From positions 48,563-112,562 of IMG/VR virus record IMGVR_UViG_3300035183_000460: DNA of 64,000 nt; one strand, given 5' to 3'. Shown here in pieces: positions 1 to 64,000 of the stretch (positions within the stretch are counted from its first letter, which is position 1; each line of letters begins with the position of its first letter). The DNA is from a virus. The notes below the pieces were generated by a model. That model was not told the DNA's origin. It ran no database searches and saw nothing but the letters and a program-made list of their open reading frames with translations. The position numbers and the translations under genes were made by a program.

Positions 1-130
1 TAGTAAGCGTAATACTTGGGCTGGTAGAAAGCACTCTGAAGAAACTAAAAAGAAAATGTCTATAGCTAGAAAAAACTATTGGAAATATAAAAAAGGAGAT
101 TTAAATCAATCACCAGCAGAACAAGCCTAA
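1..130 (+). CDS. 3' end of a NUMOD3-containing protein, probably a GIY-YIG-type homing endonuclease (partial)
   Basis: Frame 2 reads SKRNTWAGRKHSEETKKKMSIARKNYW...QA*, with TAA at 128-130. GRKHSEETKKKMS is the NUMOD3 motif. Confidence 0.7.
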   Translation, partial: SKRNTWAGRKHSEETKKKMSIARKNYWKYKKGDLNQSPAEQA

Positions 131-473
131 TAATTTGTAATTATCATCACTTACGATACTATTGGTTGATTTGTCTACTATAGTATAGATTAATATATAG
201 ATATATAAGTATAATTTTGAATATTATCTTAATTGTATATTAATTTGAGACATATATAAGTATATTTGTTGATCTTAAATAATAAATGAAGCAGTCAATA
301 TTTGTTATTGTTAATAAACAAATCGTAACAATTATAAGATAAAGGTAGTATGTATAGTGCTAATTTACTGGTAATAAAATGGAATGTATGTATACTAAAA
401 TTATAAATAAAGTTAATATTATTATCAATATTACTTTATCTAATATAGGGTATTTTCCATTTATGGAGATGTA

Positions 474-944
474 ATGTCAAAATTTTCTGTTGATTATAAA
501 TCAGTTGAGGACAAATTATATAAAAAAGTTTATAGGTTATCAGAAGTTAATGATAAAATAGAAAAGGTGGCTTTTGATATAGTTAGATTTCGTGATGATG
601 ATAATGCTAGTAAGCTCTGGCAAATTCATAGTGCTGATGATGGCGATTATATAGTTGCATTATATGATACAGAAGAGGATGTCGTTAAAACTGCAAGCGA
701 AAAATCTAAATGGTCTGTAAGTATTAATAAAATATCAAAGGATTTAAATGTTTATTATAATGGAGATCCTATTGTTAGGCTATCTTCAGATTCTTTAGGT
801 ATTCCAGAATCAGAAATTCATTTAACAGCGCGTTATTTGCCGTCTAGATTATCAGAAAATAAGAAGTTAGTACGTGCTTTATTAAATAATTTGGATGAAT
901 TAACTAAAAAAGATGTATTAAGTAAATACCCAGAGTTGTTTTAA
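474..944 (+). CDS. Hypothetical phage protein
   Basis: 156-aa ORF with GGAG upstream. VVKTAS motif lies between two apparent domains. Confidence 0.75.
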   Translation: MSKFSVDYKSVEDKLYKKVYRLSEVNDKIEKVAFDIVRFRDDDNASKLWQIHSADDGDYIVALYDTEEDVVKTASEKSKWSVSINKISKDLNVYYNGDPIVRLSSDSLGIPESEIHLTARYLPSRLSENKKLVRALLNNLDELTKKDVLSKYPELF

Positions 945-964
945 GTTTTTGAAATAGGTGTGCA

Positions 965-2581
965 ATGGACATTGATAAAATCAATAAATTAACTGTTTCG
1001 CTGTCAAAGACAATCGAAGATAATCAAAAATTGGCTTTACCTATTCTTTCAGCAAAGTTAAATAAATTAGCAAAATCATATCCCAACGATCAAACAATTT
1101 TAGCAATATCTAATATTGTTGATAAATTATCAGATAAACAGTTTTTTATTACAAGAGCAGAATTAAAAAAGTTATACAATACACTTTATTCTAGAAATAC
1201 AAAATTTGCAGAATTTTTTGTTGATGAATTAGGTAAAATAGATAACGCACCTGCATCACCTACATTATATAAACGTGATTCTAGCTCTAATAATGAGCTA
1301 AATATATCTAAATTTGGAGATGCTGTTTTAGCATCTGCATTAGAAAGTGTTTTTGATAAAACTATACCACTTAAAAATTATTCTAAAGATGCAGCTACAA
1401 AGGCAATAAAATCTGTTACATCTATTTTAGATTCTTGGAATTTAAAAGCCGCACATATTGATGTTGCGAATGGAAATGAAAAATTTTTAGTTGTTAGAGC
1501 AGAATATCATACACCTAAAGGTTCTACCAGCTTTTATATACCAGTAGAGGTTAACAATAATGATATATCTGAACCAGATATATTCATGGGTAATACTGGA
1601 CCTAAAACGTTAAATTATACAAATATTAAAGAATATTTAACGCAATTTGCTGGAGATAAGTTAAAGATCAAAGCTGATGAAATGTTAGATGTGTTAGTCT
1701 CTGTTGCATCTAGTAATAGAAAGATTTCGGATGCTGAAATAGCACTTATTAAATTAAATGCTAATAAAAAATCTAGTTTGGGAGAATTTGGTAATCAAAT
1801 AATTGGACAACGTGTAGAAGAAAAACCTGTCTCTGATATTAAAACTGATAGATCTGAAGAATCATTCTGTTTTGAGAAAAAATTTAATTCTCCGTTTGGT
1901 ATTGCATCTATTAATTTTGGACAAGATAAAGTTAAATTAGGCAGTGATTTGGTATCAAGACATTTGAAATCATTTGGTTACGATAATCATCGTATTACTG
2001 TAAATAGTTCTGACTCTAATACTATTTTTTATGGTGTATCACTAGATTGTGGAAGAGTTGCATTTACCGTTCCGGTTAAAGTTGCCTCTAATAAGGTTTT
2101 TGAACCAACTGTATTATTGTGTGAAGGTTCAATTTCTCCATTTTCATCTAAAACAATTAATAAGTTATATATGGAAAATATTACTGATTCTAGGATTGCA
2201 GCAACCGCTTCTGCACAATATGGTCTAAAACCAAGTGAACTTATTGATAATATAAGAAATGCTGTTAAAAATAATAATTTTGCTAGCGCAGAGGATTCTT
2301 TAAATGTGTTGAGAAATTATGGAGACGAAAAAGCTTATGCTATTGGATTTAAAATTTATTCAAGTGCATTAGCTGGCAATATTCCATCTGGACCAGAAGA
2401 ATCAGGATGTTCGCATACAATTAAATCTTCTAACAATCAGGTTCCAGTTTGTGTACATACTGGATTACCAATAAATAAAGTGTATCAAGATAAGTATGGA
2501 AATTGTCGTCCACTTTATCGTAAAGGTATGGATGAATCTTACGAAGGCGCTTACTTTATGAATCATAAGATTTTTGGATAA
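965..2581 (+). CDS. Hypothetical head-module protein with an internal duplication and a C-terminal Cys/His cluster
   Basis: 538 aa with AGGTG upstream. SFYIPVEV and AFTVPVKV are related segments. C-x-x...C-x-H...C near the C-terminus. Confidence 0.7.
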   Translation: MDIDKINKLTVSLSKTIEDNQKLALPILSAKLNKLAKSYPNDQTILAISNIVDKLSDKQFFITRAELKKLYNTLYSRNTKFAEFFVDELGKIDNAPASPTLYKRDSSSNNELNISKFGDAVLASALESVFDKTIPLKNYSKDAATKAIKSVTSILDSWNLKAAHIDVANGNEKFLVVRAEYHTPKGSTSFYIPVEVNNNDISEPDIFMGNTGPKTLNYTNIKEYLTQFAGDKLKIKADEMLDVLVSVASSNRKISDAEIALIKLNANKKSSLGEFGNQIIGQRVEEKPVSDIKTDRSEESFCFEKKFNSPFGIASINFGQDKVKLGSDLVSRHLKSFGYDNHRITVNSSDSNTIFYGVSLDCGRVAFTVPVKVASNKVFEPTVLLCEGSISPFSSKTINKLYMENITDSRIAATASAQYGLKPSELIDNIRNAVKNNNFASAEDSLNVLRNYGDEKAYAIGFKIYSSALAGNIPSGPEESGCSHTIKSSNNQVPVCVHTGLPINKVYQDKYGNCRPLYRKGMDESYEGAYFMNHKIFG

Positions 2582-2584
2582 AAT

Positions 2585-3370
2585 ATGAAAACAGTTGTAT
2601 TAGGAAGATTTTTTGAAAACAAATATTTTAGATCAAACGCATCTTCTATAAGAGAAGTTATTTATGATATTAAAAAAGATCTAATTAATGCATATAAAAA
2701 TTATGTATCTGGCAGCTCAGCAAAAGAACCTATATTACAAATGTTAGCAGATGCTGGTGAGCCATTTAGTGTTTCATTTATTCATGAAATGGATAAAATG
2801 ATTGCCAATATTGATACATTGGCAGAAACTCCATATTTATTATTTAGACATTTAAATAAAATGTTGGAAATGATTACACAAGTTAAAGAGGATAATTCTG
2901 TAAGAGAATTTATACATAATGCAGTTCGTGTTACTAAACAATCAGAAAAGAATTATAGAGAACATGTAAAATCTAAATTTGAGATGGTTTTAAGTAGGCT
3001 ATCTTCTATATTAGAAAATAAAGCTAAAATTTTAAGATCTTTTTTGTCAGAATCGGAGTCATTAAAGGGAGGTAGAACTTTACCAAAAAGAAAAGAATTA
3101 AGTCGTGATAAATTATTAATGTTTTCGTACACTCCTGCTGCAGAAAAATATGGACTAGATTCATTAGATGTTTTATCTAAATTATTAGAATATCCAGAAA
3201 CTAAAGAAGCTTTGACAACTCTAATTAATGCTATAGATAGAGGACACATTCCACGTGATGGAGCTAAAATTATGGAAGAAACGAAAGCTATTAGAGAAAT
3301 GTTTGATACAATTAGTTCTAATAATGAAGATTTTTTGAAAAATCGTAATTTTACTATAAAAAACAACTAA
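2585..3370 (+). CDS. Hypothetical alpha-helical protein
   Basis: 261-aa ORF contiguous with the upstream gene. Confidence 0.7.
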   Translation: MKTVVLGRFFENKYFRSNASSIREVIYDIKKDLINAYKNYVSGSSAKEPILQMLADAGEPFSVSFIHEMDKMIANIDTLAETPYLLFRHLNKMLEMITQVKEDNSVREFIHNAVRVTKQSEKNYREHVKSKFEMVLSRLSSILENKAKILRSFLSESESLKGGRTLPKRKELSRDKLLMFSYTPAAEKYGLDSLDVLSKLLEYPETKEALTTLINAIDRGHIPRDGAKIMEETKAIREMFDTISSNNEDFLKNRNFTIKNN

Positions 3371-3501
3371 ATAAATTATAACAAGATATTAAAGATGTTT
3401 TTAAAAATATATGAAGAGGTAAACAATAATATATTGTAATATTTGTATGCAGTTAATTATATAAAATTATATAATATATAAGTATTACTAAAGAGGTATT
3501 T

Positions 3502-4215
3502 ATGAGGATTTCTGAAATGTTATATACAATTGCTTCTTGGTTAGAAAGTCCAAATAATGAAGCTATATTACTTTCTGAATATGATGATGATTGTTTAAAA
3601 ATTGTTGCCTCTTCTTGTGTTGAAGCTGCAGCTTGCTTACGTAAAGCAGCTTTAGAAGTAGATAATATAGAGCCAGTTGAATCAACTAATTTAACTCCTG
3701 AATCATTAGATAGATTGGCTGATATAGCTACTGCTTTTGATGAATCTGGAGATCCAGAATTACAGAAGCAAGCATCTGCAATTGATGAATTATTATTTAC
3801 AATTGCTTCACCTCCTAACTTAATGGAAAATAAAAAAAGAGCAGAAGATAATCGTTTAGAAGAATTGAAAAAAAAATATCATGATTCAGTAGAAGAATTA
3901 AAAAAAATTAATGATATAAATGAGTCTGAAAAAAAAATTAAAGAGAGCGGATTAACTAAAGATTATAATATTTTAGAAGCTCCTTTGAGTTCACGTTGTT
4001 GTCCAGATCATCCAGGCGTTCAAATGGCTAGGGTTGGTGATGATATGTGGCAATGTTCTTTAGATAAGAAGATATATAATTATAGTACAGGTTATACATT
4101 ACAAAATGGATCAAAGGTTCCTGGTGGAAGTGTAGCAAATCAAACACAAACTTTGCAAAATTATCATGCAATTTTTGATACTAGAGAATCTCGTTTAGGT
4201 GGATTTAAACCTTAA
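3502..4215 (+). CDS. Hypothetical protein with a C-terminal Zn-ribbon-like motif
   Basis: GAGG RBS. RCCPDHPG...WQCSLD motif, plus the helical module LADIATAFDESG...QASAIDELL. Confidence 0.7.
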   Translation: MRISEMLYTIASWLESPNNEAILLSEYDDDCLKIVASSCVEAAACLRKAALEVDNIEPVESTNLTPESLDRLADIATAFDESGDPELQKQASAIDELLFTIASPPNLMENKKRAEDNRLEELKKKYHDSVEELKKINDINESEKKIKESGLTKDYNILEAPLSSRCCPDHPGVQMARVGDDMWQCSLDKKIYNYSTGYTLQNGSKVPGGSVANQTQTLQNYHAIFDTRESRLGGFKP

Positions 4216-4244
4216 TTTTAAATGTTTAGTAAAAATGAACCTTA

Positions 4245-5003
4245 ATGAACAAAACATCTTTAGAAAAAATATTACAACATCCAGATAAAGATGAAATTAT
4301 TTCTAAACTTATTATCGGCATTTCGCCTAAAACTATTACCGAATGGCTTAAAGGAAAGTATACAAATGTCGATGAGTCAAAATTTGTTATTTCAGAAAAA
4401 ACAATAAAATCTTTTAAAGATAATTATTTAGATATTTATAAAATATTAAAAGAAGATTTTGACAAAACTAAAAATGCATTAGCTACTAATGCAGAAGATC
4501 AGTTAATGCTTTCTGTTCAAAATAATCCAACTTATAAAAATAAAATGATTGAGTTGGCAAGCCAAGAAATAGATATTAAAAAAATGTTGGCTAATATGAT
4601 TATTGCTATAGAAACAAGGGCTGCGCAAATATTTGATTCTATTCAAGAAGATCCAAGAAATATAAATTCTAGAAATGATAGAGTATTGCGAGAATGGTTT
4701 GATACTTTGGGAGCTAATTTAGAAAGATTTCATAAATTAGTAAATGGTGCACCTGATCAAATTATTCAACATAATATTACATTACAAGCAGTAGATCAGC
4801 ATATTTCTGTATTTCATGATGTTATTAGAGACGTTTTATCTAAAATGGATTTAGAAAGTTCAATGTATTTTATGGAATTATTTAATGAAAGAATGTCTAA
4901 ACTCAAGCAACCTGATACAAATAACATGTCTACTGAAGAACGATTAGTTGAAGCAAAAATATTAAATGAAACAATTACTAAAAAAATAAATGAAACAGGA
5001 TAA
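4245..5003 (+). CDS. Putative terminase small subunit (N-terminal HTH plus coiled coil)
   Basis: N-terminus KILQHPDKDEIISKLIIGISPKTITEWLK is HTH-like and is followed by oligomerisation-type helices. Lies upstream of terL. Function is inferred. Confidence 0.4.
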   Translation: MNKTSLEKILQHPDKDEIISKLIIGISPKTITEWLKGKYTNVDESKFVISEKTIKSFKDNYLDIYKILKEDFDKTKNALATNAEDQLMLSVQNNPTYKNKMIELASQEIDIKKMLANMIIAIETRAAQIFDSIQEDPRNINSRNDRVLREWFDTLGANLERFHKLVNGAPDQIIQHNITLQAVDQHISVFHDVIRDVLSKMDLESSMYFMELFNERMSKLKQPDTNNMSTEERLVEAKILNETITKKINETG

Positions 5004-6720
5004 TAAATATTTATTAGATCAACAATATGAAATTGATTTTAATGACCCTTATGTCCAAAAACGGCTTAAGAGTATTAAAAAATTTTTTGATCAATATGAT
5101 ATTGATGTTGATGAAAAATTCGAGATTCCTAACTTAGAACTAAAATCTAAGGCATATCCAAATTTTGAAAGTTATTTTCCCGTTTCATCTCCTAGAAATT
5201 TACAAAAATGGTTAAAAGCGATACAAGATATCTATAATCTAGAAAATTCTGGGATTGGTAGAAATCAAGCATTATTTCGCATAATTGGTAGGTGGGATGA
5301 TATGGAAAAATTAGATTTTATGCACTGGCTTAGATTTTATGAAGAAGGTAATCATTTAAAATATAAAACTGCATCTAATTGGTATGAAGGTATTGCGCCA
5401 GGCTATATTTTGCCACTTGGAAATTCTAATACAGTAACAGATTATCACAAATCACAAGATTCAGAAAACAGTGAATCTCTAGATAAGAGACAAATAATAG
5501 AGAAGCAACGTTCCAAAATTATTGGAAGGTTAGACTCTACTGAAAAATTACTTAGATCACAAGAAGGACAATTATTTGCAGGTAAAGAATTTGAAACATT
5601 ATTAGAGATAATTTATCAATTGAAAAAGAAAATTCAAATGATAAATAAAAAAAGTGCTTCTACAAAGCTATATGAAGATATAATTATTAGAGAAGCTAAT
5701 GTTTTGAAACGTGATGGCTTTGTTAAAGCTGCTGATTTTCTTTATACTATTGCACAAATGCCATCAGATATTAGCACAATTCCTGCTCCGATGCCTCCAG
5801 CATCGCCTACTGATGTATCTGGTTCACCAACTACTGTTCCTGCAGCCGCTATTGGTAATACACCACCGGATAATAATCCGCCTGATATTTTTAATAAAAA
5901 AGATGAACAAATTAATGAAGGAATTAGTGAATTTTTAAGTGGACTTAAAGGTGGAAATATATCTGGTGAGATTGATAAAGCTGATGATGCGCTAGAAATA
6001 AATGATTCAAATGATGAACTAGAAATAAATGATTCAACTGATGAATTAGTTGTTGAAGCTCAAGTGGTCTCTAAAGATCAAGCAACTGTTTCATCGCCAT
6101 CTGCTACAACACAACCAGTAAAAGCAGATGAAAAGACTAATATTAAATTAGAAGATAAGAGTAAAACTTTTGATAATTTAATTGATGCAGCATTTGCTAA
6201 CATTAAAGTAGATGATGTAATTAATAAATTAGATGAGTTGTCTAAAATATTTAAGATTAGAGAGGTTCCTCGTCAACTGGCAATAGTAGATATGATGTTA
6301 GATACTTTAGGTCTATCGTCATTTTTCCCATCTTTAGCAGAGGCAACGAATAAATCATTAGAATCAAATCAATATATTCTTACACGTATAGAAGACGTTT
6401 TATCAAAATTGCGTGGAAGCCTTGAATCAATTCATAAAATTGATATTTCTCCTGAAGATACAGAAAGATCTGATGTGAAAGAATTAAAGAAACAGTTACA
6501 GCAAAACATAGATAAAGAAAAAGCAAGAAAACAAATTAGAAAAGAGCTAGAAGATCAAGCTATTGAACAACAAGTTAAAGAAACGCCAGAAGTAAAAATT
6601 GAAGAGGATTTAGCAGCACCAACTACAATTTCTACACCAGAAGCAGTTCCAACTTCTAAACCAGCAACTTCTGTTCAAACACCTTCTCAAACAACACCTT
6701 CTAAAACACAAACTAAATAA
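4990..6720 (+). CDS. Hypothetical head-module protein with Pro/Thr-rich linkers
   Basis: 576 aa with low-complexity P/T and acidic linkers, and several KxA motifs (KSKAY, YKTAS, KKSAS). Confidence 0.75.
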   Translation: MKQDNKYLLDQQYEIDFNDPYVQKRLKSIKKFFDQYDIDVDEKFEIPNLELKSKAYPNFESYFPVSSPRNLQKWLKAIQDIYNLENSGIGRNQALFRIIGRWDDMEKLDFMHWLRFYEEGNHLKYKTASNWYEGIAPGYILPLGNSNTVTDYHKSQDSENSESLDKRQIIEKQRSKIIGRLDSTEKLLRSQEGQLFAGKEFETLLEIIYQLKKKIQMINKKSASTKLYEDIIIREANVLKRDGFVKAADFLYTIAQMPSDISTIPAPMPPASPTDVSGSPTTVPAAAIGNTPPDNNPPDIFNKKDEQINEGISEFLSGLKGGNISGEIDKADDALEINDSNDELEINDSTDELVVEAQVVSKDQATVSSPSATTQPVKADEKTNIKLEDKSKTFDNLIDAAFANIKVDDVINKLDELSKIFKIREVPRQLAIVDMMLDTLGLSSFFPSLAEATNKSLESNQYILTRIEDVLSKLRGSLESIHKIDISPEDTERSDVKELKKQLQQNIDKEKARKQIRKELEDQAIEQQVKETPEVKIEEDLAAPTTISTPEAVPTSKPATSVQTPSQTTPSKTQTK

Positions 6721-6861
6721 TACATAAGTATGAATAAAATATAATATGTTTATGATTTTAAAGTAGTGTTTTTGTGTTAATTGTAGTTAATAAATATAAG
6801 AATAAACAATATTTTGTAAAATAAAATTAATTAAACAGTAAGTATATGATGGACATATTAA

Positions 6862-7620
6862 ATGAGATTAAAAGATTTATTAAATATAATGCAAAATATT
6901 GCAAAAGAAAAATTAATATCATCACCAATGATATGTGGTGGAACTCCAAGAGATAAATTATTAGGTCGTTTAGATATAGTTTCTGATTTGGATATTACAA
7001 CTGGCGATAAAACTGTTAGTTATTTAGCAAAAGAATTATCTATAATTTTATCAAAAAAATATAATATTATAACTAAAACAATGGATGATGGACATTCATC
7101 TATTTTTATAGGAAATCTAAAACTTGATTTTTCTTCTAATTTTAATATTCCAAATATAGATAAAATATTGTATAATATAGGAATTAAAGATCCAACAAGT
7201 ATGCAGAAAGAATTATATAGTAGAGATTTTACATGTAACGCATTATTAATGTCTTTAGATTTAAAGAATATTTATGATATACTTGGTCGTGGAATAGATG
7301 ATATTAAAAATAAAAAAATATCTACATGTTTGGATCCTTCTATTACCCTTACAGTTAATAAAAATAGAGTTATAAGATCTATTTATCTATCAGCAAAGTT
7401 AGATTTTGATATTGATTTAAATATTGTTAATTGGGTTTCTAAAAATCCAGAATCTATAAGATTTGCTTCGGAAAAATCTATGTCAGAAAAATTAAATAAG
7501 GCTATGGAATATAATCCAGAAAGAACATTATATTGGTTAAATAAAATGAATGTGTGGAATTATATTCCTATTACTGAATCTTTATACCCATATTATATTA
7601 AACATGTTAAAGGTAAATAA
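6862..7620 (+). CDS. Class II nucleotidyltransferase (tRNA CCA-adding / poly(A) polymerase head-domain homologue), divergent
   Basis: [12 protein letters not shown]...DLDITT (GG..RD and catalytic DxD), SRDFTCNAL (RRDFTxNA motif) and [15 protein letters not shown]. Confidence 0.85.
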
Positions 7621-8132
7621 TGTCAAACGGTAATGATTTAGGTCATATAAATTCTAGAAAATTATTCTTTAAGAATTATGATTTATATGATACTGATGGA
7701 ACTGATAATTCTGACAAGAATGGTCCAGGTACTGGATTGTATCAAAATATGATTAAATATAAAAGTGTTTATGATTTTTTAAAACAAAAAAGAAAAAAAA
7801 GAATGAAAAATAGAAAAAATGCATTATTAAAGTTTTTGTGTGCATCGTATGATATCAATAGTATTGATTTTCCTTTGGATGAAAGTTCTAATACAATTAT
7901 GTATGACAATACAGAATTATCAAATATTGGTTTACTTGATGGTATTAATCCAGAACAAATTGATGATGAATGGCATACTGTTGGAAAGTTATATTATGGT
8001 ACTAAAGATTCTCCTACTACAATTTTATATAATCCTTTAGGAATTCAAGATGGTAATAAAAGAGCCATTGATGAAGAGCCAGAAGAAATTAAGAATATTT
8101 ATTATGGCATAAATAGAATGGGGCACCCCTAA
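7620..8132 (+). CDS. Hypothetical protein
   Basis: 170-aa ORF, translationally coupled to the upstream gene (TAATG overlap). Confidence 0.65.
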
Positions 8133-8188
8133 TATTTTATCATTATTAATGTATATATATAATAAAATGGTATAATTTTGAGGTATTT

Positions 8189-9169
8189 ATGTCTTTGCAA
8201 ACAACAGCACAAGAGCTAGAAGTAGTAGAAGAGACGCCATCTGAATATGTAGTTTTACAGCCTGTATCTACTCAAATACAACCATCTATGATAACTGTAC
8301 ATACAACGGCTGAACCAACAACGTCTAAACCAACAATATCTGAAGAATATGTTGAAAGTGTAAAGCCTGTTGAGTGTTTAGAACTTGTTGAATGTGTAGA
8401 ACCTACAGATGAAATTGTTGTTGAAGATTTGGGAGAAATACCTGGATTAAATGGTAAATTGGATCCGGTTAAAGAAAAAGTTCTTGAAGTATCAGAATCT
8501 GATTCTAATGAAGAAGATAAGTTAGATGTTAATGATAATACCAAATCTAAAAAAGATGATCGTTGGGATTGGGAGTCTAAAGGTCCAGTAGGATTTGTAG
8601 CTTGGGTATATGATAGATTTGCATCTGTACCAAAACATTCTGGATATGATTCTGCTGGAATAGAACGAGCAATTGCATTTTTAGAAAAATTAGATAATGA
8701 AATTTCTAGGGCTATGCGATTGGACCTAGATGGTGAATTAGATTTTAATCAAATAGAAGATATTCGTTCCAAAATAGAAGATGGAATTGAAAGACTATAT
8801 AATAGATTAGATAAAATTAAAAGCAAATCAAAAAAGAAACGTAAAAAAGCTGATGAATCGTATGAGCTAATCAAAGAAGCTCAAAAAATTCCTGGTGTTT
8901 CTGGAATATATGTAACTGTTCCTTTATTAATTTCTAGAATTGCTAGAGTTTGTATAAATGGTATGGTATCTGCAGGGCATGATATTGAAGATCTGTTTAA
9001 TCGACAAGTTAAAAAATATAAACTTAATGATCGTGAAAAAGCAGAAACAATGCAATTATTATCAGATATGGGGTATCCATTAAGACAAGATCGTGGATTT
9101 TTGTTAGATGAAGATGTAGATACTCGTTCTTCTGATAATTTTGATTGGAATGCAAACTATAAGGGATAA
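8189..9169 (+). CDS. Hypothetical head-module protein with an acidic N-terminus
   Basis: GAGG RBS, 326 aa. TTAQ, KKAD and KEAQ motifs. Confidence 0.75.
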   Translation: MSLQTTAQELEVVEETPSEYVVLQPVSTQIQPSMITVHTTAEPTTSKPTISEEYVESVKPVECLELVECVEPTDEIVVEDLGEIPGLNGKLDPVKEKVLEVSESDSNEEDKLDVNDNTKSKKDDRWDWESKGPVGFVAWVYDRFASVPKHSGYDSAGIERAIAFLEKLDNEISRAMRLDLDGELDFNQIEDIRSKIEDGIERLYNRLDKIKSKSKKKRKKADESYELIKEAQKIPGVSGIYVTVPLLISRIARVCINGMVSAGHDIEDLFNRQVKKYKLNDREKAETMQLLSDMGYPLRQDRGFLLDEDVDTRSSDNFDWNANYKG

Positions 9170-9170
9170 T

Positions 9171-9779
9171 ATGTCAAGAAATAGATATCAAAATATAATT
9201 TCTAGAGAATCTGATGCTTCAATTGTTGATGACTATTGGTTTAAACAATATCAAAAAATGTTAGATAAAAATGCCGTACAACCATTATCTAAGACAAAAT
9301 CTATTTATGATCAAATATCTGCAATCATAAATAAAAAATCTAAATTTCCTTCAGTAGAAGCTGCAGTTAAAGATATGCAAGAACGAAGTGGAATTATTGC
9401 TTATTGGGAAAAATTATCTAAAAAATCAAATGTTAATTTAAAAAAAGCTGATGTAGAGACTACAGAACCTGAAATATTAAAAAAATTTCCTAATATTAAA
9501 AAAACTTTAGAAAATTATATTCGTGATACTAAAGGTAATTTAGATTTGCCTGCTATAATAGAGAAAGTTAAAACCATACATAAACTTGATGGTCCACAAT
9601 CCAAAGATTGGGAAGATGAGAATTTCATTAGGTTTGTATATAAAATGAATTTTGATGAGAAATCAAAATATGATCAAAATTCTTCTGATTTTGCAAATTT
9701 AGGAAAATTAGATCGCGATAATGATATTGATCCTGCAAATACTGATGCATTTTTTGGATTGATGCCATATAAAATATAA
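9171..9779 (+). CDS. Hypothetical protein
   Basis: ATG 9171 (MSRNRY), with AAGGGA upstream, is preferred over the TTG start at 9141. Confidence 0.7.
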   Translation: MSRNRYQNIISRESDASIVDDYWFKQYQKMLDKNAVQPLSKTKSIYDQISAIINKKSKFPSVEAAVKDMQERSGIIAYWEKLSKKSNVNLKKADVETTEPEILKKFPNIKKTLENYIRDTKGNLDLPAIIEKVKTIHKLDGPQSKDWEDENFIRFVYKMNFDEKSKYDQNSSDFANLGKLDRDNDIDPANTDAFFGLMPYKI

Positions 9780-9807
9780 TATATGTCAATATATTGTAAT
9801 AGTTTAT

Positions 9808-11670
9808 ATGACAAGTAGCTCTAAAGAACTATTTGATAAATTAAGAATATCTTTATTAAATATTGATCCTGTAGCGTTTGTTGAATCCTATTTAACATTG
9901 GACGGACATCCATTTTCATTAACTAATAATGGATATAAACCCTTTGCAGATATTTATAGATATGTTGGCATTAAAGCATTAGAACCAGATTCTAAACCTG
10001 TTATTTTAGTAAAAGGTCGTCAGGTAGGCGGTACAACAATGGCAACCGCTTTGGAAATGTATTTTATGGGCAGCGGATTATTTGGTACAGGAAATAAGCC
10101 TCCAATTAGAATCATACACGCTTTTCCTCAATTGGAAGTTGCTGCAGCATATTCTAAAACTAAATTAAATCCAATGATTTCTGGGTCAGTTCGTAGAGAC
10201 TCACATTCAAAAAAATCTGGAGAAAAAAACAAATCTTATTTGCAATCATTATTAGATACTACAACAGATACAAATAATTCTTTACATTTTAAACAGTTTG
10301 TTGGTGGTAATCATATTTGGATTGAATCTACAGGTTTAGATGCTGACCGTCTTCGTGGTCGTACCGCAGATGTTATTTTTTTTGATGAATGTCAAGATAT
10401 TCCAGATGTTGCAATTAACAATGCAACTAAAATGCTTTCACAGGCAAAATATGGTGCTATTGGATCTGGGGTTCAAATGTATTTTGGTACTCCTAAGAAA
10501 AAAGGATCTGGATATCACAAAATGTGGCTGGCATCCAACCAACAATATTATTATCTTGGTTGTGAAAAATGTAAAAAACATTTTCCTTTATATACACCAG
10601 AATCAGATGATTGGGAGAAAATTTGGTTGTATGAATACATTGTAAGATGTACTCACTGCAATCATGAACAAGATAAAAGACAGGCTGCTGAGAGAGGTAA
10701 ATGGGTAGCATCTACTAATACAGAAGACGCTATTTATATAGGATTTCATATTAATCAATTATATATGCCTTTATTGAAAAAGGAGCATATTTTATCACAA
10801 AAACCTGGAGTACATCCAACTGCAACTGAAAGATCTTATCGTAATGAAGTTTTAGGAGAATTTTTTCAAGGAGATGCAAGTCCTATTACTCCAGAAGAAA
10901 TTAGAATTAATTGTGGTGATATTGAAAGGAAATTTAGAGCAAGAATACAACCAAATGAAGAAAAAATGGTTGTATTAGGAATTGACTATGGTGCTAGATC
11001 TGATTTAGAGCAATTAGCAAATCCAAATACATCTAAGATTCAGGGACAATCATATAGTACTGCAGTTGTTTTATCAGTTAAAGGTCCCGGTCTATTATCT
11101 ATAGAATTCGCTACAAAATTTAAAAGAAATGATATGGATAGTAAAAAGGGAATTATTGATCAAATAATGAGGCAATATAGTGTAAATTTAGCAATTGGAG
11201 ATATAGGATATTCAAATGATTTTTCTACTATGCTTCATAACAGTTATGGTGACAGATATATCGTATCTAGAGCTCATAATAAAGTAAATAATCACATAAA
11301 GTATAATAAGGATTCATATCCTAAAGAATTAGTTTTTGAGAGAGATTTTTATATTAGCGAATTATTTGAAATTATGAAAAAAGGACAAATAAGGTTTCCA
11401 TTAGGAGATTTTGAAAAAGTAGGATGGTTAATAAATCATTGTTCTAGCATGGAAATTAAATCGTCTATATCTAGATCTGGAGATCCAACTGTTCATTATG
11501 TTAAAGGTAGTACACCTAATGATGGATTTATGGCATTACTAAATGCTTATTTAGCATATAAGTTTTTATTAACTGACGGATTTACAAATTTTAACCCATT
11601 ATTACAAAAACAAGAATTAAAAAATAATAAGCCTTTGGCTGTAATTGGATTTATTCCTCGTAGATTTTAA
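9808..11670 (+). CDS. terL: Terminase large subunit (lambda gpA-like, with a Zn-binding insertion)
   Basis: Walker A KGRQVGGTT, LRGRTADVIFFDE Walker B, GTP coupling motif, CEKC...CTHC, and RNase H-like VLGIDYG...PNDG. Confidence 0.93.
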   Translation: MTSSSKELFDKLRISLLNIDPVAFVESYLTLDGHPFSLTNNGYKPFADIYRYVGIKALEPDSKPVILVKGRQVGGTTMATALEMYFMGSGLFGTGNKPPIRIIHAFPQLEVAAAYSKTKLNPMISGSVRRDSHSKKSGEKNKSYLQSLLDTTTDTNNSLHFKQFVGGNHIWIESTGLDADRLRGRTADVIFFDECQDIPDVAINNATKMLSQAKYGAIGSGVQMYFGTPKKKGSGYHKMWLASNQQYYYLGCEKCKKHFPLYTPESDDWEKIWLYEYIVRCTHCNHEQDKRQAAERGKWVASTNTEDAIYIGFHINQLYMPLLKKEHILSQKPGVHPTATERSYRNEVLGEFFQGDASPITPEEIRINCGDIERKFRARIQPNEEKMVVLGIDYGARSDLEQLANPNTSKIQGQSYSTAVVLSVKGPGLLSIEFATKFKRNDMDSKKGIIDQIMRQYSVNLAIGDIGYSNDFSTMLHNSYGDRYIVSRAHNKVNNHIKYNKDSYPKELVFERDFYISELFEIMKKGQIRFPLGDFEKVGWLINHCSSMEIKSSISRSGDPTVHYVKGSTPNDGFMALLNAYLAYKFLLTDGFTNFNPLLQKQELKNNKPLAVIGFIPRRF

Positions 11671-11977
11671 ATATTTAATTGTTTTATGCAAATAAAACAA
11701 TAAGATTCGTTATAATGATCATTTACATATAATTTAATGTATTGTTATATATTTTCACAATAGTATATGTTTTCATTATAACCAACTATTATACTGATAT
11801 ATCTAAAGATAGAATATACATTGAAAATAAATAAATAACTTTATATATTTTGCTATGAAAACACAAAAAGTATAGACGTCAGAACATCAATAAGTCTATT
11901 TTACAGTATAAATAATGATAGTTACAAGATATCTACATTATATTGTTAATAATTGACAGTCTACTATAAAAGGAAAT

Positions 11978-13735
11978 ATGTCTTTTATTAAATCAAAATC
12001 AGAAAAGTTCTTAGAGCGTAGAGGAAATGTTCCTCAAATTAGTGCTATAATGGCACAATCAGTATCAGAATATAGACGTGATATGTTAGCAAACGAAGTT
12101 GCTCACGGATTATTTTCAGATGGATCAGATAGAAATATAAAAAATGAATTAACTGATGCTGGAAATGTTACATCATCAGTTGGCATTATTAAAAATGCAC
12201 AGGTTACTACCACTAATTATCGTGGTAACAATGATACAGTAAAACAAACACCTGAAATTTATTCTCCTTTATGGTTAAATTCAAATCTTAATTTACCAAG
12301 AGATCGTGCAACTATTAATGCGTGGTGTCGTAGTTTTTATGCATTAAATCCATTTGTTCATAATGCTATAAATCTTCATAGTACATATCCTATTAGCAAA
12401 TTAAATATAAAATGTGCCAACAAGGAAGTTGAAAATTTCTTTAATGATATGATTGAAGAAATTGATTTGATGAATATTTGTGTTCAAATAGCACAAGAAT
12501 TTTGGTTATTAGGAGAAGCTTTTGTTTATGCCGAATTAGATATTTCTAAGGGAAAATGGAGTAGGTTATTTATTCAAAATCCTGACTACATGATAGTTAA
12601 ACGTACAGCAATAGCATCAGATCCTATAATAATGTTAAGACCTGATGAAAATTTGAAACGAATAGTATTTTCTAATAAGCCGTCAGATATTGAGCAAAGA
12701 AAGCAATTAAATAATCATATTATTGATTGTGTTAAGCGTGGAGAAAATATTCCTTTAGATGGATTCAATGTTTCTCATTTATCAAGAAAAATTAGCCCAT
12801 ATGAAATTCGTGGAACCGGTTTACCTGTATGTATTTTTCGTCAATTAATGCTTTTTGATAAACTTCGTGAAAGCAAATATGCTCAAGCCGATAATATGAT
12901 TAATCCGCTAACATTAGTTAAAGTTGGTGGCGGTGATGGTGGATATAAGCCTACTTTTGCTGATCTTGAAAATTGGAGATCGATTTTTGAAGAAGCTCAA
13001 TATGATAAAGATTTTAAAATATTTACTCATGAAGGTGTTACTATAGAGCGTATTGGTGCAGGTAGTGGCATATATGATATTTCTTCTGATATTACTCAAT
13101 TAGTTAAAGAAATTTATACAGGTTTGCAAGTTCCATCAGTATTAATGGATGGCGGATCTGATACCACTTATGCAAACGGAGGGGTAGCTTTAGATGTATT
13201 AAGACAACGCTATATGCAGTTTAGAAATATGTTAGCAATATGGCTAAAAAGAAAAATATTTGCTCCAATTTCTAAATTACAAGGATTTTATGAATATAAG
13301 GGTAATGGTAATAAATCTGAAAAGCAATTAATCGTGCCAGAAGTAGAATGGAATCATATGTCATTATTTGATGCTGGCGATTATATTCAAAATTTGATTA
13401 ATTTAACTCAAGGAGAAGGTGAAGCAAAACGTGTATCATTGACTACATTATATAAGTCGCTAGGACTAGAATGGGAAGATGAAATGCGTAAAATGCGTAA
13501 AGAGGCTATTTGTGCTGCTATTGCTAAAAAAGAAAAAGCAGCATTAGAGGCAATGGATTTGACAGCATTGAGATCTTTAAGTGATGATGATGAGATTATG
13601 GAGCCATCATCTACCAATGAATCTGCTGTACCTGGTGAACCGTCTGGAGAAAAATCTGATTTAGGTACGTTACCAGGAATGGAATCACCAACTGCATCTC
13701 CATCTATGCCTCCTGCAACTCCACCTACATCATAA
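11978..13735 (+). CDS. Portal protein
   Basis: Directly follows terL. Portal-type segments FWLLGEAFVY, SPYEIRGTG and EIYTGLQVPSVL...TYAN. Pro-rich C-tail. AAGGA RBS. Confidence 0.85.
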   Translation: MSFIKSKSEKFLERRGNVPQISAIMAQSVSEYRRDMLANEVAHGLFSDGSDRNIKNELTDAGNVTSSVGIIKNAQVTTTNYRGNNDTVKQTPEIYSPLWLNSNLNLPRDRATINAWCRSFYALNPFVHNAINLHSTYPISKLNIKCANKEVENFFNDMIEEIDLMNICVQIAQEFWLLGEAFVYAELDISKGKWSRLFIQNPDYMIVKRTAIASDPIIMLRPDENLKRIVFSNKPSDIEQRKQLNNHIIDCVKRGENIPLDGFNVSHLSRKISPYEIRGTGLPVCIFRQLMLFDKLRESKYAQADNMINPLTLVKVGGGDGGYKPTFADLENWRSIFEEAQYDKDFKIFTHEGVTIERIGAGSGIYDISSDITQLVKEIYTGLQVPSVLMDGGSDTTYANGGVALDVLRQRYMQFRNMLAIWLKRKIFAPISKLQGFYEYKGNGNKSEKQLIVPEVEWNHMSLFDAGDYIQNLINLTQGEGEAKRVSLTTLYKSLGLEWEDEMRKMRKEAICAAIAKKEKAALEAMDLTALRSLSDDDEIMEPSSTNESAVPGEPSGEKSDLGTLPGMESPTASPSMPPATPPTS

Positions 13736-13989
13736 TATAGATTATAGGCGGCAAATAATCATTAGTTTATTATTGTTATTTTGATGTTATAATGTACTTA
13801 TTAACATACATCACACTATATTTATAATTGTATTAATAATTACATATTGAGCAACATGAGATATGTATCATAAGACTATACAAAGAAATCTTATAATCAT
13901 ACTATTTTGGTAGTCTGAATACATAAGACTATGTATATTTAGGTATCAATTATGTTAAATATACTAGTTACATTAGTATTGGAGTATTT

Positions 13990-15210
13990 ATGAATAAAAT
14001 AGCTCAGAGAAGAAGTCTACTCAGTAAATTGCGTGAAAAATTAGATATTGGTGGTCATGCTGCTGAAATGTTTAGTCCTACATTTGCTAAAATTATGGAA
14101 GATCTAAATAATATTGATGATTCTATTAGAGAAATATTATTAGAATCTGATTTAAAGGGTTTACTTGCAGAGGCAAGATCTAATTTTAATCGTCGAGAAT
14201 ATATGTTATCAGTTTCAAAATTAAAAGATTTTCATACAATATTAGATAAAATTTATAAGATTCTTAGTAATTTTAAAGCAGATGTTTCTCGTGTTCATGA
14301 AGAATTTTTATTTAAAGATTTAGATGAAGAAACAAAACAAAGTTTGCTTGGATTAAAATCAAAATTTGATACAACTGCATCTTTATCTAATATCTTGTTT
14401 AAAGAAGCAGGCATTTTAGATTGGTGGTATACTATTACTACTGATCGTGGTAAAGCTATGAGGGCTTGGGAAAAAAGATATCCTGATAAAATGAGACAAT
14501 TAAAATCTCAAACAGATTTATTAATTTCTAGGTCTGAGCAGCTTTTTGATCTACTATTAAAAGAATTAAAAAATATGTCTTGGGCTCGCGCCAAAAGAAA
14601 AGTTGAAGACTATTTAAAATCATCTGAAAAATTCATTAAAAAATATGAAGAATATAATAAACAATTTAAACAATATTATGTAGATAATATTAAAAATTTT
14701 GTTGAAAAATTACAACTAGAAACATCTAAAAAAGTTGTAACTGATGACGATGAAGGTAAGCAATTAATTTCTTTGCCTAAGACAGAACCTATTAAGCCAA
14801 AGATACCTACCGAACAGGCTAAACAAGAATCTTTGAGTAAGTTAGACACTATTTATGGTCCTGATACAGAAACTGCTGAAAAAAGGCGCCAGAAAGCTGA
14901 ATTAAGAAAAGAATTAGAGTATGCCGAACAACAGAAAAAAAAGCAACTTGCAGAGGAAAGTGCAAAAAATACAGTAGATAAAGATAAAGAAAAAAATACA
15001 GTAGATAAAGAAAAAGATAAAGATAACGATAAAAATGTAAAATCATCAAAATCTTCTCATCAGAGATTTCTAAATACTTTAGAGATATTAGCAAATGAGC
15101 ATCCTATAATTTTAGCTAAAGAAATATATAAATACGCTAAATATATAGAAAATACAGACAAACAAACTAGTTTAAAACTTTTTAAAATTGTTGATGGTAT
15201 TATAAAGTAA
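13990..15210 (+). CDS. Hypothetical coiled-coil head-module protein
   Basis: GGAG RBS, 406 aa. MNKIAQ and FKEAG motifs. Confidence 0.75.
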   Translation: MNKIAQRRSLLSKLREKLDIGGHAAEMFSPTFAKIMEDLNNIDDSIREILLESDLKGLLAEARSNFNRREYMLSVSKLKDFHTILDKIYKILSNFKADVSRVHEEFLFKDLDEETKQSLLGLKSKFDTTASLSNILFKEAGILDWWYTITTDRGKAMRAWEKRYPDKMRQLKSQTDLLISRSEQLFDLLLKELKNMSWARAKRKVEDYLKSSEKFIKKYEEYNKQFKQYYVDNIKNFVEKLQLETSKKVVTDDDEGKQLISLPKTEPIKPKIPTEQAKQESLSKLDTIYGPDTETAEKRRQKAELRKELEYAEQQKKKQLAEESAKNTVDKDKEKNTVDKEKDKDNDKNVKSSKSSHQRFLNTLEILANEHPIILAKEIYKYAKYIENTDKQTSLKLFKIVDGIIK

Positions 15211-15980
15211 TGGGTCAAAGAGTTCCACGTATTAGAACAGAAGTCTCTGAATCAGAACTGGTAAAAGCATTAATTGATGCTTGGCAGAAACTTTTTGGTT
15301 CTATGCCAACTAAAGAACAAATAGCTATGCTATTGGCACAAAATGCTTTGGAAACTGGGCATAGAAGAAGTATGTGGAACTACAATATTGGTAATGTAAC
15401 TACTGATGGCAAAGGAAAATACAATTATTTTGATGATCTTACAACAAATGAACAAATTTCTCCAGGTAAATGGAAGAAAATGAATTTGAAGTATCGTGCT
15501 TTTAATACTTTAGAGGAGGGTGCGTTAGATTATATTCAATTTTTGAAAAATAATTATGCTAATGCATGGCAGCATATAATAAATCCAAATCCAGAAGAAT
15601 ATTCTAAAGCATTAAAAAAAGCCGGATATTATACTGCAGATGAAATTCCATATACACAAAATATGGTTAGTTTGTTTTCACATTTTAATAAGTCGCCTGA
15701 ATATGATAAAGTAAAATCTGGAATTACAGAAGAATCAAACGTGATGGTAAATAACGATTCTATATCTAATAAATCTAATTTTATTATGAAAATAAAGGAC
15801 TTGTTAGATGAGTTAATGGTATCATTATCATCGTTAGAAAAATATAATATTGTTAAAAAACAAAAATTAAATATTAATACTTTTTCATATATAGATAGGG
15901 CGTATAAAAATAAAAAAATTGCTAGGAAAAATTTTATTAAAATAATGGATAAAATATGGTATCCGAACAAGAATGTTTAA
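15210..15980 (+). CDS. GH73 / FlgJ-like glucosaminidase (peptidoglycan hydrolase)
   Basis: AQNALETG (catalytic E), YNIGNV, YRAFNTLEEGALDY and ALKKAGYYTAD...Y. Confidence 0.85.
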   Translation: MGQRVPRIRTEVSESELVKALIDAWQKLFGSMPTKEQIAMLLAQNALETGHRRSMWNYNIGNVTTDGKGKYNYFDDLTTNEQISPGKWKKMNLKYRAFNTLEEGALDYIQFLKNNYANAWQHIINPNPEEYSKALKKAGYYTADEIPYTQNMVSLFSHFNKSPEYDKVKSGITEESNVMVNNDSISNKSNFIMKIKDLLDELMVSLSSLEKYNIVKKQKLNINTFSYIDRAYKNKKIARKNFIKIMDKIWYPNKNV

Positions 15981-16339
15981 ATTTGGCGTCAGAATTAAGT
16001 AGTAAAGAACATACTTTTGCAGAATACATTGCCAAATTATTTACAGGAAAATTAATTGAATTATATGTTGGTGATTCATATGAGCATATTACTTTAGATC
16101 AGCATTCTTCACAATATCCTGCAGTGTTTTGTGGTAAAGTAGTTGGAGCATATAAAGAATGTTTAATTATAAATTCTGTTTATGTTAAAGAAAAACAAAT
16201 TACATTTGGTAAAATAATATTAATTAATGAAAGATCTATTAAAGCTTTAAGTGAAGTTGATGGAAAAGGTAAATTACAAGAATTATTTTTGAGTAGTGCC
16301 GATACAGTTAGGGTAATAAAAGATTTGGTTGGTAAATAA
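15956..16339 (+). CDS. Hypothetical small beta-rich protein
   Basis: 127-aa ORF overlapping both neighbours. Confidence 0.65.
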   Translation: MVSEQECLNLASELSSKEHTFAEYIAKLFTGKLIELYVGDSYEHITLDQHSSQYPAVFCGKVVGAYKECLIINSVYVKEKQITFGKIILINERSIKALSEVDGKGKLQELFLSSADTVRVIKDLVGK

Positions 16340-17022
16340 TGAATGAAAATTATATTTATAAAATCGCTTATATTAAAAAATTGCCTGGCAATAAATGGAG
16401 AGTCCTTTCAGAAAAAGGAAAAAATTTAGGAACATATGATTCAAAAGAAGAGGCAGAAAAGCGATTAAAACAAATTGAAATGTTTAAACATATGAAAAAA
16501 AAGAAGGCTTCTGTTATTGATTTAACAGATGTAGATAATTTTAGTCTATCTGCAATTATGAGAAAAATGAGAAAAGAATGTTCTAATGAACAGATATTAG
16601 ACTTTCTTAAAATTTATAAAAATTATTTTGATGATGCTATTAAAAGGGGATTGGAAAATCCAGAAAAATTATCTTTATCAAAATCATTGGTAGATTTTAA
16701 TAAAATTAATCCAATAAAAATAAATAAAAATGTAATTAAAACTGCAGCTATTACAGAGCTTGGAAATCCTGCTCAAGTAGGTCAATATTTAGCTAATATT
16801 ATTAAATTTATATTAAGAAGGATATCTGAAAAAAATCGTGTAAAAGCAATTTTAAATCTTAAAAGTAAATTATATAATTTAAATGTTAATGAAATTGCTT
16901 CTAAGCAAATGCCAGCATCATCTGCACTTGGACAATCTATTACTTTAGTTAAACATATTTTATTTAATCATGATCCTAAATATGTTAAAGAAGTTATTGA
17001 TAACATAATAATAAACTTATAA
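16339..17022 (+). CDS. Hypothetical head-module protein
   Basis: 227 aa. A small N-terminal domain (WRVLSEKGKNLGTYDSKEEAEKRLKQIEMFK) is bracketed by KIAY and KKAS. Confidence 0.7.
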   Translation: MNENYIYKIAYIKKLPGNKWRVLSEKGKNLGTYDSKEEAEKRLKQIEMFKHMKKKKASVIDLTDVDNFSLSAIMRKMRKECSNEQILDFLKIYKNYFDDAIKRGLENPEKLSLSKSLVDFNKINPIKINKNVIKTAAITELGNPAQVGQYLANIIKFILRRISEKNRVKAILNLKSKLYNLNVNEIASKQMPASSALGQSITLVKHILFNHDPKYVKEVIDNIIINL

Positions 17023-17031
17023 TGATAAAAA

Positions 17032-17766
17032 ATGATAAAACGATTTAGAAAAGTAACAAATAATTTGTATAGAGGCGGTGCTCCATCAGTAAAAGATGTA
17101 GTTAAGCTTAATAAATTATTTGGTATACAAAAAATTGTAAGTTTAGATGCTTCTGCAGGAGAAAAAATACATAATATATGCAAAATGTTAAACATAGAAC
17201 ATATTATTATTCCTTTAGATGGTTCTAGAAAAAGTATATTTAATTTATTTTCTTATGATTTAAAAGAATTATTGGATAGTGGTGTTCCTACATTTGTACA
17301 TTGTCAAGAAGGCAAAGATAGAACTGGTTTTGTTATAGCATTATTTAAATGTAAATATTTAAATGTAGATCCTTCAGATGCTATTAAAGAAGCGGAAGGT
17401 TTAGGGTTTGGTAAAGGAGTATCTCCATCTGTTATTAATCTATATAAAAAAATAATTAATTCAAATGCAGACATAAATAATTCTGATATTGTATCAAATG
17501 AAAGAGAGTATATACAAGATGAAAAATCATCTGCTTTAGATAGAGCAGATAGGGGTTCTTTTGCTCCTTATCTAGATAAGACTAGGCAATATCCATACGA
17601 TTCGGTATATCAATATCAAAATAGACAGGGAGATACTAGAGATAGTTGCAATGAAAAATATTATGTAAAAACCACACATATTCCGTTAGTTGGATTGTAT
17701 GATAATACTTCTGGGATAAAAGGAGTTGGACCAGTAGAAATTGGTGGAGGTTTTGTTGGAATATAA
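17032..17766 (+). CDS. Protein tyrosine / dual-specificity phosphatase (Cys-based)
   Basis: LYRGGAP and FVHCQEGKDRTG (HCx5R P-loop). Confidence 0.88.
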   Translation: MIKRFRKVTNNLYRGGAPSVKDVVKLNKLFGIQKIVSLDASAGEKIHNICKMLNIEHIIIPLDGSRKSIFNLFSYDLKELLDSGVPTFVHCQEGKDRTGFVIALFKCKYLNVDPSDAIKEAEGLGFGKGVSPSVINLYKKIINSNADINNSDIVSNEREYIQDEKSSALDRADRGSFAPYLDKTRQYPYDSVYQYQNRQGDTRDSCNEKYYVKTTHIPLVGLYDNTSGIKGVGPVEIGGGFVGI

Positions 17767-17839
17767 TCATATTTTAAGTAAATATAATAATTATAAGTAC
17801 AATATTAATATTAAAATTCAATAGATGTTGGAAAAATAA

Positions 17840-18457
17840 ATGAAAAAAGTAGGACTCTCCATAGAAATGTCATATGATATAACTGATGCTGAAAAACAAC
17901 AGGCAGAAAAAGCTGTTTATGCATTTAAACAATCTCTAAAAGTTTTAAAACAAGCTAAAGATCATTTAAATATTATGCTTACTCCATTTAAAGATCATCC
18001 AGATATATCAGAAGATCAAATATTTAAATTTAGAGCAGCATTAAGGCGTTATCGTGATAAATCTATAGAAAATTTTAATAATTTTAAAATTATGGCATTC
18101 AAATGCATTACATTAATGCAAATGTTTTCTTTTGATACTCAAATTTATAAATTAATGAAATCATTTATTGCTTCGATTGAAAAATTAGAAATAGAGGTAA
18201 ATAAATTTGCAGACTTGTTTTCAAATTTAAAATCAAAAGAATTTGTATCAGATATTGTAAAAAGTATTGAGTCTATTAAGAAAGAATGCGACAATATTTA
18301 TAATATTGTTGATTCTCGTCTTATAAGTCATATTAGTACTAATATATTAGCTACTAATTGGGTAGATGAAGTTGGTAAAAAAATTAATAAATCAATAGAG
18401 TATAAAGCTCCATTGATTATTGATTTGTTTAATAAACACAATAATGAAAATAGTTAG
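17840..18457 (+). CDS. Hypothetical helical protein
   Basis: 205-aa ORF. Confidence 0.7.
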   Translation: MKKVGLSIEMSYDITDAEKQQAEKAVYAFKQSLKVLKQAKDHLNIMLTPFKDHPDISEDQIFKFRAALRRYRDKSIENFNNFKIMAFKCITLMQMFSFDTQIYKLMKSFIASIEKLEIEVNKFADLFSNLKSKEFVSDIVKSIESIKKECDNIYNIVDSRLISHISTNILATNWVDEVGKKINKSIEYKAPLIIDLFNKHNNENS

Positions 18458-18581
18458 TAATAATATTAAAAATAATTCTATGAATATTATAATATAGGTG
18501 TTGTATAACTATTTTAGTTGCTTTTTGGTAATAATTAGTTATAATTGTGTGATTATTAAATAATCTTTATAAGGATATATA

Positions 18582-18743
18582 ATGTTTATTAAACATGGTG
18601 ATGGTAAAATAATCTCAGTTTTTAAAAAAGAAGATATTGACGAACAACAAAAAACAGCAATTAATGAAGTCGAAAGTGAAATAAAAAAAGAATCATATAT
18701 AGATCATAAAGATCTTAAAAGTAAAGAACAGAGGTTTAATTAA
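18582..18743 (+). CDS. Small 53-aa protein (not in the ORF track)
   Basis: AAGGA RBS. Reads MFIKHGDGKIISVFKKEDIDEQQKTAINEVESEIKKESYIDHKDLKSKEQRFN*. Its stop overlaps the protease start (TAATG). Confidence 0.7.
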   Translation: MFIKHGDGKIISVFKKEDIDEQQKTAINEVESEIKKESYIDHKDLKSKEQRFN

Positions 18744-21700
18744 TGCAATATGGATTTATTAAATTAGGTGAATGGCTAGAAGCTAGCAGAGTTGAAGAAT
18801 TTTCCTCAGTAGCTCCAATTATTGATGATTTTGTTGTTCAAGAACATTTTAAGAAGATAGCCGCAGGTTTGAAAACAATAGCTCCCAAAGCAGAGGATTT
18901 TTTATATTTTTCTGCTGTAATGATGCATGCCGCTGAAGCTAGCGCGCTTAATCCAGATGGCACACCAAAATTAACAGCAACTGGTGAGCCAGTTAAAGTT
19001 GGTTGGATTAAAGATAAAGGATCTTGGCGTTGGACTACAAATGATAAATCTATTAGACCATATAAAAATTCTAATGGAGACATCTTTCCAGAAGAAGAAT
19101 TAATAAAAGCCCATAGAAAATGGGTTGGTAAACCTCTTTGTGTCGATCATAAATCTGATTCTGTAGATCATGTAAGAGGTTTTATAGTTGATACTTATTA
19201 TGATCGTAATTTAAAACGTGTAGTTGCTTTATGTGCACTTGATAAACATAATTATCCTGAATTAGCTAGAAAAGTAGCAACAGGTTATTCAACATGTGTT
19301 TCTATGGGTACTGCAGTAGGTCAAGCTATTTGTTCTGATTGTGGTCAAGTAGCTAGAACTGAAAAAGATTTTTGTAATCATATGCGCAGTAAAACATGTT
19401 ATGGTGAAATTAATATTGATTTAAGTCCAATTGAATTATCAATTGTTGTTAATGGGGCAGATCCTCAGGCTAAAATTAAACACATTATTGCTGCGGCTAA
19501 TAATTTAAATAATTATGTTTCTTTAAAAGAAAAAGAATTAAACAAACTATCAGTTAATAATAATGCATATGAATTAATTAATATTAGAAAAGATTTAGAT
19601 GAAACTATAACAAAGTTGGCTAAATTGGAAGAAATTATATTAGAAGAAAAATTACAAAAAGATACTAATGATTTAGCATTAAATCAAACGGCTAGTACAG
19701 CAACGATGCAAGAAACTGATGTACCTAGCACAGATTTTAATATAGCTCCGCCAGCTCAAAGATTAGCATCTAAAGAAAAAGATGCTTTAATTAAAGAATT
19801 TCAAGCTATTGCAACTTCATTAGAGGCAAAGGTTGCTGACATGAAAAAAAATTTGGATAAGTTATCAAATAATAATATTTTAAATAAAGAGGAACATATG
19901 TCTGAATCAAAGGATAATTTAAATAAACAAGCATTTTATCAAGGAACAGAAGAACCTACTCCAGGTCAAGCTAAATATACTAAAGATCCATTAAATGAAA
20001 AACTTCGTACTGATGGAGATAAACACATGAATCTTAATCCTAAAGATATTGGAGAAGTTGATGAAATTTTCCCTGGAGATCTAGAAAAGAAAAAAATGCT
20101 GGCTAGGGCTCAGGCTGAAGAACGCGCAATGCGTAGACAATATGCCATATCTAAAGCAAAAGAAGCTTTGGAAAAAAAGTCTTGGTTTCAAGGTGGTGGT
20201 GGCGTTAATGAACCAACTCCTGGTAAAACAAAATATACACCTGATAAAATGAATGAAGATTTGCGTGAAAAATCTGATAAGCAAATGGTTGGCAAAAAAC
20301 CTTTCCCAGGTGTCGGAGATGTAGATGATATGTATCCGAATGATAGAAAAGTTAAAGAGCCACTTAAGAGAGCTTCATTAAGGGCACGATTCGTTAAGGC
20401 TGCTAATAAAGATGGCACTCAAAATCTTGGTGATAGTGCATGGGAAGTTTATTTGGGTGACGAATTATTACTTACTGCTTCCGTATCTGATCTTTCTGGT
20501 CAACGTGCAGAATTACTATATGATACTATTGCTACAAAAGATTTTGGTAGCAAATTAATTGAAAAGATAAAAGTGTTTGGTGCTGATAAAGTTGCTAAAA
20601 TGTACAAAATTGCACAAGATGTTGCTCCAGGTACTGCAGCACAAAACGTAGCTCCAGCACAAAACGCAGCTCCAGCACAAGTTACACCTCCAAATCCTAA
20701 TGTAGTTCCAGCTAAAGATGCTGTTCAGACACCTGATGCAACTCAAACATCAAGTACTGATGCAACTACAGATGCTGGTTCAGCAAAAGGTGATCCAAAA
20801 GAAACAGTTAAAGATTTAATGAATAAGACAGTAGATGTAGTATCTGATCTTAAAGAATCAGTTGATGCATTAATTGGTGAGCAATCTGAAATGGGTGATT
20901 TGGGAGAGTTGGGCAAATCTGCTTCAGATACCAATACTGCTTTAAATAAGATGAGAGTTGAACTTAATGGCGCTCTTATTGATGCTATGAAAGAAACAAT
21001 TGCAGAATTAGAAGATCATCATGAAGAATTAAAGATGATTTATGCAATGTATGATAAAGGCACAATTAGTTCGTCAAATGATGAATTTGTTAAATCTATT
21101 GTTGAAGACGCTATAACTGACGCAAAAACTTCACTTGCTGACTCATTTAAATTAATGAGTGCGTTTGTTAAATATGCCCGTGGTACTGAGGCTATTGTAA
21201 AGCGTGCATCATTAGAGGCAGATTTAAATAAATTAGCAGAATCAAATATGGAATTAGAAGAATCAGATTTAGATGATTTAGATCGTGATAATAATGGAGA
21301 ATTAATGGATATGATAGAGTCTACCGATACAGATCTCTCTAATCTAAAAAAAGAAGTTGATTATGTAGATGATTCATCATCTGTTGATTCGTCTTCTTCT
21401 GATTCATCATCTGTTGATTCGTCTTCTTATGATTCATCATCTGTTGATTCATCTTCTTCTGATTCATCATCAGTTGATGATTCTTGTGATGAACAATCTG
21501 CAGATATGGTAGCTGTAGAAACACCATCTGGTAAAAAAGTAACAGTTCCACAAGGTTCTAAGGTTTCTGAAGCTTCATTTGATTTACAAACAAAAGAAGG
21601 CAGGGCATTATATAGAGCTAAATTAGCATCTGAAATGTTAGAAACAAGCCCTCATTTAAATGAAGCTCATCCAAAAGGTGGGTATACTACTGATTTAGAT

Positions 21701-22300
21701 GTTAAGCCAAGTGGCGATTTAGCTAAGGTTGAAGATCTTAATGAACAACATGATGCTATGATGGATGTTGCAACTGCTCCTCCAAAAGTACGTAAAGAAG
21801 CAGAAGCAATTCAACAATTAATTGTTGAAGGCAAGCTTGATCCAAATGAAGTAGATGCATTAGTTGCAGAAGGTCTTGATAAAGACGCTGTTGCTTATTG
21901 GAAGAAATTCTATGGTCAAGTCGGTTCTGAAGGATCAGAATTCGCTGCTGAATTAGTTAAAGAGCATGCTAAGGCAAAAGCACAAGAAGAAATGGAAGCT
22001 TATAAAGTTAAGCTTGCTAGAGCTTATGAATTAACCTATGATATGGTTGATCGTGGACTATGCGCTCGTGATAGATCAGCCATTACTGCTCAAGTTAACG
22101 AAATTATGAAATTTAACGATGAAGGATTTGAATCACTTAAACGTGTGGTTTCAAGACATAATTTAGTTAAAGAGGCTGGTCATGTACCGCAAGTTGGATT
22201 AATTGGTTCTAGCGAATCCGTTGCCGCTAAAGTTGAATCAGATAATTTATTTGAACAATTAAATGCCGCGTTTTCAAAATCAACAAAGAGATTGTTTTAA
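18743..22300 (+). CDS. Prohead maturation protease fused to a long scaffold region
   Basis: NGDIFPEEEL..WVGKPLCVDH, VRGFIVD, VSMG (nucleophile Ser), CSDC..CNH and ELSIVVNGADPQA indicate an HK97/assemblin-fold protease. About 900 aa of coiled coil and low-complexity sequence follow. Confidence 0.85.
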   Translation: MQYGFIKLGEWLEASRVEEFSSVAPIIDDFVVQEHFKKIAAGLKTIAPKAEDFLYFSAVMMHAAEASALNPDGTPKLTATGEPVKVGWIKDKGSWRWTTNDKSIRPYKNSNGDIFPEEELIKAHRKWVGKPLCVDHKSDSVDHVRGFIVDTYYDRNLKRVVALCALDKHNYPELARKVATGYSTCVSMGTAVGQAICSDCGQVARTEKDFCNHMRSKTCYGEINIDLSPIELSIVVNGADPQAKIKHIIAAANNLNNYVSLKEKELNKLSVNNNAYELINIRKDLDETITKLAKLEEIILEEKLQKDTNDLALNQTASTATMQETDVPSTDFNIAPPAQRLASKEKDALIKEFQAIATSLEAKVADMKKNLDKLSNNNILNKEEHMSESKDNLNKQAFYQGTEEPTPGQAKYTKDPLNEKLRTDGDKHMNLNPKDIGEVDEIFPGDLEKKKMLARAQAEERAMRRQYAISKAKEALEKKSWFQGGGGVNEPTPGKTKYTPDKMNEDLREKSDKQMVGKKPFPGVGDVDDMYPNDRKVKEPLKRASLRARFVKAANKDGTQNLGDSAWEVYLGDELLLTASVSDLSGQRAELLYDTIATKDFGSKLIEKIKVFGADKVAKMYKIAQDVAPGTAAQNVAPAQNAAPAQVTPPNPNVVPAKDAVQTPDATQTSSTDATTDAGSAKGDPKETVKDLMNKTVDVVSDLKESVDALIGEQSEMGDLGELGKSASDTNTALNKMRVELNGALIDAMKETIAELEDHHEELKMIYAMYDKGTISSSNDEFVKSIVEDAITDAKTSLADSFKLMSAFVKYARGTEAIVKRASLEADLNKLAESNMELEESDLDDLDRDNNGELMDMIESTDTDLSNLKKEVDYVDDSSSVDSSSSDSSSVDSSSYDSSSVDSSSSDSSSVDDSCDEQSADMVAVETPSGKKVTVPQGSKVSEASFDLQTKEGRALYRAKLASEMLETSPHLNEAHPKGGYTTDLDVKPSGDLAKVEDLNEQHDAMMDVATAPPKVRKEAEAIQQLIVEGKLDPNEVDALVAEGLDKDAVAYWKKFYGQVGSEGSEFAAELVKEHAKAKAQEEMEAYKVKLARAYELTYDMVDRGLCARDRSAITAQVNEIMKFNDEGFESLKRVVSRHNLVKEAGHVPQVGLIGSSESVAAKVESDNLFEQLNAAFSKSTKRLF
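20639..20680 (+). repeat. 18-bp coding tandem repeat (AQNxAP)
   Basis: gcacaaaacgtagctcca / gcacaaaacgcagctcca / gcacaa. Confidence 0.85.
21371..21478 (+). repeat. 30-bp coding tandem repeat (DSSSVDSSSS), about 3.6 copies
   Basis: Unit gattcatcatctgttgattcgtcttcttct. Confidence 0.9.
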
Positions 22301-22309
22301 TAAGGGGCA

Positions 22310-22951
22310 ATGAATATGAAAACAAAAAGCGTATCTGAATTAATAGCACTAGGAATGAACGACGTTCTTAATAGCGAAGAGATGTCAAATTTATTCAATA
22401 CTAATTATAAAACAGCCAAACATAAATGTGACTGTGAATGTGAATGTGAAATGGATCATGATAATTCTTTGGATAAAGAAGACTGTAGCATGTCATCTGT
22501 TGAAGAGTACGATGATGATTCTAAAGAAGTTGAAGCATATAATATTGCAATAGAAGGTTTGATAAAAGCATCGGCAGCACTTGATTATGTTGGATTTGAA
22601 AAGGGTGCGTTTGCTAGCCTTGGACTAGCTAGTTTGGTTGCAGAAGCAAAAAAGAAAAAACAAAAAGATAAGAAAGATAAAAAAGATAAACAAGATAAAA
22701 AAGATTCTACAAAATCTTTAAAAGATAGTGGTAAATCAATGAAAGATTCTACAAAATCTTTAAAAGATAGTGGTAAATCAATGAAAGATTCTACAAAATC
22801 TTTAAAAGATAGCGGTAAATCAATGAAAGATTCTACAAAATCTTCAAATTCAAAAGATAGCGGTAAATCAATGAATGATTCTACAAAATCTTCAAAAGAT
22901 AGTGTTAGATCAATGAAAGATGCTACGAAATATGTAAAAAAATATGTATAA
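22310..22951 (+). CDS. Hypothetical protein with an acidic N-half and a Lys/Ser repeat tail
   Basis: 213 aa. CDCECEC motif and KDSTKSLKDSGKSM repeats. Confidence 0.75.
   Translation: MNMKTKSVSELIALGMNDVLNSEEMSNLFNTNYKTAKHKCDCECECEMDHDNSLDKEDCSMSSVEEYDDDSKEVEAYNIAIEGLIKASAALDYVGFEKGAFASLGLASLVAEAKKKKQKDKKDKKDKQDKKDSTKSLKDSGKSMKDSTKSLKDSGKSMKDSTKSLKDSGKSMKDSTKSSNSKDSGKSMNDSTKSSKDSVRSMKDATKYVKKYV
22700..22931 (+). repeat. 42-bp coding tandem repeat, about 5.4 copies
   Basis: Unit aaagattctacaaaatctttaaaagatagtggtaaatcaatg. Confidence 0.92.
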
Positions 22952-23064
22952 GTTGTATAAAACATTAAATTAAATTTTTATAAATATTGAAAATAAATAA
23001 ACACTTATACTAATAAAATATTTGTGTTAATTTTATCTATAAAATAGAAATAATAAGGTATAAT

Positions 23065-23460
23065 ATGACCGATAGATTGTTTAAATTGGGAAGCGTTGCA
23101 GATGAATTGATGACAAATATGGAAAAAGAGCTTTCCTCTATTCAGAAAGATAATAAAATAGCAAAAGTGTCAAAAGCTTTTGATTATTTAAATTATGCAG
23201 CAGAATTATTTGATGATGTTGGTCGTATTAAAGAAGCAGAAGTAATTACTAAATTAATTGAAAAAATGGCTAGTGATGATATTCCAGAAGTATTTGAAAT
23301 AAAAAGTTTGTTGCATGATACTGAAGAAAAATCATCTGAAGAACCTGAAGGTAAACTTTTAAAGTTCAAAAGTTTGTTACATAAAGAAAAGCCAAAGTCT
23401 CATCCAGGTGATGAGCTTTTTGAATTTGATGAAAAAGATTTTACTAAAAAAAAAGTATAG
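23065..23460 (+). CDS. Hypothetical head-module protein (short form; see the frameshift extension)
   Basis: AAGG RBS, 131 aa, ending AAA AAA AAA GTA TAG. Confidence 0.75.
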   Translation: MTDRLFKLGSVADELMTNMEKELSSIQKDNKIAKVSKAFDYLNYAAELFDDVGRIKEAEVITKLIEKMASDDIPEVFEIKSLLHDTEEKSSEEPEGKLLKFKSLLHKEKPKSHPGDELFEFDEKDFTKKKV

Positions 23461-23654
23461 CTACTAATAAAAATAAAAATATTAATTTATCATCTAAGCA
23501 AATAATAAAAAATTTATTAGAAACAGGTAATTCATTTTATTATTATGCTGATGATAAAAATTATGCTGATTTATTAAATTCAGATATTGAAGATTGTATC
23601 GAAGTAAATAATTCAGATTCTTATTTAGATATGGAATTTGAGGACGAGATATAA
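23446..23654 (+). other. -1-frame coding extension of the 23065 gene, entered at an A9 run
   Basis: The -1 frame is closed by TAA at 23445-47. After the A9 it is open for 66 codons (SIATNKNKN...KNLLETGNSFYYYADDKNYADLLNSDIEDCIEV...MEFEDEI*) up to TAA 23652-54. The only ATG is 7 codons from the end. Confidence 0.7.
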
Positions 23655-23699
23655 TTTTATATATATATTTGATATATTCAAATATAAAAAGGTAAGATA

Positions 23700-24386
23700 A
23701 TGCTTCGATTGGTTAATATTGGAAATTCTCAGCCAGTTAGTTTTATATGTGATCCAAGTGCTCAATTTGAGCCAGGAATGATTGCAGAATTAACAGTAAT
23801 AGGTAATCAGGTAATGGCAACGGTTTCTAAAGGAACCGCTCCAATTGGAGTAATTGATGATATTAGGACTAAAGCATTTTATGCAGTTTCCTGGAATGAA
23901 GTAGTAATTGTTCCTGCTACTGGAGTTATGAGTGGTGGTAAATTAGTTACTCCAGTAGATATTACTGCTAATTTAAAATATCCATATATTACAGCATCAA
24001 GCTTTGCTTCAACAGTTGATGTTAAATTAAATGCTATAAATGGAACTATTACTTTTATAGCTGGAACTGAACTTAATTTTGATGCGACTGGAAGCGGATC
24101 GCCAAATGCAATTAGAACTATTGTCAGTTATACTTATCAAGTTCCTAATATTCCAGGAGATGATAGCACCCAAGGTTCTGGACGCATTACAGTCTGGTAT
24201 CAACGAATGTTTTTTCAGACTAATAAATATGAAACTAATCAACAATATCCAGTTAAAGCAAATCTTTATGTTAGCGAAAATGGATTATTAACTACTAGAA
24301 AGCCTAGTAATATTCATCCTGCTGTTGCTATGGTTACTGCGCCACCTTCCCCAATTAATTCTTTTATTGAAGCGCTTTGGTTTTAA
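23700..24386 (+). CDS. Capsid decoration / cement-like protein, paralogue of 31236
   Basis: STQGSGRITVW and LYVSENGLLT match TATGSGKVTCW and LYATSSGLIT in 31236. Confidence 0.55.
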   Translation: MLRLVNIGNSQPVSFICDPSAQFEPGMIAELTVIGNQVMATVSKGTAPIGVIDDIRTKAFYAVSWNEVVIVPATGVMSGGKLVTPVDITANLKYPYITASSFASTVDVKLNAINGTITFIAGTELNFDATGSGSPNAIRTIVSYTYQVPNIPGDDSTQGSGRITVWYQRMFFQTNKYETNQQYPVKANLYVSENGLLTTRKPSNIHPAVAMVTAPPSPINSFIEALWF

Positions 24387-24485
24387 ATTATATTCAATAA
24401 ATTAAAAATATCGATAATAAGACATCATTTATATCTATACTTTAGCATAGTTATAGATTAATTTTATTTTATTGAGGTCTAAATA

Positions 24486-25967
24486 ATGTCTTTTAAACAT
24501 ATTAAATTTGAAGATTCAATCACTATGAGATCATTAGAAAAATTAGCAGTTTCTAAGGGTTTGATTAAACCTGATGCTGTTATTAAAATTGCAAACAAAT
24601 CAGAAAACAAGGATTTTAGACCAACAAATGATTTTACAGTGAATATAATTAAATTATGTGAAGGTTTAAGATCATTTGGTTTTACTAAACAAGCAGAAGA
24701 AATTGAATTAAAATTTTTATTATTTAAAAAAGCTTCTGCAGATAATTATAACACTTCAAAAGAAGTTGGAGAAGATTTGGTTGAAGCTGCACATCCAGAA
24801 GGAAGTCATACTATTGAAAATGTTTTAGGTGATGCCGTCGTAGAAACAATTGTTGATCAAAAAAAGAAAATTGAAGATATTGTTAATAAAAAGCCAACCG
24901 GCAAATTTGCATCAAATAAAGATATTGTAGAGGCAGTAAAATTATCTTTAGGTGGAGTTGCAGAATTTAGTGCGGCAGATTTAGGATCCAAACAAGGTGT
25001 ATTTGCAAAAATTTTGCAGTTATTAACTAGATCTTCTCCAGCTACTATAGAAACAGGAGGAGCTGTAGGAGCAGGAGAAGTGGCAGCTACAGGAATAGGA
25101 GCAACTACAGTTTCTACTACCGCTTCTGCATTAGCAATTCCATTAGCTGCCATTGTTGGTGGATACATTGGATACAAAATATTTGAGAATAAATTTTATT
25201 CTACTGATTTAAAAAAAGCTTATGACAATTGCATTTCAGAGGCAAATGATGTTTTAAAATTGATGTCAGATAAACAAATTGTTGATTTGAAACATTTAAA
25301 AGAAAATTTTATGGCTGCAATGGATTTATCTGAAAAAATGTCTGCAAATGCAAAAGATCCAAAAGTTAAAGATGTCATGATGATGAAATCATATATTAAT
25401 CATTTACTAGATGCTATGAATGCAGCCGCATCATTAATGTCATGGGCTCGTGGTAAACGCACTAAAACAGAAGGTATGAAACCTGGAACGTTTGTTAGCG
25501 ATGACAGTATATGGTCAGAATATATAGCTTCGTCGCCTTTTCTTTTGCTGTCTGATGCATCTCAGCTAAAAGATTTAGAACTGGCTGCTGGTAATTTTAT
25601 TAATGTTGCTTCAAAAGCAAAAGCAGAAACTCAGCATACAATTAATTCTATAATTTCTGATGTTACAGAAAAAGCTAATGAAGAAATAAAACAACAAGGT
25701 GGAGAATCAGTTGTAGAGTTACAAAAAGCACAAGATGAAGCATTAAAAACTATTAATATATGGAAATACAAAATCAATGCTGGACAATATGAAAATAAAA
25801 ATGTTTTATTAAGCTTTTTAAATAAAGCTGAAAAAATTATTACAGATCAGAAAAATGCTTTTGACTCTGCAAAAGAAAACAAAGTATATATTGTTAAAGA
25901 ATATAAAGAGAAATTAGATAAAGTTTTACAAAAATTAGAAATATTTAAGAGCCACTGGATAAAGTAA
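24486..25967 (+). CDS. Putative inner-head / ejection protein with a Gly/Ala-rich hydrophobic segment
   Basis: GAGG RBS. ASALAIPLAAIVGGYIGY hydrophobic stretch. N-domain shared with 29826. Confidence 0.55.
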   Translation: MSFKHIKFEDSITMRSLEKLAVSKGLIKPDAVIKIANKSENKDFRPTNDFTVNIIKLCEGLRSFGFTKQAEEIELKFLLFKKASADNYNTSKEVGEDLVEAAHPEGSHTIENVLGDAVVETIVDQKKKIEDIVNKKPTGKFASNKDIVEAVKLSLGGVAEFSAADLGSKQGVFAKILQLLTRSSPATIETGGAVGAGEVAATGIGATTVSTTASALAIPLAAIVGGYIGYKIFENKFYSTDLKKAYDNCISEANDVLKLMSDKQIVDLKHLKENFMAAMDLSEKMSANAKDPKVKDVMMMKSYINHLLDAMNAAASLMSWARGKRTKTEGMKPGTFVSDDSIWSEYIASSPFLLLSDASQLKDLELAAGNFINVASKAKAETQHTINSIISDVTEKANEEIKQQGGESVVELQKAQDEALKTINIWKYKINAGQYENKNVLLSFLNKAEKIITDQKNAFDSAKENKVYIVKEYKEKLDKVLQKLEIFKSHWIK

Positions 25968-25970
25968 TAA

Positions 25971-27167
25971 ATGAAAAATATAGTTCAATTAATAAAAAAA
26001 ATAGCAAAAGACGATGATTTAGATGTTCCTTTAAATCCAAACATTTCTAAACCATCATCCGTGTCAAAAGACGATGATTTAGATGTTCCTTTAAATCCAA
26101 ACATTTCTAAACCATCATCTGTGTCAAAAGACAATAATGTAAGTGTCCCTTCTGATACAACTGCACAAAAATCTAAATATGTGTTAGCCAGATCTCCTCT
26201 CATTAAAGAAATGCAAGAAAAAATGCAAAAATTGGCTGACATTATTTCTGAACAAATTGATTTCGATTCATTATTTCAAGGTATACTGTATCCTCAAGCA
26301 GCAAATCTTCAAAATATCAGTAAATCATTAGGTCGTACATCATTTAGTAATTTTATGGTTTTATCATATTTAAGAGATTCTGCTGTAAAAGGTGTTGAAT
26401 TTGATCCTGATCCTAAGAAATCAAAATTAAGTCAAAAAATGCCATCAGATTTAAAAAATATGTATGTTGTTTTAGATTCAATTAAAAGATTAGGTTCAGA
26501 AAGTAATGAATTTGCTGTGGATGGTATATGGGGTCCAAGAACTAATAATTCTTTGAGAAATATTGTTGCAATTGCAGATGCTATTTTAAGAATTAGTGAT
26601 GATTTAGGTTTTAAAGTAAAATCATTTAATTCATTACAATTAAAAGATTTGCAATCAATGATTCCTTTAACTGATAAAGATATTTCATTACAAGAAAAAA
26701 ATATACGCGCACCATTTATTTCTAAATATTTAGATGATTTGATTTCTTTATTTAAAGAATTTAATGAAGAAATATTGAATAGTCCATATAATAAACAACA
26801 AATAGAGGGCGCTAGTTTTATAACATACAAAAAAAGTAAAACTAAAGATGTTCCAGATATGAGTGATGATGAGAAAAATATTTATTTAGATTTGGTAAAA
26901 AATAAAAATCAAAGTTTTTATGTACAGCCAGATCAAGCAAAATTTAAAATAAATTTGGGTAGTGGTACACCATTTATAATTACAGCCGCTGATTTACTAA
27001 ATGCACAATCTTTAGACAATTGGGCAAGTCGTAATTCATATACTAATGAATGGCGTAAAAATCCTGAACACTGGAAAATTGTAGTTGATCAAATAATAAA
27101 GCAGGTTAAACAACAAATAAATCAACAACTTTCATTAACGAGAGTACCAGAACCAAAAGGAATATAA
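25971..27167 (+). CDS. Hypothetical virion protein with a peptidoglycan-binding-like motif
   Basis: VDGIWGPRTNNSL resembles the PG_binding_1 DGxxGPxT motif. N-terminal 20-aa duplication. Confidence 0.55.
   Translation: MKNIVQLIKKIAKDDDLDVPLNPNISKPSSVSKDDDLDVPLNPNISKPSSVSKDNNVSVPSDTTAQKSKYVLARSPLIKEMQEKMQKLADIISEQIDFDSLFQGILYPQAANLQNISKSLGRTSFSNFMVLSYLRDSAVKGVEFDPDPKKSKLSQKMPSDLKNMYVVLDSIKRLGSESNEFAVDGIWGPRTNNSLRNIVAIADAILRISDDLGFKVKSFNSLQLKDLQSMIPLTDKDISLQEKNIRAPFISKYLDDLISLFKEFNEEILNSPYNKQQIEGASFITYKKSKTKDVPDMSDDEKNIYLDLVKNKNQSFYVQPDQAKFKINLGSGTPFIITAADLLNAQSLDNWASRNSYTNEWRKNPEHWKIVVDQIIKQVKQQINQQLSLTRVPEPKGI
26005..26124 (+). repeat. 60-bp coding tandem duplication (partial third copy to ~26150)
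   Basis: KDDDLDVPLNPNISKPSSVS x2, with one mismatch. Confidence 0.92.
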
Positions 27168-27173
27168 AATATT

Positions 27174-28700
27174 ATGAGTTTTATATATAATGATAAAAAC
27201 TTAATACTTACTTTAATTAAAAGTGGTATTGATTTTGAGAATAAATATGTTCGAAAAAATGCGCAAACTTTACCTTTGGATCCAAATGCAGATCCAAGTG
27301 TTAAAAATTATTTATTATTAACTCGTAAACTAGTTGATCAATTAGAGCAAAATTTTTATAATAAAGATAAAGGTCAAAATGTTCCTGCAGAAATTTCAAC
27401 AGAATTAGATGTGTCATCACCATTAAATGTTTCCAGTTTAAGTTCTTTTGGAAATTTTTTGCAATATCTAGAACAAAATAAAATATTAGTTAATGGCAAC
27501 CGTGTTGTATATTTTGGAGAAAATCCAGATCCTAAATCATATTTGCCAGTTTCTGGTGAACTTGATAATATGATGGAAACTGGTAAACGAGAATCTATAA
27601 AACAAGAATATTTTGTTAATATAAAATTACTTCAAGATTATTTACTTTCATTACAAAAATTAGCTCAAGATACAAAAGATAAAGTGTTAGAGATAATGGT
27701 AGGTAAGAGAGTTGAAGATGTTAATAAGATTTTTAGAATGAGTTTACCTAAAAAATATCAAGAACCAGAATATGTATTATCTCAAGAAGAAACATTAACC
27801 ACATTTCCACGTACTATTGATTATAGTAATTATACTGCTGATGGATCAATTCAATTATTATACAAAGATATTGCTGACGCTAATTCTTTTAGGTCATGGG
27901 CTTTTTCTAATAAAATACAACTTAAGATACCTGGATATGATAAAGAATTTAATGTAACTGATGCCGATTTTGATTTCTGTAATTTAATTAAGGTTGTATA
28001 CTTAAAGGCGCGTTGGTTATTAAGTAGATCAATATCTAAAGATCAAGAAAGAAAATATAATATTTTTGTAAAACAAATAGAAATGGTTAGTAAAGGAATT
28101 AGTGGTCCTAATGGAGAAGCTTGCTCATTAACTTCATATGAATATGATAATAAATCAAAAAGTACTAATAAATCAAAAAGTCCTAATGTAACAGATCGTA
28201 GTGAAGTTGAAAAATCTGATGTAGATTATAATAGGGCAAAAATAATTAATTCAATGAAAAATATGTTTCCTTATAAGGAAGGTGAAATAGATTTTGATAG
28301 AATAACTAGATTTGTTGATAAATATTCACAAATAGAACCAAGCATTTCTTCATTTGCAAATACTGTTAAACAGCAAATTAAAAAAGCGAAAAGTATGCTT
28401 GGTGAGGCAGCAACAGGACAGTTTCTTAATGAAGAGGTTGATGATATTCAAAAGAAATTAGAACATCCAGAAAGAATTGCCGAATATTTATTGACATTGC
28501 AATATATAATTGAAACTGTTGCTAAAATAATGATGGTTTTCAAATCTAAAGATTTTGATTATATGGATGATCACACAAAAGATGAATTTATAAAACAAGT
28601 TGGTAGCGATGCCAATGATGCGTCTGCACTTCGTTACAATAATGCTTTGGTTATTAAAAACTGGCAAAGTAATTTACATAGAGTTCTTAGAAATAATTAG
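27174..28700 (+). CDS. Hypothetical virion/inner-head protein
   Basis: 508 aa, with VRKNAQ near the N-terminus. Confidence 0.7.
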   Translation: MSFIYNDKNLILTLIKSGIDFENKYVRKNAQTLPLDPNADPSVKNYLLLTRKLVDQLEQNFYNKDKGQNVPAEISTELDVSSPLNVSSLSSFGNFLQYLEQNKILVNGNRVVYFGENPDPKSYLPVSGELDNMMETGKRESIKQEYFVNIKLLQDYLLSLQKLAQDTKDKVLEIMVGKRVEDVNKIFRMSLPKKYQEPEYVLSQEETLTTFPRTIDYSNYTADGSIQLLYKDIADANSFRSWAFSNKIQLKIPGYDKEFNVTDADFDFCNLIKVVYLKARWLLSRSISKDQERKYNIFVKQIEMVSKGISGPNGEACSLTSYEYDNKSKSTNKSKSPNVTDRSEVEKSDVDYNRAKIINSMKNMFPYKEGEIDFDRITRFVDKYSQIEPSISSFANTVKQQIKKAKSMLGEAATGQFLNEEVDDIQKKLEHPERIAEYLLTLQYIIETVAKIMMVFKSKDFDYMDDHTKDEFIKQVGSDANDASALRYNNALVIKNWQSNLHRVLRNN

Positions 28701-28718
28701 AATTTTTAGAAGGATATA

Positions 28719-29789
28719 ATGTTGTATAAAAAGAATAGAGCAATAAATCTTTATGTTGATGCATTGATAATTCAAGCAGCTTTTGGTGATGAAGTTATTA
28801 CTAAAAAAGCTGAAGGAGAATTTGTTGCATCGCTTATTTCTTCTGTTAAAGATTATGTTGATGCACACATAGATCCAAATGATAAAGTTGGTAGTGTAGT
28901 TAATTTATTGGCTCCTGGAGCGTTTTCTACATTAGTTAGTTCATTATTTCCTAGTTTGAAATGGCTGTCATTTATTTTTGGTTTAGCAATGCGTATATTC
29001 AATATTGATGTTGCTAGTATATTAAAAAATATTTCTTCAGACATAAAATCGTTAATTTCTGGAGGTAAAGAAATCTCCTCAGATCATGTAGATAATATTG
29101 TTACATCGCACTTTAGTGCAGTTCCACCAGCTACACAAGAAGATGCAGAGCGGTTTTTAAAATCTTCTCATATACGAATTAGAGAGGCAAAATTAATTAA
29201 ATTAGCACTTATTAATATAAATGATCAATTAATTAAAAATTCAAAATCTGATAATACTGCCTCTTCATTTATTCTTGGTAAACGCAACACTGTTAACTTA
29301 TTAGCTAAAGCTATAGGATGGATCATAAAAATTATTTTAGCTTCTGCAGGTTTAATGGTTGCGGGTGATGCAGCAAATGCTTTACTAGGAAAACCTAGCG
29401 CATTTACAGGTACACTACAACATGGTAAACCTATTGATGCTACCAAATCTAAACAAACTAGGTTTAAAGTTAATACATCATATTCTGATATTGCTAAAAA
29501 TACTAACTCATCTGTATGGGTAGAGAATGTTAGCCCATCACGTAATAATATTATAAATTTAGTTCTTGATTTTATGGAAGAGGTCTATCCAGAAACTAAA
29601 GATTTTAACAATGAGGCAATGTCAACTCCAGGATTTCAGGTAATAGTAGATGAAATTTTAGATTATAATGAAGCTAATCAAAATAGACAAATGACATATA
29701 TACCAAAAGCTTTTGATACAAAAAAAAGACTTGTAGATATGTTTATTGATCAAGTGGCAGAAAAAGCTGGAAATATGCAAAAATCTTAA
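28719..29789 (+). CDS. Putative ejection protein with two hydrophobic/amphipathic regions
   Basis: AAGGA RBS. LVSSLFPSLKWLSFIFGLAM and AIGWIIKIILASAGLMVAG segments. Confidence 0.55.
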   Translation: MLYKKNRAINLYVDALIIQAAFGDEVITKKAEGEFVASLISSVKDYVDAHIDPNDKVGSVVNLLAPGAFSTLVSSLFPSLKWLSFIFGLAMRIFNIDVASILKNISSDIKSLISGGKEISSDHVDNIVTSHFSAVPPATQEDAERFLKSSHIRIREAKLIKLALININDQLIKNSKSDNTASSFILGKRNTVNLLAKAIGWIIKIILASAGLMVAGDAANALLGKPSAFTGTLQHGKPIDATKSKQTRFKVNTSYSDIAKNTNSSVWVENVSPSRNNIINLVLDFMEEVYPETKDFNNEAMSTPGFQVIVDEILDYNEANQNRQMTYIPKAFDTKKRLVDMFIDQVAEKAGNMQKS

Positions 29790-29825
29790 ATGAATGAATA
29801 TAATGTCATATTAATAAGGTGAACA

Positions 29826-31094
29826 ATGTCAAATAGTGAGATTTTTGATAAATATGCAGAACGTGCTATAGAAAATGGTCTTATTTCTAGGGCAGATACA
29901 AAAGAAAAATTAGAAAGTGGAGCTGGTGTTGATTCATTAGATATTTCAGCTATTGAATCTCTTTATGGTATTAAACCAAATCTTCCTAAAAACATGCAAT
30001 ATAAAAAAAATATAGTTGAAGATGCTCATCCAAATGCGGTAATAGTATCTCCTTCCTATGATAAATTAAATGGATTGGTTGAAAATATTAATGAGCGTCA
30101 AAATATTATATTAAATATTGTTAATAAGCCTGCTGATGGACATCATACACAGCATAAATATGCAAATGACTTAATATTATCTTTAGTTAGAGTAGCTAAT
30201 TATATGGATAATATTGATAATAATGAATTAATGATACTCGCAGATAAATGTATTGAACAATTAAATATGAAAAAGACCATTGCATCCCCATTGGGATGGG
30301 CTGCTGGGGTTGCCGCAGTGGCAGTTATTGGAGGACTAATTTATTGGTCTCAACATACTGATGAGATAAATAAGGGTTTTGTACAAAATGCAGAAAATCT
30401 AATTAAACAATTAGAAGATTTAATTACTTCTGGTACTGGATCTTTGTCTACTAGAACAGAATATCGTGATGAATTTAAAAATCAATTGAAAGATGTACAA
30501 AATAAGATAAAAGAAGTTTTACAATCTTACGATAAGATTAATGAAATTATTGATGAAATTGAAGCTCCAAAAGCTGCTACTTCTTTATATAATCAATTGC
30601 AAGCAGCCAAACAAATATCTAATAAACCATCATATATTGATATTTATAATAAATTTAAAGTTCAGGTTCAAGATTTAGAGCCTATGCTAATTAGTTTAGA
30701 GAAGAATTTTAAGAATGAATCATATAAGCGTCGTCAAGTTAAAAAAGATGAAAGTGTTTGGTCAAAAATAAATGATATGTTTGGCGGAATATTCTATGGT
30801 GGTAAAGGACTTATTGCAGATGAATTTGATGATGTCGTTCATGCAATTCCACCGTTTAGAAAATCAATAGAAGAAATTCAAGAAATTATTCAACATGCAC
30901 AACAAGCTGAGAAAACGGCTATAAATAAATATAAAGATTCTTTGCTTCAAATGCAGAAATACGAATTAAAACCTGAAACATCATCATCTTCTCAAAATAA
31001 AAATGATGAATTTAAATTAACTAATCTTCCTTCAAACGTAGAAGATTTAATAAAGTATATGAAAACTATGGAAGATTATGATAATAAGTTATAA
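29826..31094 (+). CDS. Putative ejection protein with a TM helix followed by coiled coil
   Basis: AAGGTG RBS. PLGWAAGVAAVAVIGGLIYW directly follows KKTIAS. Paralogue of 24486. Confidence 0.55.
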   Translation: MSNSEIFDKYAERAIENGLISRADTKEKLESGAGVDSLDISAIESLYGIKPNLPKNMQYKKNIVEDAHPNAVIVSPSYDKLNGLVENINERQNIILNIVNKPADGHHTQHKYANDLILSLVRVANYMDNIDNNELMILADKCIEQLNMKKTIASPLGWAAGVAAVAVIGGLIYWSQHTDEINKGFVQNAENLIKQLEDLITSGTGSLSTRTEYRDEFKNQLKDVQNKIKEVLQSYDKINEIIDEIEAPKAATSLYNQLQAAKQISNKPSYIDIYNKFKVQVQDLEPMLISLEKNFKNESYKRRQVKKDESVWSKINDMFGGIFYGGKGLIADEFDDVVHAIPPFRKSIEEIQEIIQHAQQAEKTAINKYKDSLLQMQKYELKPETSSSSQNKNDEFKLTNLPSNVEDLIKYMKTMEDYDNKL

Positions 31095-31191
31095 AATTTT
31101 AATGTAATATATCAATAATGTGATATTTTGTTGTATCCAATAATTAAAATTATTGGTAGTTCACATATTTTAGTAAGTTTTGGTGTAAGTC

Positions 31192-31210
31192 TGCCGTAAT
31201 CTATTCGGCA
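31192..31210 (+). promoter_or_regulatory. 5'-UTR hairpin upstream of the decoration gene
   Basis: tgccgtaat-ct-attcggca is a GC-rich stem in an AT-rich context. Confidence 0.35.
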
Positions 31211-31235
31211 TTTTAACATTTAAAAGGAAAAACAA

Positions 31236-31919
31236 ATGGCTTTAAGATTATTACAACCAGGTACACAACCACTTGGTCAATTTGATGGTTATGATGCAGA
31301 TTTAACAGTCACCGGTCTGAAAGGTGGTGAAGTTGTTACTTTAGTTGGTTATCCTTTAACAGGTACTGATAAAGCAGCATCTGATGTTTTTGACGGTTAT
31401 ACTAACACGGGCTCACAAGAGAAGCGTGTTGTTGTTACAAAGAACCTTCCAGTTGGCGCAAAATTATTAATGTTAGCTGATGAAGGTACATCTGACTATG
31501 GAACAATACTTGGTTATGTAGTCGGTGGAACTGCCGGACAATCAGTTTCTGGTGGTGCCGTTCTAGGACCTCATACTGCAACTGGTTCTGGCAAAGTTAC
31601 TTGCTGGGATAAGCCAGGTCTATATGCTGTATCTCTAGATGCATGTGATACAAACGCATCTACCGGTTTGCAACCAACAAATACTACTTTAGCTTCAGGT
31701 GATTTGCTTTATGCAACATCATCTGGATTAATTACTCCAAATGCATCACTATCTTTCGCAGGTGCTGGACAAAAACCAATCGGACAATTTGTTTCTTTCG
31801 AGACAAATGGTTCTTTGGTAAATACTCCATCTAAACTTGCTCAGGCTTTAAATAGCCCAAGTGGTTCATCTGCAGTAGCAAAATCATTCAAGTGGGCAGT
31901 ATTCCACTTTAATCCATAA
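31236..31919 (+). CDS. Major capsid decoration / cement protein
   Basis: AAGGA RBS, G/T/S-rich beta protein, lies next to MCP and is followed by a terminator. Confidence 0.6.
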   Translation: MALRLLQPGTQPLGQFDGYDADLTVTGLKGGEVVTLVGYPLTGTDKAASDVFDGYTNTGSQEKRVVVTKNLPVGAKLLMLADEGTSDYGTILGYVVGGTAGQSVSGGAVLGPHTATGSGKVTCWDKPGLYAVSLDACDTNASTGLQPTNTTLASGDLLYATSSGLITPNASLSFAGAGQKPIGQFVSFETNGSLVNTPSKLAQALNSPSGSSAVAKSFKWAVFHFNP

Positions 31920-31940
31920 TATATAATAATTGAATAAATA

Positions 31941-31974
31941 AAAAAAAAGCCGGGATTTAATTCCCGGCTTTTTT
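31941..31974. terminator. Bidirectional intrinsic terminator
   Basis: aaaaaaaagccggga-tttaat-tcccggctttttt between convergent genes. Confidence 0.9.
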
Positions 31975-33109
31975 ATTTTTTGTAGGTTTTAATTCTATGA
32001 ATCCAACTATAAAATTCATTCATTGACAAATTTCTTTTTATAAAATTACAAGATTTACAACATGGCACTACATTATTTTTATTGTGTGGCATAGTATAAT
32101 CTATACGGTTTAATAAATTATAATTAAATTTATAAATTTTATTTTTACCACGTTGAATGCAATTTGATGATTTTGAATTACAAAAATGACATGTCATTTG
32201 AGATAAATAAAAAAAGTCTTCTATTGATAAATCGCCATCATTATAATTTGATTTATAAATAAATTTAACTAAATTTTTGAAGCGTTTATCATGTAATTTG
32301 TTTAAATTAACATCATCATTTATATGATAATGTAAATTATTCTTAATATTTAATTTTTGAATAAATTTATAAAATTCTTCAACACTTTTTTTATTTTTTG
32401 CTCTACTACACAATAAACAACAAGATACGCAATTATCATTAATATATGGTTTATTGTTATTTAACTTATCTAATATATTATAAATAAAAGTTCCGTTGCT
32501 AATCGAATAATTCGATCCTTTATTATGCGCATATTTAAATAAATTAAATTTATTTGATGGTAATATACCACAGTAATAACATGGCATTTGTGATTTTTTA
32601 TAAAATTCTTCAAATGTTAATAGTGGTGATTTGCTTGTTACCCCATCTGCATAACAATAATTTTGCCAAATTCTTCTTGCTGATGCTATTTCTGGTTTAA
32701 ATTTTCTCCTCTTGTTTATGGCAATATTTATATTTTTTTTGTTTATTTCTTTTTTAAGACAACCACATGATTTCGTTTTTCCACTAATTAATCTATTAGA
32801 TTTAATATTTTTAATTGTTCCGCATACACATTTACATTCCCATAAACTAGATCCTAAATATTTTTCAGTAACTAATCTTCCAAAAATTTGTTTTGGTTTT
32901 ATTTTTAAACGCAAATGTTCTCTTAAACATCCACATGATTTAGTTCCACCACGTGTTAAATCGATTGTTTTAGCTAATATTTTTTTACCACATTCGCATA
33001 CACATATCCATGTGGTATATTTTTTATTAGTTTTGCTAATAATTGTTTTACCTTCTGAAACTACAGTTAATCTACCAAATTTTAAATTAGATAAATTTTG
33101 TTTTTTCAT
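31973..33109 (-). CDS. HNH-type homing endonuclease (two N-terminal Cys modules, two HNH-like domains), possibly degenerate
   Basis: GRLTV..W.C.C.CG....TKSCGC x2 and C..C....DNCVSCC..C / NNVVPCCKSCN x2. Confidence 0.75.
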   Translation of the reverse strand: MKKQNLSNLKFGRLTVVSEGKTIISKTNKKYTTWICVCECGKKILAKTIDLTRGGTKSCGCLREHLRLKIKPKQIFGRLVTEKYLGSSLWECKCVCGTIKNIKSNRLISGKTKSCGCLKKEINKKNINIAINKRRKFKPEIASARRIWQNYCYADGVTSKSPLLTFEEFYKKSQMPCYYCGILPSNKFNLFKYAHNKGSNYSISNGTFIYNILDKLNNNKPYINDNCVSCCLLCSRAKNKKSVEEFYKFIQKLNIKNNLHYHINDDVNLNKLHDKRFKNLVKFIYKSNYNDGDLSIEDFFYLSQMTCHFCNSKSSNCIQRGKNKIYKFNYNLLNRIDYTMPHNKNNVVPCCKSCNFIKRNLSMNEFYSWIHRIKTYKK

Positions 33110-33200
33110 TAATAATCATGCATTAATATAACCCTTTCTATTTGTTTATCAAATAATATTATTTTTATATTATTTTTATGGTATTATTATTGAATAATTT

Positions 33201-33220
33201 TAGATGTTTCTAAACATCTA
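33201..33220. promoter_or_regulatory. Palindrome upstream of MCP (possible operator or RNA stem)
   Basis: TAGATGTTT-ct-AAACATCTA, with a further tagatgttt half-site at ~33227. Confidence 0.4.
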
Positions 33221-33296
33221 TGTACTTAGATGTTTTACATTTGTATACAAAAGCTGGTAAGACTGGCAAATAATTCTAAACTAGGAGAATATAAAA

Positions 33297-34313
33297 ATGA
33301 GTTCAATGTTCAACAATAAAGGTGAACTTAATGCGTCATCATTAAAAGATGCATTACAGACACTTGTAAAATATGCTTCAATTCTTGAAGAAAATCAACC
33401 ATCTAATGTAGGTTTAGCTGGACAACCAGCTCTTTCTGATGAAAAGCGCGATGAGTTAATTTCTCGTGCTATTATGACTCAGGAAGGTAAAATAGCTTTA
33501 GCTCAAGCTATGGCAAACCCAATTCGTAGAAACTTGGATTATCATGGAATTGCTCGTAGAGCACTTGTAGTAGATCCATTACCTCAAGGCGCAATGCCAA
33601 CATACGATCGTGATATCGACGTAGCTGCTGTTGTTATTTCTAGCAATGGCACTGGTCCAGAAAGCCGCGTATTCGGTGAGCGCGTTGTTGTTCCTGAATT
33701 CGAAATCTTTTCTAACCCAACTGTACGTATTGCTGAAGTTAAACGTCGTAGATTTAATGTAATTGATCGTGCAGTTCAAAAGGCTCGCCAGGAAATTATG
33801 GCTCAAGAGGATGCAAACGTTTTTGCTGCTCTTGATGCTGCAGCCAGTGTTGAAAATACACTACAAGATGTATCAGACTTTGGTATGTTGAAGAAAGATC
33901 TTATAGAAATTAAGGCTCAAGTTGATCGTTGGGACTTAGTTACAACCAAATTCTTCATGAATATCAATGAGTTTAATGATATCTTAAAGTGGGGATCTGG
34001 TGGTGGACAAGGCGTTGGTGGTGGAGAAGTTGATCCAGTTACCATGCGCGAAGTTCTACAAACTGGATTATATGCTCGTATTTGGGGCGCTGATGTAATG
34101 GTTAGCAAGATTGTTCCTCCCGGAACTGTCTATGGATGCGCAGATCCTGAATTCGTAGGTGTAATGCCAGTTCGTCAGGATATTGAAGTTCTTCCAGCCG
34201 ATGAACCAAAACAGTTAAAATTAGGTTGGGTTGTGAGCGAAATAATTGGAATTGGAATCGTAAACCCACGCGGTGTTGCAGCTGGTCGTAAGAGTGTAGT
34301 AATCGGCAGCTAA
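33297..34313 (+). CDS. Major capsid protein (HK97 fold)
   Basis: AGGAG RBS, codon usage typical of a highly expressed gene, and 338 aa. AMANPIRRNLDY..IARRALVV, ARIWGADVMVSKIVPPGTVY and GWVVSEIIGIGIVNPRGV. Followed by a terminator. Confidence 0.88.
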   Translation: MSSMFNNKGELNASSLKDALQTLVKYASILEENQPSNVGLAGQPALSDEKRDELISRAIMTQEGKIALAQAMANPIRRNLDYHGIARRALVVDPLPQGAMPTYDRDIDVAAVVISSNGTGPESRVFGERVVVPEFEIFSNPTVRIAEVKRRRFNVIDRAVQKARQEIMAQEDANVFAALDAAASVENTLQDVSDFGMLKKDLIEIKAQVDRWDLVTTKFFMNINEFNDILKWGSGGGQGVGGGEVDPVTMREVLQTGLYARIWGADVMVSKIVPPGTVYGCADPEFVGVMPVRQDIEVLPADEPKQLKLGWVVSEIIGIGIVNPRGVAAGRKSVVIGS

Positions 34314-34345
34314 TTCCAATTAAACAAAATAATTGCCTAATTAAA

Positions 34346-34374
34346 GAAAAAGCCGCTTAATTAGCGGCTTTTTC
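34346..34374 (+). terminator. Intrinsic terminator after MCP
   Basis: gaaaaagccgct-taatt-agcggctttttc. Confidence 0.9.
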
Positions 34375-34376
34375 AT

Positions 34377-34420
34377 TTTTATGATCTTATGCCAAGAAAC
34401 CCACCAGCCTTGTGCTGGTG
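34377..34420 (+). repeat. Dispersed ~50-bp hairpin element, copy A
   Basis: ttttatgatcttatgccaagaaacccaccagccttgtgctggtg. Confidence 0.8.
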
Positions 34421-34438
34421 TATATATGTATATTATTG

Positions 34439-35332
34439 ATGTCATGTATTATAATAAAACCAATTAAACAAAGAAATACTAAAAATAATATTCTTATCGA
34501 TTTGTACATTAATGAAATTAATAAACTTTATAATAGAGGTTTATCTCTTACAAAAATTTCAGAAAAATTTGGCATTAGTAGAAAATCTTTAACAAGATTA
34601 TTTAAGAAGAATGGCGTAAGTTCTAGAAAAGGTTTTCATTATGTAAGAAAATATAATTTAAATGAACATTATTTAGATGTAGTAAATACAGAAGAAAAAG
34701 CTTATATGCTTGGATTCATTTATGCTGATGGTAATAATTTATTTAAATTAAATAGAATTAGTATTCACTTATCTAAGAAAGATGAGGAAATTTTAAGAAA
34801 ATTTTCTCGTATATTATATAATGGAGATGAAATCATTAAATATACAAAAATTAAAAATAATAAAGGAAAAGAATTTGTTTATGCATGGCTAAATATCTAT
34901 AGTAATCATATGTCTAAGCATCTTGCTTCGCTTGGTGTCATTGAAAGAAAATCTCATAAATTAGTTTTTCCAGATTGGTTGGATAAATCGCTATATCGAC
35001 ATTTCATAAGAGGATTGATAGACGGAGATGGATGGATTTATGTTCCAAACAGCAATAGAGATAGTCCAAATGTTGGTTTAATTTGTACTAGACAAGTTAA
35101 TGATACATTAAAAAATATATTTGAAAAAGAATTAAATTTAAAATCATATATAATTAAAGCGTATAAACAAGATATTAATATTATGTGCGAAATTCGCATT
35201 AAAAATTATCATCAATGTAAAATTTTTCTTGATTGGATATACAATAATGCTACAATTTATCTTGAGAGAAAATACGATTTATATAAAAAATTTTTAAATA
35301 TATGGGAAAATCTTAGAAAACAAAATAAATAA
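34439..35332 (+). CDS. Free-standing LAGLIDADG homing endonuclease with an N-terminal HTH
   Basis: EEKAYMLGFIYADG and RHFIRGLIDGDG, plus IYLERKY. Confidence 0.88.
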   Translation: MSCIIIKPIKQRNTKNNILIDLYINEINKLYNRGLSLTKISEKFGISRKSLTRLFKKNGVSSRKGFHYVRKYNLNEHYLDVVNTEEKAYMLGFIYADGNNLFKLNRISIHLSKKDEEILRKFSRILYNGDEIIKYTKIKNNKGKEFVYAWLNIYSNHMSKHLASLGVIERKSHKLVFPDWLDKSLYRHFIRGLIDGDGWIYVPNSNRDSPNVGLICTRQVNDTLKNIFEKELNLKSYIIKAYKQDINIMCEIRIKNYHQCKIFLDWIYNNATIYLERKYDLYKKFLNIWENLRKQNK

Positions 35333-35420
35333 TAATATATACAATATTATATTTTTAGGTAATTATTATATAAATTATAATTATTGAGTCAAAATAACTT
35401 AATAGTTATATAATATATTT

Positions 35421-37526
35421 GTGTATGAGATAAATGTAAAAATGTATAAAGAAAAAATTAAACAAATGGTACAAGATGGTTTTGCTAATAAAAGAATTGC
35501 AAAACTGTTATCTTTACCTACTAAAGAAGTTAAAAAAATTGTTACGGAAAATAACTGGAAATTGCTAAATGAAGAATTCACAAATGATAAAATTGATCAT
35601 ATATGTGAATTATATAAACAAGGTGTATCATCTAAAGCATTAGGAATTAAATACTCTATTGATAAAAGAAGAATTCAAAGGTGGGCAAAAAGTAAAAATA
35701 TTTTGAGAGATAAAAGCCTATCACACAGATTTACACATTTTAATCAAAATATTTTTGATGAAATTGATACCGAAGAAAAGGCATATTGGTTAGGATTTTT
35801 TTATGCAGATGCTTATAATTGTGATATAACAAATACAATTTCATTATCATTACAAGTATTAGATAAAAACCATTTAGAAAAATTATCAAAATTTATTGAT
35901 TTACCATCGGATAAGATAATTTATTATAAAAATAAAGAAGGTCATGAATATTTTACATTAAAAATGTATAGTAAGCATTTATCTGAAGTTTTAACCTCAA
36001 AAGGGTGTCCCAGAGCTAAAAGTTTTATTATTAAATACCCATCTTGGTTATTACCTAGACTAAATGTGCATTTTATTAGAGGCATGTTTGATGGAGATGG
36101 TAGTTTAGCACGTAGGTTTAATAATGAATGGAAATGGTCATTAACTACTACTTTAGAATGTGGAGAGTATATACAAAAAATAATTTTTGATGAGTTAAAT
36201 TTAATGGTTAATTTATCTTATATTTCAAAAACTGGAAATAATACATATGAATTAGAAAGCAATGGAAATAAAAAAGTATTAATGTTATCAGAATGGTTAT
36301 ATAAAAATTCCACATATTCTACTAGATTAGATAGAAAATATGAAAGATATTTGGAACTATTAGATCAACAAAATAATAAACATATAAATCAATTATCAAA
36401 AGAAAATTATATTATTATTGATGAAGGTAAATTTAAAGCAAATAATTTGAATGTTGATAGAAACAATAAAATGACTGTTTTTAATTATAAAAATAATAAA
36501 AATAAATCTATTTATAATAAAGTAGCTTCTATTAATGGACAACCAATTACTGCTAAATATGTGAAAACATTAAATTATAATGAGAGGGAGGCATTAGTTG
36601 AGCCGTTATTTAATTATTTTAGGGCTCAAGGTTGGCTTTATCCAGATGATGATTCTAAACTACATAAAAGTTATAAAAAATTGTGTAATTGGACGCCTGA
36701 TTTATCTACATGTGAATTATTTAATAATAATTCTTTAGCAACTGACATTTGTAAGTATTTTTGTCATAAATTTTATGATGCTACTGAACGTAATAAACCT
36801 ACCATGAAAGAAATATTTCATGATGATGATAAATTAAAATATCTTATTAGAAATAGACTTGGTCTTGATTGGTATGGTACAGGTAATGATGAAACGTTTA
36901 ATATTTCTTTTAGAATGTTAATTCAAGGCATGAGGTCGTCAAGATTAGTTCCAAGTATTTCAATATTTAAACCAAATATTGCTAAATTTTTATATTTAAA
37001 ATATTCTAGTGAAAATGATGTAGTTTATGATTATTCTGCAGGATGGGGAGGCAGAATGCTTGGAGCAACATCATGTAATAGAAGGTATATTGGAGTTGAT
37101 CCATTTACAACAGATGAATTATCTAAAATGTCAGATTATTTATCATTAAATAATGTTAAATTAATTAATGATGGTTCTGAAAATGTAAGATTAATGGAAA
37201 ATAGTGTTGATTTTAGTTTCAGTAGTCCTCCATATTATTCACAAGAATATTATTCTTCAGAATATACTCAAGCTTATAATAAAGGAGAAGATTATTTTTA
37301 TAATACGTATTGGAAAAATACATTAGAGAACATTAAATATATGTTAAAGCCAGGTAAGTATTTTGGATTGAATGTTAAAAATTATCCAAAAATGGTTGAT
37401 ATGGCTAAGTATTATTTTGGAGACATTATTGAAGAAATAAAATTAAAGACAGTTAGAAGCCATCTAAATAAAATGGCTGGTACTATTAAATATGAGCCTA
37501 TTTATATATTTAAAAATATTAAATAA
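35421..37526 (+). CDS. HTH-LAGLIDADG endonuclease fused to an amino (N4-C/N6-A) DNA methyltransferase
   Basis: KAYWLGFFYADA and HFIRGMFDGDG. C-terminal VYDYSAGWGGR (SAM motif I) and FSSPPY (motif IV). Confidence 0.85.
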   Translation: MYEINVKMYKEKIKQMVQDGFANKRIAKLLSLPTKEVKKIVTENNWKLLNEEFTNDKIDHICELYKQGVSSKALGIKYSIDKRRIQRWAKSKNILRDKSLSHRFTHFNQNIFDEIDTEEKAYWLGFFYADAYNCDITNTISLSLQVLDKNHLEKLSKFIDLPSDKIIYYKNKEGHEYFTLKMYSKHLSEVLTSKGCPRAKSFIIKYPSWLLPRLNVHFIRGMFDGDGSLARRFNNEWKWSLTTTLECGEYIQKIIFDELNLMVNLSYISKTGNNTYELESNGNKKVLMLSEWLYKNSTYSTRLDRKYERYLELLDQQNNKHINQLSKENYIIIDEGKFKANNLNVDRNNKMTVFNYKNNKNKSIYNKVASINGQPITAKYVKTLNYNEREALVEPLFNYFRAQGWLYPDDDSKLHKSYKKLCNWTPDLSTCELFNNNSLATDICKYFCHKFYDATERNKPTMKEIFHDDDKLKYLIRNRLGLDWYGTGNDETFNISFRMLIQGMRSSRLVPSISIFKPNIAKFLYLKYSSENDVVYDYSAGWGGRMLGATSCNRRYIGVDPFTTDELSKMSDYLSLNNVKLINDGSENVRLMENSVDFSFSSPPYYSQEYYSSEYTQAYNKGEDYFYNTYWKNTLENIKYMLKPGKYFGLNVKNYPKMVDMAKYYFGDIIEEIKLKTVRSHLNKMAGTIKYEPIYIFKNIK

Positions 37527-37694
37527 GTAATGTATGATGTTATGCTAATAAAATCGTAAATTTTGTTGCTGTAATTTATTCTACGATATCCAATACCTAC
37601 GAATCTAATAATATTAAGAAGTTATAGCATATCAGTATTCATTGATAATATTAATAATCTTGTATTAATAAGTAGTTCAACTTTTAGTAATAGC

Positions 37695-38399
37695 ATGAAT
37701 ATCGAAGACTTTTCAGAATTATATTTATTAGTTTTTGGAAGTTCTAAAGATATATACTCTCGTAAAGAGTCTATTTCTTTAAGAAAAGATAGTTTAAATT
37801 CACTAATTAATAGTGGATTTAAGAAAATTGCTTTCGATACTAGAAGAATTAATCAAGAAATAGATTTTAATCCGCGCCGTGGTTTGCAAAATTATCATCG
37901 TAGCGAAAAGTTTATTTCAGAAGCAACTTCTCAAAAAATCAAAAATTTTCTTAAATTAAAAAAAGTATTACAGGATTTAAAAGATAAATATGGTAGAGAG
38001 CCTGAATGGCAAGATAGTTATGCTCGCGTATTATTAAATGCATTGGAAAAATCGTTAAGAATTGAAGAAAAAGATGGAGATTATGCTGAAGGACAACCAG
38101 GCATAGGAAGTTTCGATTATTTAGAAGAATTGCTTTATGTTAGATATAGATTAGATATGAATAATATACAATCTATGTCTGAGGAAAAATTGAAGAAAGT
38201 AATTTTAGATAAAGATGAAAATTTGACACATACAGATCCTAATGCTGCTACAACTTGTGAAATATCTAAGCGAGATATTGCTACTCAATCATATGATACG
38301 TTATTAGAAAAATTATTTGGTGGAGTTAAAGCTACAGCTGAAAATCCTGAAGTTGAGCGAACTGTAACTATTACAATTAGAGACAAATTTGTGGGATAA
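37695..38399 (+). CDS. Hypothetical protein
   Basis: 234 aa with an FKKIAF motif. Confidence 0.7.
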   Translation: MNIEDFSELYLLVFGSSKDIYSRKESISLRKDSLNSLINSGFKKIAFDTRRINQEIDFNPRRGLQNYHRSEKFISEATSQKIKNFLKLKKVLQDLKDKYGREPEWQDSYARVLLNALEKSLRIEEKDGDYAEGQPGIGSFDYLEELLYVRYRLDMNNIQSMSEEKLKKVILDKDENLTHTDPNAATTCEISKRDIATQSYDTLLEKLFGGVKATAENPEVERTVTITIRDKFVG

Positions 38400-38402
38400 A
38401 TT

Positions 38403-39032
38403 ATGAGTGGCTTAGACGACTTCGCTCCGTATCGTAAAAAATATGGATGTTTTACAGTTTTAAATATTTCTCATTTAAATCAGAATTATGGTCCATATAG
38501 AAAAAAAGTAGTTAAAATTTTTAATTATCCAATTTTACCTGGACACACCAGAGACTTATTAGCAATTCCTGGAGTTTCAGAAGCTGATATTAGAGCTTCT
38601 TTATTAAAAGGAGAAATTCGTCATAAGATATTAGCTCAAGATATTATAGTAGTTTGTAGTGATATTGATTTATTACAATTTAATAATGACCAAAAGCAAT
38701 TTTTAATGCAAGCCGGAATAACCAACGGTTTGGAAATTAATATACCACCAGGTAATTTATCTTATGCTTGGAGAGAAAAAATACCATTAATTGGATTAAG
38801 GAACGGTATTAATAGAATATTTTTTACACCAGATAAATTTATTAATGGTTCATATAATGGAAATATATTTCATATATCTATAGAGCATAATGGTAAAGCA
38901 TTATATGAAGGAATAGATTTTAATATAAAGGAATCTGGAGGTTTAGGCACTGGTTATGATACTATAGAGATGTTTTCTCTAACACCAAATTCACATAGTT
39001 TATTGTTTGCAACATATGCGATAAAAATTTAA
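38403..39032 (+). CDS. Putative virion structural protein
   Basis: 209 aa. The C-terminal beta module (HNGKALYEGIDF..ESG) resembles the C-terminus of 39130. Confidence 0.55.
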   Translation: MSGLDDFAPYRKKYGCFTVLNISHLNQNYGPYRKKVVKIFNYPILPGHTRDLLAIPGVSEADIRASLLKGEIRHKILAQDIIVVCSDIDLLQFNNDQKQFLMQAGITNGLEINIPPGNLSYAWREKIPLIGLRNGINRIFFTPDKFINGSYNGNIFHISIEHNGKALYEGIDFNIKESGGLGTGYDTIEMFSLTPNSHSLLFATYAIKI

Positions 39033-39129
39033 TAAATTTAATAAACTATTATAATAATGTAATATACATATATAATAGTATAATATAAAGTTATAATTTT
39101 TTAATATCCTAAAAAAAGGGAAAATTATC

Positions 39130-40626
39130 ATGACTGCATATGTGCGACAAAATGCGCTCGATCAAGCTCTTGATATAGCAGGTTCTTTGTTGCAGTCAGA
39201 TACAAGAATCCTATCTAACGAGCCAGATGGTTATGGTGCCCCAGTTGCTGGACAATCAGGTACAGATGGATATGTATCAGCAGTTAACGCAGGTATTGCT
39301 ACTATAACCGGTTTAACTGGTATGACTGTGCAATCTGTAGGTAGATTTTTAACTTTGGTAGATAGCTCAAATTCTGGTAACACCGGAACATTTTTGATTG
39401 TTGGTTATAATTCAGCCACTTCTGTTAATATTTCTAATGCTAATGCAGTAGTTAATACTTCAAACCCAATAATTTGGACTGAAAGAAATCCATATACTTT
39501 AGAAGACGATCTTAATTTTGCTCGTACAGATCGAAGATTAATTAAAGGTACTTCAACATTTTATAGCGATATTCCAACTTATCAGCGTCCAACTGCTATT
39601 GGTACTAACGTTCCTGCCAATTTAACAAATATTTCTGGTAAGACTTTGGATGCTCATGCATGGATAGTTAATAGAGTTTTTCGTGCTGATACTGTTGCAG
39701 TTGGTGATGGTTACACTACAATTACTGCAACTGGACAGTTACAATATGCTGATGCCATAGATAGGACTGGTATCCCAATTTGGGACGGATTTGATGCTGG
39801 AAATTGGGCAGCTACTTATGTAGAAATTATTAATCCTGTAACAGAAAATTCTTTAATTGCAGTTGGCGGATCAGTTGATGGTTATAGAATTTTTGGACGT
39901 ACTCGTCAAGGAACAACTGGTGTTGAGCCAAATAGCGTAGAAATTGAGTTTAGAGCTGTTCCAATGGGTGCAGATATTTCAACATCTGTAGCTTATACTT
40001 GGGACGGTTATCAACCAACAGTAGTTGATTATTATTATCCTTATCGAGAGAGAGCAGATCAATTAACGGAAACTGCTTTTAGAACAACATTAATAAATGG
40101 TTTGTTTGCAGATTCCAATAATTCCACTAATACAAACAGTATTTTACAGATTCTTGGATCTATTTCTGGAGATACTTATCTTACCGGCTTAACAAATACT
40201 GGCATTTATTATCCATTTAATAATTTGCCTGATGCAACACCTTCAGTTACTGAAGCATTAAATACACTTAATGCACAAATTGGCAATCGTAATTATACTG
40301 GAAACATTTTAACTGATGGTTATACTATTACTGCTTCATTACAGCAATTAGCTGATGCAATAGCTTCTGCTAATTTTGTAAGAATTATTGAGCGCCTTAC
40401 ATCTGATATTGCTGCTAATACAGCACATACAATTCCTGGTGGAAATACATATACCCCTGATCCGACAAATAATGGACAGAATTTAATTGTATATACAAGA
40501 GGAATATTACGTGATCCTGGACCTGTAATTAATGGAAATGATTATGCTGAAACTAGCACAACTCAAATCACATTCTATACAAAACAAAAATCAGGAGATC
40601 ATATTAACTACTTTATTTACGCATAA
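39130..40626 (+). CDS. Abundant-looking virion structural protein, Thr/Gly/Asn-rich, with 6 DGY motifs
   Basis: 498 aa of beta-rich composition, followed by its own terminator. Confidence 0.65.
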   Translation: MTAYVRQNALDQALDIAGSLLQSDTRILSNEPDGYGAPVAGQSGTDGYVSAVNAGIATITGLTGMTVQSVGRFLTLVDSSNSGNTGTFLIVGYNSATSVNISNANAVVNTSNPIIWTERNPYTLEDDLNFARTDRRLIKGTSTFYSDIPTYQRPTAIGTNVPANLTNISGKTLDAHAWIVNRVFRADTVAVGDGYTTITATGQLQYADAIDRTGIPIWDGFDAGNWAATYVEIINPVTENSLIAVGGSVDGYRIFGRTRQGTTGVEPNSVEIEFRAVPMGADISTSVAYTWDGYQPTVVDYYYPYRERADQLTETAFRTTLINGLFADSNNSTNTNSILQILGSISGDTYLTGLTNTGIYYPFNNLPDATPSVTEALNTLNAQIGNRNYTGNILTDGYTITASLQQLADAIASANFVRIIERLTSDIAANTAHTIPGGNTYTPDPTNNGQNLIVYTRGILRDPGPVINGNDYAETSTTQITFYTKQKSGDHINYFIYA

Positions 40627-40634
40627 TAATTAAC

Positions 40635-40711
<77 letters not shown>

Positions 40712-40749
40712 GTAATAATATATACATATCTGATATATTAAAAAAAAAG

Positions 40750-40968
40750 ATGAATTTAAAAAATCCAGATTTAACTTATAAACAAGTTTTTTCTACAAAT
40801 TTGCAATGTTCTTCTGGACATATAGCTCCAATGAATTTTAAAATAGATGGTAATGAAGCGCCAACTAGATTTTTTGAAATTCATAAGGATACTATATATT
40901 TAGGAACTTTTTGTGAACCGTGTTTAATAATTGCAAATTATATAGCCAAATTACAAAAAAAGAGGTAA
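40750..40968 (+). CDS. Small putative Zn-binding protein
   Basis: CSSGH...CEPC. Confidence 0.55.
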   Translation: MNLKNPDLTYKQVFSTNLQCSSGHIAPMNFKIDGNEAPTRFFEIHKDTIYLGTFCEPCLIIANYIAKLQKKR

Positions 40969-40971
40969 GAA

Positions 40972-41382
40972 ATGGTATATGCTGATGAATTAGTTAAATT
41001 AAGAAAAAGAATGTTAGACGCTTTAAATTTAGGTGTTATTGATACTAATTCTAAGGATATATATGAAGCAACTTTAATTCAAATTATGAATGAAGCTGAG
41101 CGCCAACGGCAAACATGTGTAGCTAGAGCCGAGGATCTAAGACGTCAAGCGGCTATTGCCGATGGACAAGCAGCAGCATTTACTCAAGTTGGAAGTATTG
41201 TGTATAATGTTCTAAATGGATATATTATTGTTGCTGAAAGACAAAAAAGAGAAGAGCAAGAACGTGCTGCTGAAATGGAAGAAAAGCGTGCAGCCATGGA
41301 AGCAGCAGCGCAGAATAAATCTGCAGAAGAATTGGAAAATGATTCCACTATAGAAGTAACAAATAAACGTCGTAAAAAGTAA
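40972..41382 (+). CDS. Coiled-coil hypothetical protein (possibly an assembly chaperone)
   Basis: GAGG RBS, 136 aa, helical. Confidence 0.7.
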   Translation: MVYADELVKLRKRMLDALNLGVIDTNSKDIYEATLIQIMNEAERQRQTCVARAEDLRRQAAIADGQAAAFTQVGSIVYNVLNGYIIVAERQKREEQERAAEMEEKRAAMEAAAQNKSAEELENDSTIEVTNKRRKK

Positions 41383-41428
41383 TATTTTATTTAAAACATT
41401 CCATTCGATATTTTTGTATTATTATGAA

Positions 41429-42559
41429 ATGAATGGAATTCGTAAGGAAGATTTAGTTGATTTAGATATTATTGATGCATCTGAACTTGCTTCAGATGGT
41501 TATTCTGTTTATTTAACAACTACATTAGTTTCAACTACAAATGCCGGCAGTCTAGTTACTATTAATTTACCACAAGATGGTGAAGGGTTAATTACTGGTA
41601 AAGATCATCCATTATCACCAGGTGATAGAGTTTGGATAACCGGAACTTCCGGTGGTTTAGCCGATGGATATTATATTTGTAATAATGTAATTTCTGATAC
41701 AAGTTTTTCTGTAACATCTCCAATATTATCTTCTACTGGCGGTACAATATATTTTATGCATCCTGCAGGAGCATTTAATGTTGGATTTGATTTATCAAAT
41801 TATACAGCAATACATGTAACTCATAAAAATGTTCAAGAGGCTATTCAAGATTTAGATTTAGCTATTTCTGGATCTGGTGGAGGAATAACTGCATCTCAAC
41901 ATGAAACATTAAGGCAACTTATACATTTAGCAGATGGTGTTGGTGGACCATTTGAAGGATTTGCAACTAATGCATATCGTGAAGTTTTACCAATTAATTC
42001 GGCTTTTCCAACATCCATTATTTGGTGGAAAAATGCTGCTAAAACACATAAATATGTGGAAAAAACTATTACGTTTAATACAAATAAAACTCCAGCACTT
42101 ATTGAATGGAAAGTATATGGTACTGATGGATTTACTGTTTTAGCCACTGTCACAGATACGATAACTTATTCTGGTCCATTTGAATTATATAGAGTTCGTG
42201 GAATTATAGATAATACTATAGATTTTAGTAATCTAACAATAGAATCTCATAAATATGTTAGGCAGCTTATACATTTAGCAGATGGTGTTGGTGGACCGTT
42301 TGAAGGATTTACTTCTGGAGCGTACAGGGAAATATTGCCTATGGCTAGCCCATTTCCTACCTCTATTATTTGGTACGATAATAACACTAAAACTAAAAAA
42401 ATTGTTGAAAAAACAATTGTTTATAATACCAATAAAACCGTATCATTAATAACTTGGAAAGTATATGACATTGATGGAATTACTGTATTAGCAACAGTTT
42501 CTGATAATATGACATACTCAGGTATATTTGAAAATAATAGAACAAGATCGATAAGTTAA
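41429..42559 (+). CDS. Virion structural protein with a tandemly duplicated ~115-aa C-terminal domain
   Basis: RQLIHLADGVGGPFEGF...YRE.LP...FPTSIIW occurs twice. In-frame ATG 41429 is preferred as start. Confidence 0.7.
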   Translation: MNGIRKEDLVDLDIIDASELASDGYSVYLTTTLVSTTNAGSLVTINLPQDGEGLITGKDHPLSPGDRVWITGTSGGLADGYYICNNVISDTSFSVTSPILSSTGGTIYFMHPAGAFNVGFDLSNYTAIHVTHKNVQEAIQDLDLAISGSGGGITASQHETLRQLIHLADGVGGPFEGFATNAYREVLPINSAFPTSIIWWKNAAKTHKYVEKTITFNTNKTPALIEWKVYGTDGFTVLATVTDTITYSGPFELYRVRGIIDNTIDFSNLTIESHKYVRQLIHLADGVGGPFEGFTSGAYREILPMASPFPTSIIWYDNNTKTKKIVEKTIVYNTNKTVSLITWKVYDIDGITVLATVSDNMTYSGIFENNRTRSIS

Positions 42560-42572
42560 AGGTAAATGATAA

Positions 42573-43925
42573 ATGGCAACTGATTCTCCCGTAGCAATAT
42601 TATTTAATACTGATGGTTATGAAGTTAATGTCAGACCAAACGTTACAATACCATCCGGCACTAGCGCTATTATTGCTGGAGGTTCAGATTCAGGTACTGC
42701 AAGATTTTTATCTGTTGATTCTTCTGGTAGACCTATTATTTCAGGAGCTGGTACAGCAGGAACACCTATTGGCGGAGTTGTTACTGTTCAAGGAATTTCT
42801 GGAGGTGTAGCAATACCTATTTCTGGCACTGTTACAGCATCTAATCCATCAGTTGGCGCTAATGGATCACCTATACTAGGTTCTTCAACTCAAATTGGAG
42901 TTTCTGATGGAACTAATATTCAGGTGCCAAGATGTTATGATTTAGATACAGGAAGTGGAACTCAATATAATTTAGGAGTTAATTTAAGAATTTCTGCAAA
43001 TGGTGGATCAGTAGAATTTGGTACAAATACGAACCCTATTCGTATTGATCCAACAGGTACTACAACGCAACCAATTTCTGGTACAATTACAGCCAATGCA
43101 GGAACTGGAAATTTTAATACTAATATTTCTCAGTATGGTGGCACTAATGTAGGCGCAGGAAATGCGATTCATGTGCAACCTGGAACTGGAGCAACTTTTA
43201 ACATAGCTGGCACTGTATCTGCCACTCAATCTGGTATTTGGACAGTACAGCCAGGAAATACGGCAAATACTACTCCTTGGTTAACTACTATCAGTCAAGG
43301 TGGTAACTCTGCCGCTGTAAAACCAGCTTCTACGGCAGCTGTTTCAACTGATCCGGCTTTGGTAGTTGCAACATCTCCTAATAATACAACATTTATAAGA
43401 CATAAAGAATTTGCTACTTTTACCGCGTTAGCTACAAATGTTACTCTTGCTAGTAACAAATCACTATTATCAATTGGTAATGCTTCAGGTAGTACTGTTA
43501 AATGTAAAATTCTTGAAGTCTATATTATTAATGTTCAATTGGTTGCTGTCACTGGCGTTGTAGTTAATTTTGAATTGCGAAGAGCAACCTCTCATACAGC
43601 AGGCACTCAAATTACAGCAATTGAAACAATGGAAACAACAGATAGTCTTAATCCAAATATTACTGTTAGAACAAATGCAACTATTTCAGGTGAATCTTCT
43701 AATTTGCTTTGGCGTACACTATTTAGTTCTGATGAATGGGCTGCAGGAACATTAGACCTTGACGGTATGGATCATATAAATCAAGCACTGTTTCCAATTT
43801 ATAGTAGAAAAGATCCATCTACTAAACCAATAACATTAAATGCAAATGAAGCGTTAACTATCAAATGTGCAACAAATACGACAGTTGGTACTTTTGATGT
43901 ATTTGTTGTGTTTACTCAGGAATAA
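42573..43925 (+). CDS. Fibre-like virion structural protein
   Basis: 450 aa, G/T/S-rich, with PISGTVT and QPISGTIT fibre-type repeats. Confidence 0.65.
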   Translation: MATDSPVAILFNTDGYEVNVRPNVTIPSGTSAIIAGGSDSGTARFLSVDSSGRPIISGAGTAGTPIGGVVTVQGISGGVAIPISGTVTASNPSVGANGSPILGSSTQIGVSDGTNIQVPRCYDLDTGSGTQYNLGVNLRISANGGSVEFGTNTNPIRIDPTGTTTQPISGTITANAGTGNFNTNISQYGGTNVGAGNAIHVQPGTGATFNIAGTVSATQSGIWTVQPGNTANTTPWLTTISQGGNSAAVKPASTAAVSTDPALVVATSPNNTTFIRHKEFATFTALATNVTLASNKSLLSIGNASGSTVKCKILEVYIINVQLVAVTGVVVNFELRRATSHTAGTQITAIETMETTDSLNPNITVRTNATISGESSNLLWRTLFSSDEWAAGTLDLDGMDHINQALFPIYSRKDPSTKPITLNANEALTIKCATNTTVGTFDVFVVFTQE

Positions 43926-43930
43926 TTAAA

Positions 43931-44698
43931 ATGGTATCTTATAATGGTATAATAACGTTAAATGTATCTTGGTCTAGTTTAAAATCTATTGCTAGATCTA
44001 AAAATCTTAGTATTCAATACGAGCAAACTGAAAATGCTTATGAAATTTTTTGTTTAGATGGCAATGTTTGTTATAAGGCTATTATTTTTAAATTCTCTGT
44101 TCCTGATACAATTAATTTTAATCAAAGTACAAATGATGAAGACAAATTTGATTTTGAGACTAATTATAAAGATATTATTACTAATAAAAAAATTTCAGCA
44201 AATTATACTATTGCAACATACTCTGCTGTTGCTTTAAACTTTGCACCACCAACTACTCCAACTGATATTTTTACCATTTCTGGTAGTGATAGTAAGATAG
44301 TATATGTTAATAGAATAGTTATTACAGGAACTCAAAATTATGGTGCATTTAGAGACATTCTATTTATAAAAAGATCTACTAAAAATACTGGTGGTGCCTT
44401 TACTATATTAAAATCAATTCCATACGATTCTATTAGTCCTAATGCTACAGCGGAAGTTCGTGCATATACTGCAAATCCAATACTAGGAACCGCTATTGGA
44501 ACAATTTTTGCAGCTAAAGTTTTTATTCCTAGTAATAATGCTTTAGCATCACAAAATGATAAATATATAAATTTTGGTATAAATAATGGTAAACCGATTA
44601 TTCTTAGAGGTACAAGTGAACTACTTGCAGTAAACTTAAATTCTATTACAAGTCCTGGTAACTTAATAAGTATAAGCATTGAATGGACAGAGGAATAA
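43931..44698 (+). CDS. Virion protein; N-domain shared with 44700, C-domain similar to the C-terminus of 42573
   Basis: W..LK...L.IQ.E....Y.I...DG...NDEDK.DFE..Y, and KPIILRG..E.L...IEWTEE versus KPITLNANE.L...VVFTQE. Confidence 0.6.
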   Translation: MVSYNGIITLNVSWSSLKSIARSKNLSIQYEQTENAYEIFCLDGNVCYKAIIFKFSVPDTINFNQSTNDEDKFDFETNYKDIITNKKISANYTIATYSAVALNFAPPTTPTDIFTISGSDSKIVYVNRIVITGTQNYGAFRDILFIKRSTKNTGGAFTILKSIPYDSISPNATAEVRAYTANPILGTAIGTIFAAKVFIPSNNALASQNDKYINFGINNGKPIILRGTSELLAVNLNSITSPGNLISISIEWTEE

Positions 44699-44699
44699 T

Positions 44700-45875
44700 A
44701 TGCCTGTTGAATTTTCTAATAATCTGACAAAAAGACAATATGTTTGGAGTGAATTCAAAATACATCTTTCTGCAAGAAACGGCGCATTGCAATGTGAAAA
44801 ATTTTCAGATCATTATATGATTTGGTTTTATGATGGTCCAGAAGTGTTCATTTGTAATATTTGGATTGGACCTGTTCCACATGATATATCATTACAATGG
44901 AATTTAACACAAAAACAAAATGATGATGATAAAAAAGAATTTGAACAATATTATTTAAATACATGTAATTTGTCTATTTCTAAATTAGATAATACATCTA
45001 GATGTATAGTTGTTCCAGAACCAAGACTTGGTAATGAAGTAATTTATACTACTCACAATTTTTGTGATAAAGTAACTTGGTTTTCTACCAGTGAAAGAAT
45101 TAATGATGAAGTATTAACATCTAAAGATGGTCATGTATGGAAATCTGTTAATACTTATTGGATTGACATGATCTCAGGAAGAGTTCAAGATGATGATGGT
45201 TGGGTAGAACAACAAAGACAATTAAATCCGTCAGATCCTCATGGATACCAAGTTATTGTTAAAGTAGATGGAATTGAGAAAACAATGAGAGAACCATTTA
45301 TGGAAGATGGTGGTGATTACGAAGTTTTTTGGGAAGATGGCTACATCAAATCTTTTGAAGATTGGACAGGAAAAATTGTAACAGCGTCATATTCTAAAGC
45401 TATAGATAGCACATTTATTTTATCTCCATTGCCAGGTACCAAATTAAATATTGAGGCTGCCGAGGCAGATTTTACTACAGATGTAGAAATGTGTGATTCT
45501 ATTGAGTACAATATTTATGGTTATGCTAATATTTTTGCTCCAGAATTAGGACTGCCTGAAGGTACTAAAATTCCTCTTAAAAGAACTGTATACAAAAGAT
45601 TATCTCAAATTTTTAATGAAGCTATTGGTGCGTATCCATTGGTAGAAATTCATGGATCAAACCCTTATTATAATGCTATGAACAATAAAGATCGCAGAAA
45701 AGTTTCTCGTGGAATTTCTTCATATTTACAATCTATTCCATTTAGATATGGTACAATAAGACCACTTCAATCTAGCTTAGGTCTAGAAGTAAGAATAAAA
45801 TTAACTCATAATATAGAGTTTAAAGGAGATATGGCTGTATGTACTTTCTATTGTATATCAGAACCAGAAATTTAA
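44700..45875 (+). CDS. Virion protein, N-domain paralogue of 43931
   Basis: ATG 44700 with GAGGA RBS. WSEFK...LQCE...YMIWFYDG...NDDDKKEFEQYY. Confidence 0.65.
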   Translation: MPVEFSNNLTKRQYVWSEFKIHLSARNGALQCEKFSDHYMIWFYDGPEVFICNIWIGPVPHDISLQWNLTQKQNDDDKKEFEQYYLNTCNLSISKLDNTSRCIVVPEPRLGNEVIYTTHNFCDKVTWFSTSERINDEVLTSKDGHVWKSVNTYWIDMISGRVQDDDGWVEQQRQLNPSDPHGYQVIVKVDGIEKTMREPFMEDGGDYEVFWEDGYIKSFEDWTGKIVTASYSKAIDSTFILSPLPGTKLNIEAAEADFTTDVEMCDSIEYNIYGYANIFAPELGLPEGTKIPLKRTVYKRLSQIFNEAIGAYPLVEIHGSNPYYNAMNNKDRRKVSRGISSYLQSIPFRYGTIRPLQSSLGLEVRIKLTHNIEFKGDMAVCTFYCISEPEI

Positions 45876-45938
45876 TTAAATAATAAAGCATTATATTAAT
45901 ATTAATTCATTTAAATAACAATATGTGGAGTTGTATAT

Positions 45939-46802
45939 ATGAAAGCTCTTGTACTCAGTGGTGGCGGCTCTAAGGGAGCATATCAAGTTGGAGCTTTAAA
46001 ATATATTTTAGGGGAACTTAAAATATCCTATGACGCCTTTTGTGGAATTTCTGTTGGTGCTATTAATAGTGCTTTTCTTGGTCAATTTAAATATGGAGAA
46101 GAACAATTATCAATAAATGAATTATGTAAACTTTGGAGTAGAGTAGAAACCAACAAAATATATAAACGATGGTTTCCATTTGGAATTTTACACGGATTTT
46201 GGTTACCTAGTCTAAAAAATAGCCGTCCATTACTTAATTGGATAGAGTCAGAATTAGATATTAATAAAGTAAGAAATAGTGGTAAAATAGTTAAAGTTGG
46301 CGCCGTTTCTCTTAATACCGGAGAATATAAATTATTTGATCAAAATTATGCAGATTTTCATAAGGCTGTTGCAGCATCATCATCATTTCCTGGATATTTA
46401 ATACCAATTGAAATGGAAAATCAAATTTGGTCTGATGGTGGTGTTAAAGAAATAACACCATTACAAGCTGCTATTGATTTAGGGGCAGATGAAATAGATG
46501 TAATTATAACATCTCCGGAATATGATATATCCACTTTTGATAAAAAACCAAATGCTATTAATGTATTAAAAAGAACATTAGATTTAATGTCTGACGAGAT
46601 CATAGCTAATGATATTGATAAAGCCTTACTTTATAATAAATTAGTAAAAGCAAATGTGGCACCAGATAAGAGATATATTAAATTGAATATAATTAGACCA
46701 GAAAAAGTTTTAATTGATGATTCTTTAGATTTTAGCCCATCAAAAATAAAAGAAATGATGGATATTGGTTATTCTATGGCTAAATCTAAATATATATTAT
46801 AA
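45939..46802 (+). CDS. Patatin-like phospholipase
   Basis: VLSGGGSKGAYQVG, GISVG (GxSxG), ASSSFP and SDGG. Confidence 0.92.
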   Translation: MKALVLSGGGSKGAYQVGALKYILGELKISYDAFCGISVGAINSAFLGQFKYGEEQLSINELCKLWSRVETNKIYKRWFPFGILHGFWLPSLKNSRPLLNWIESELDINKVRNSGKIVKVGAVSLNTGEYKLFDQNYADFHKAVAASSSFPGYLIPIEMENQIWSDGGVKEITPLQAAIDLGADEIDVIITSPEYDISTFDKKPNAINVLKRTLDLMSDEIIANDIDKALLYNKLVKANVAPDKRYIKLNIIRPEKVLIDDSLDFSPSKIKEMMDIGYSMAKSKYIL

Positions 46803-46830
46803 TTATATTGCATATATTTGGAGCTAATTA

Positions 46831-47178
46831 ATGGTAGTATATACTAATATAGGTAAAAAAATACTTGGTAGAGATTTTAATTTTTTTCAAAAAAAAGCAA
46901 TTTCTAATACTACTTTTGGCACAGTGGTTGATGGATATAAGCCAGATATGATTATTACTGTTGCTACTAAATATGGAGGAGTAATATTTAATACAGAAGG
47001 AACTGGAACCAATACAGTTGAATATTCTTTTAATGGCAACACTGTTCACGGTGAATTGGTTCCTGGAACAAACAGAGCAACTTTATATTTTAGAAATAGA
47101 AATATTAGTATGATATGGTTTAGGGTTAAACAAGGAAGTTCTGGACCAATTACTGTAAGTGTTGAGGCTTGGGAATAA
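46831..47178 (+). CDS. Small beta-sandwich virion protein
   Basis: GGAG RBS, 115 aa, VEYSFNG and one DGY. Confidence 0.6.
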   Translation: MVVYTNIGKKILGRDFNFFQKKAISNTTFGTVVDGYKPDMIITVATKYGGVIFNTEGTGTNTVEYSFNGNTVHGELVPGTNRATLYFRNRNISMIWFRVKQGSSGPITVSVEAWE

Positions 47179-47199
47179 TATGACATATCTCATACATAT

Positions 47200-47514
47200 A
47201 TGAGAGTTAAAAAGTTAGTTAAGCATAAATGTGAAATAGAATCGTGCAATGTAACTGACCCTAAATTGTTACATTTTCATCATATAATTGAAAGAACAGA
47301 TATTAATACTACAAACCATACATATAATTTAGCAATTTTGTGTGCTAATTGTCATTCACTATGTCATACAGGACGATTAAATATTATCGGAGTTTATCCT
47401 GCAACAATACCACCTAATAATAGGATATTAATTTATGAGCTTGATGGTAAGAAAAATGTTGAAGAAATAAATGAACCTTATGTTAAGTTTAAGAATAAAT
47501 CATATAAAATATAG
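47200..47514 (+). CDS. Small HNH endonuclease
   Basis: C...C...HFHHII...NLAILCANCHSLCH. Confidence 0.85.
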   Translation: MRVKKLVKHKCEIESCNVTDPKLLHFHHIIERTDINTTNHTYNLAILCANCHSLCHTGRLNIIGVYPATIPPNNRILIYELDGKKNVEEINEPYVKFKNKSYKI

Positions 47515-47525
47515 AAGGAAAGTCT

Positions 47526-47759
47526 ATGTCTGATAATGAATTCATGGGTGAAGTTTGTTGGTTTAATGCCAGAAAAGGTTATGGTTTTATTTTATGGATG
47601 AAAGATGGAATAAAACAAAAAGATTTATTTGTTCATTTTTCTGATATTAATTGTGAAGGATTTAAAACACTTTATAAGGGACAAAAGGTTTCTTTTGGAA
47701 TAGGAACAAATAAAAAAGGTGATCCAAAAGCAATTAATGTTATTGTATTGAAAGATTGA
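47526..47759 (+). CDS. csp: Cold-shock domain protein
   Basis: GEVCWFNARKGYGFI (RNP1), DLFVHFSDI (RNP2) and EGFKTL..GQKVSF. Confidence 0.93.
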   Translation: MSDNEFMGEVCWFNARKGYGFILWMKDGIKQKDLFVHFSDINCEGFKTLYKGQKVSFGIGTNKKGDPKAINVIVLKD

Positions 47760-48050
47760 TTATTTTTTGGCAAATATTTGTATTAATTGAATAATTAATG
47801 ATATTAATCCACTAGCTAACAAAACTTCTATTTTTAATAGTTTTCTGTCATTTTCATCTATTCGTTCTTTAATTTTTTCTAATAGTTTTATTATTTCTTC
47901 ATCATTTTTCTTATTTTCTTCTAATCCCTCAATGATTTTTTCATTTTGATCAGATACTTCTAGTTGAACTTCAATAGTTTTTCTATTTACTTCAATAATA
48001 GTATCTAAATCAGATTTAGATAAGTTATCATCATCCTTCTTTGTAGCCAT
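47760..48050 (-). CDS. Coiled-coil protein with a C-terminal TM helix
   Basis: 96 aa, ending VLLASGLISLIIQLIQIF. Confidence 0.65.
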   Translation of the reverse strand: MATKKDDDNLSKSDLDTIIEVNRKTIEVQLEVSDQNEKIIEGLEENKKNDEEIIKLLEKIKERIDENDRKLLKIEVLLASGLISLIIQLIQIFAKK

Positions 48051-48059
48051 AATATTATG

Positions 48060-48218
48060 TTATTTATTTGACTGTCTAATTTTTCTTTTTTTTATTTTTT
48101 CTAAAATTATATCGCATTTATCATTTAAATTTTTATAAGTGATTTTTATGTTATCTTCTTTTTTGTCTTCCATATTTTCTTGCATTATAATTGTTGCACT
48201 ATCATTTATTGATGTCAT
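48060..48218 (-). CDS. Small 52-aa protein (not in the ORF track)
   Basis: AAGGA RBS. Reads MTSINDSATIIMQENMEDKKEDNIKITYKNLNDKCDIILEKIKKRKIRQSNK*. Fills the gap in the minus-strand trio. Confidence 0.6.
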   Translation of the reverse strand: MTSINDSATIIMQENMEDKKEDNIKITYKNLNDKCDIILEKIKKRKIRQSNK

Positions 48219-48247
48219 TAAATTTCCTTATTTAGTTTTGTGGTAAA

Positions 48248-48628
48248 TTATTGATCTAGATCTATTAGATCAGCATTTTCTTTTGCAAACTCTTCATCAG
48301 AAACCATTAATTCTTCATATTTTTCTTCCTTGATTTCTAGAACAGATCTTTCTCTACTTGGTATATTTGCATCAGACATATTTACAATATTCATTTTTAT
48401 AAATTCTGGTGGGAATGTTCTTTTAACTATTTTATCTCTCTTTCTAAATATAGATCCTGATGCTACCGATTTTTCTAATTGTTCTAATGTATAATTATAT
48501 TTTTTTCCCAATAAATTTACTGATGTAAAAGCTTTAATTGTTAAATTTAAATCTGCAAGACTAACGTCTCGATTTGATAAATTAGTTACCCAAAATTCTT
48601 TATTCGTTTTTTTCATGATCTTTAGCAA
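48248..48628 (-). CDS. Hypothetical protein
   Basis: 126 aa, FWVTNLSNRDVSLADLNL. Confidence 0.7.
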   Translation of the reverse strand: MLKIMKKTNKEFWVTNLSNRDVSLADLNLTIKAFTSVNLLGKKYNYTLEQLEKSVASGSIFRKRDKIVKRTFPPEFIKMNIVNMSDANIPSRERSVLEIKEEKYEELMVSDEEFAKENADLIDLDQ

Positions 48629-48885
48629 TAATACCTAACACTCATAGATGGCATATTAATTGCCACCACTTAATTATTTTGTTTTGTATTGTTTTTTATT
48701 TAATTTTATTTATTATATCTCAACAAAAATGACATAATAGTAATATGTTTAAATAACAAAATTTTTAACATTAGTCGTTTAATGTAGATTAAATTTAATG
48801 ATACTTACATACCATTAGCATTATATTTATGCTAGTTTTACAAACTTTGTTATTGATAAAATTGTAATATTATTACATATAGTGT

Positions 48886-49239
48886 ATGATTAGTTTTTTA
48901 CATTATACTCCTGGACAAGAGGTTACTATATATTTAGAAATATTAAATTCTGATGGTTATCGATTTGATGGCTATGTGGATGGTTATGCACCAGTCGTAA
49001 ACAGAATTATAAAACCAGATTTGTCTTTAATGACAGATGGATACTATCCTAAAACTATGTCTAAAATAGATATAGGATTGTATAGATATAAATTTACTTT
49101 ACCAACAGGTAGTGTCGCCGTAGGGTCATATTTAATAGATGTTTCATATAAAAGTTCCGTTACACTTCAATTAAAACAACAATTATATCAGATAATTGTA
49201 AATGCCCCATTTGGCAATTATGGGCTTATAACTGGGTAA
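48886..49239 (+). CDS. Small Ig-like virion protein with 4 DGY motifs
   Basis: SDGYRFDGYVDGYA and TDGYY. IGLYRYKF...GSYLIDVSY beta sandwich, similar to the N-domain of 49580. Confidence 0.7.
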   Translation: MISFLHYTPGQEVTIYLEILNSDGYRFDGYVDGYAPVVNRIIKPDLSLMTDGYYPKTMSKIDIGLYRYKFTLPTGSVAVGSYLIDVSYKSSVTLQLKQQLYQIIVNAPFGNYGLITG

Positions 49240-49327
49240 AATTTATATTTGTTTTTATATAAATATGAGATAAACAAATTTTTAAAATTTTTGAATATTT
49301 CTATATTGTATATGTTTGTTGATGGTA

Positions 49328-49380
49328 GTCAATTACCACCAGCACAAGGTTGGTAGTTTTCTTGTCATAATATCATAAAA
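49328..49380 (-). repeat. Dispersed ~50-bp hairpin element, copy C
   Basis: Reverse complement reads ttttatgatattatgacaagaaaactaccaaccttgtgctggtggtaattgac. Confidence 0.8.
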
Positions 49381-49579
49381 TACCGTTAAATAAGCTTAGT
49401 TCATTATCATATTTAAAAATATTTTCAGCACATATATAAGCACATTTAAAATATTTTTTTTTACATATCCTCACAAATCTCATATTCATATTCTAGCATT
49501 TTTGTAGAAAATATTTTTACATGATTGTTTGCTCATATGTAAGTGTATATCATCACATGTATATTTTAGGAGACGATCC

Positions 49580-50479
49580 ATGGTTATAAAATCAAGAGGG
49601 GAATTTGTTGATGTTACTGAGCAAATTAATCTAACAGTTCAATTTAAAGATAATTTTGGCAATCCAAAAGACACTGATACTTTCCCTACTATATCTATTC
49701 AACAACCTAATGGATCTGTGTTATTTTCGCCTACCTCTGTAGGTGTTACTAAAATTGCTACAGGAAAATATTCTTATATATTTACGGTTCCTATTAATGG
49801 TCCTTATGGAGTATTTTCTGATATTTGGGTTGGCTATATAAATGGATTCAGAATAGAAGCATCTTTTAATTTTGTAGTATCTGCTACTCAAATGCCAGGA
49901 ATTAATTCTGACGGCTATACTAAATTAGGAGATGACCCAGGATTCCAATACTCTCAAGCGGCAATTAATAATATTAATAAATTAATTAAAATGTTGCGAG
50001 CTAGGTTAAATAGCTCTGGAAAAGCAAAGAAAAAAGATGCTTATGGTAATGTTATGTATGTTACTTGTGATATCTATTCTGTAGATATGTTAACTACATT
50101 TTTGGCAACAGCATTAAGTGATTTTAATCAAATACCTCATTTTACTATGTTTTCTTTTGATGATGATGCATTTGTTGCTCAATTTGGAGAAATTTTGGTT
50201 GAAGGCGCTACTTTATATGCTTTAGCGTCTAAGGCTTTAATTGAAAGGGGTCGTGAATTTCAAATTACTGATAATAGCATAAATTTTAATCCTCCAACCG
50301 TATCAGAACTGTTAAATACTCAGTATAACACTTTATTAACTAATTATTGGGAAAGATTGAAGTTTATTAAGAATTCATTGAAACCAAGCCCATTGGGACT
50401 TGGAGTATTTGGTATGACAAGTGCTATAAATCCAGCAATTAGTCGCCTACGACACTTACGAGCAAGACGCATATTATAA
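49580..50479 (+). CDS. Putative neck / head-tail adaptor protein with an N-terminal Ig-like domain
   Basis: AGGAG RBS before ATG 49580. Helical C-domain FLATALSDFNQIPHFT...FQITDNSINF is adaptor-like. Function is inferred. Confidence 0.55.
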   Translation: MVIKSRGEFVDVTEQINLTVQFKDNFGNPKDTDTFPTISIQQPNGSVLFSPTSVGVTKIATGKYSYIFTVPINGPYGVFSDIWVGYINGFRIEASFNFVVSATQMPGINSDGYTKLGDDPGFQYSQAAINNINKLIKMLRARLNSSGKAKKKDAYGNVMYVTCDIYSVDMLTTFLATALSDFNQIPHFTMFSFDDDAFVAQFGEILVEGATLYALASKALIERGREFQITDNSINFNPPTVSELLNTQYNTLLTNYWERLKFIKNSLKPSPLGLGVFGMTSAINPAISRLRHLRARRIL

Positions 50480-50520
50480 AGAAATAAAGTATTATATAAT
50501 TATTTGTATACAATATTTGT

Positions 50521-51516
50521 ATGAAAAACAAATTATTAGAAATATTAACACCTGAACAATTACAAAAAGAATTAAAATATTTAGGATCTGTAACAAAAAT
50601 TGCTGAGAAATATAAAATTAATTCGATTACGGTTTATTCGGCATTTAAAAAATGCAATATAAATTATTTTGTTAAGCCTAGACGTGATAATTTATTAAAT
50701 AAAGAGGCACTTGAAAAAGCATATATTGAATGTGGAAGCTTAAAAGCGGTAGGTAGAAAATTTGGTGTTGCGCCAAATACTGTTAAATATTATATGCAAA
50801 AATATAATTTGGATTTTAAACCTCAAGTGCGATATGATTGTAATCATTATTTTTTTTCTGAGGATAATGAAAAAAGCTTTTATATTGCTGGATTTATTGC
50901 TGCAGATGGTTGTGTGAAAATACATAAAAAAGGTAATTCGTTTATTGTGCAAATTGGTATATCTAAATTAGATAAAAATTTTCTTGAACATATAAAATCT
51001 ATATTAAGAGCAGAAGCGCCAATACGTGATTTTATCATTAAAAACTCTAAACTGAATTCAAAGTGGAATGATACATGGAAATCAGAATTATCAATAACAT
51101 CAAAGCAAATGTTTAATGATTTATCTCGTTTTAATATAATTCCATGTAAAAGTCTTATATATACATTTCCAGAATGGTTAATAAATCATCCATTAAAACA
51201 TCACTTTATGCGTGGCTATAATGATGGAGATGGATCATTCTATATACCTCGTTTAGCTGAAGGAAAGAAAACTAAACAAGTATATTTTTCATTACGTGGC
51301 ACTCCAAAATTTTTAGAAATATATCGTTCCATTTTAGAAAAAGAATGTGATTTAGAAATTAGAAATAAATCTATAAGAATTTCTAGTGGTCATGGATGTT
51401 TAGAATATGGTGGTAATGGAATAGTTACAAAAATTGCAAATTATCTATATAAAGATGCAACTATTTATCTTCCACGAAAATATGATGTAGTCATGGCAGC
51501 TAAAAACTTTATCTAG
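50521..51516 (+). CDS. Free-standing LAGLIDADG homing endonuclease with tandem HTHs
   Basis: FYIAGFIAADG and HHFMRGYNDGDG, plus IYLPRKY. Confidence 0.88.
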   Translation: MKNKLLEILTPEQLQKELKYLGSVTKIAEKYKINSITVYSAFKKCNINYFVKPRRDNLLNKEALEKAYIECGSLKAVGRKFGVAPNTVKYYMQKYNLDFKPQVRYDCNHYFFSEDNEKSFYIAGFIAADGCVKIHKKGNSFIVQIGISKLDKNFLEHIKSILRAEAPIRDFIIKNSKLNSKWNDTWKSELSITSKQMFNDLSRFNIIPCKSLIYTFPEWLINHPLKHHFMRGYNDGDGSFYIPRLAEGKKTKQVYFSLRGTPKFLEIYRSILEKECDLEIRNKSIRISSGHGCLEYGGNGIVTKIANYLYKDATIYLPRKYDVVMAAKNFI

Positions 51517-51642
51517 CTAAATTTGTTAAGTTAGGTATATTGTTTACATTGTTTAAATCTAATATTCTACATGATTTTATCATAATTATTACCAATATAG
51601 TACAATATATAATATATTACTTTATTTGCATACATAGTAGAC

Positions 51643-52158
51643 ATGGCAAAACAAAAATTAACAATTGATGAGGTAAAAAAGATACCGCCAACCTTATTAT
51701 TAAGGTTGATAAATAAAATGAAAAGCTATATAAAAACAGATCCAACTTTAATTGACATATTCAATAAATATAATATAAGCATTGATGAATTAGAGTTTAT
51801 TCCAATGAAATTTGGTGATATTGATGTTAGTGCAAAAACAGATCACGGAGTAATTATTTTTAGTTATAGATTATTAACAGATGGTGATTTTTTTAAAGAT
51901 TATTCTTATGCTATTCACGAATTGAGTCATTATGCTCAACAAACTACAGGAAATAAACCTACTAAGGGATCAGCCGACGGTAACTATCTTGATAATCCAT
52001 ACGAAATTGAAGGTTTTCAAAATCAAATAGAATATATTGCTCATGAATTTGGAGAACATGAAGCAAACAAATATGTAGAAAATTTATTGAATCATCATAA
52101 TATAAAAGATAAAGAAGAAAAAAAAGATAAAAAAGAAGAATTATTGGCTAAGGTTTAA
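51643..52158 (+). CDS. HExxH zincin-like protein
   Basis: AIHELSHYAQ...YLDNPYEIEGF (third-ligand E). Confidence 0.65.
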   Translation: MAKQKLTIDEVKKIPPTLLLRLINKMKSYIKTDPTLIDIFNKYNISIDELEFIPMKFGDIDVSAKTDHGVIIFSYRLLTDGDFFKDYSYAIHELSHYAQQTTGNKPTKGSADGNYLDNPYEIEGFQNQIEYIAHEFGEHEANKYVENLLNHHNIKDKEEKKDKKEELLAKV

Positions 52159-52159
52159 T

Positions 52160-53152
52160 ATGGATTTTGTTTTGTTAGAGCGTAAATGTAATTTATTTTT
52201 TAAAAAAGCCGGTCTATTTCGCCCTCCTCCAAATATGTTAAGCGATTTAATTAAAAGAGCGGTTTATATTTTCGCAAGCGCAGCTTTGTATGAAGCCAAT
52301 AAATTGCCTGATAGTAATGAAAAGCGAGATTTGATTAATGAAATTACTAAATATAGTACCAAACCATTGTCTTCTAGGCATGATGTTGTAACACTTCTAG
52401 ATATAAATTTAGATGATTGGGATTATATGAATGATAAACTCAATTCATTGGTTAAAATGTGGTTGAAAGAAGGGTTATTAAATGAGACTGTTAAATGTGT
52501 GTTTTCCTTTACAGAGCATGAAAAACAATATCAAGGAATGTATGAATTTTCATCTCAAAAATTAACAATTTATATGGGTTCTCCTGCAGTAAATTCAGTT
52601 TATGAATTCAATACAAAATTAGATAATATTAAAACTACTGTAAGACATGAATTACAACATTTTGCACAAGGATTATTAAGTAATTTACTAAGGAAAAATT
52701 ATTTACATATTGATCCAAAATCTAAAGGAGATTTGGCAGGATTATCTCCAAAAAAATATAGATCAAAAGATCTAGATATTTATGGTCGTCCGTTAGCTAG
52801 AACTAACGCAAAAGATTATGCAGAACACGAATTAAGAGATGTAGAATTTTATACAAATTTAGAGGATTCTATTGTATTATTTAAAAATTATATACAAAAT
52901 TTAGATTTAGATTCTGATTTAAAAAGAGAATTAGCAAAATCATGGGTTGGTTTGCCATCTTCTTTTAAAGATAAGAGATTGAATCAAATAGAAAATTTAG
53001 ACATTTCAGAAGATGATAAGGAACAATTAATGCTTCATGCTTTAAGTTTATCTAGACCACAATATCCATTTAAAACATTAAAAGAAAAAGATGAAAATAA
53101 ATGGAAATTGGCTGTTAAAATCTTTTGGAAAGAAATTCAATATTTATTGTAA
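52160..53152 (+). CDS. HExxH zincin-like protein
   Basis: VRHELQHFAQ...HELRDVEF, with N-terminal FFKKAG. Confidence 0.6.
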   Translation: MDFVLLERKCNLFFKKAGLFRPPPNMLSDLIKRAVYIFASAALYEANKLPDSNEKRDLINEITKYSTKPLSSRHDVVTLLDINLDDWDYMNDKLNSLVKMWLKEGLLNETVKCVFSFTEHEKQYQGMYEFSSQKLTIYMGSPAVNSVYEFNTKLDNIKTTVRHELQHFAQGLLSNLLRKNYLHIDPKSKGDLAGLSPKKYRSKDLDIYGRPLARTNAKDYAEHELRDVEFYTNLEDSIVLFKNYIQNLDLDSDLKRELAKSWVGLPSSFKDKRLNQIENLDISEDDKEQLMLHALSLSRPQYPFKTLKEKDENKWKLAVKIFWKEIQYLL

Positions 53153-53282
53153 CATAATAACATATGGTACTTACTATATAATTATTTATAATATATTGTA
53201 TTAAAATGATTAAAGTAATTTAACTCTTAGTATTAAGATAATAAACTATACACTGTAAAAGCTAATAAATTAGAATATTATT

Positions 53283-54860
53283 ATGGTTTATTATCTTTCA
53301 AGAGTAAATGAAGGATTAATTTCTTGTCATTCAAAGGGTGATGGGTACACTATCACTTTAAAATGGTCTTCGGCATATCCTTCATCTTCAACAAATAAAG
53401 TGGCGTATCATATTTATATGTCTACCGATGAGAGTAAAGTTTTTTCGGAAGGTGTAAAGTATGTTGTAGATGGTTATACACAAGCAGATATTATTGATTT
53501 AAATCCAGGACAACTATATCATTTTGCAGTTAGAGCAGTTGAATATAATCCAAATATAGTAAGTATAAATAGTTTGCCTGTCGCTTATAATAATTTAAAA
53601 GTTTATCCTAATTCCTTATTAAGAAATAATATTTCAAGTTCTGATACTATTATTCCACTTGTTGATGTTACAGGTTTTCCTTCTTATGGTATTATTCAGG
53701 TTGGTGTTGAATTTATTAATTATTTATCAGTTGATACCTTTAACAACAATTTAGTTTTAACTAATGCCTCTTTGCAACGTGGGTATTTAAATACGAAAGC
53801 AACTATTCATAATATAGATGGATATGATGGTTATGTTACTTGGACGCCACCATATTGCTCTTATATTTTGGGCAGAGAGGAAATGAATACTAGAATTTTC
53901 CCATGTCAAAATAGATTTGATATAAATAATTATCAATATACTGTTACTGACGGATATCACCAAGTTATAAAGGATTTATTAACGTCAGATTTATCTGGCA
54001 GTGATGAATATAATAAAGATTTTAATTCATATGATTATGCCGGGTGGCATCGTACTGATCCTGTACAACTATTAAACGGAGAATGTGTTGGTAGCTATAT
54101 TGGAGGAGAACAATTTTGTGCAGATGGATATGAAACCGTAGGATCTGTTATACGCGGCATGTCTTTACAAGAACATAATAATCAAAGACAAGAATTGTTG
54201 CTCAGTATTACTGGTGAGCCTGTTGTATTGATTAAACGCATGAGGACAGGTATTACTTGTGATTGTTTTACTCCTGGACAAGAATATCCTGATGATAGAT
54301 GTGAGAAATGCCATGGAACTAAATTTGTCATAGGATATGAACAATATTTTAATCCAAGAAGATCTGATGGGCGAATTATGGTTCGTTTCAGTCCGGCAGA
54401 TGAAGATCTTAAAATGCAAGAGGCTGGATTAGAGTCTGATCTTCAAGCAGATGTTTGGACATTAACTGTGCCAACTATAAAAGACAGAGATATTTTAGTT
54501 AGATTTGATCAAGATGATAATGAAGAATTTAGATATGAAGTTTTATCTGTAAATAGAAATAAAACTATAAGTAGACTTCAGGGTGGTCAAAAATTAAGAG
54601 TTCAAAGAATTCGTAAGTTTGATCCAGCTTACCAAATTCGTGTTTTCAGAAATACAGAAATGTTTCCTAAAGTTATATCTACCGGAATGTCTAGTGTTAA
54701 TGGAATTCCATTGCATAGTCATACTTTAACTATAAATGAAAAAATAACTTCAATTACTCAAATAAATCAAACAACTGGAATTTCTTTTGGACATACACAC
54801 TCTGTTATTAATGGTGTTGTACAGCCTGCATTAGGACATACTCATAATATAATTATTTAA
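53283..54860 (+). CDS. Putative head-closure / neck protein (FN3 domain, Zn finger, HxH tail) with 6 DGY motifs
   Basis: FN3-like LKWS...YHIY...LNPGQLYHFAVRA. GEPVVLIKR..CDC...CEKCHGT..GY. WTLTVPTIKDRDILV. HSH/HTH/HTH at the C-terminus. Confidence 0.6.
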   Translation: MVYYLSRVNEGLISCHSKGDGYTITLKWSSAYPSSSTNKVAYHIYMSTDESKVFSEGVKYVVDGYTQADIIDLNPGQLYHFAVRAVEYNPNIVSINSLPVAYNNLKVYPNSLLRNNISSSDTIIPLVDVTGFPSYGIIQVGVEFINYLSVDTFNNNLVLTNASLQRGYLNTKATIHNIDGYDGYVTWTPPYCSYILGREEMNTRIFPCQNRFDINNYQYTVTDGYHQVIKDLLTSDLSGSDEYNKDFNSYDYAGWHRTDPVQLLNGECVGSYIGGEQFCADGYETVGSVIRGMSLQEHNNQRQELLLSITGEPVVLIKRMRTGITCDCFTPGQEYPDDRCEKCHGTKFVIGYEQYFNPRRSDGRIMVRFSPADEDLKMQEAGLESDLQADVWTLTVPTIKDRDILVRFDQDDNEEFRYEVLSVNRNKTISRLQGGQKLRVQRIRKFDPAYQIRVFRNTEMFPKVISTGMSSVNGIPLHSHTLTINEKITSITQINQTTGISFGHTHSVINGVVQPALGHTHNIII

Positions 54861-54885
54861 ATATATATTATGAGCATGATCAAAA

Positions 54886-54934
54886 TTTTATGATCTAATG
54901 CCAAAGAAATCATCAATATTGTATTGGTGGTAAT
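54886..54934 (+). repeat. Dispersed ~50-bp hairpin element, copy B
   Basis: ttttatgatctaatgccaaagaaatcatcaatattgtattggtggtaat. Confidence 0.7.
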
Positions 54935-55012
54935 ATATATAAATAATTAATATAAAATTCAAATAATTAAGATAATAAAATCACATTTTAAATGTGAAAT
55001 TGAGGAAAAATA

Positions 55013-56317
55013 ATGGTTCAAAATCCAAATTATACTAGAGGTCAAGGCAGATTAGTAACTGATCGTTTTGACTTTGAAAAACATGTAAATGGATCCGATT
55101 TTCATCATAAAGCTGAACATATAGAATTATCGCCATCCATAACTATTGATGGATATTCTCGTACAAATGTACGTAGTGCTATACAAGCATTGGCTAATAT
55201 TGCTTTTCCACCAACAATTGTAGATGCATCTGCTAGTGTTAAAGGTATTTTGAAATTAACTAATGATTTGGGCGGAACAGCAAATTTACCTAGGGTAGTA
55301 GGACTACAGAACTTGCCTGTTAGTGCATTAGCACCAAGTAATGGGCAGGTATTAACATGGAACGGTTCTGCGTGGGCGCCAGCAAATAATACTAATACAT
55401 TTGTAGCCGGTGGAGATCTTACAGGAAATAATATTAGTCAATTTGTTTCAAATATTTCTGGAATATTTGGGGTTGCAAATATATCTGCACCAACGGTTAG
55501 TTATTTAAATTCTGTTTCTTCTCCAACATTAACTCAAGCAGATTCTACATTATCTTCAGGACAAAATCTAACTATTAGAGCTCAAAGTACTACATTTACA
55601 AATGGAAATGGCGGAAATCTTATATTAAGTGGTGGTGCTAAAAACGGCACAGGATTAAAAGGTGGAGTTAAATTACAACTTAATAATTCTGCGACAGACA
55701 CTTTATTACAAGTTATCGAAGTTGCTTCTAATAGAAGAGTTGTTGGATTATTTAAACAAACTATTACTGCCAGCCATGTTCCATCTGGTGATATGGTTAT
55801 GTATATTGGAGATACTACTACACCACCAACATTTGATCCTGCTGGAGGCGTGCTTTTATATTCTGAGGCAGGCGTTGCTAAAGTTAGACAAGGATCAGAT
55901 ACTATAGCAATAGGATCTATTCCAAATCCAAGCGTTTGGGGTCCTGTTGGTGCTCAAGTAAGAACGAGTCAACATCAATTTACAACTACTGATGGATCTA
56001 CTGCTACTGGAGCTCAATATACATTACCAGATAATTCTACTATTAAATTAGATGCAATTGTAGTAGCCCGTCGTACTGATGCTGGTTTTACAGACCAAAC
56101 TGCTCAGTTTAATTTAAGTATGGGATATGTTACTTATAATTCAAATACAACGGAGGTTGGAACAGTAACTATATCAGATACTAGAAATACTACTGGTGCC
56201 ACAACTTGGACAGCAACAATAGATAGATCTAGTAATATAGCTAGAGTAAGGGTTACTGGTGAAGCTAGTAAAACAATTAATTGGTTTATATTATTGCAAG
56301 CAACAATAGGATCATAA
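55013..56317 (+). CDS. Tail-fibre-like protein
   Basis: GAGG RBS. ASASVKGILKL, APSNGQVLTWNGSAWAP and GGNLILSGG fibre motifs. Confidence 0.7.
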   Translation: MVQNPNYTRGQGRLVTDRFDFEKHVNGSDFHHKAEHIELSPSITIDGYSRTNVRSAIQALANIAFPPTIVDASASVKGILKLTNDLGGTANLPRVVGLQNLPVSALAPSNGQVLTWNGSAWAPANNTNTFVAGGDLTGNNISQFVSNISGIFGVANISAPTVSYLNSVSSPTLTQADSTLSSGQNLTIRAQSTTFTNGNGGNLILSGGAKNGTGLKGGVKLQLNNSATDTLLQVIEVASNRRVVGLFKQTITASHVPSGDMVMYIGDTTTPPTFDPAGGVLLYSEAGVAKVRQGSDTIAIGSIPNPSVWGPVGAQVRTSQHQFTTTDGSTATGAQYTLPDNSTIKLDAIVVARRTDAGFTDQTAQFNLSMGYVTYNSNTTEVGTVTISDTRNTTGATTWTATIDRSSNIARVRVTGEASKTINWFILLQATIGS

Positions 56318-56318
56318 T

Positions 56319-58958
56319 ATGCCATCTGGTCTAGGAATGACATTAATACAGAGGTTTACTGTAAAAACAACTACTACAATATTATTAAGCAAAAGATCTG
56401 GAGATAACGCAAATGTTTCGGCTTTAGTTTGTAATCAGCCAATAACTTACATAATTAATGTAAGCTCTTCAATTTCAATTCCTGATGGTTATATATATTT
56501 AATAGACGTAAATACTAATTCTGTAATTGGAGGATCTTCTTTTACTGGTGGCTCTAATAGTATTAATGTTGAAATTACACTATTAAACGGTCTTGATGTA
56601 ATATCTAACGTATATGCTCTTAAGGCTAAATATGATGGATATGTAAGACCTCCACCATTAATATCATTAGCGCCAAGCGAATCCCCTGTTTTTTATCAAG
56701 ATGTATTACCAGATGGTGCCATTCCAGGATATTTGCAAATTGATTCAATTACTACAACAGCTACAGCTGTAGAGTCATTTTTAAATGACTTCGATATTAC
56801 TGCCACCTTATCTCATGGAGCCACTGGATTTCCAGTAGTACTGCCAATTACAAATATAGTTAGTGATACTGTTAATGTATCAGGTGCCACTAACACTAGT
56901 CCAATAGAAATTACAACTGGCTCTAATCACGGATTAGTAACAGGTAGTAATGTAAGTATTTCTGGTGTTGGAGGTAATACTGCAGCTAATGGAATTAGAA
57001 CAATTACAGTAACTGCGCCCAACAAATTTACTCTTAACGGATCAGTCGGAAATGGAAATTATACTTCTGGAGGAACTGTAACAAAAGAGGCAAAAGTTAC
57101 TACAAGTTCTACACATCATTTATTAGTTGGTCAGGTTACAAGAATTACTGGATCTGGAGTGTCTGCATATAATGGTTTTTTTAAAGTTGGACCATCTTTT
57201 CTTACATCAACTACTTTTTCACTATCTAATGTCTTTAATACCGTTTCAGCTGGCGCTAATCCTATTGCAATTAGTTTAGTTTCAAATACAAATCCTGCAG
57301 TTATAACAACTTCTGTTCCGCATAAATTACAAAGTGGAGATTATGTAAGGTTAGAAAATATTTATACAGTGCAAGGTGTGTTTCATATTACTGCTTATTC
57401 TAGCATTAATGGAATTCGGCAAGTAAATGTAATTGATGATTATAAATTTTCAATTCCAGTACCTTCTGATGGATTTTTTTCCTCAGGACATGGAGAAAAA
57501 ATATTTCCATCTTTAAGCGGACCTATTCCAAATACAGATATTAATGATGGTTATATAGATTTTTATGGAATAGAAAACGATTCAAATAATAGTAAGTTTT
57601 TAATTGCTGCAAATGTTCCAGTTTTTAATAATTCTGCTACGGTATCGGCAGATGGTTATGATGGTTATTCAATGGTTTGGCCTGCTCCTTCAGGAACATA
57701 TGGAATAGAGGCTATATATAAACCATCGTCTAGTTGTTTTGCACAATTTAATTCTCCTGATACATTTAGTTCTGCATTAAAAAAAGTCACATTAAATGGA
57801 ATAATATCTGAAATGACGTTAACAGCATCTCCGTATATTATAACTGATGCTAGCAATAACTCACCAATAAGGATAACTACTTCTTTTCAACATGCTTTAA
57901 ATAATAATGATTATGTTAGTATATCTGGAGTAGTTGGTAATACTGCAGCAAACGGTACATTTAAAATTACTACATTGAGTAGTAATATAAGTGCTACTAC
58001 AGTATCTTCACCAATACAAGTAACTACTTCAAGTAATCATAATTTTGTTACTGGACAGTTAGTTACTATTGTAGGTGTAGATGGTAATCCGGCAGCAAAT
58101 GGTGTTTGGACAATTACAGTTACTGGACCAACGACGTTCACATTAAATAATTCAAGTGGTTCATCTAATAGTGGTGTTGGTGGAATAGCTTATAGCTCAA
58201 ATACATTTACATTAAATGGAACTACAGGGAATGGATCTTACATTGGAGGCGGAATTATAACGGTTATAGATGGTAGAGATATATCTGATGCCTATACAGT
58301 CACACCAATAGAAATTACCACTAGTTTATCACACGGACTTTCTAATGGAGATTCTATTACTATTACTGGTACTTCTGCACCAGGTACAAATGGTACTTGG
58401 AATGTGACAGTTATTAACTCAACTAAGTTTTCCTTAAATGGTTCAACTGGAGAATCTACGCCACTTCATTACAATGATGGGATAGTAAATATTGCTAATA
58501 ATAATTTGTTGCGTGCAGATTTTCCAAATGGTCCTCCAGGTACTCCGGGTTATGTTACTTTTGAAAAGATATCGCCATCTGTAGGCAATTTAGGCACATC
58601 TACTATAGCTAATAGATTTGCTTATTTGCGAGTAACACCTTCTATGTGGGTAGGAACTGGAACATTTACAGTTAAAGCTACATATACTTCATCTTCGAAT
58701 ACAGTAGCAGGCGCCTCCAATACTTCACCTATAGTAATTACTACAGGATCTGCTCATGGTTTATCAAGCGGTCAAATTGTAACAATAAGTGGAGTTACAG
58801 GAAATACTGCTGCAAATAATACTTGGGTAATAACTGTTGGTAATAACCCTACTGAGTTTTCTCTAAATGGATCAACAGGAAATGGCTCTTATGGTGGTGG
58901 AGGAACAATTAAAGTTGCTGTTGCAGCAGTGCCGAAAACAATTGATGTTCTTGTATGA
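56319..58958 (+). CDS. Virion appendage protein: Ig-like (Big_3-type) domains with 7 small beta-barrel repeats (E1-FCCH-like)
   Basis: Repeat consensus xSPIxITTxxxHGLxxGxxVxIxGVxGNxAANGxxxITV...FxL occurs 7 times. 5 DGY motifs. Confidence 0.7.
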   Translation: MPSGLGMTLIQRFTVKTTTTILLSKRSGDNANVSALVCNQPITYIINVSSSISIPDGYIYLIDVNTNSVIGGSSFTGGSNSINVEITLLNGLDVISNVYALKAKYDGYVRPPPLISLAPSESPVFYQDVLPDGAIPGYLQIDSITTTATAVESFLNDFDITATLSHGATGFPVVLPITNIVSDTVNVSGATNTSPIEITTGSNHGLVTGSNVSISGVGGNTAANGIRTITVTAPNKFTLNGSVGNGNYTSGGTVTKEAKVTTSSTHHLLVGQVTRITGSGVSAYNGFFKVGPSFLTSTTFSLSNVFNTVSAGANPIAISLVSNTNPAVITTSVPHKLQSGDYVRLENIYTVQGVFHITAYSSINGIRQVNVIDDYKFSIPVPSDGFFSSGHGEKIFPSLSGPIPNTDINDGYIDFYGIENDSNNSKFLIAANVPVFNNSATVSADGYDGYSMVWPAPSGTYGIEAIYKPSSSCFAQFNSPDTFSSALKKVTLNGIISEMTLTASPYIITDASNNSPIRITTSFQHALNNNDYVSISGVVGNTAANGTFKITTLSSNISATTVSSPIQVTTSSNHNFVTGQLVTIVGVDGNPAANGVWTITVTGPTTFTLNNSSGSSNSGVGGIAYSSNTFTLNGTTGNGSYIGGGIITVIDGRDISDAYTVTPIEITTSLSHGLSNGDSITITGTSAPGTNGTWNVTVINSTKFSLNGSTGESTPLHYNDGIVNIANNNLLRADFPNGPPGTPGYVTFEKISPSVGNLGTSTIANRFAYLRVTPSMWVGTGTFTVKATYTSSSNTVAGASNTSPIVITTGSAHGLSSGQIVTISGVTGNTAANNTWVITVGNNPTEFSLNGSTGNGSYGGGGTIKVAVAAVPKTIDVLV

Positions 58959-59033
58959 TAATATTTTAAATTTAATTAATAATGCATAAAACAGCAATAT
59001 ATTAATTATTTAGTATGATTATAGGAGAATAAT

Positions 59034-59411
59034 ATGGATACAGGTTTGGAAGCACTTTTAAGTTGGCAATTTTTACTTTTTTGTCTAGGTATTGCAGCTA
59101 TAACATTTGTTATTAGAAAAATAGTTGAATTTGCAGTTTTAGACAACCCAAAAATGCCTGGAAATAGAACATCAAGATTGTGGACAGAATTATTATTACC
59201 AGTTGGTCCAGTATTTACTGGTGCAGCAGTTGCCTTTTTTGCTAAACAATATCCATATCCTAGCGGGATTTCATCAGCTAGCGGCAGAATTTTATTTGGT
59301 TTAGTAGCAGGTTTATTGTCAGGTTTAATTTATAGAGTAATAAGAGGTATGTTAAAATCAAAAATACAAGCAGTGTCTTCTGATTCTTCAAATGCACCAT
59401 CAAATTCCTAA
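59034..59411 (+). CDS. Putative holin / 3-TM membrane protein
   Basis: AGGAG RBS, three hydrophobic segments and a basic C-terminus. Confidence 0.65.
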   Translation: MDTGLEALLSWQFLLFCLGIAAITFVIRKIVEFAVLDNPKMPGNRTSRLWTELLLPVGPVFTGAAVAFFAKQYPYPSGISSASGRILFGLVAGLLSGLIYRVIRGMLKSKIQAVSSDSSNAPSNS

Positions 59412-59432
59412 TAAATATGTATGGACTAAAAT

Positions 59433-62400
59433 ATGAGTAATTTTCCGTTTGACATAGATGATGATGTCACATTACCACCAGTTAATAATAATATTACAGA
59501 GATAGGCGCAGAGGCAATCAATGCTGTTCGTGATGCCGTTTTCTCAATAGAAAAAGAAATAGGTATTGGTGCATCTGGTTCTGCCGGTAGTATAGCCGCT
59601 CGTTTAGGCGTTAGTTTAGATGCCGCAGGAAATATAAAGCCATCGGCTATTACATCTATGGGATTAGTAACGCTTCCAATTTATAATTTTCATATTGCGG
59701 AAAATGCTCAAATTTTAGAATCAAAATTAAAGCTTGACTACAGAACATCTGATTTATTTAATTATATAAAAGATTTAGTCCGTGATGTAAATTCTTCAAT
59801 TGGATGGATTAATGCCACAGGCATGAAATTAGATCCTCATATTTTTGGCGCATTATATCGTCATGAATTAAGTCATATTGATGTTAATGCTTCAAGTAAT
59901 AATTATTTAAAAAATAAATTTGATGTATTAAGAGACAATCTAAATGCATTTAATTTATTAAATGATATAAATTCAGAATTAGTTAAACACCAAAAATTAG
60001 ATGGATCATATAATACAAGTTCTCATATAATTACAGATAATGGTAGTATATTACCTGCAAGATATGCTCATCCCGCATCTGGTATATTTTTAAATACAAG
60101 CAGATTTTCTTCAATTCCACAAACGGCACAAGATTTACAACAATTTGTTGAATTTATTGATAGCGCAAGCATTTTCTTATATGGAACTAGAATTCAAAAT
60201 TTATATTCAAATGGAATTTCTAAATTCTCTAGATCTTCAACTTTAACGTTTGATGGATATGGTCAGACTATAATTCCTCCAACTAAGGCAACAACTTATC
60301 TTTTAAATGGATTAAGCAGTGTCCCTGTTGATAATATTGATTATGGCGATGATATTATAGAATTTAAGCCATCTGTTACAGAATTATCAAACAATACATT
60401 TGATTCTAAATTTCAATTAGTCAAAGCTGGTGATATTTTACGAATAAATTACGGATCTCTTGAAACAACATTTATAATTAAAGAAAAAAAATACATCCAG
60501 AATGGATCAAACAAGAAATTCTATGTTAGAATAAATGGCAAAAATTTGCTCGCAACTACAACTGCCAGTGCCAGGATTGATAAGCCATTAGTTAATCAAA
60601 ACAAATATGGTGTATTGGCTGTATCTGCAGCCAATAACGAATCTAGCTTAAATCCAAGCTTGATTGTTACCAGTCCTAGATCTGCAATGGCTTTAGGTCT
60701 TGGATTTAATCCTAATTTAATTGATTCTACTCACTATTTATTATATTTGGCTATATATCCTACTGGTAATCCTAGTGATGGCTATACTATTTTGCCTGGC
60801 ATTGATATTACTGGTAATTTAGGATCTACTCCAGGACAATATACATTATATTCTATAATTGAAGCAACTAATAACGCTTTTAGGAAAAAAGGATATAATT
60901 TTAGATTTAATGCTTTTCAATATGGTGGAGAATTTGGTATTGCATTAGATCCATATAATAACGCATCATTTTCAATCATAAGTGGTGTAGTTGATCATAC
61001 TGGTGGATATAACCAATCTGGTACATTATTAAATTTTCCAAATAACGTAGTTGGTGTATTCGGATCTAATGGCAAACAGGCTCCTGATGCATTGGGGTTT
61101 GGACCTAATGGTTCTGGTGTTGCAAGTCCACTGCCACAATCAAGTTATTTAACTCCTGAACAAGCTATTAGATCTACTAGAGTTTTTGTTCCGCTAAGAA
61201 GAAATACATATTATGTAGATGGTACAGAACGCGATCGATTACTTACTGATATTGGTCAAGTTCTGGATGTTTATGGAGATGGCTATTGGGTGGCTACAAT
61301 TGATGATGTAACTCAGCCATCATTAACTCGTGTTGCTACTAAGTTTAGAATACGACAAGATTTAAGCACATCTAAATTGAAAGCTGGTAAGACAATTGTA
61401 GTACAAGGATTGAATTCTTCTGCTGGAGATATTATTAATTATGGTAGATATGTAATCGATAGCGTAGCTTTTGATGCTTGTCCTGACCCAATAACAGATA
61501 TTGTTGTTTATGATTCAGTTCATGGAGTTGGTGCAACACCTTATCCAACATTACCAGTTGGATCACAAGTTAGATTATATTTTGGATCTGATTCTGTTGG
61601 ATTTAATTCAGAAAATTCTTCTGACATAACTTCTGTTGTTGCTGGATTTAAGCGTCATTTTGAAGTTTTGGCTGATAAAAATGGTGATGTTATTACTCAT
61701 GAAAGAGCCAGATTTAATGCTGGAGGATCTAACTTAACAATTAATGGTATAACTTTATATAGTTCACCTAATTTAAGTAATATTTCATTAATAAAAGTTT
61801 CGCCAAAATTAAGAGGGTATAATTTCTTTTCAGGAAATAACTCTATAAATAAAATTTCATTAAATATTATTAATTTTAATTCTTCATCAGGATCATTTGA
61901 TGGGTATTTAGCATCTTATGATGGAACTAATCTTACTAGATTGGGACCTATTACTTCTGGTAGAATAGGAGAAGTAATAAGATTTTACGATGAAACAAAT
62001 ATTGATTATATTGATTTAATATTTGAATTTAATAATTTAGGTAGTTTTTCAAATAATATAGCTGATATTCAGCTATTTCCAACGCTCATGCTAGATAGAG
62101 AATTATTACCACTAGCAACGTGTCAATTAGACGATAGCACCAAAAAAGTAGCATACATAAGAGATGAAAGACAATTTGGTAATGTTAGTGAAGAAGAATT
62201 ATCAACTTCAGCAATACAATTCATTAATGCAGGAGATCGTAATCTTCATGAAAATGGAGTAATTAGGGGTTTTGATTTAGCCAATGATATAGCGAATCCA
62301 GTTAAAGAACAAATTAGTATATCTGGTGGTGTTGCATTAGTAAATGGAAAACTAATACAGATAAATAATACTATTACTTCAATACCTATTATTAAAGAAA

Positions 62401-64000
62401 AAGATCCTTTTTCATCTGTTGAATATAATATTAATTGGGCACTTTGTATTAATGATAAATCTGAATTACAATCAATTCCATTGTTAGATTATGACTCTTC
62501 TTTTGGTACACCAAACAATCCAAATAGAAAATTTTTGGCTAGAAATCTATTTAATGGTTCATTGTATAACCTTGATGCAATGACATTTTCTCAAATAATA
62601 AATAAAAGGAAAGATCTTTGCATCTTATACATCGTTTCATCTACTGTTACTGGTAGTGGATTATCTACAGATATTTCTTTATCTGTGACAGATGCTAGAA
62701 GATATGTTAATGATGAAGGCTCTAATTTACCACTTAAATTGACATCTGATAAATCACAGGGTAACTTCAGAAATCCTGAGGCTATATTAAATTGGATTAA
62801 GTTTAATAGTACATTTAATAGTAAAGCAATTTTAAAAGGAGCTAATGCTACAATTAATACTGGATTGAATTTGAATTTCTCTAGCACAGTTTATGTTGAT
62901 GGTGAAAATAATGGTTCATTAATATTTAATGCTCCTATAACAATAGGATCTAATTTAAATGTTAAAGATTTAACTTTGACTTTTAATCAGTCATTAACTA
63001 TAACATCTGCAGTAAACAATTTAATATTTGATCATTGTACATTAATTATAGATAATGTGTCTGCAGGTTCAACAGTATTCAATTTTAATAACGCAAATAA
63101 TGTTATATTTAAAGATTGTACAATTAATGTTAGATATACTAGTGCGCCATTAGGTACTGTATTTAATATTGAAAATTCTAATAACATTAATTTTATTAAT
63201 ACTAGTGTATCTGGAATTGGATTATCACCTATATTCCCTGGTACTTCTAATCAAGAAGGTAATCTATTTAATGTAAATAACTCTCCAGGATTATTAATAG
63301 ATAATTGTATATTTAATGGTAACTTTGTTAGATATATGACTATATCTGATTCTTCCAATTTACAGTTGAAAAATAGTATAATTACATCAAGTCATATAGC
63401 AACAAATGATAGTGGATGGAGTTCTACAGATTATGTAAATAGTGCTTCTGGATTAATTTATTCTAATATTGGTGCAACATTATTATCTGATATTATTATA
63501 GATAATTGTACGTTTAATTTTTCTCCAATATCTGCGTCTTCAAATAGGTGGCCAATTATTAGTTTTGAATTAAGTGCTACAACATCTATACTTAAAAATT
63601 TAGTAGTTAAAGATTGTAAATTTAATAATACAAATACCGGCATTGATATTGTAAATGGATACATAGATGATAAAAGACCTGCAATTTCTATTATTAATTC
63701 TAATGCATCTGGTACGTCTACAAGTAATAGTTCGCAGCCATTATTAATCAACGCAGATATAGTTAACAATGTTTGTAATAGAAATCAATCAATTATTTTA
63801 AGTTCTAAGACGGATGGTTCTGGAATAATGACTTATCCGGGATTATCTGTAGTAAATTGTAATATTTCTGGAAATATATGCGGCACAATAGGTTATTGGG
63901 TATCTGCAGGAACACGAGTTAATAATGTTCCAACATCTACAAATTATAATAGTAAAGGTACCGGTTTAATAATTTACAATAATGATTGTCATTATGTAAC
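59433..64000 (+). CDS. Giant tail fibre/spike or baseplate protein with a parallel beta-helix (partial, >1520 aa, missing from the ORF track)
   Basis: MSNFPFDIDDDVTLPPVNNNITEIG... appears open to the window end. Pectin-lyase-type repeats FDHCTL, FKDCTI, IDNCIF, IDNCTF, VKDCKF after ~62.9 kb. Confidence 0.8.
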   Translation, partial: MSNFPFDIDDDVTLPPVNNNITEIGAEAINAVRDAVFSIEKEIGIGASGSAGSIAARLGVSLDAAGNIKPSAITSMGLVTLPIYNFHIAENAQILESKLKLDYRTSDLFNYIKDLVRDVNSSIGWINATGMKLDPHIFGALYRHELSHIDVNASSNNYLKNKFDVLRDNLNAFNLLNDINSELVKHQKLDGSYNTSSHIITDNGSILPARYAHPASGIFLNTSRFSSIPQTAQDLQQFVEFIDSASIFLYGTRIQNLYSNGISKFSRSSTLTFDGYGQTIIPPTKATTYLLNGLSSVPVDNIDYGDDIIEFKPSVTELSNNTFDSKFQLVKAGDILRINYGSLETTFIIKEKKYIQNGSNKKFYVRINGKNLLATTTASARIDKPLVNQNKYGVLAVSAANNESSLNPSLIVTSPRSAMALGLGFNPNLIDSTHYLLYLAIYPTGNPSDGYTILPGIDITGNLGSTPGQYTLYSIIEATNNAFRKKGYNFRFNAFQYGGEFGIALDPYNNASFSIISGVVDHTGGYNQSGTLLNFPNNVVGVFGSNGKQAPDALGFGPNGSGVASPLPQSSYLTPEQAIRSTRVFVPLRRNTYYVDGTERDRLLTDIGQVLDVYGDGYWVATIDDVTQPSLTRVATKFRIRQDLSTSKLKAGKTIVVQGLNSSAGDIINYGRYVIDSVAFDACPDPITDIVVYDSVHGVGATPYPTLPVGSQVRLYFGSDSVGFNSENSSDITSVVAGFKRHFEVLADKNGDVITHERARFNAGGSNLTINGITLYSSPNLSNISLIKVSPKLRGYNFFSGNNSINKISLNIINFNSSSGSFDGYLASYDGTNLTRLGPITSGRIGEVIRFYDETNIDYIDLIFEFNNLGSFSNNIADIQLFPTLMLDRELLPLATCQLDDSTKKVAYIRDERQFGNVSEEELSTSAIQFINAGDRNLHENGVIRGFDLANDIANPVKEQISISGGVALVNGKLIQINNTITSIPIIKEKDPFSSVEYNINWALCINDKSELQSIPLLDYDSSFGTPNNPNRKFLARNLFNGSLYNLDAMTFSQIINKRKDLCILYIVSSTVTGSGLSTDISLSVTDARRYVNDEGSNLPLKLTSDKSQGNFRNPEAILNWIKFNSTFNSKAILKGANATINTGLNLNFSSTVYVDGENNGSLIFNAPITIGSNLNVKDLTLTFNQSLTITSAVNNLIFDHCTLIIDNVSAGSTVFNFNNANNVIFKDCTINVRYTSAPLGTVFNIENSNNINFINTSVSGIGLSPIFPGTSNQEGNLFNVNNSPGLLIDNCIFNGNFVRYMTISDSSNLQLKNSIITSSHIATNDSGWSSTDYVNSASGLIYSNIGATLLSDIIIDNCTFNFSPISASSNRWPIISFELSATTSILKNLVVKDCKFNNTNTGIDIVNGYIDDKRPAISIINSNASGTSTSNSSQPLLINADIVNNVCNRNQSIILSSKTDGSGIMTYPGLSVVNCNISGNICGTIGYWVSAGTRVNNVPTSTNYNSKGTGLIIYNNDCHYV

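Follow-up and report, generated by a model that had tools for sequence, protein, structure and literature searches.

Three-residue sequons are known from several protein-glycosylation systems: N-X-S/T, which is used by PglB and by the cytoplasmic NGT/HMW1C enzymes, and D-(S/T)-(A/I/L/V/M/T), the O-glycosylation motif of the Bacteroidota. The acceptor in the known sequons is Asn, Ser or Thr. O-glycosylation of tyrosine is found in disparate settings, such as: glycogenin; Photorhabdus PaTox and Yersinia Afp18, which act on Rho; and the S-layer proteins of Paenibacillus alvei. To our knowledge, none of these systems follows a D-G-Y consensus or modifies structural proteins as an entire set, and we know of no protein glycosyltransferase (GT) that acts on a D-G-Y site. 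In the serine-rich-repeat adhesins of streptococci, glycosylation is initiated by GtfA/B (GT4) and extended by GT2-type enzymes such as GalT1. Among phages, mycobacteriophages are reported to have their virions glycosylated by phage-encoded GTs (Freeman et al. 2023, cited in PMC12619734), and the 'moraphage' paper reports four core GT groups in aquatic huge phages (PMC12619734).

Here we analyse a stretch of viral DNA of 64,000 nucleotides (the window) from a 112.5-kb contig. The contig covers roughly one quarter of the genome of an uncultured huge phage of ~450 kb, a distant relative of Bacillus phage G; the major capsid protein (MCP) and portal of the two are 52.6% and 33% identical, respectively. 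Over the contig's first 49 kb ARAGORN detected neither tRNA nor tmRNA. From position 31236 onward the window encodes 34 copies of the tripeptide DGY across 12 ORFs, where about 1.7 would be expected by chance. DGY quite probably serves as a functional recognition motif of one kind or another. As to which kind, our main reading, to which we give a probability of roughly 0.4, is that it is a tyrosine glycosylation sequon.

The DGY-bearing proteins and the statistics of the motif

The motif is distributed over the following ORFs:

31236..31919, + strand: Gly-rich protein of 227 aa; DGY at aa 17 and 53
39130..40626, + strand: fibre-module protein of 498 aa; DGY at aa 33, 46, 193, 250, 292 and 396
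41414..42559, + strand: fibre-module protein of 381 aa; DGY at aa 28 and 84
42573..43925, + strand: fibre-module protein of 450 aa; DGY at aa 14
44679..45875, + strand: protein of 398 aa; DGY at aa 220
46831..47178, + strand: protein of 115 aa; DGY at aa 34, in an indel-rich loop
48886..49239, + strand: beta-rich protein of 117 aa; DGY at aa 23, 28, 32 and 51 (SDGYRFDGYVDGY)
49529..50479, + strand: protein of 316 aa; DGY at aa 128
53283..54860, + strand: neck-type protein of 525 aa with an N-terminal fn3 domain; DGY at aa 20, 63, 179, 182, 223 and 281
55013..56317, + strand: Gly-rich protein of 434 aa; DGY at aa 46
56319..58958, + strand: protein of 879 aa with FCCH/Ig-like repeats; DGY at aa 56, 106, 410, 445 and 448
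59433..63998, + strand: giant protein of at least 1522 aa, open at the contig end; DGY at aa 274, 449, 616 and 823

A sequence-only reading of this DNA had reported about 34 DGY in 12 outer-virion proteins. Our recount reproduced the total and every per-ORF count; the ORF starts differ slightly in three cases (41414, 44679 and 49529). The outer-virion assignment is backed by a neck fold plus fn3 for 53283, by Ig-like repeats for 56319, by gene position for 31236 and by membership of a mobile fibre module for 39130-44679; the remaining proteins are candidates. The product of 31236 is probably a head-decoration protein. Its gene lies upstream of the MCP gene (33297), with a minus-strand ORF (31973-33109) between them, and its position matches that of the capsid-decoration protein gp26 of phage G, which directly precedes gp27; a sequence match between gp26 and the 31236 product was not found. 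The 53283 protein features four invariant Cys and three invariant HxH pairs. Searches of Pfam and PHROGs with the DGY proteins were nearly blank, a PDB profile search with the 39130 protein returned no match, and its AF2 model, computed from nine sequences, is unusable (pLDDT 41). The delimited FCCH-like repeats of the 56319 protein span residues 186-262, 319-380, 509-623, 655-713 and 796-865; all five of its DGY, including the tandem DGYDGY formed by aa 445 and 448, fall outside them, and the earlier placement of DGY at a PxG turn within the Ig domains of this protein did not hold.

Composition predicts 1.78 DGY, and per-protein shuffles (n=2000) give a mean of 1.66 and a maximum of 8, in agreement with the one or two first estimated; a first-order model, which already includes the DGY motif itself, predicts 5.9. 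The enrichment amounts to about 20 times chance on the neck, fibre and head-decoration proteins of the window and its clade. DGY is by far the top tripeptide (z 24, with the runner-up at z <8), and the counts for NGY (2/69), SGY (0/80) and EGY (0/21) point to specificity for both order and residue. In the same region DGF occurs 4 times against 34 for DGY, and D precedes GY in 34 of 55 cases. As in the original count, 18 of the 20 DG dipeptides in 31236, 39130, 48886 and 53283 are followed by Y. From 31236 on, the binomial p for Y given DG is 8e-25, versus 0.79 for the rest of the genome, and the other 80 kb of the contig contain only 2 further DGY. None of the 27 DG in the 27 head-module ORFs upstream of 31.2 kb is part of a DGY, again as first counted; the beta-rich head proteins of this phage have none, and the MCP, earlier noted to lack DGY, has no DG of any kind.

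The Gly codons of the motif (GGT 17, GGA 10, GGC 5, GGG 2) mirror the genome's own usage, and synonymous codons differ even at an invariant DGY site. Of 35 matches to GAYGGNTAY on the + strand 34 are in the ORF frame, while the - strand has 2 matches and the first 31 kb none. Because the codons vary and the DNA matches keep to the frame, selection acts at the protein level, as had been proposed. The same frame restriction and wobble variation eliminate a DNA motif for restriction, methylation or recombination. More broadly, it is exceedingly improbable that DGY is a by-product of processes at the DNA level, be it a nucleotide motif, gene conversion or compositional drift: low GC does favour the codons GAT, GGT and TAT, but neither the flanking DNA nor the flanking protein is conserved, the enrichment holds from 28% to 44% GC, and the remaining 80 kb of this genome do not show it.

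Gain and loss of DGY among relatives

All 24 loci of relatives that the queries 39130 and 53283 retrieved are enriched in DGY by 10-20 times at a GC content of 33-44%, and whole records of genomes that use the motif (users) show 74 observed versus 7.3 expected, 49 versus 5.6 and 74 versus 15.8. A scan of viral contigs with P0001 gave no match. Four unrelated phages carry the mobile fibre module at 47-69% identity, yet have DGY at chance level (observed/expected 6/5.6, 8/6.0, 15/9.8 and 8/6.9). Neither composition nor a single repeated fold nor a general property of phage structural proteins accounts for the enrichment: these non-users lie at expectation, as does phage G over most of its genome. 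In a tree of the fibre N-domain users and non-users are interleaved, and DGY content tracks the genome background. The coupling of D and Y likewise separates the two groups: in users the counts are DGY 475, DGF 29, xGY 446 and xGF 522 (odds ratio 19), versus DGY 26, DGF 26, xGY 270 and xGF 350 (odds ratio 1.3) in non-users.

Two fibre modules are poor in the motif. In G006, which belongs to the clade (MCP 86% identical), the four fibre-module proteins, one of which (1636 aa) is matched over 85 aa only, have no DGY among 24 DG, and the neck and giant proteins retain it. We read this fibre module as a probable recent swap-in. The fibre module of G010 (L033) is almost devoid of the motif, with DGY at 2 of 41 DG.

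Individual families range from fixed sites to rapid turnover, and the gain and loss of DGY at non-homologous positions, which the earlier reading had singled out for checking, is borne out. The 39130 family has 808 representatives, conserved over the N-terminal ~330 aa and variable at the C-termini; in users DGY is spread over 25 or more columns of the alignment, most of them sparsely occupied, and the non-users read AGE, SGQ, DGQ or NGT there, with a small or polar residue in place of Y. The 41414 family keeps its two sites in 8/8 relatives and has seven more at low occupancy, six found in one sequence and one in two. The N-terminal DGY of 42573 is conserved, and a 1222-aa form in two relatives has 12 DGY. 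Relatives of 44679 have 2-4 DGY at positions other than that in the window, and those of 48886 have 1-3 each, in 7 columns overall. In the alignment of 46831 the window reads VVDGYKPD and L004 APDGYTVVDGYGPD, and six relatives have a gap. The 49529 site is kept in 9/9 relatives, clade homologues of 31236 retain 1-2 DGY, and homologues of the giant 59433 protein have 5-6, with six sites at an occupancy of at least 5/8. Across the 101 homologues of 53283, DGY is present at site 223 in 101, at 20 in 88, at 182 in 86, at 281 in 83, at 179 in 67, at 63 in 16 and at 36 in 11. At the conserved sites of this family a change of Y to F is rare, and F comes when D is also gone (SGF, NGF and AGF at site 179).

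The ortholog groups together contain 71 independent DGY columns with near-random flanks, in which there is no requirement for Ser, Thr or Asn, and DGY is modestly over-represented near indels. Within this lineage alone, DGY is under selection as a unit; turns and loops have acquired it repeatedly, and the folds in question do not need it. In its evolution DGY behaves like a tag with a reader.

An explanation that dispenses with a reader is a structural preference, whereby the type I' turn formed by D-G, together with the Tyr, would steady the beta-hairpins of long-lived extracellular proteins in the conditions that such phages encounter. In the AF2 model of 53283 (pLDDT 80.6) sites 20 and 63 place D-G in classic two-residue hairpin turns, the other four sites being coil or low-confidence loops; furthermore, beta-branched residues are weakly enriched in the flanks, several sites are invariant in the clade, and Kelch blades have DGY in place of the usual DG-K/R turn. 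The invariant and near-invariant sites of the 53283 family also fit such a role. Nevertheless, N-G, which turns just as well and is abundant here, is almost never followed by Y; F does not substitute for Y; homologues 47-69% identical fold without DGY, having E, Q, T or A in place of the Tyr; the beta-rich head proteins of the same phage do without it; and neither tandem DGYDGY nor DGY inside insertions is a hairpin feature. We regard this explanation as unlikely.

The sites in loops and turns could alternatively act in docking or ligand binding, with the Asp carboxylate and the Tyr ring displayed on a tight turn and many weak sites acting by avidity; possible ligands are glycans on the host surface, metal ions or a coating protein of the phage. 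The sequon-like evolution and the D-Y coupling would suit any kind of reader, the tandem DGYDGY and DGYRFDGYVDGY would suit multivalent binding, and Asp with an aromatic residue is the usual sugar-binding pair of lectins. Against this, no candidate partner was found, it is difficult to see what binding function the proteins of decoration, neck, baseplate and fibres would have in common, and the GT cluster that adjoins the DGY genes in the clade (see below) stays unexplained. Docking seems to us a rather doubtful account.

Glycosyltransferases and other candidate enzymes

All clade contigs that extend far enough possess a cluster encoding a GT4, two GT2 enzymes and an NDP-sugar 4,6-dehydratase, in the order GT4, GT2, GT2, dehydratase, directly after the last DGY-rich gene, and the non-users are without it. 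In G015 the cluster lies at 300.4-308.0 kb, includes a 330-aa ORF between the two GT2 genes, and begins 87 bp past the last DGY-rich giant gene. This synteny is observed in every matched locus that reaches upstream (9/15), down to 44% GT identity, and the cluster is also present in G001 and G006. GT2 is found in 6/6 large clade genomes versus 0/7 non-users, four of the seven being complete, and GT1/GT4 in 5/6 clade genomes versus 0/5 non-users; no clade member without GTs was found. This association of GTs with DGY is effectively one clade versus all else, and is confounded by phylogeny. The search for GTs proposed in the sequence-only reading led to this cluster in the clade; the window and its 112.5-kb contig hold no clear GT, because the contig ends before the position of the cluster in relatives. 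The contig does encode an NTP-transferase and an RmlD/epimerase.

PDB sequence searches with the cluster GTs gave generic GT2 and GT4 matches only; those of the 237-aa GT2 include, among the best, GalT1 of S. parasanguinis (5hea, E 1e-5), a match that is generic for GT2. Two unannotated cluster proteins matched only viral hypothetical clusters in the ESM Atlas. The GTs of the cluster could equally serve the glycosylation of DNA or of the host surface.

Bacillus phage G (Donellivirus gee, 497.5 kb), the closest cultured relative, likewise has a decoration gene before its MCP gene; unlike the clade, it has no homologue of the GT4/GT2/dehydratase cluster, with sub-threshold GT matches only. Over most of its genome DGY is at background (17/435 DG), and its giant proteins at 316-348 kb have a mild excess (14/71 DG, p 4e-5), which, arising without the cluster, speaks against glycosylation and for a structural preference.

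The motif might also direct a modification of Tyr or Asp other than glycosylation, namely phosphorylation, nucleotidylation, sulfation, oxidative Tyr cross-linking or formation of Asp-Gly isoaspartate, by a phage or host enzyme. The strict need for the Tyr hydroxyl and the Asp would suit such chemistry, as would a clade-conserved tyrosine-phosphatase-family gene in the head module (17032-17766; PF03162, E 2.8e-10). However, six clade genomes have no match to Hanks kinases (Pkinase) or sulfotransferases (Sulfotransfer_3), and N-G, the faster former of isoaspartate, is not linked to Y. Nor does the phosphatase homologue track the use of DGY within the clade: it is present in 3/3 users and 0/6 non-users, with the G006 contig not covering the region, but also in the genome of the DGY-poor G010 fibre module. 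From this distribution the gene appears to be a clade marker only, and we hold such chemistry to be distinctly unlikely.

Under the glycosylation reading, the clade would install and keep DGY on its exposed virion proteins, namely head decoration, neck, baseplate and fibres, and its cytoplasmic GT4, two GT2 and dehydratase would use the motif as an acceptor site. The sugar would be attached at the Tyr hydroxyl, with the Asp-Gly turn as the recognition element, and the finished virion would bear a glycan coat. We put forward more tentatively still this full scheme, in which a cytoplasmic system O-glycosylates the Tyr of DGY, coats the whole outer virion and gradually 'sequonises' new fibre modules.

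Significance and comparison with known systems

Whatever the mechanism, DGY shows cleanly how a short linear motif can come under selection in one lineage, and natural controls are built in, as the same fibre module occurs with and without it. Should DGY indeed be a sequon, no earlier protein-glycosylation code directed at tyrosine would be known from bacteria or their viruses, nor any earlier phage that marks all of its exposed surface through a minimal motif. The coat could shield the virion or tune adsorption, and the three-residue tag with its matching enzymes could be portable for protein engineering. A literature search found no described DGY motif linked to phage or tail fiber, in keeping with the earlier statement that no system of this kind had been described.

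The virion glycosylation of mycobacteriophages, for which we know of no short sequon, is alike in that GT genes adjoin structural genes and the presumed target is the outer virion surface. The glycans there are reported to sit on the C-terminal tails of capsid and tail-tube subunits, whereas here DGY is a strict tripeptide, internal and spread over many proteins, and the MCP of the window has none; glycans at DGY would be a prediction. The serine-rich-repeat adhesins share with the clade the combination of a GT4 with several small GT2 enzymes; their acceptors are Ser/Thr repeats, unlike DGY. The tyrosine O-glycosylation systems establish that the Tyr hydroxyl can accept a sugar, also from cytoplasmic GT-A enzymes; the enzymes there are GT8, toxin GTs and an oligosaccharyltransferase, as against the GT4/GT2 cluster of the clade. 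The three-residue sequons differ in accepting on Asn, Ser and Thr, DGY offering only Tyr or Asp, and their systems, apart from NGT/HMW1C, work in the periplasm and draw on lipid-linked glycans, whereas the synthesis of phage proteins is cytoplasmic. It is nonetheless with these sequons that DGY shares its evolutionary behaviour, as a minimal code that comes and goes at surface positions of otherwise unrelated proteins, and the Bacteroidota motif, like DGY, starts with Asp.

Selection for a whole Asp-Gly-Tyr motif on virion proteins

The tripeptide Asp-Gly-Tyr (DGY) occurs 34 times in the 55 main ORFs translated from the window, all within 12 ORFs from 31236 onward (ORFs are named by their start positions), while the 27 ORFs before 31.2 kb contain 27 DG dipeptides and 0 DGY; these counts, including those for each ORF, agree with the sequence-only reading. 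Its rough estimate of 1-2 expected occurrences is also borne out: composition gives 1.78 and per-protein shuffles give 1.66 (2000 shuffles, never above 8). With a first-order model, in which the motif itself is already included, the figure is 5.9. DGY is by a large gap the top enriched tripeptide of the window ORFs (z 24); the other 48.5 kb of the contig add two further occurrences. In these ORFs the enrichment depends on both order and residue: D precedes 34/55 GY, NGY is seen in 2/69, SGY in 0/80 and EGY in 0/21 cases, and DGF occurs 4 times. The codons of the motif vary as they do in the remaining genome, and 34/35 coding-strand matches to GAYGGNTAY lie in the ORF frame; hence, as earlier proposed from the codons, selection acts at the protein level.

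On virion proteins, DGY is thus under selection as one motif, specific both to the lineage and to the order of its residues. Chance, composition and a DNA signal all run counter to the data, as does a simple preference for turns; N-G and F behave unlike D-G and Y. No paper describing such a motif in phages came up in full-text literature searches.

Proteins that carry the motif

The contig is linear, viral and 112.5 kb long, the window being its final 64 kb; CheckV completeness is 26%, and relatives reach 336-481 kb. Its first 49 kb (1-23 kb and 23-49 kb, L025-L027) encode two ClpP, a topoisomerase, a Thg1-like enzyme, ribosomal protein S21, DksA, trigger factor, DnaJ, peptide deformylase and Pol III alpha, with a TnpB-like (Cas12f TNB) fragment at the contig start. 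In this part, no tRNA or tmRNA was detected by ARAGORN.

Features of the window (strand where noted)
17032-17766 (+): tyrosine/dual-specificity phosphatase family, head module (PF03162, E 2.8e-10; also PF13350, PTP-SAK)
31973-33109 (-): opposite-strand ORF separating the probable decoration gene 31236 from the MCP
33297-34313: MCP, closest cultured match Bacillus phage G gp27 (52.6% identity)
34412-35332 and 50521-51516: LAGLIDADG genes, homing-endonuclease-type interruptions of the structural region
38403-44698: fibre module (genes 38403, 39130, 40750, 40972, 41414, 42573, 44679)
45939-46802 (+): patatin-like phospholipase (PF01734, E 8e-27) within the fibre/neck region; homologues in three clade relatives (G001, G003, G006) and in the non-user phage G007
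47200-47514: HNH-like gene, a further interruption of the same type
47526-47756: cold-shock protein
56319: Ig-like FCCH repeats

The 12 carriers had been taken for unrelated outer-virion proteins. Most are indeed virion proteins and plausibly exposed, the evidence covering some of the carriers only. ORF 31236, a probable head-decoration gene, lies upstream of the MCP with the minus-strand ORF in between, the same place as in phage G, where a capsid-decoration gene directly precedes the MCP. The 39130 family is large (808 representatives), modular and fibre-typical, and one giant DGY-bearing protein of the relative G015 is a Baseplate_J protein. The structure model of 53283 (53283-54860, + strand) is confident (pLDDT 80.6) and combines an fn3 domain with a domain matching the neck proteins of phages 812, Pam3 and T4. 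Across 101 homologues its C-terminal half has invariant C326, C328, C340 and C343 together with three invariant HxH pairs (H478/480, H504/506, H519/521); this residue set looks like a metal-binding tip such as those of trimeric spikes and fibres, here placed on a neck-like fold.

Gain and loss of the motif

The 53283 model shows sites 20 and 63 as two-residue hairpin turns within the fn3 domain and places sites 179/182, 223 and 281 in coil or in loops of low confidence. DGY is also found within insertions, with a slight excess near indels (41% vs 33%). Ortholog groups yield 71 independent DGY columns with nearly no flank preference. The 101 sequences of the 53283 family have DGY in 456/748 DG: occupancy is complete at one site, 66-87% at four others and sporadic at several more; Y is seldom replaced by F, which is found where D is also absent. 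The gain and loss suggested for testing is evident in the 39130 family, whose users (phages with many DG followed by Y) hold DGY in at least 25 columns, mostly of low occupancy. At these places non-users (DGY at chance level) have AGE, SGQ, DGQ, NGT or ATS, with T, A, G, S, N or E in place of the tyrosine; DGY is therefore not required by the fold, and polar residues are tolerated at that position. Gains of DGY at turns have been recurrent, and the folds of its carriers can do without it. As a rival account of the motif, a structural preference appears unlikely.

Across all fetched proteins the D-Y coupling odds ratio is 19 in users vs 1.3 in non-users, classes that are themselves set by the DGY/DG ratio, so that the independent evidence is that of whole-genome counts. 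The whole records of G001 and G003 have 74 DGY vs 7.3 expected and 49 vs 5.6, respectively, and G015 (359 kb) has 74 vs 15.8; in the latter DGY is limited to structural blocks and two Kelch-propeller genes, with ~240 kb of other genes at background. In the initial set of 24 loci from relatives, every one is enriched 10-20x, at a GC of 33-44%. Over 74 loci the DG-then-Y fraction is bimodal (0.25-0.56 in 31, 0-0.08 in 27, 12 between), and all 31 high-fraction loci belong to the clade, with an MCP at least 75% identical. The two G015 Kelch β-propeller genes (L171:9016-10263 and L170:12129-13055) are distant from the structural block; their proteins have Y after DG in 5/5 and 2/3 cases, respectively, and in three blades of the larger one DGY occupies the turn preceding the GG motif (DGYIYMFGG), a place normally taken by DG-K/R in Kelch repeats.

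The fibre module is a mobile cassette: it is also present, at 27-69% identity (47-59% for 39130), in four phages (G004, G005, G007, G008) that have almost nothing else in common with the window genome. Their observed/expected DGY are 6/5.6, 8/6.0, 15/9.8 and 8/6.9. In the fibre N-domain tree users interleave with non-users, and the DGY content of a protein tracks its genome. Within the clade, G006 (MCP 86% identical) carries four fibre-module proteins in which none of the 24 DG is followed by Y (one of the four, of 1636 aa, matches over 85 aa only), and retains DGY in its neck and giant proteins; we read this module as recently acquired from a non-user and so far unconverted. Taken together, the data argue for a putative DGY reader specific to the clade. 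The rival reading of DGY as a binding or docking motif seems to us unlikely.

Candidate enzymes and comparison with phage G

The window contig ends inside the giant gene 59433, before the place where relatives have a glycosyltransferase (GT) cluster; the contig itself encodes, in its first 49 kb, an NTP-transferase and an RmlD/epimerase. In G015, 87 bp separate the last DGY-rich giant gene from the start of the cluster.

Gene order of the G015 cluster and beyond
GT4 (381 aa)
GT2 (237 aa)
Homing endonuclease
Fpg-like protein
Unannotated 330-aa ORF
GT2 (280 aa)
NDP-sugar 4,6-dehydratase
TubZ-like tubulin
GH25 lysozyme

The same GT order, with DGY-rich genes ending at the GT start, is found in every matching locus that reaches upstream (9 of 15 fetched); this synteny persists down to 44% GT identity and is seen in G001 and G006 too. 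GT2 genes are present in 6/6 large clade genomes vs 0/7 non-user genomes (four of the seven complete), and GT1/GT4 in 5/6 vs 0/5. A TubZ/PhuZ-like tubulin lies directly 3' of the cluster in clade relatives (L183:8059-9417; G015 308059-309417); its phage G homologue is 24% identical.

The phosphatase-family gene of the head module is conserved in the clade (G001-G003, G010, G012, G013), and its product may be an enzyme that is packaged or ejected. It is not a discriminating factor, because G010, whose fibre module is nearly DGY-free, also carries it. Searches of six clade genomes turned up neither a Hanks kinase nor a sulfotransferase. DGY as the site of some other tyrosine or aspartate chemistry is a long shot. 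Since the GT cluster is the only clade-specific enzyme set found that fits by both function and position, we rank first the reading of DGY as a putative tyrosine glycosylation sequon, at a probability of about 0.4. Its weak points are that the GT-DGY association compares one clade with all others, that the GTs may act on another substrate, and that, to our knowledge, no enzyme uses a site of the DGY type.

The GT cluster of the clade relatives is absent from phage G. This phage is nearly a non-user: its DGY stays at background level, the exception being a mild excess in its giant proteins (NC_023719.1 316-348 kb, L216-L217; 14/71 DG, p 4e-5), which may reflect module exchange or a weaker version of the DGY trait.
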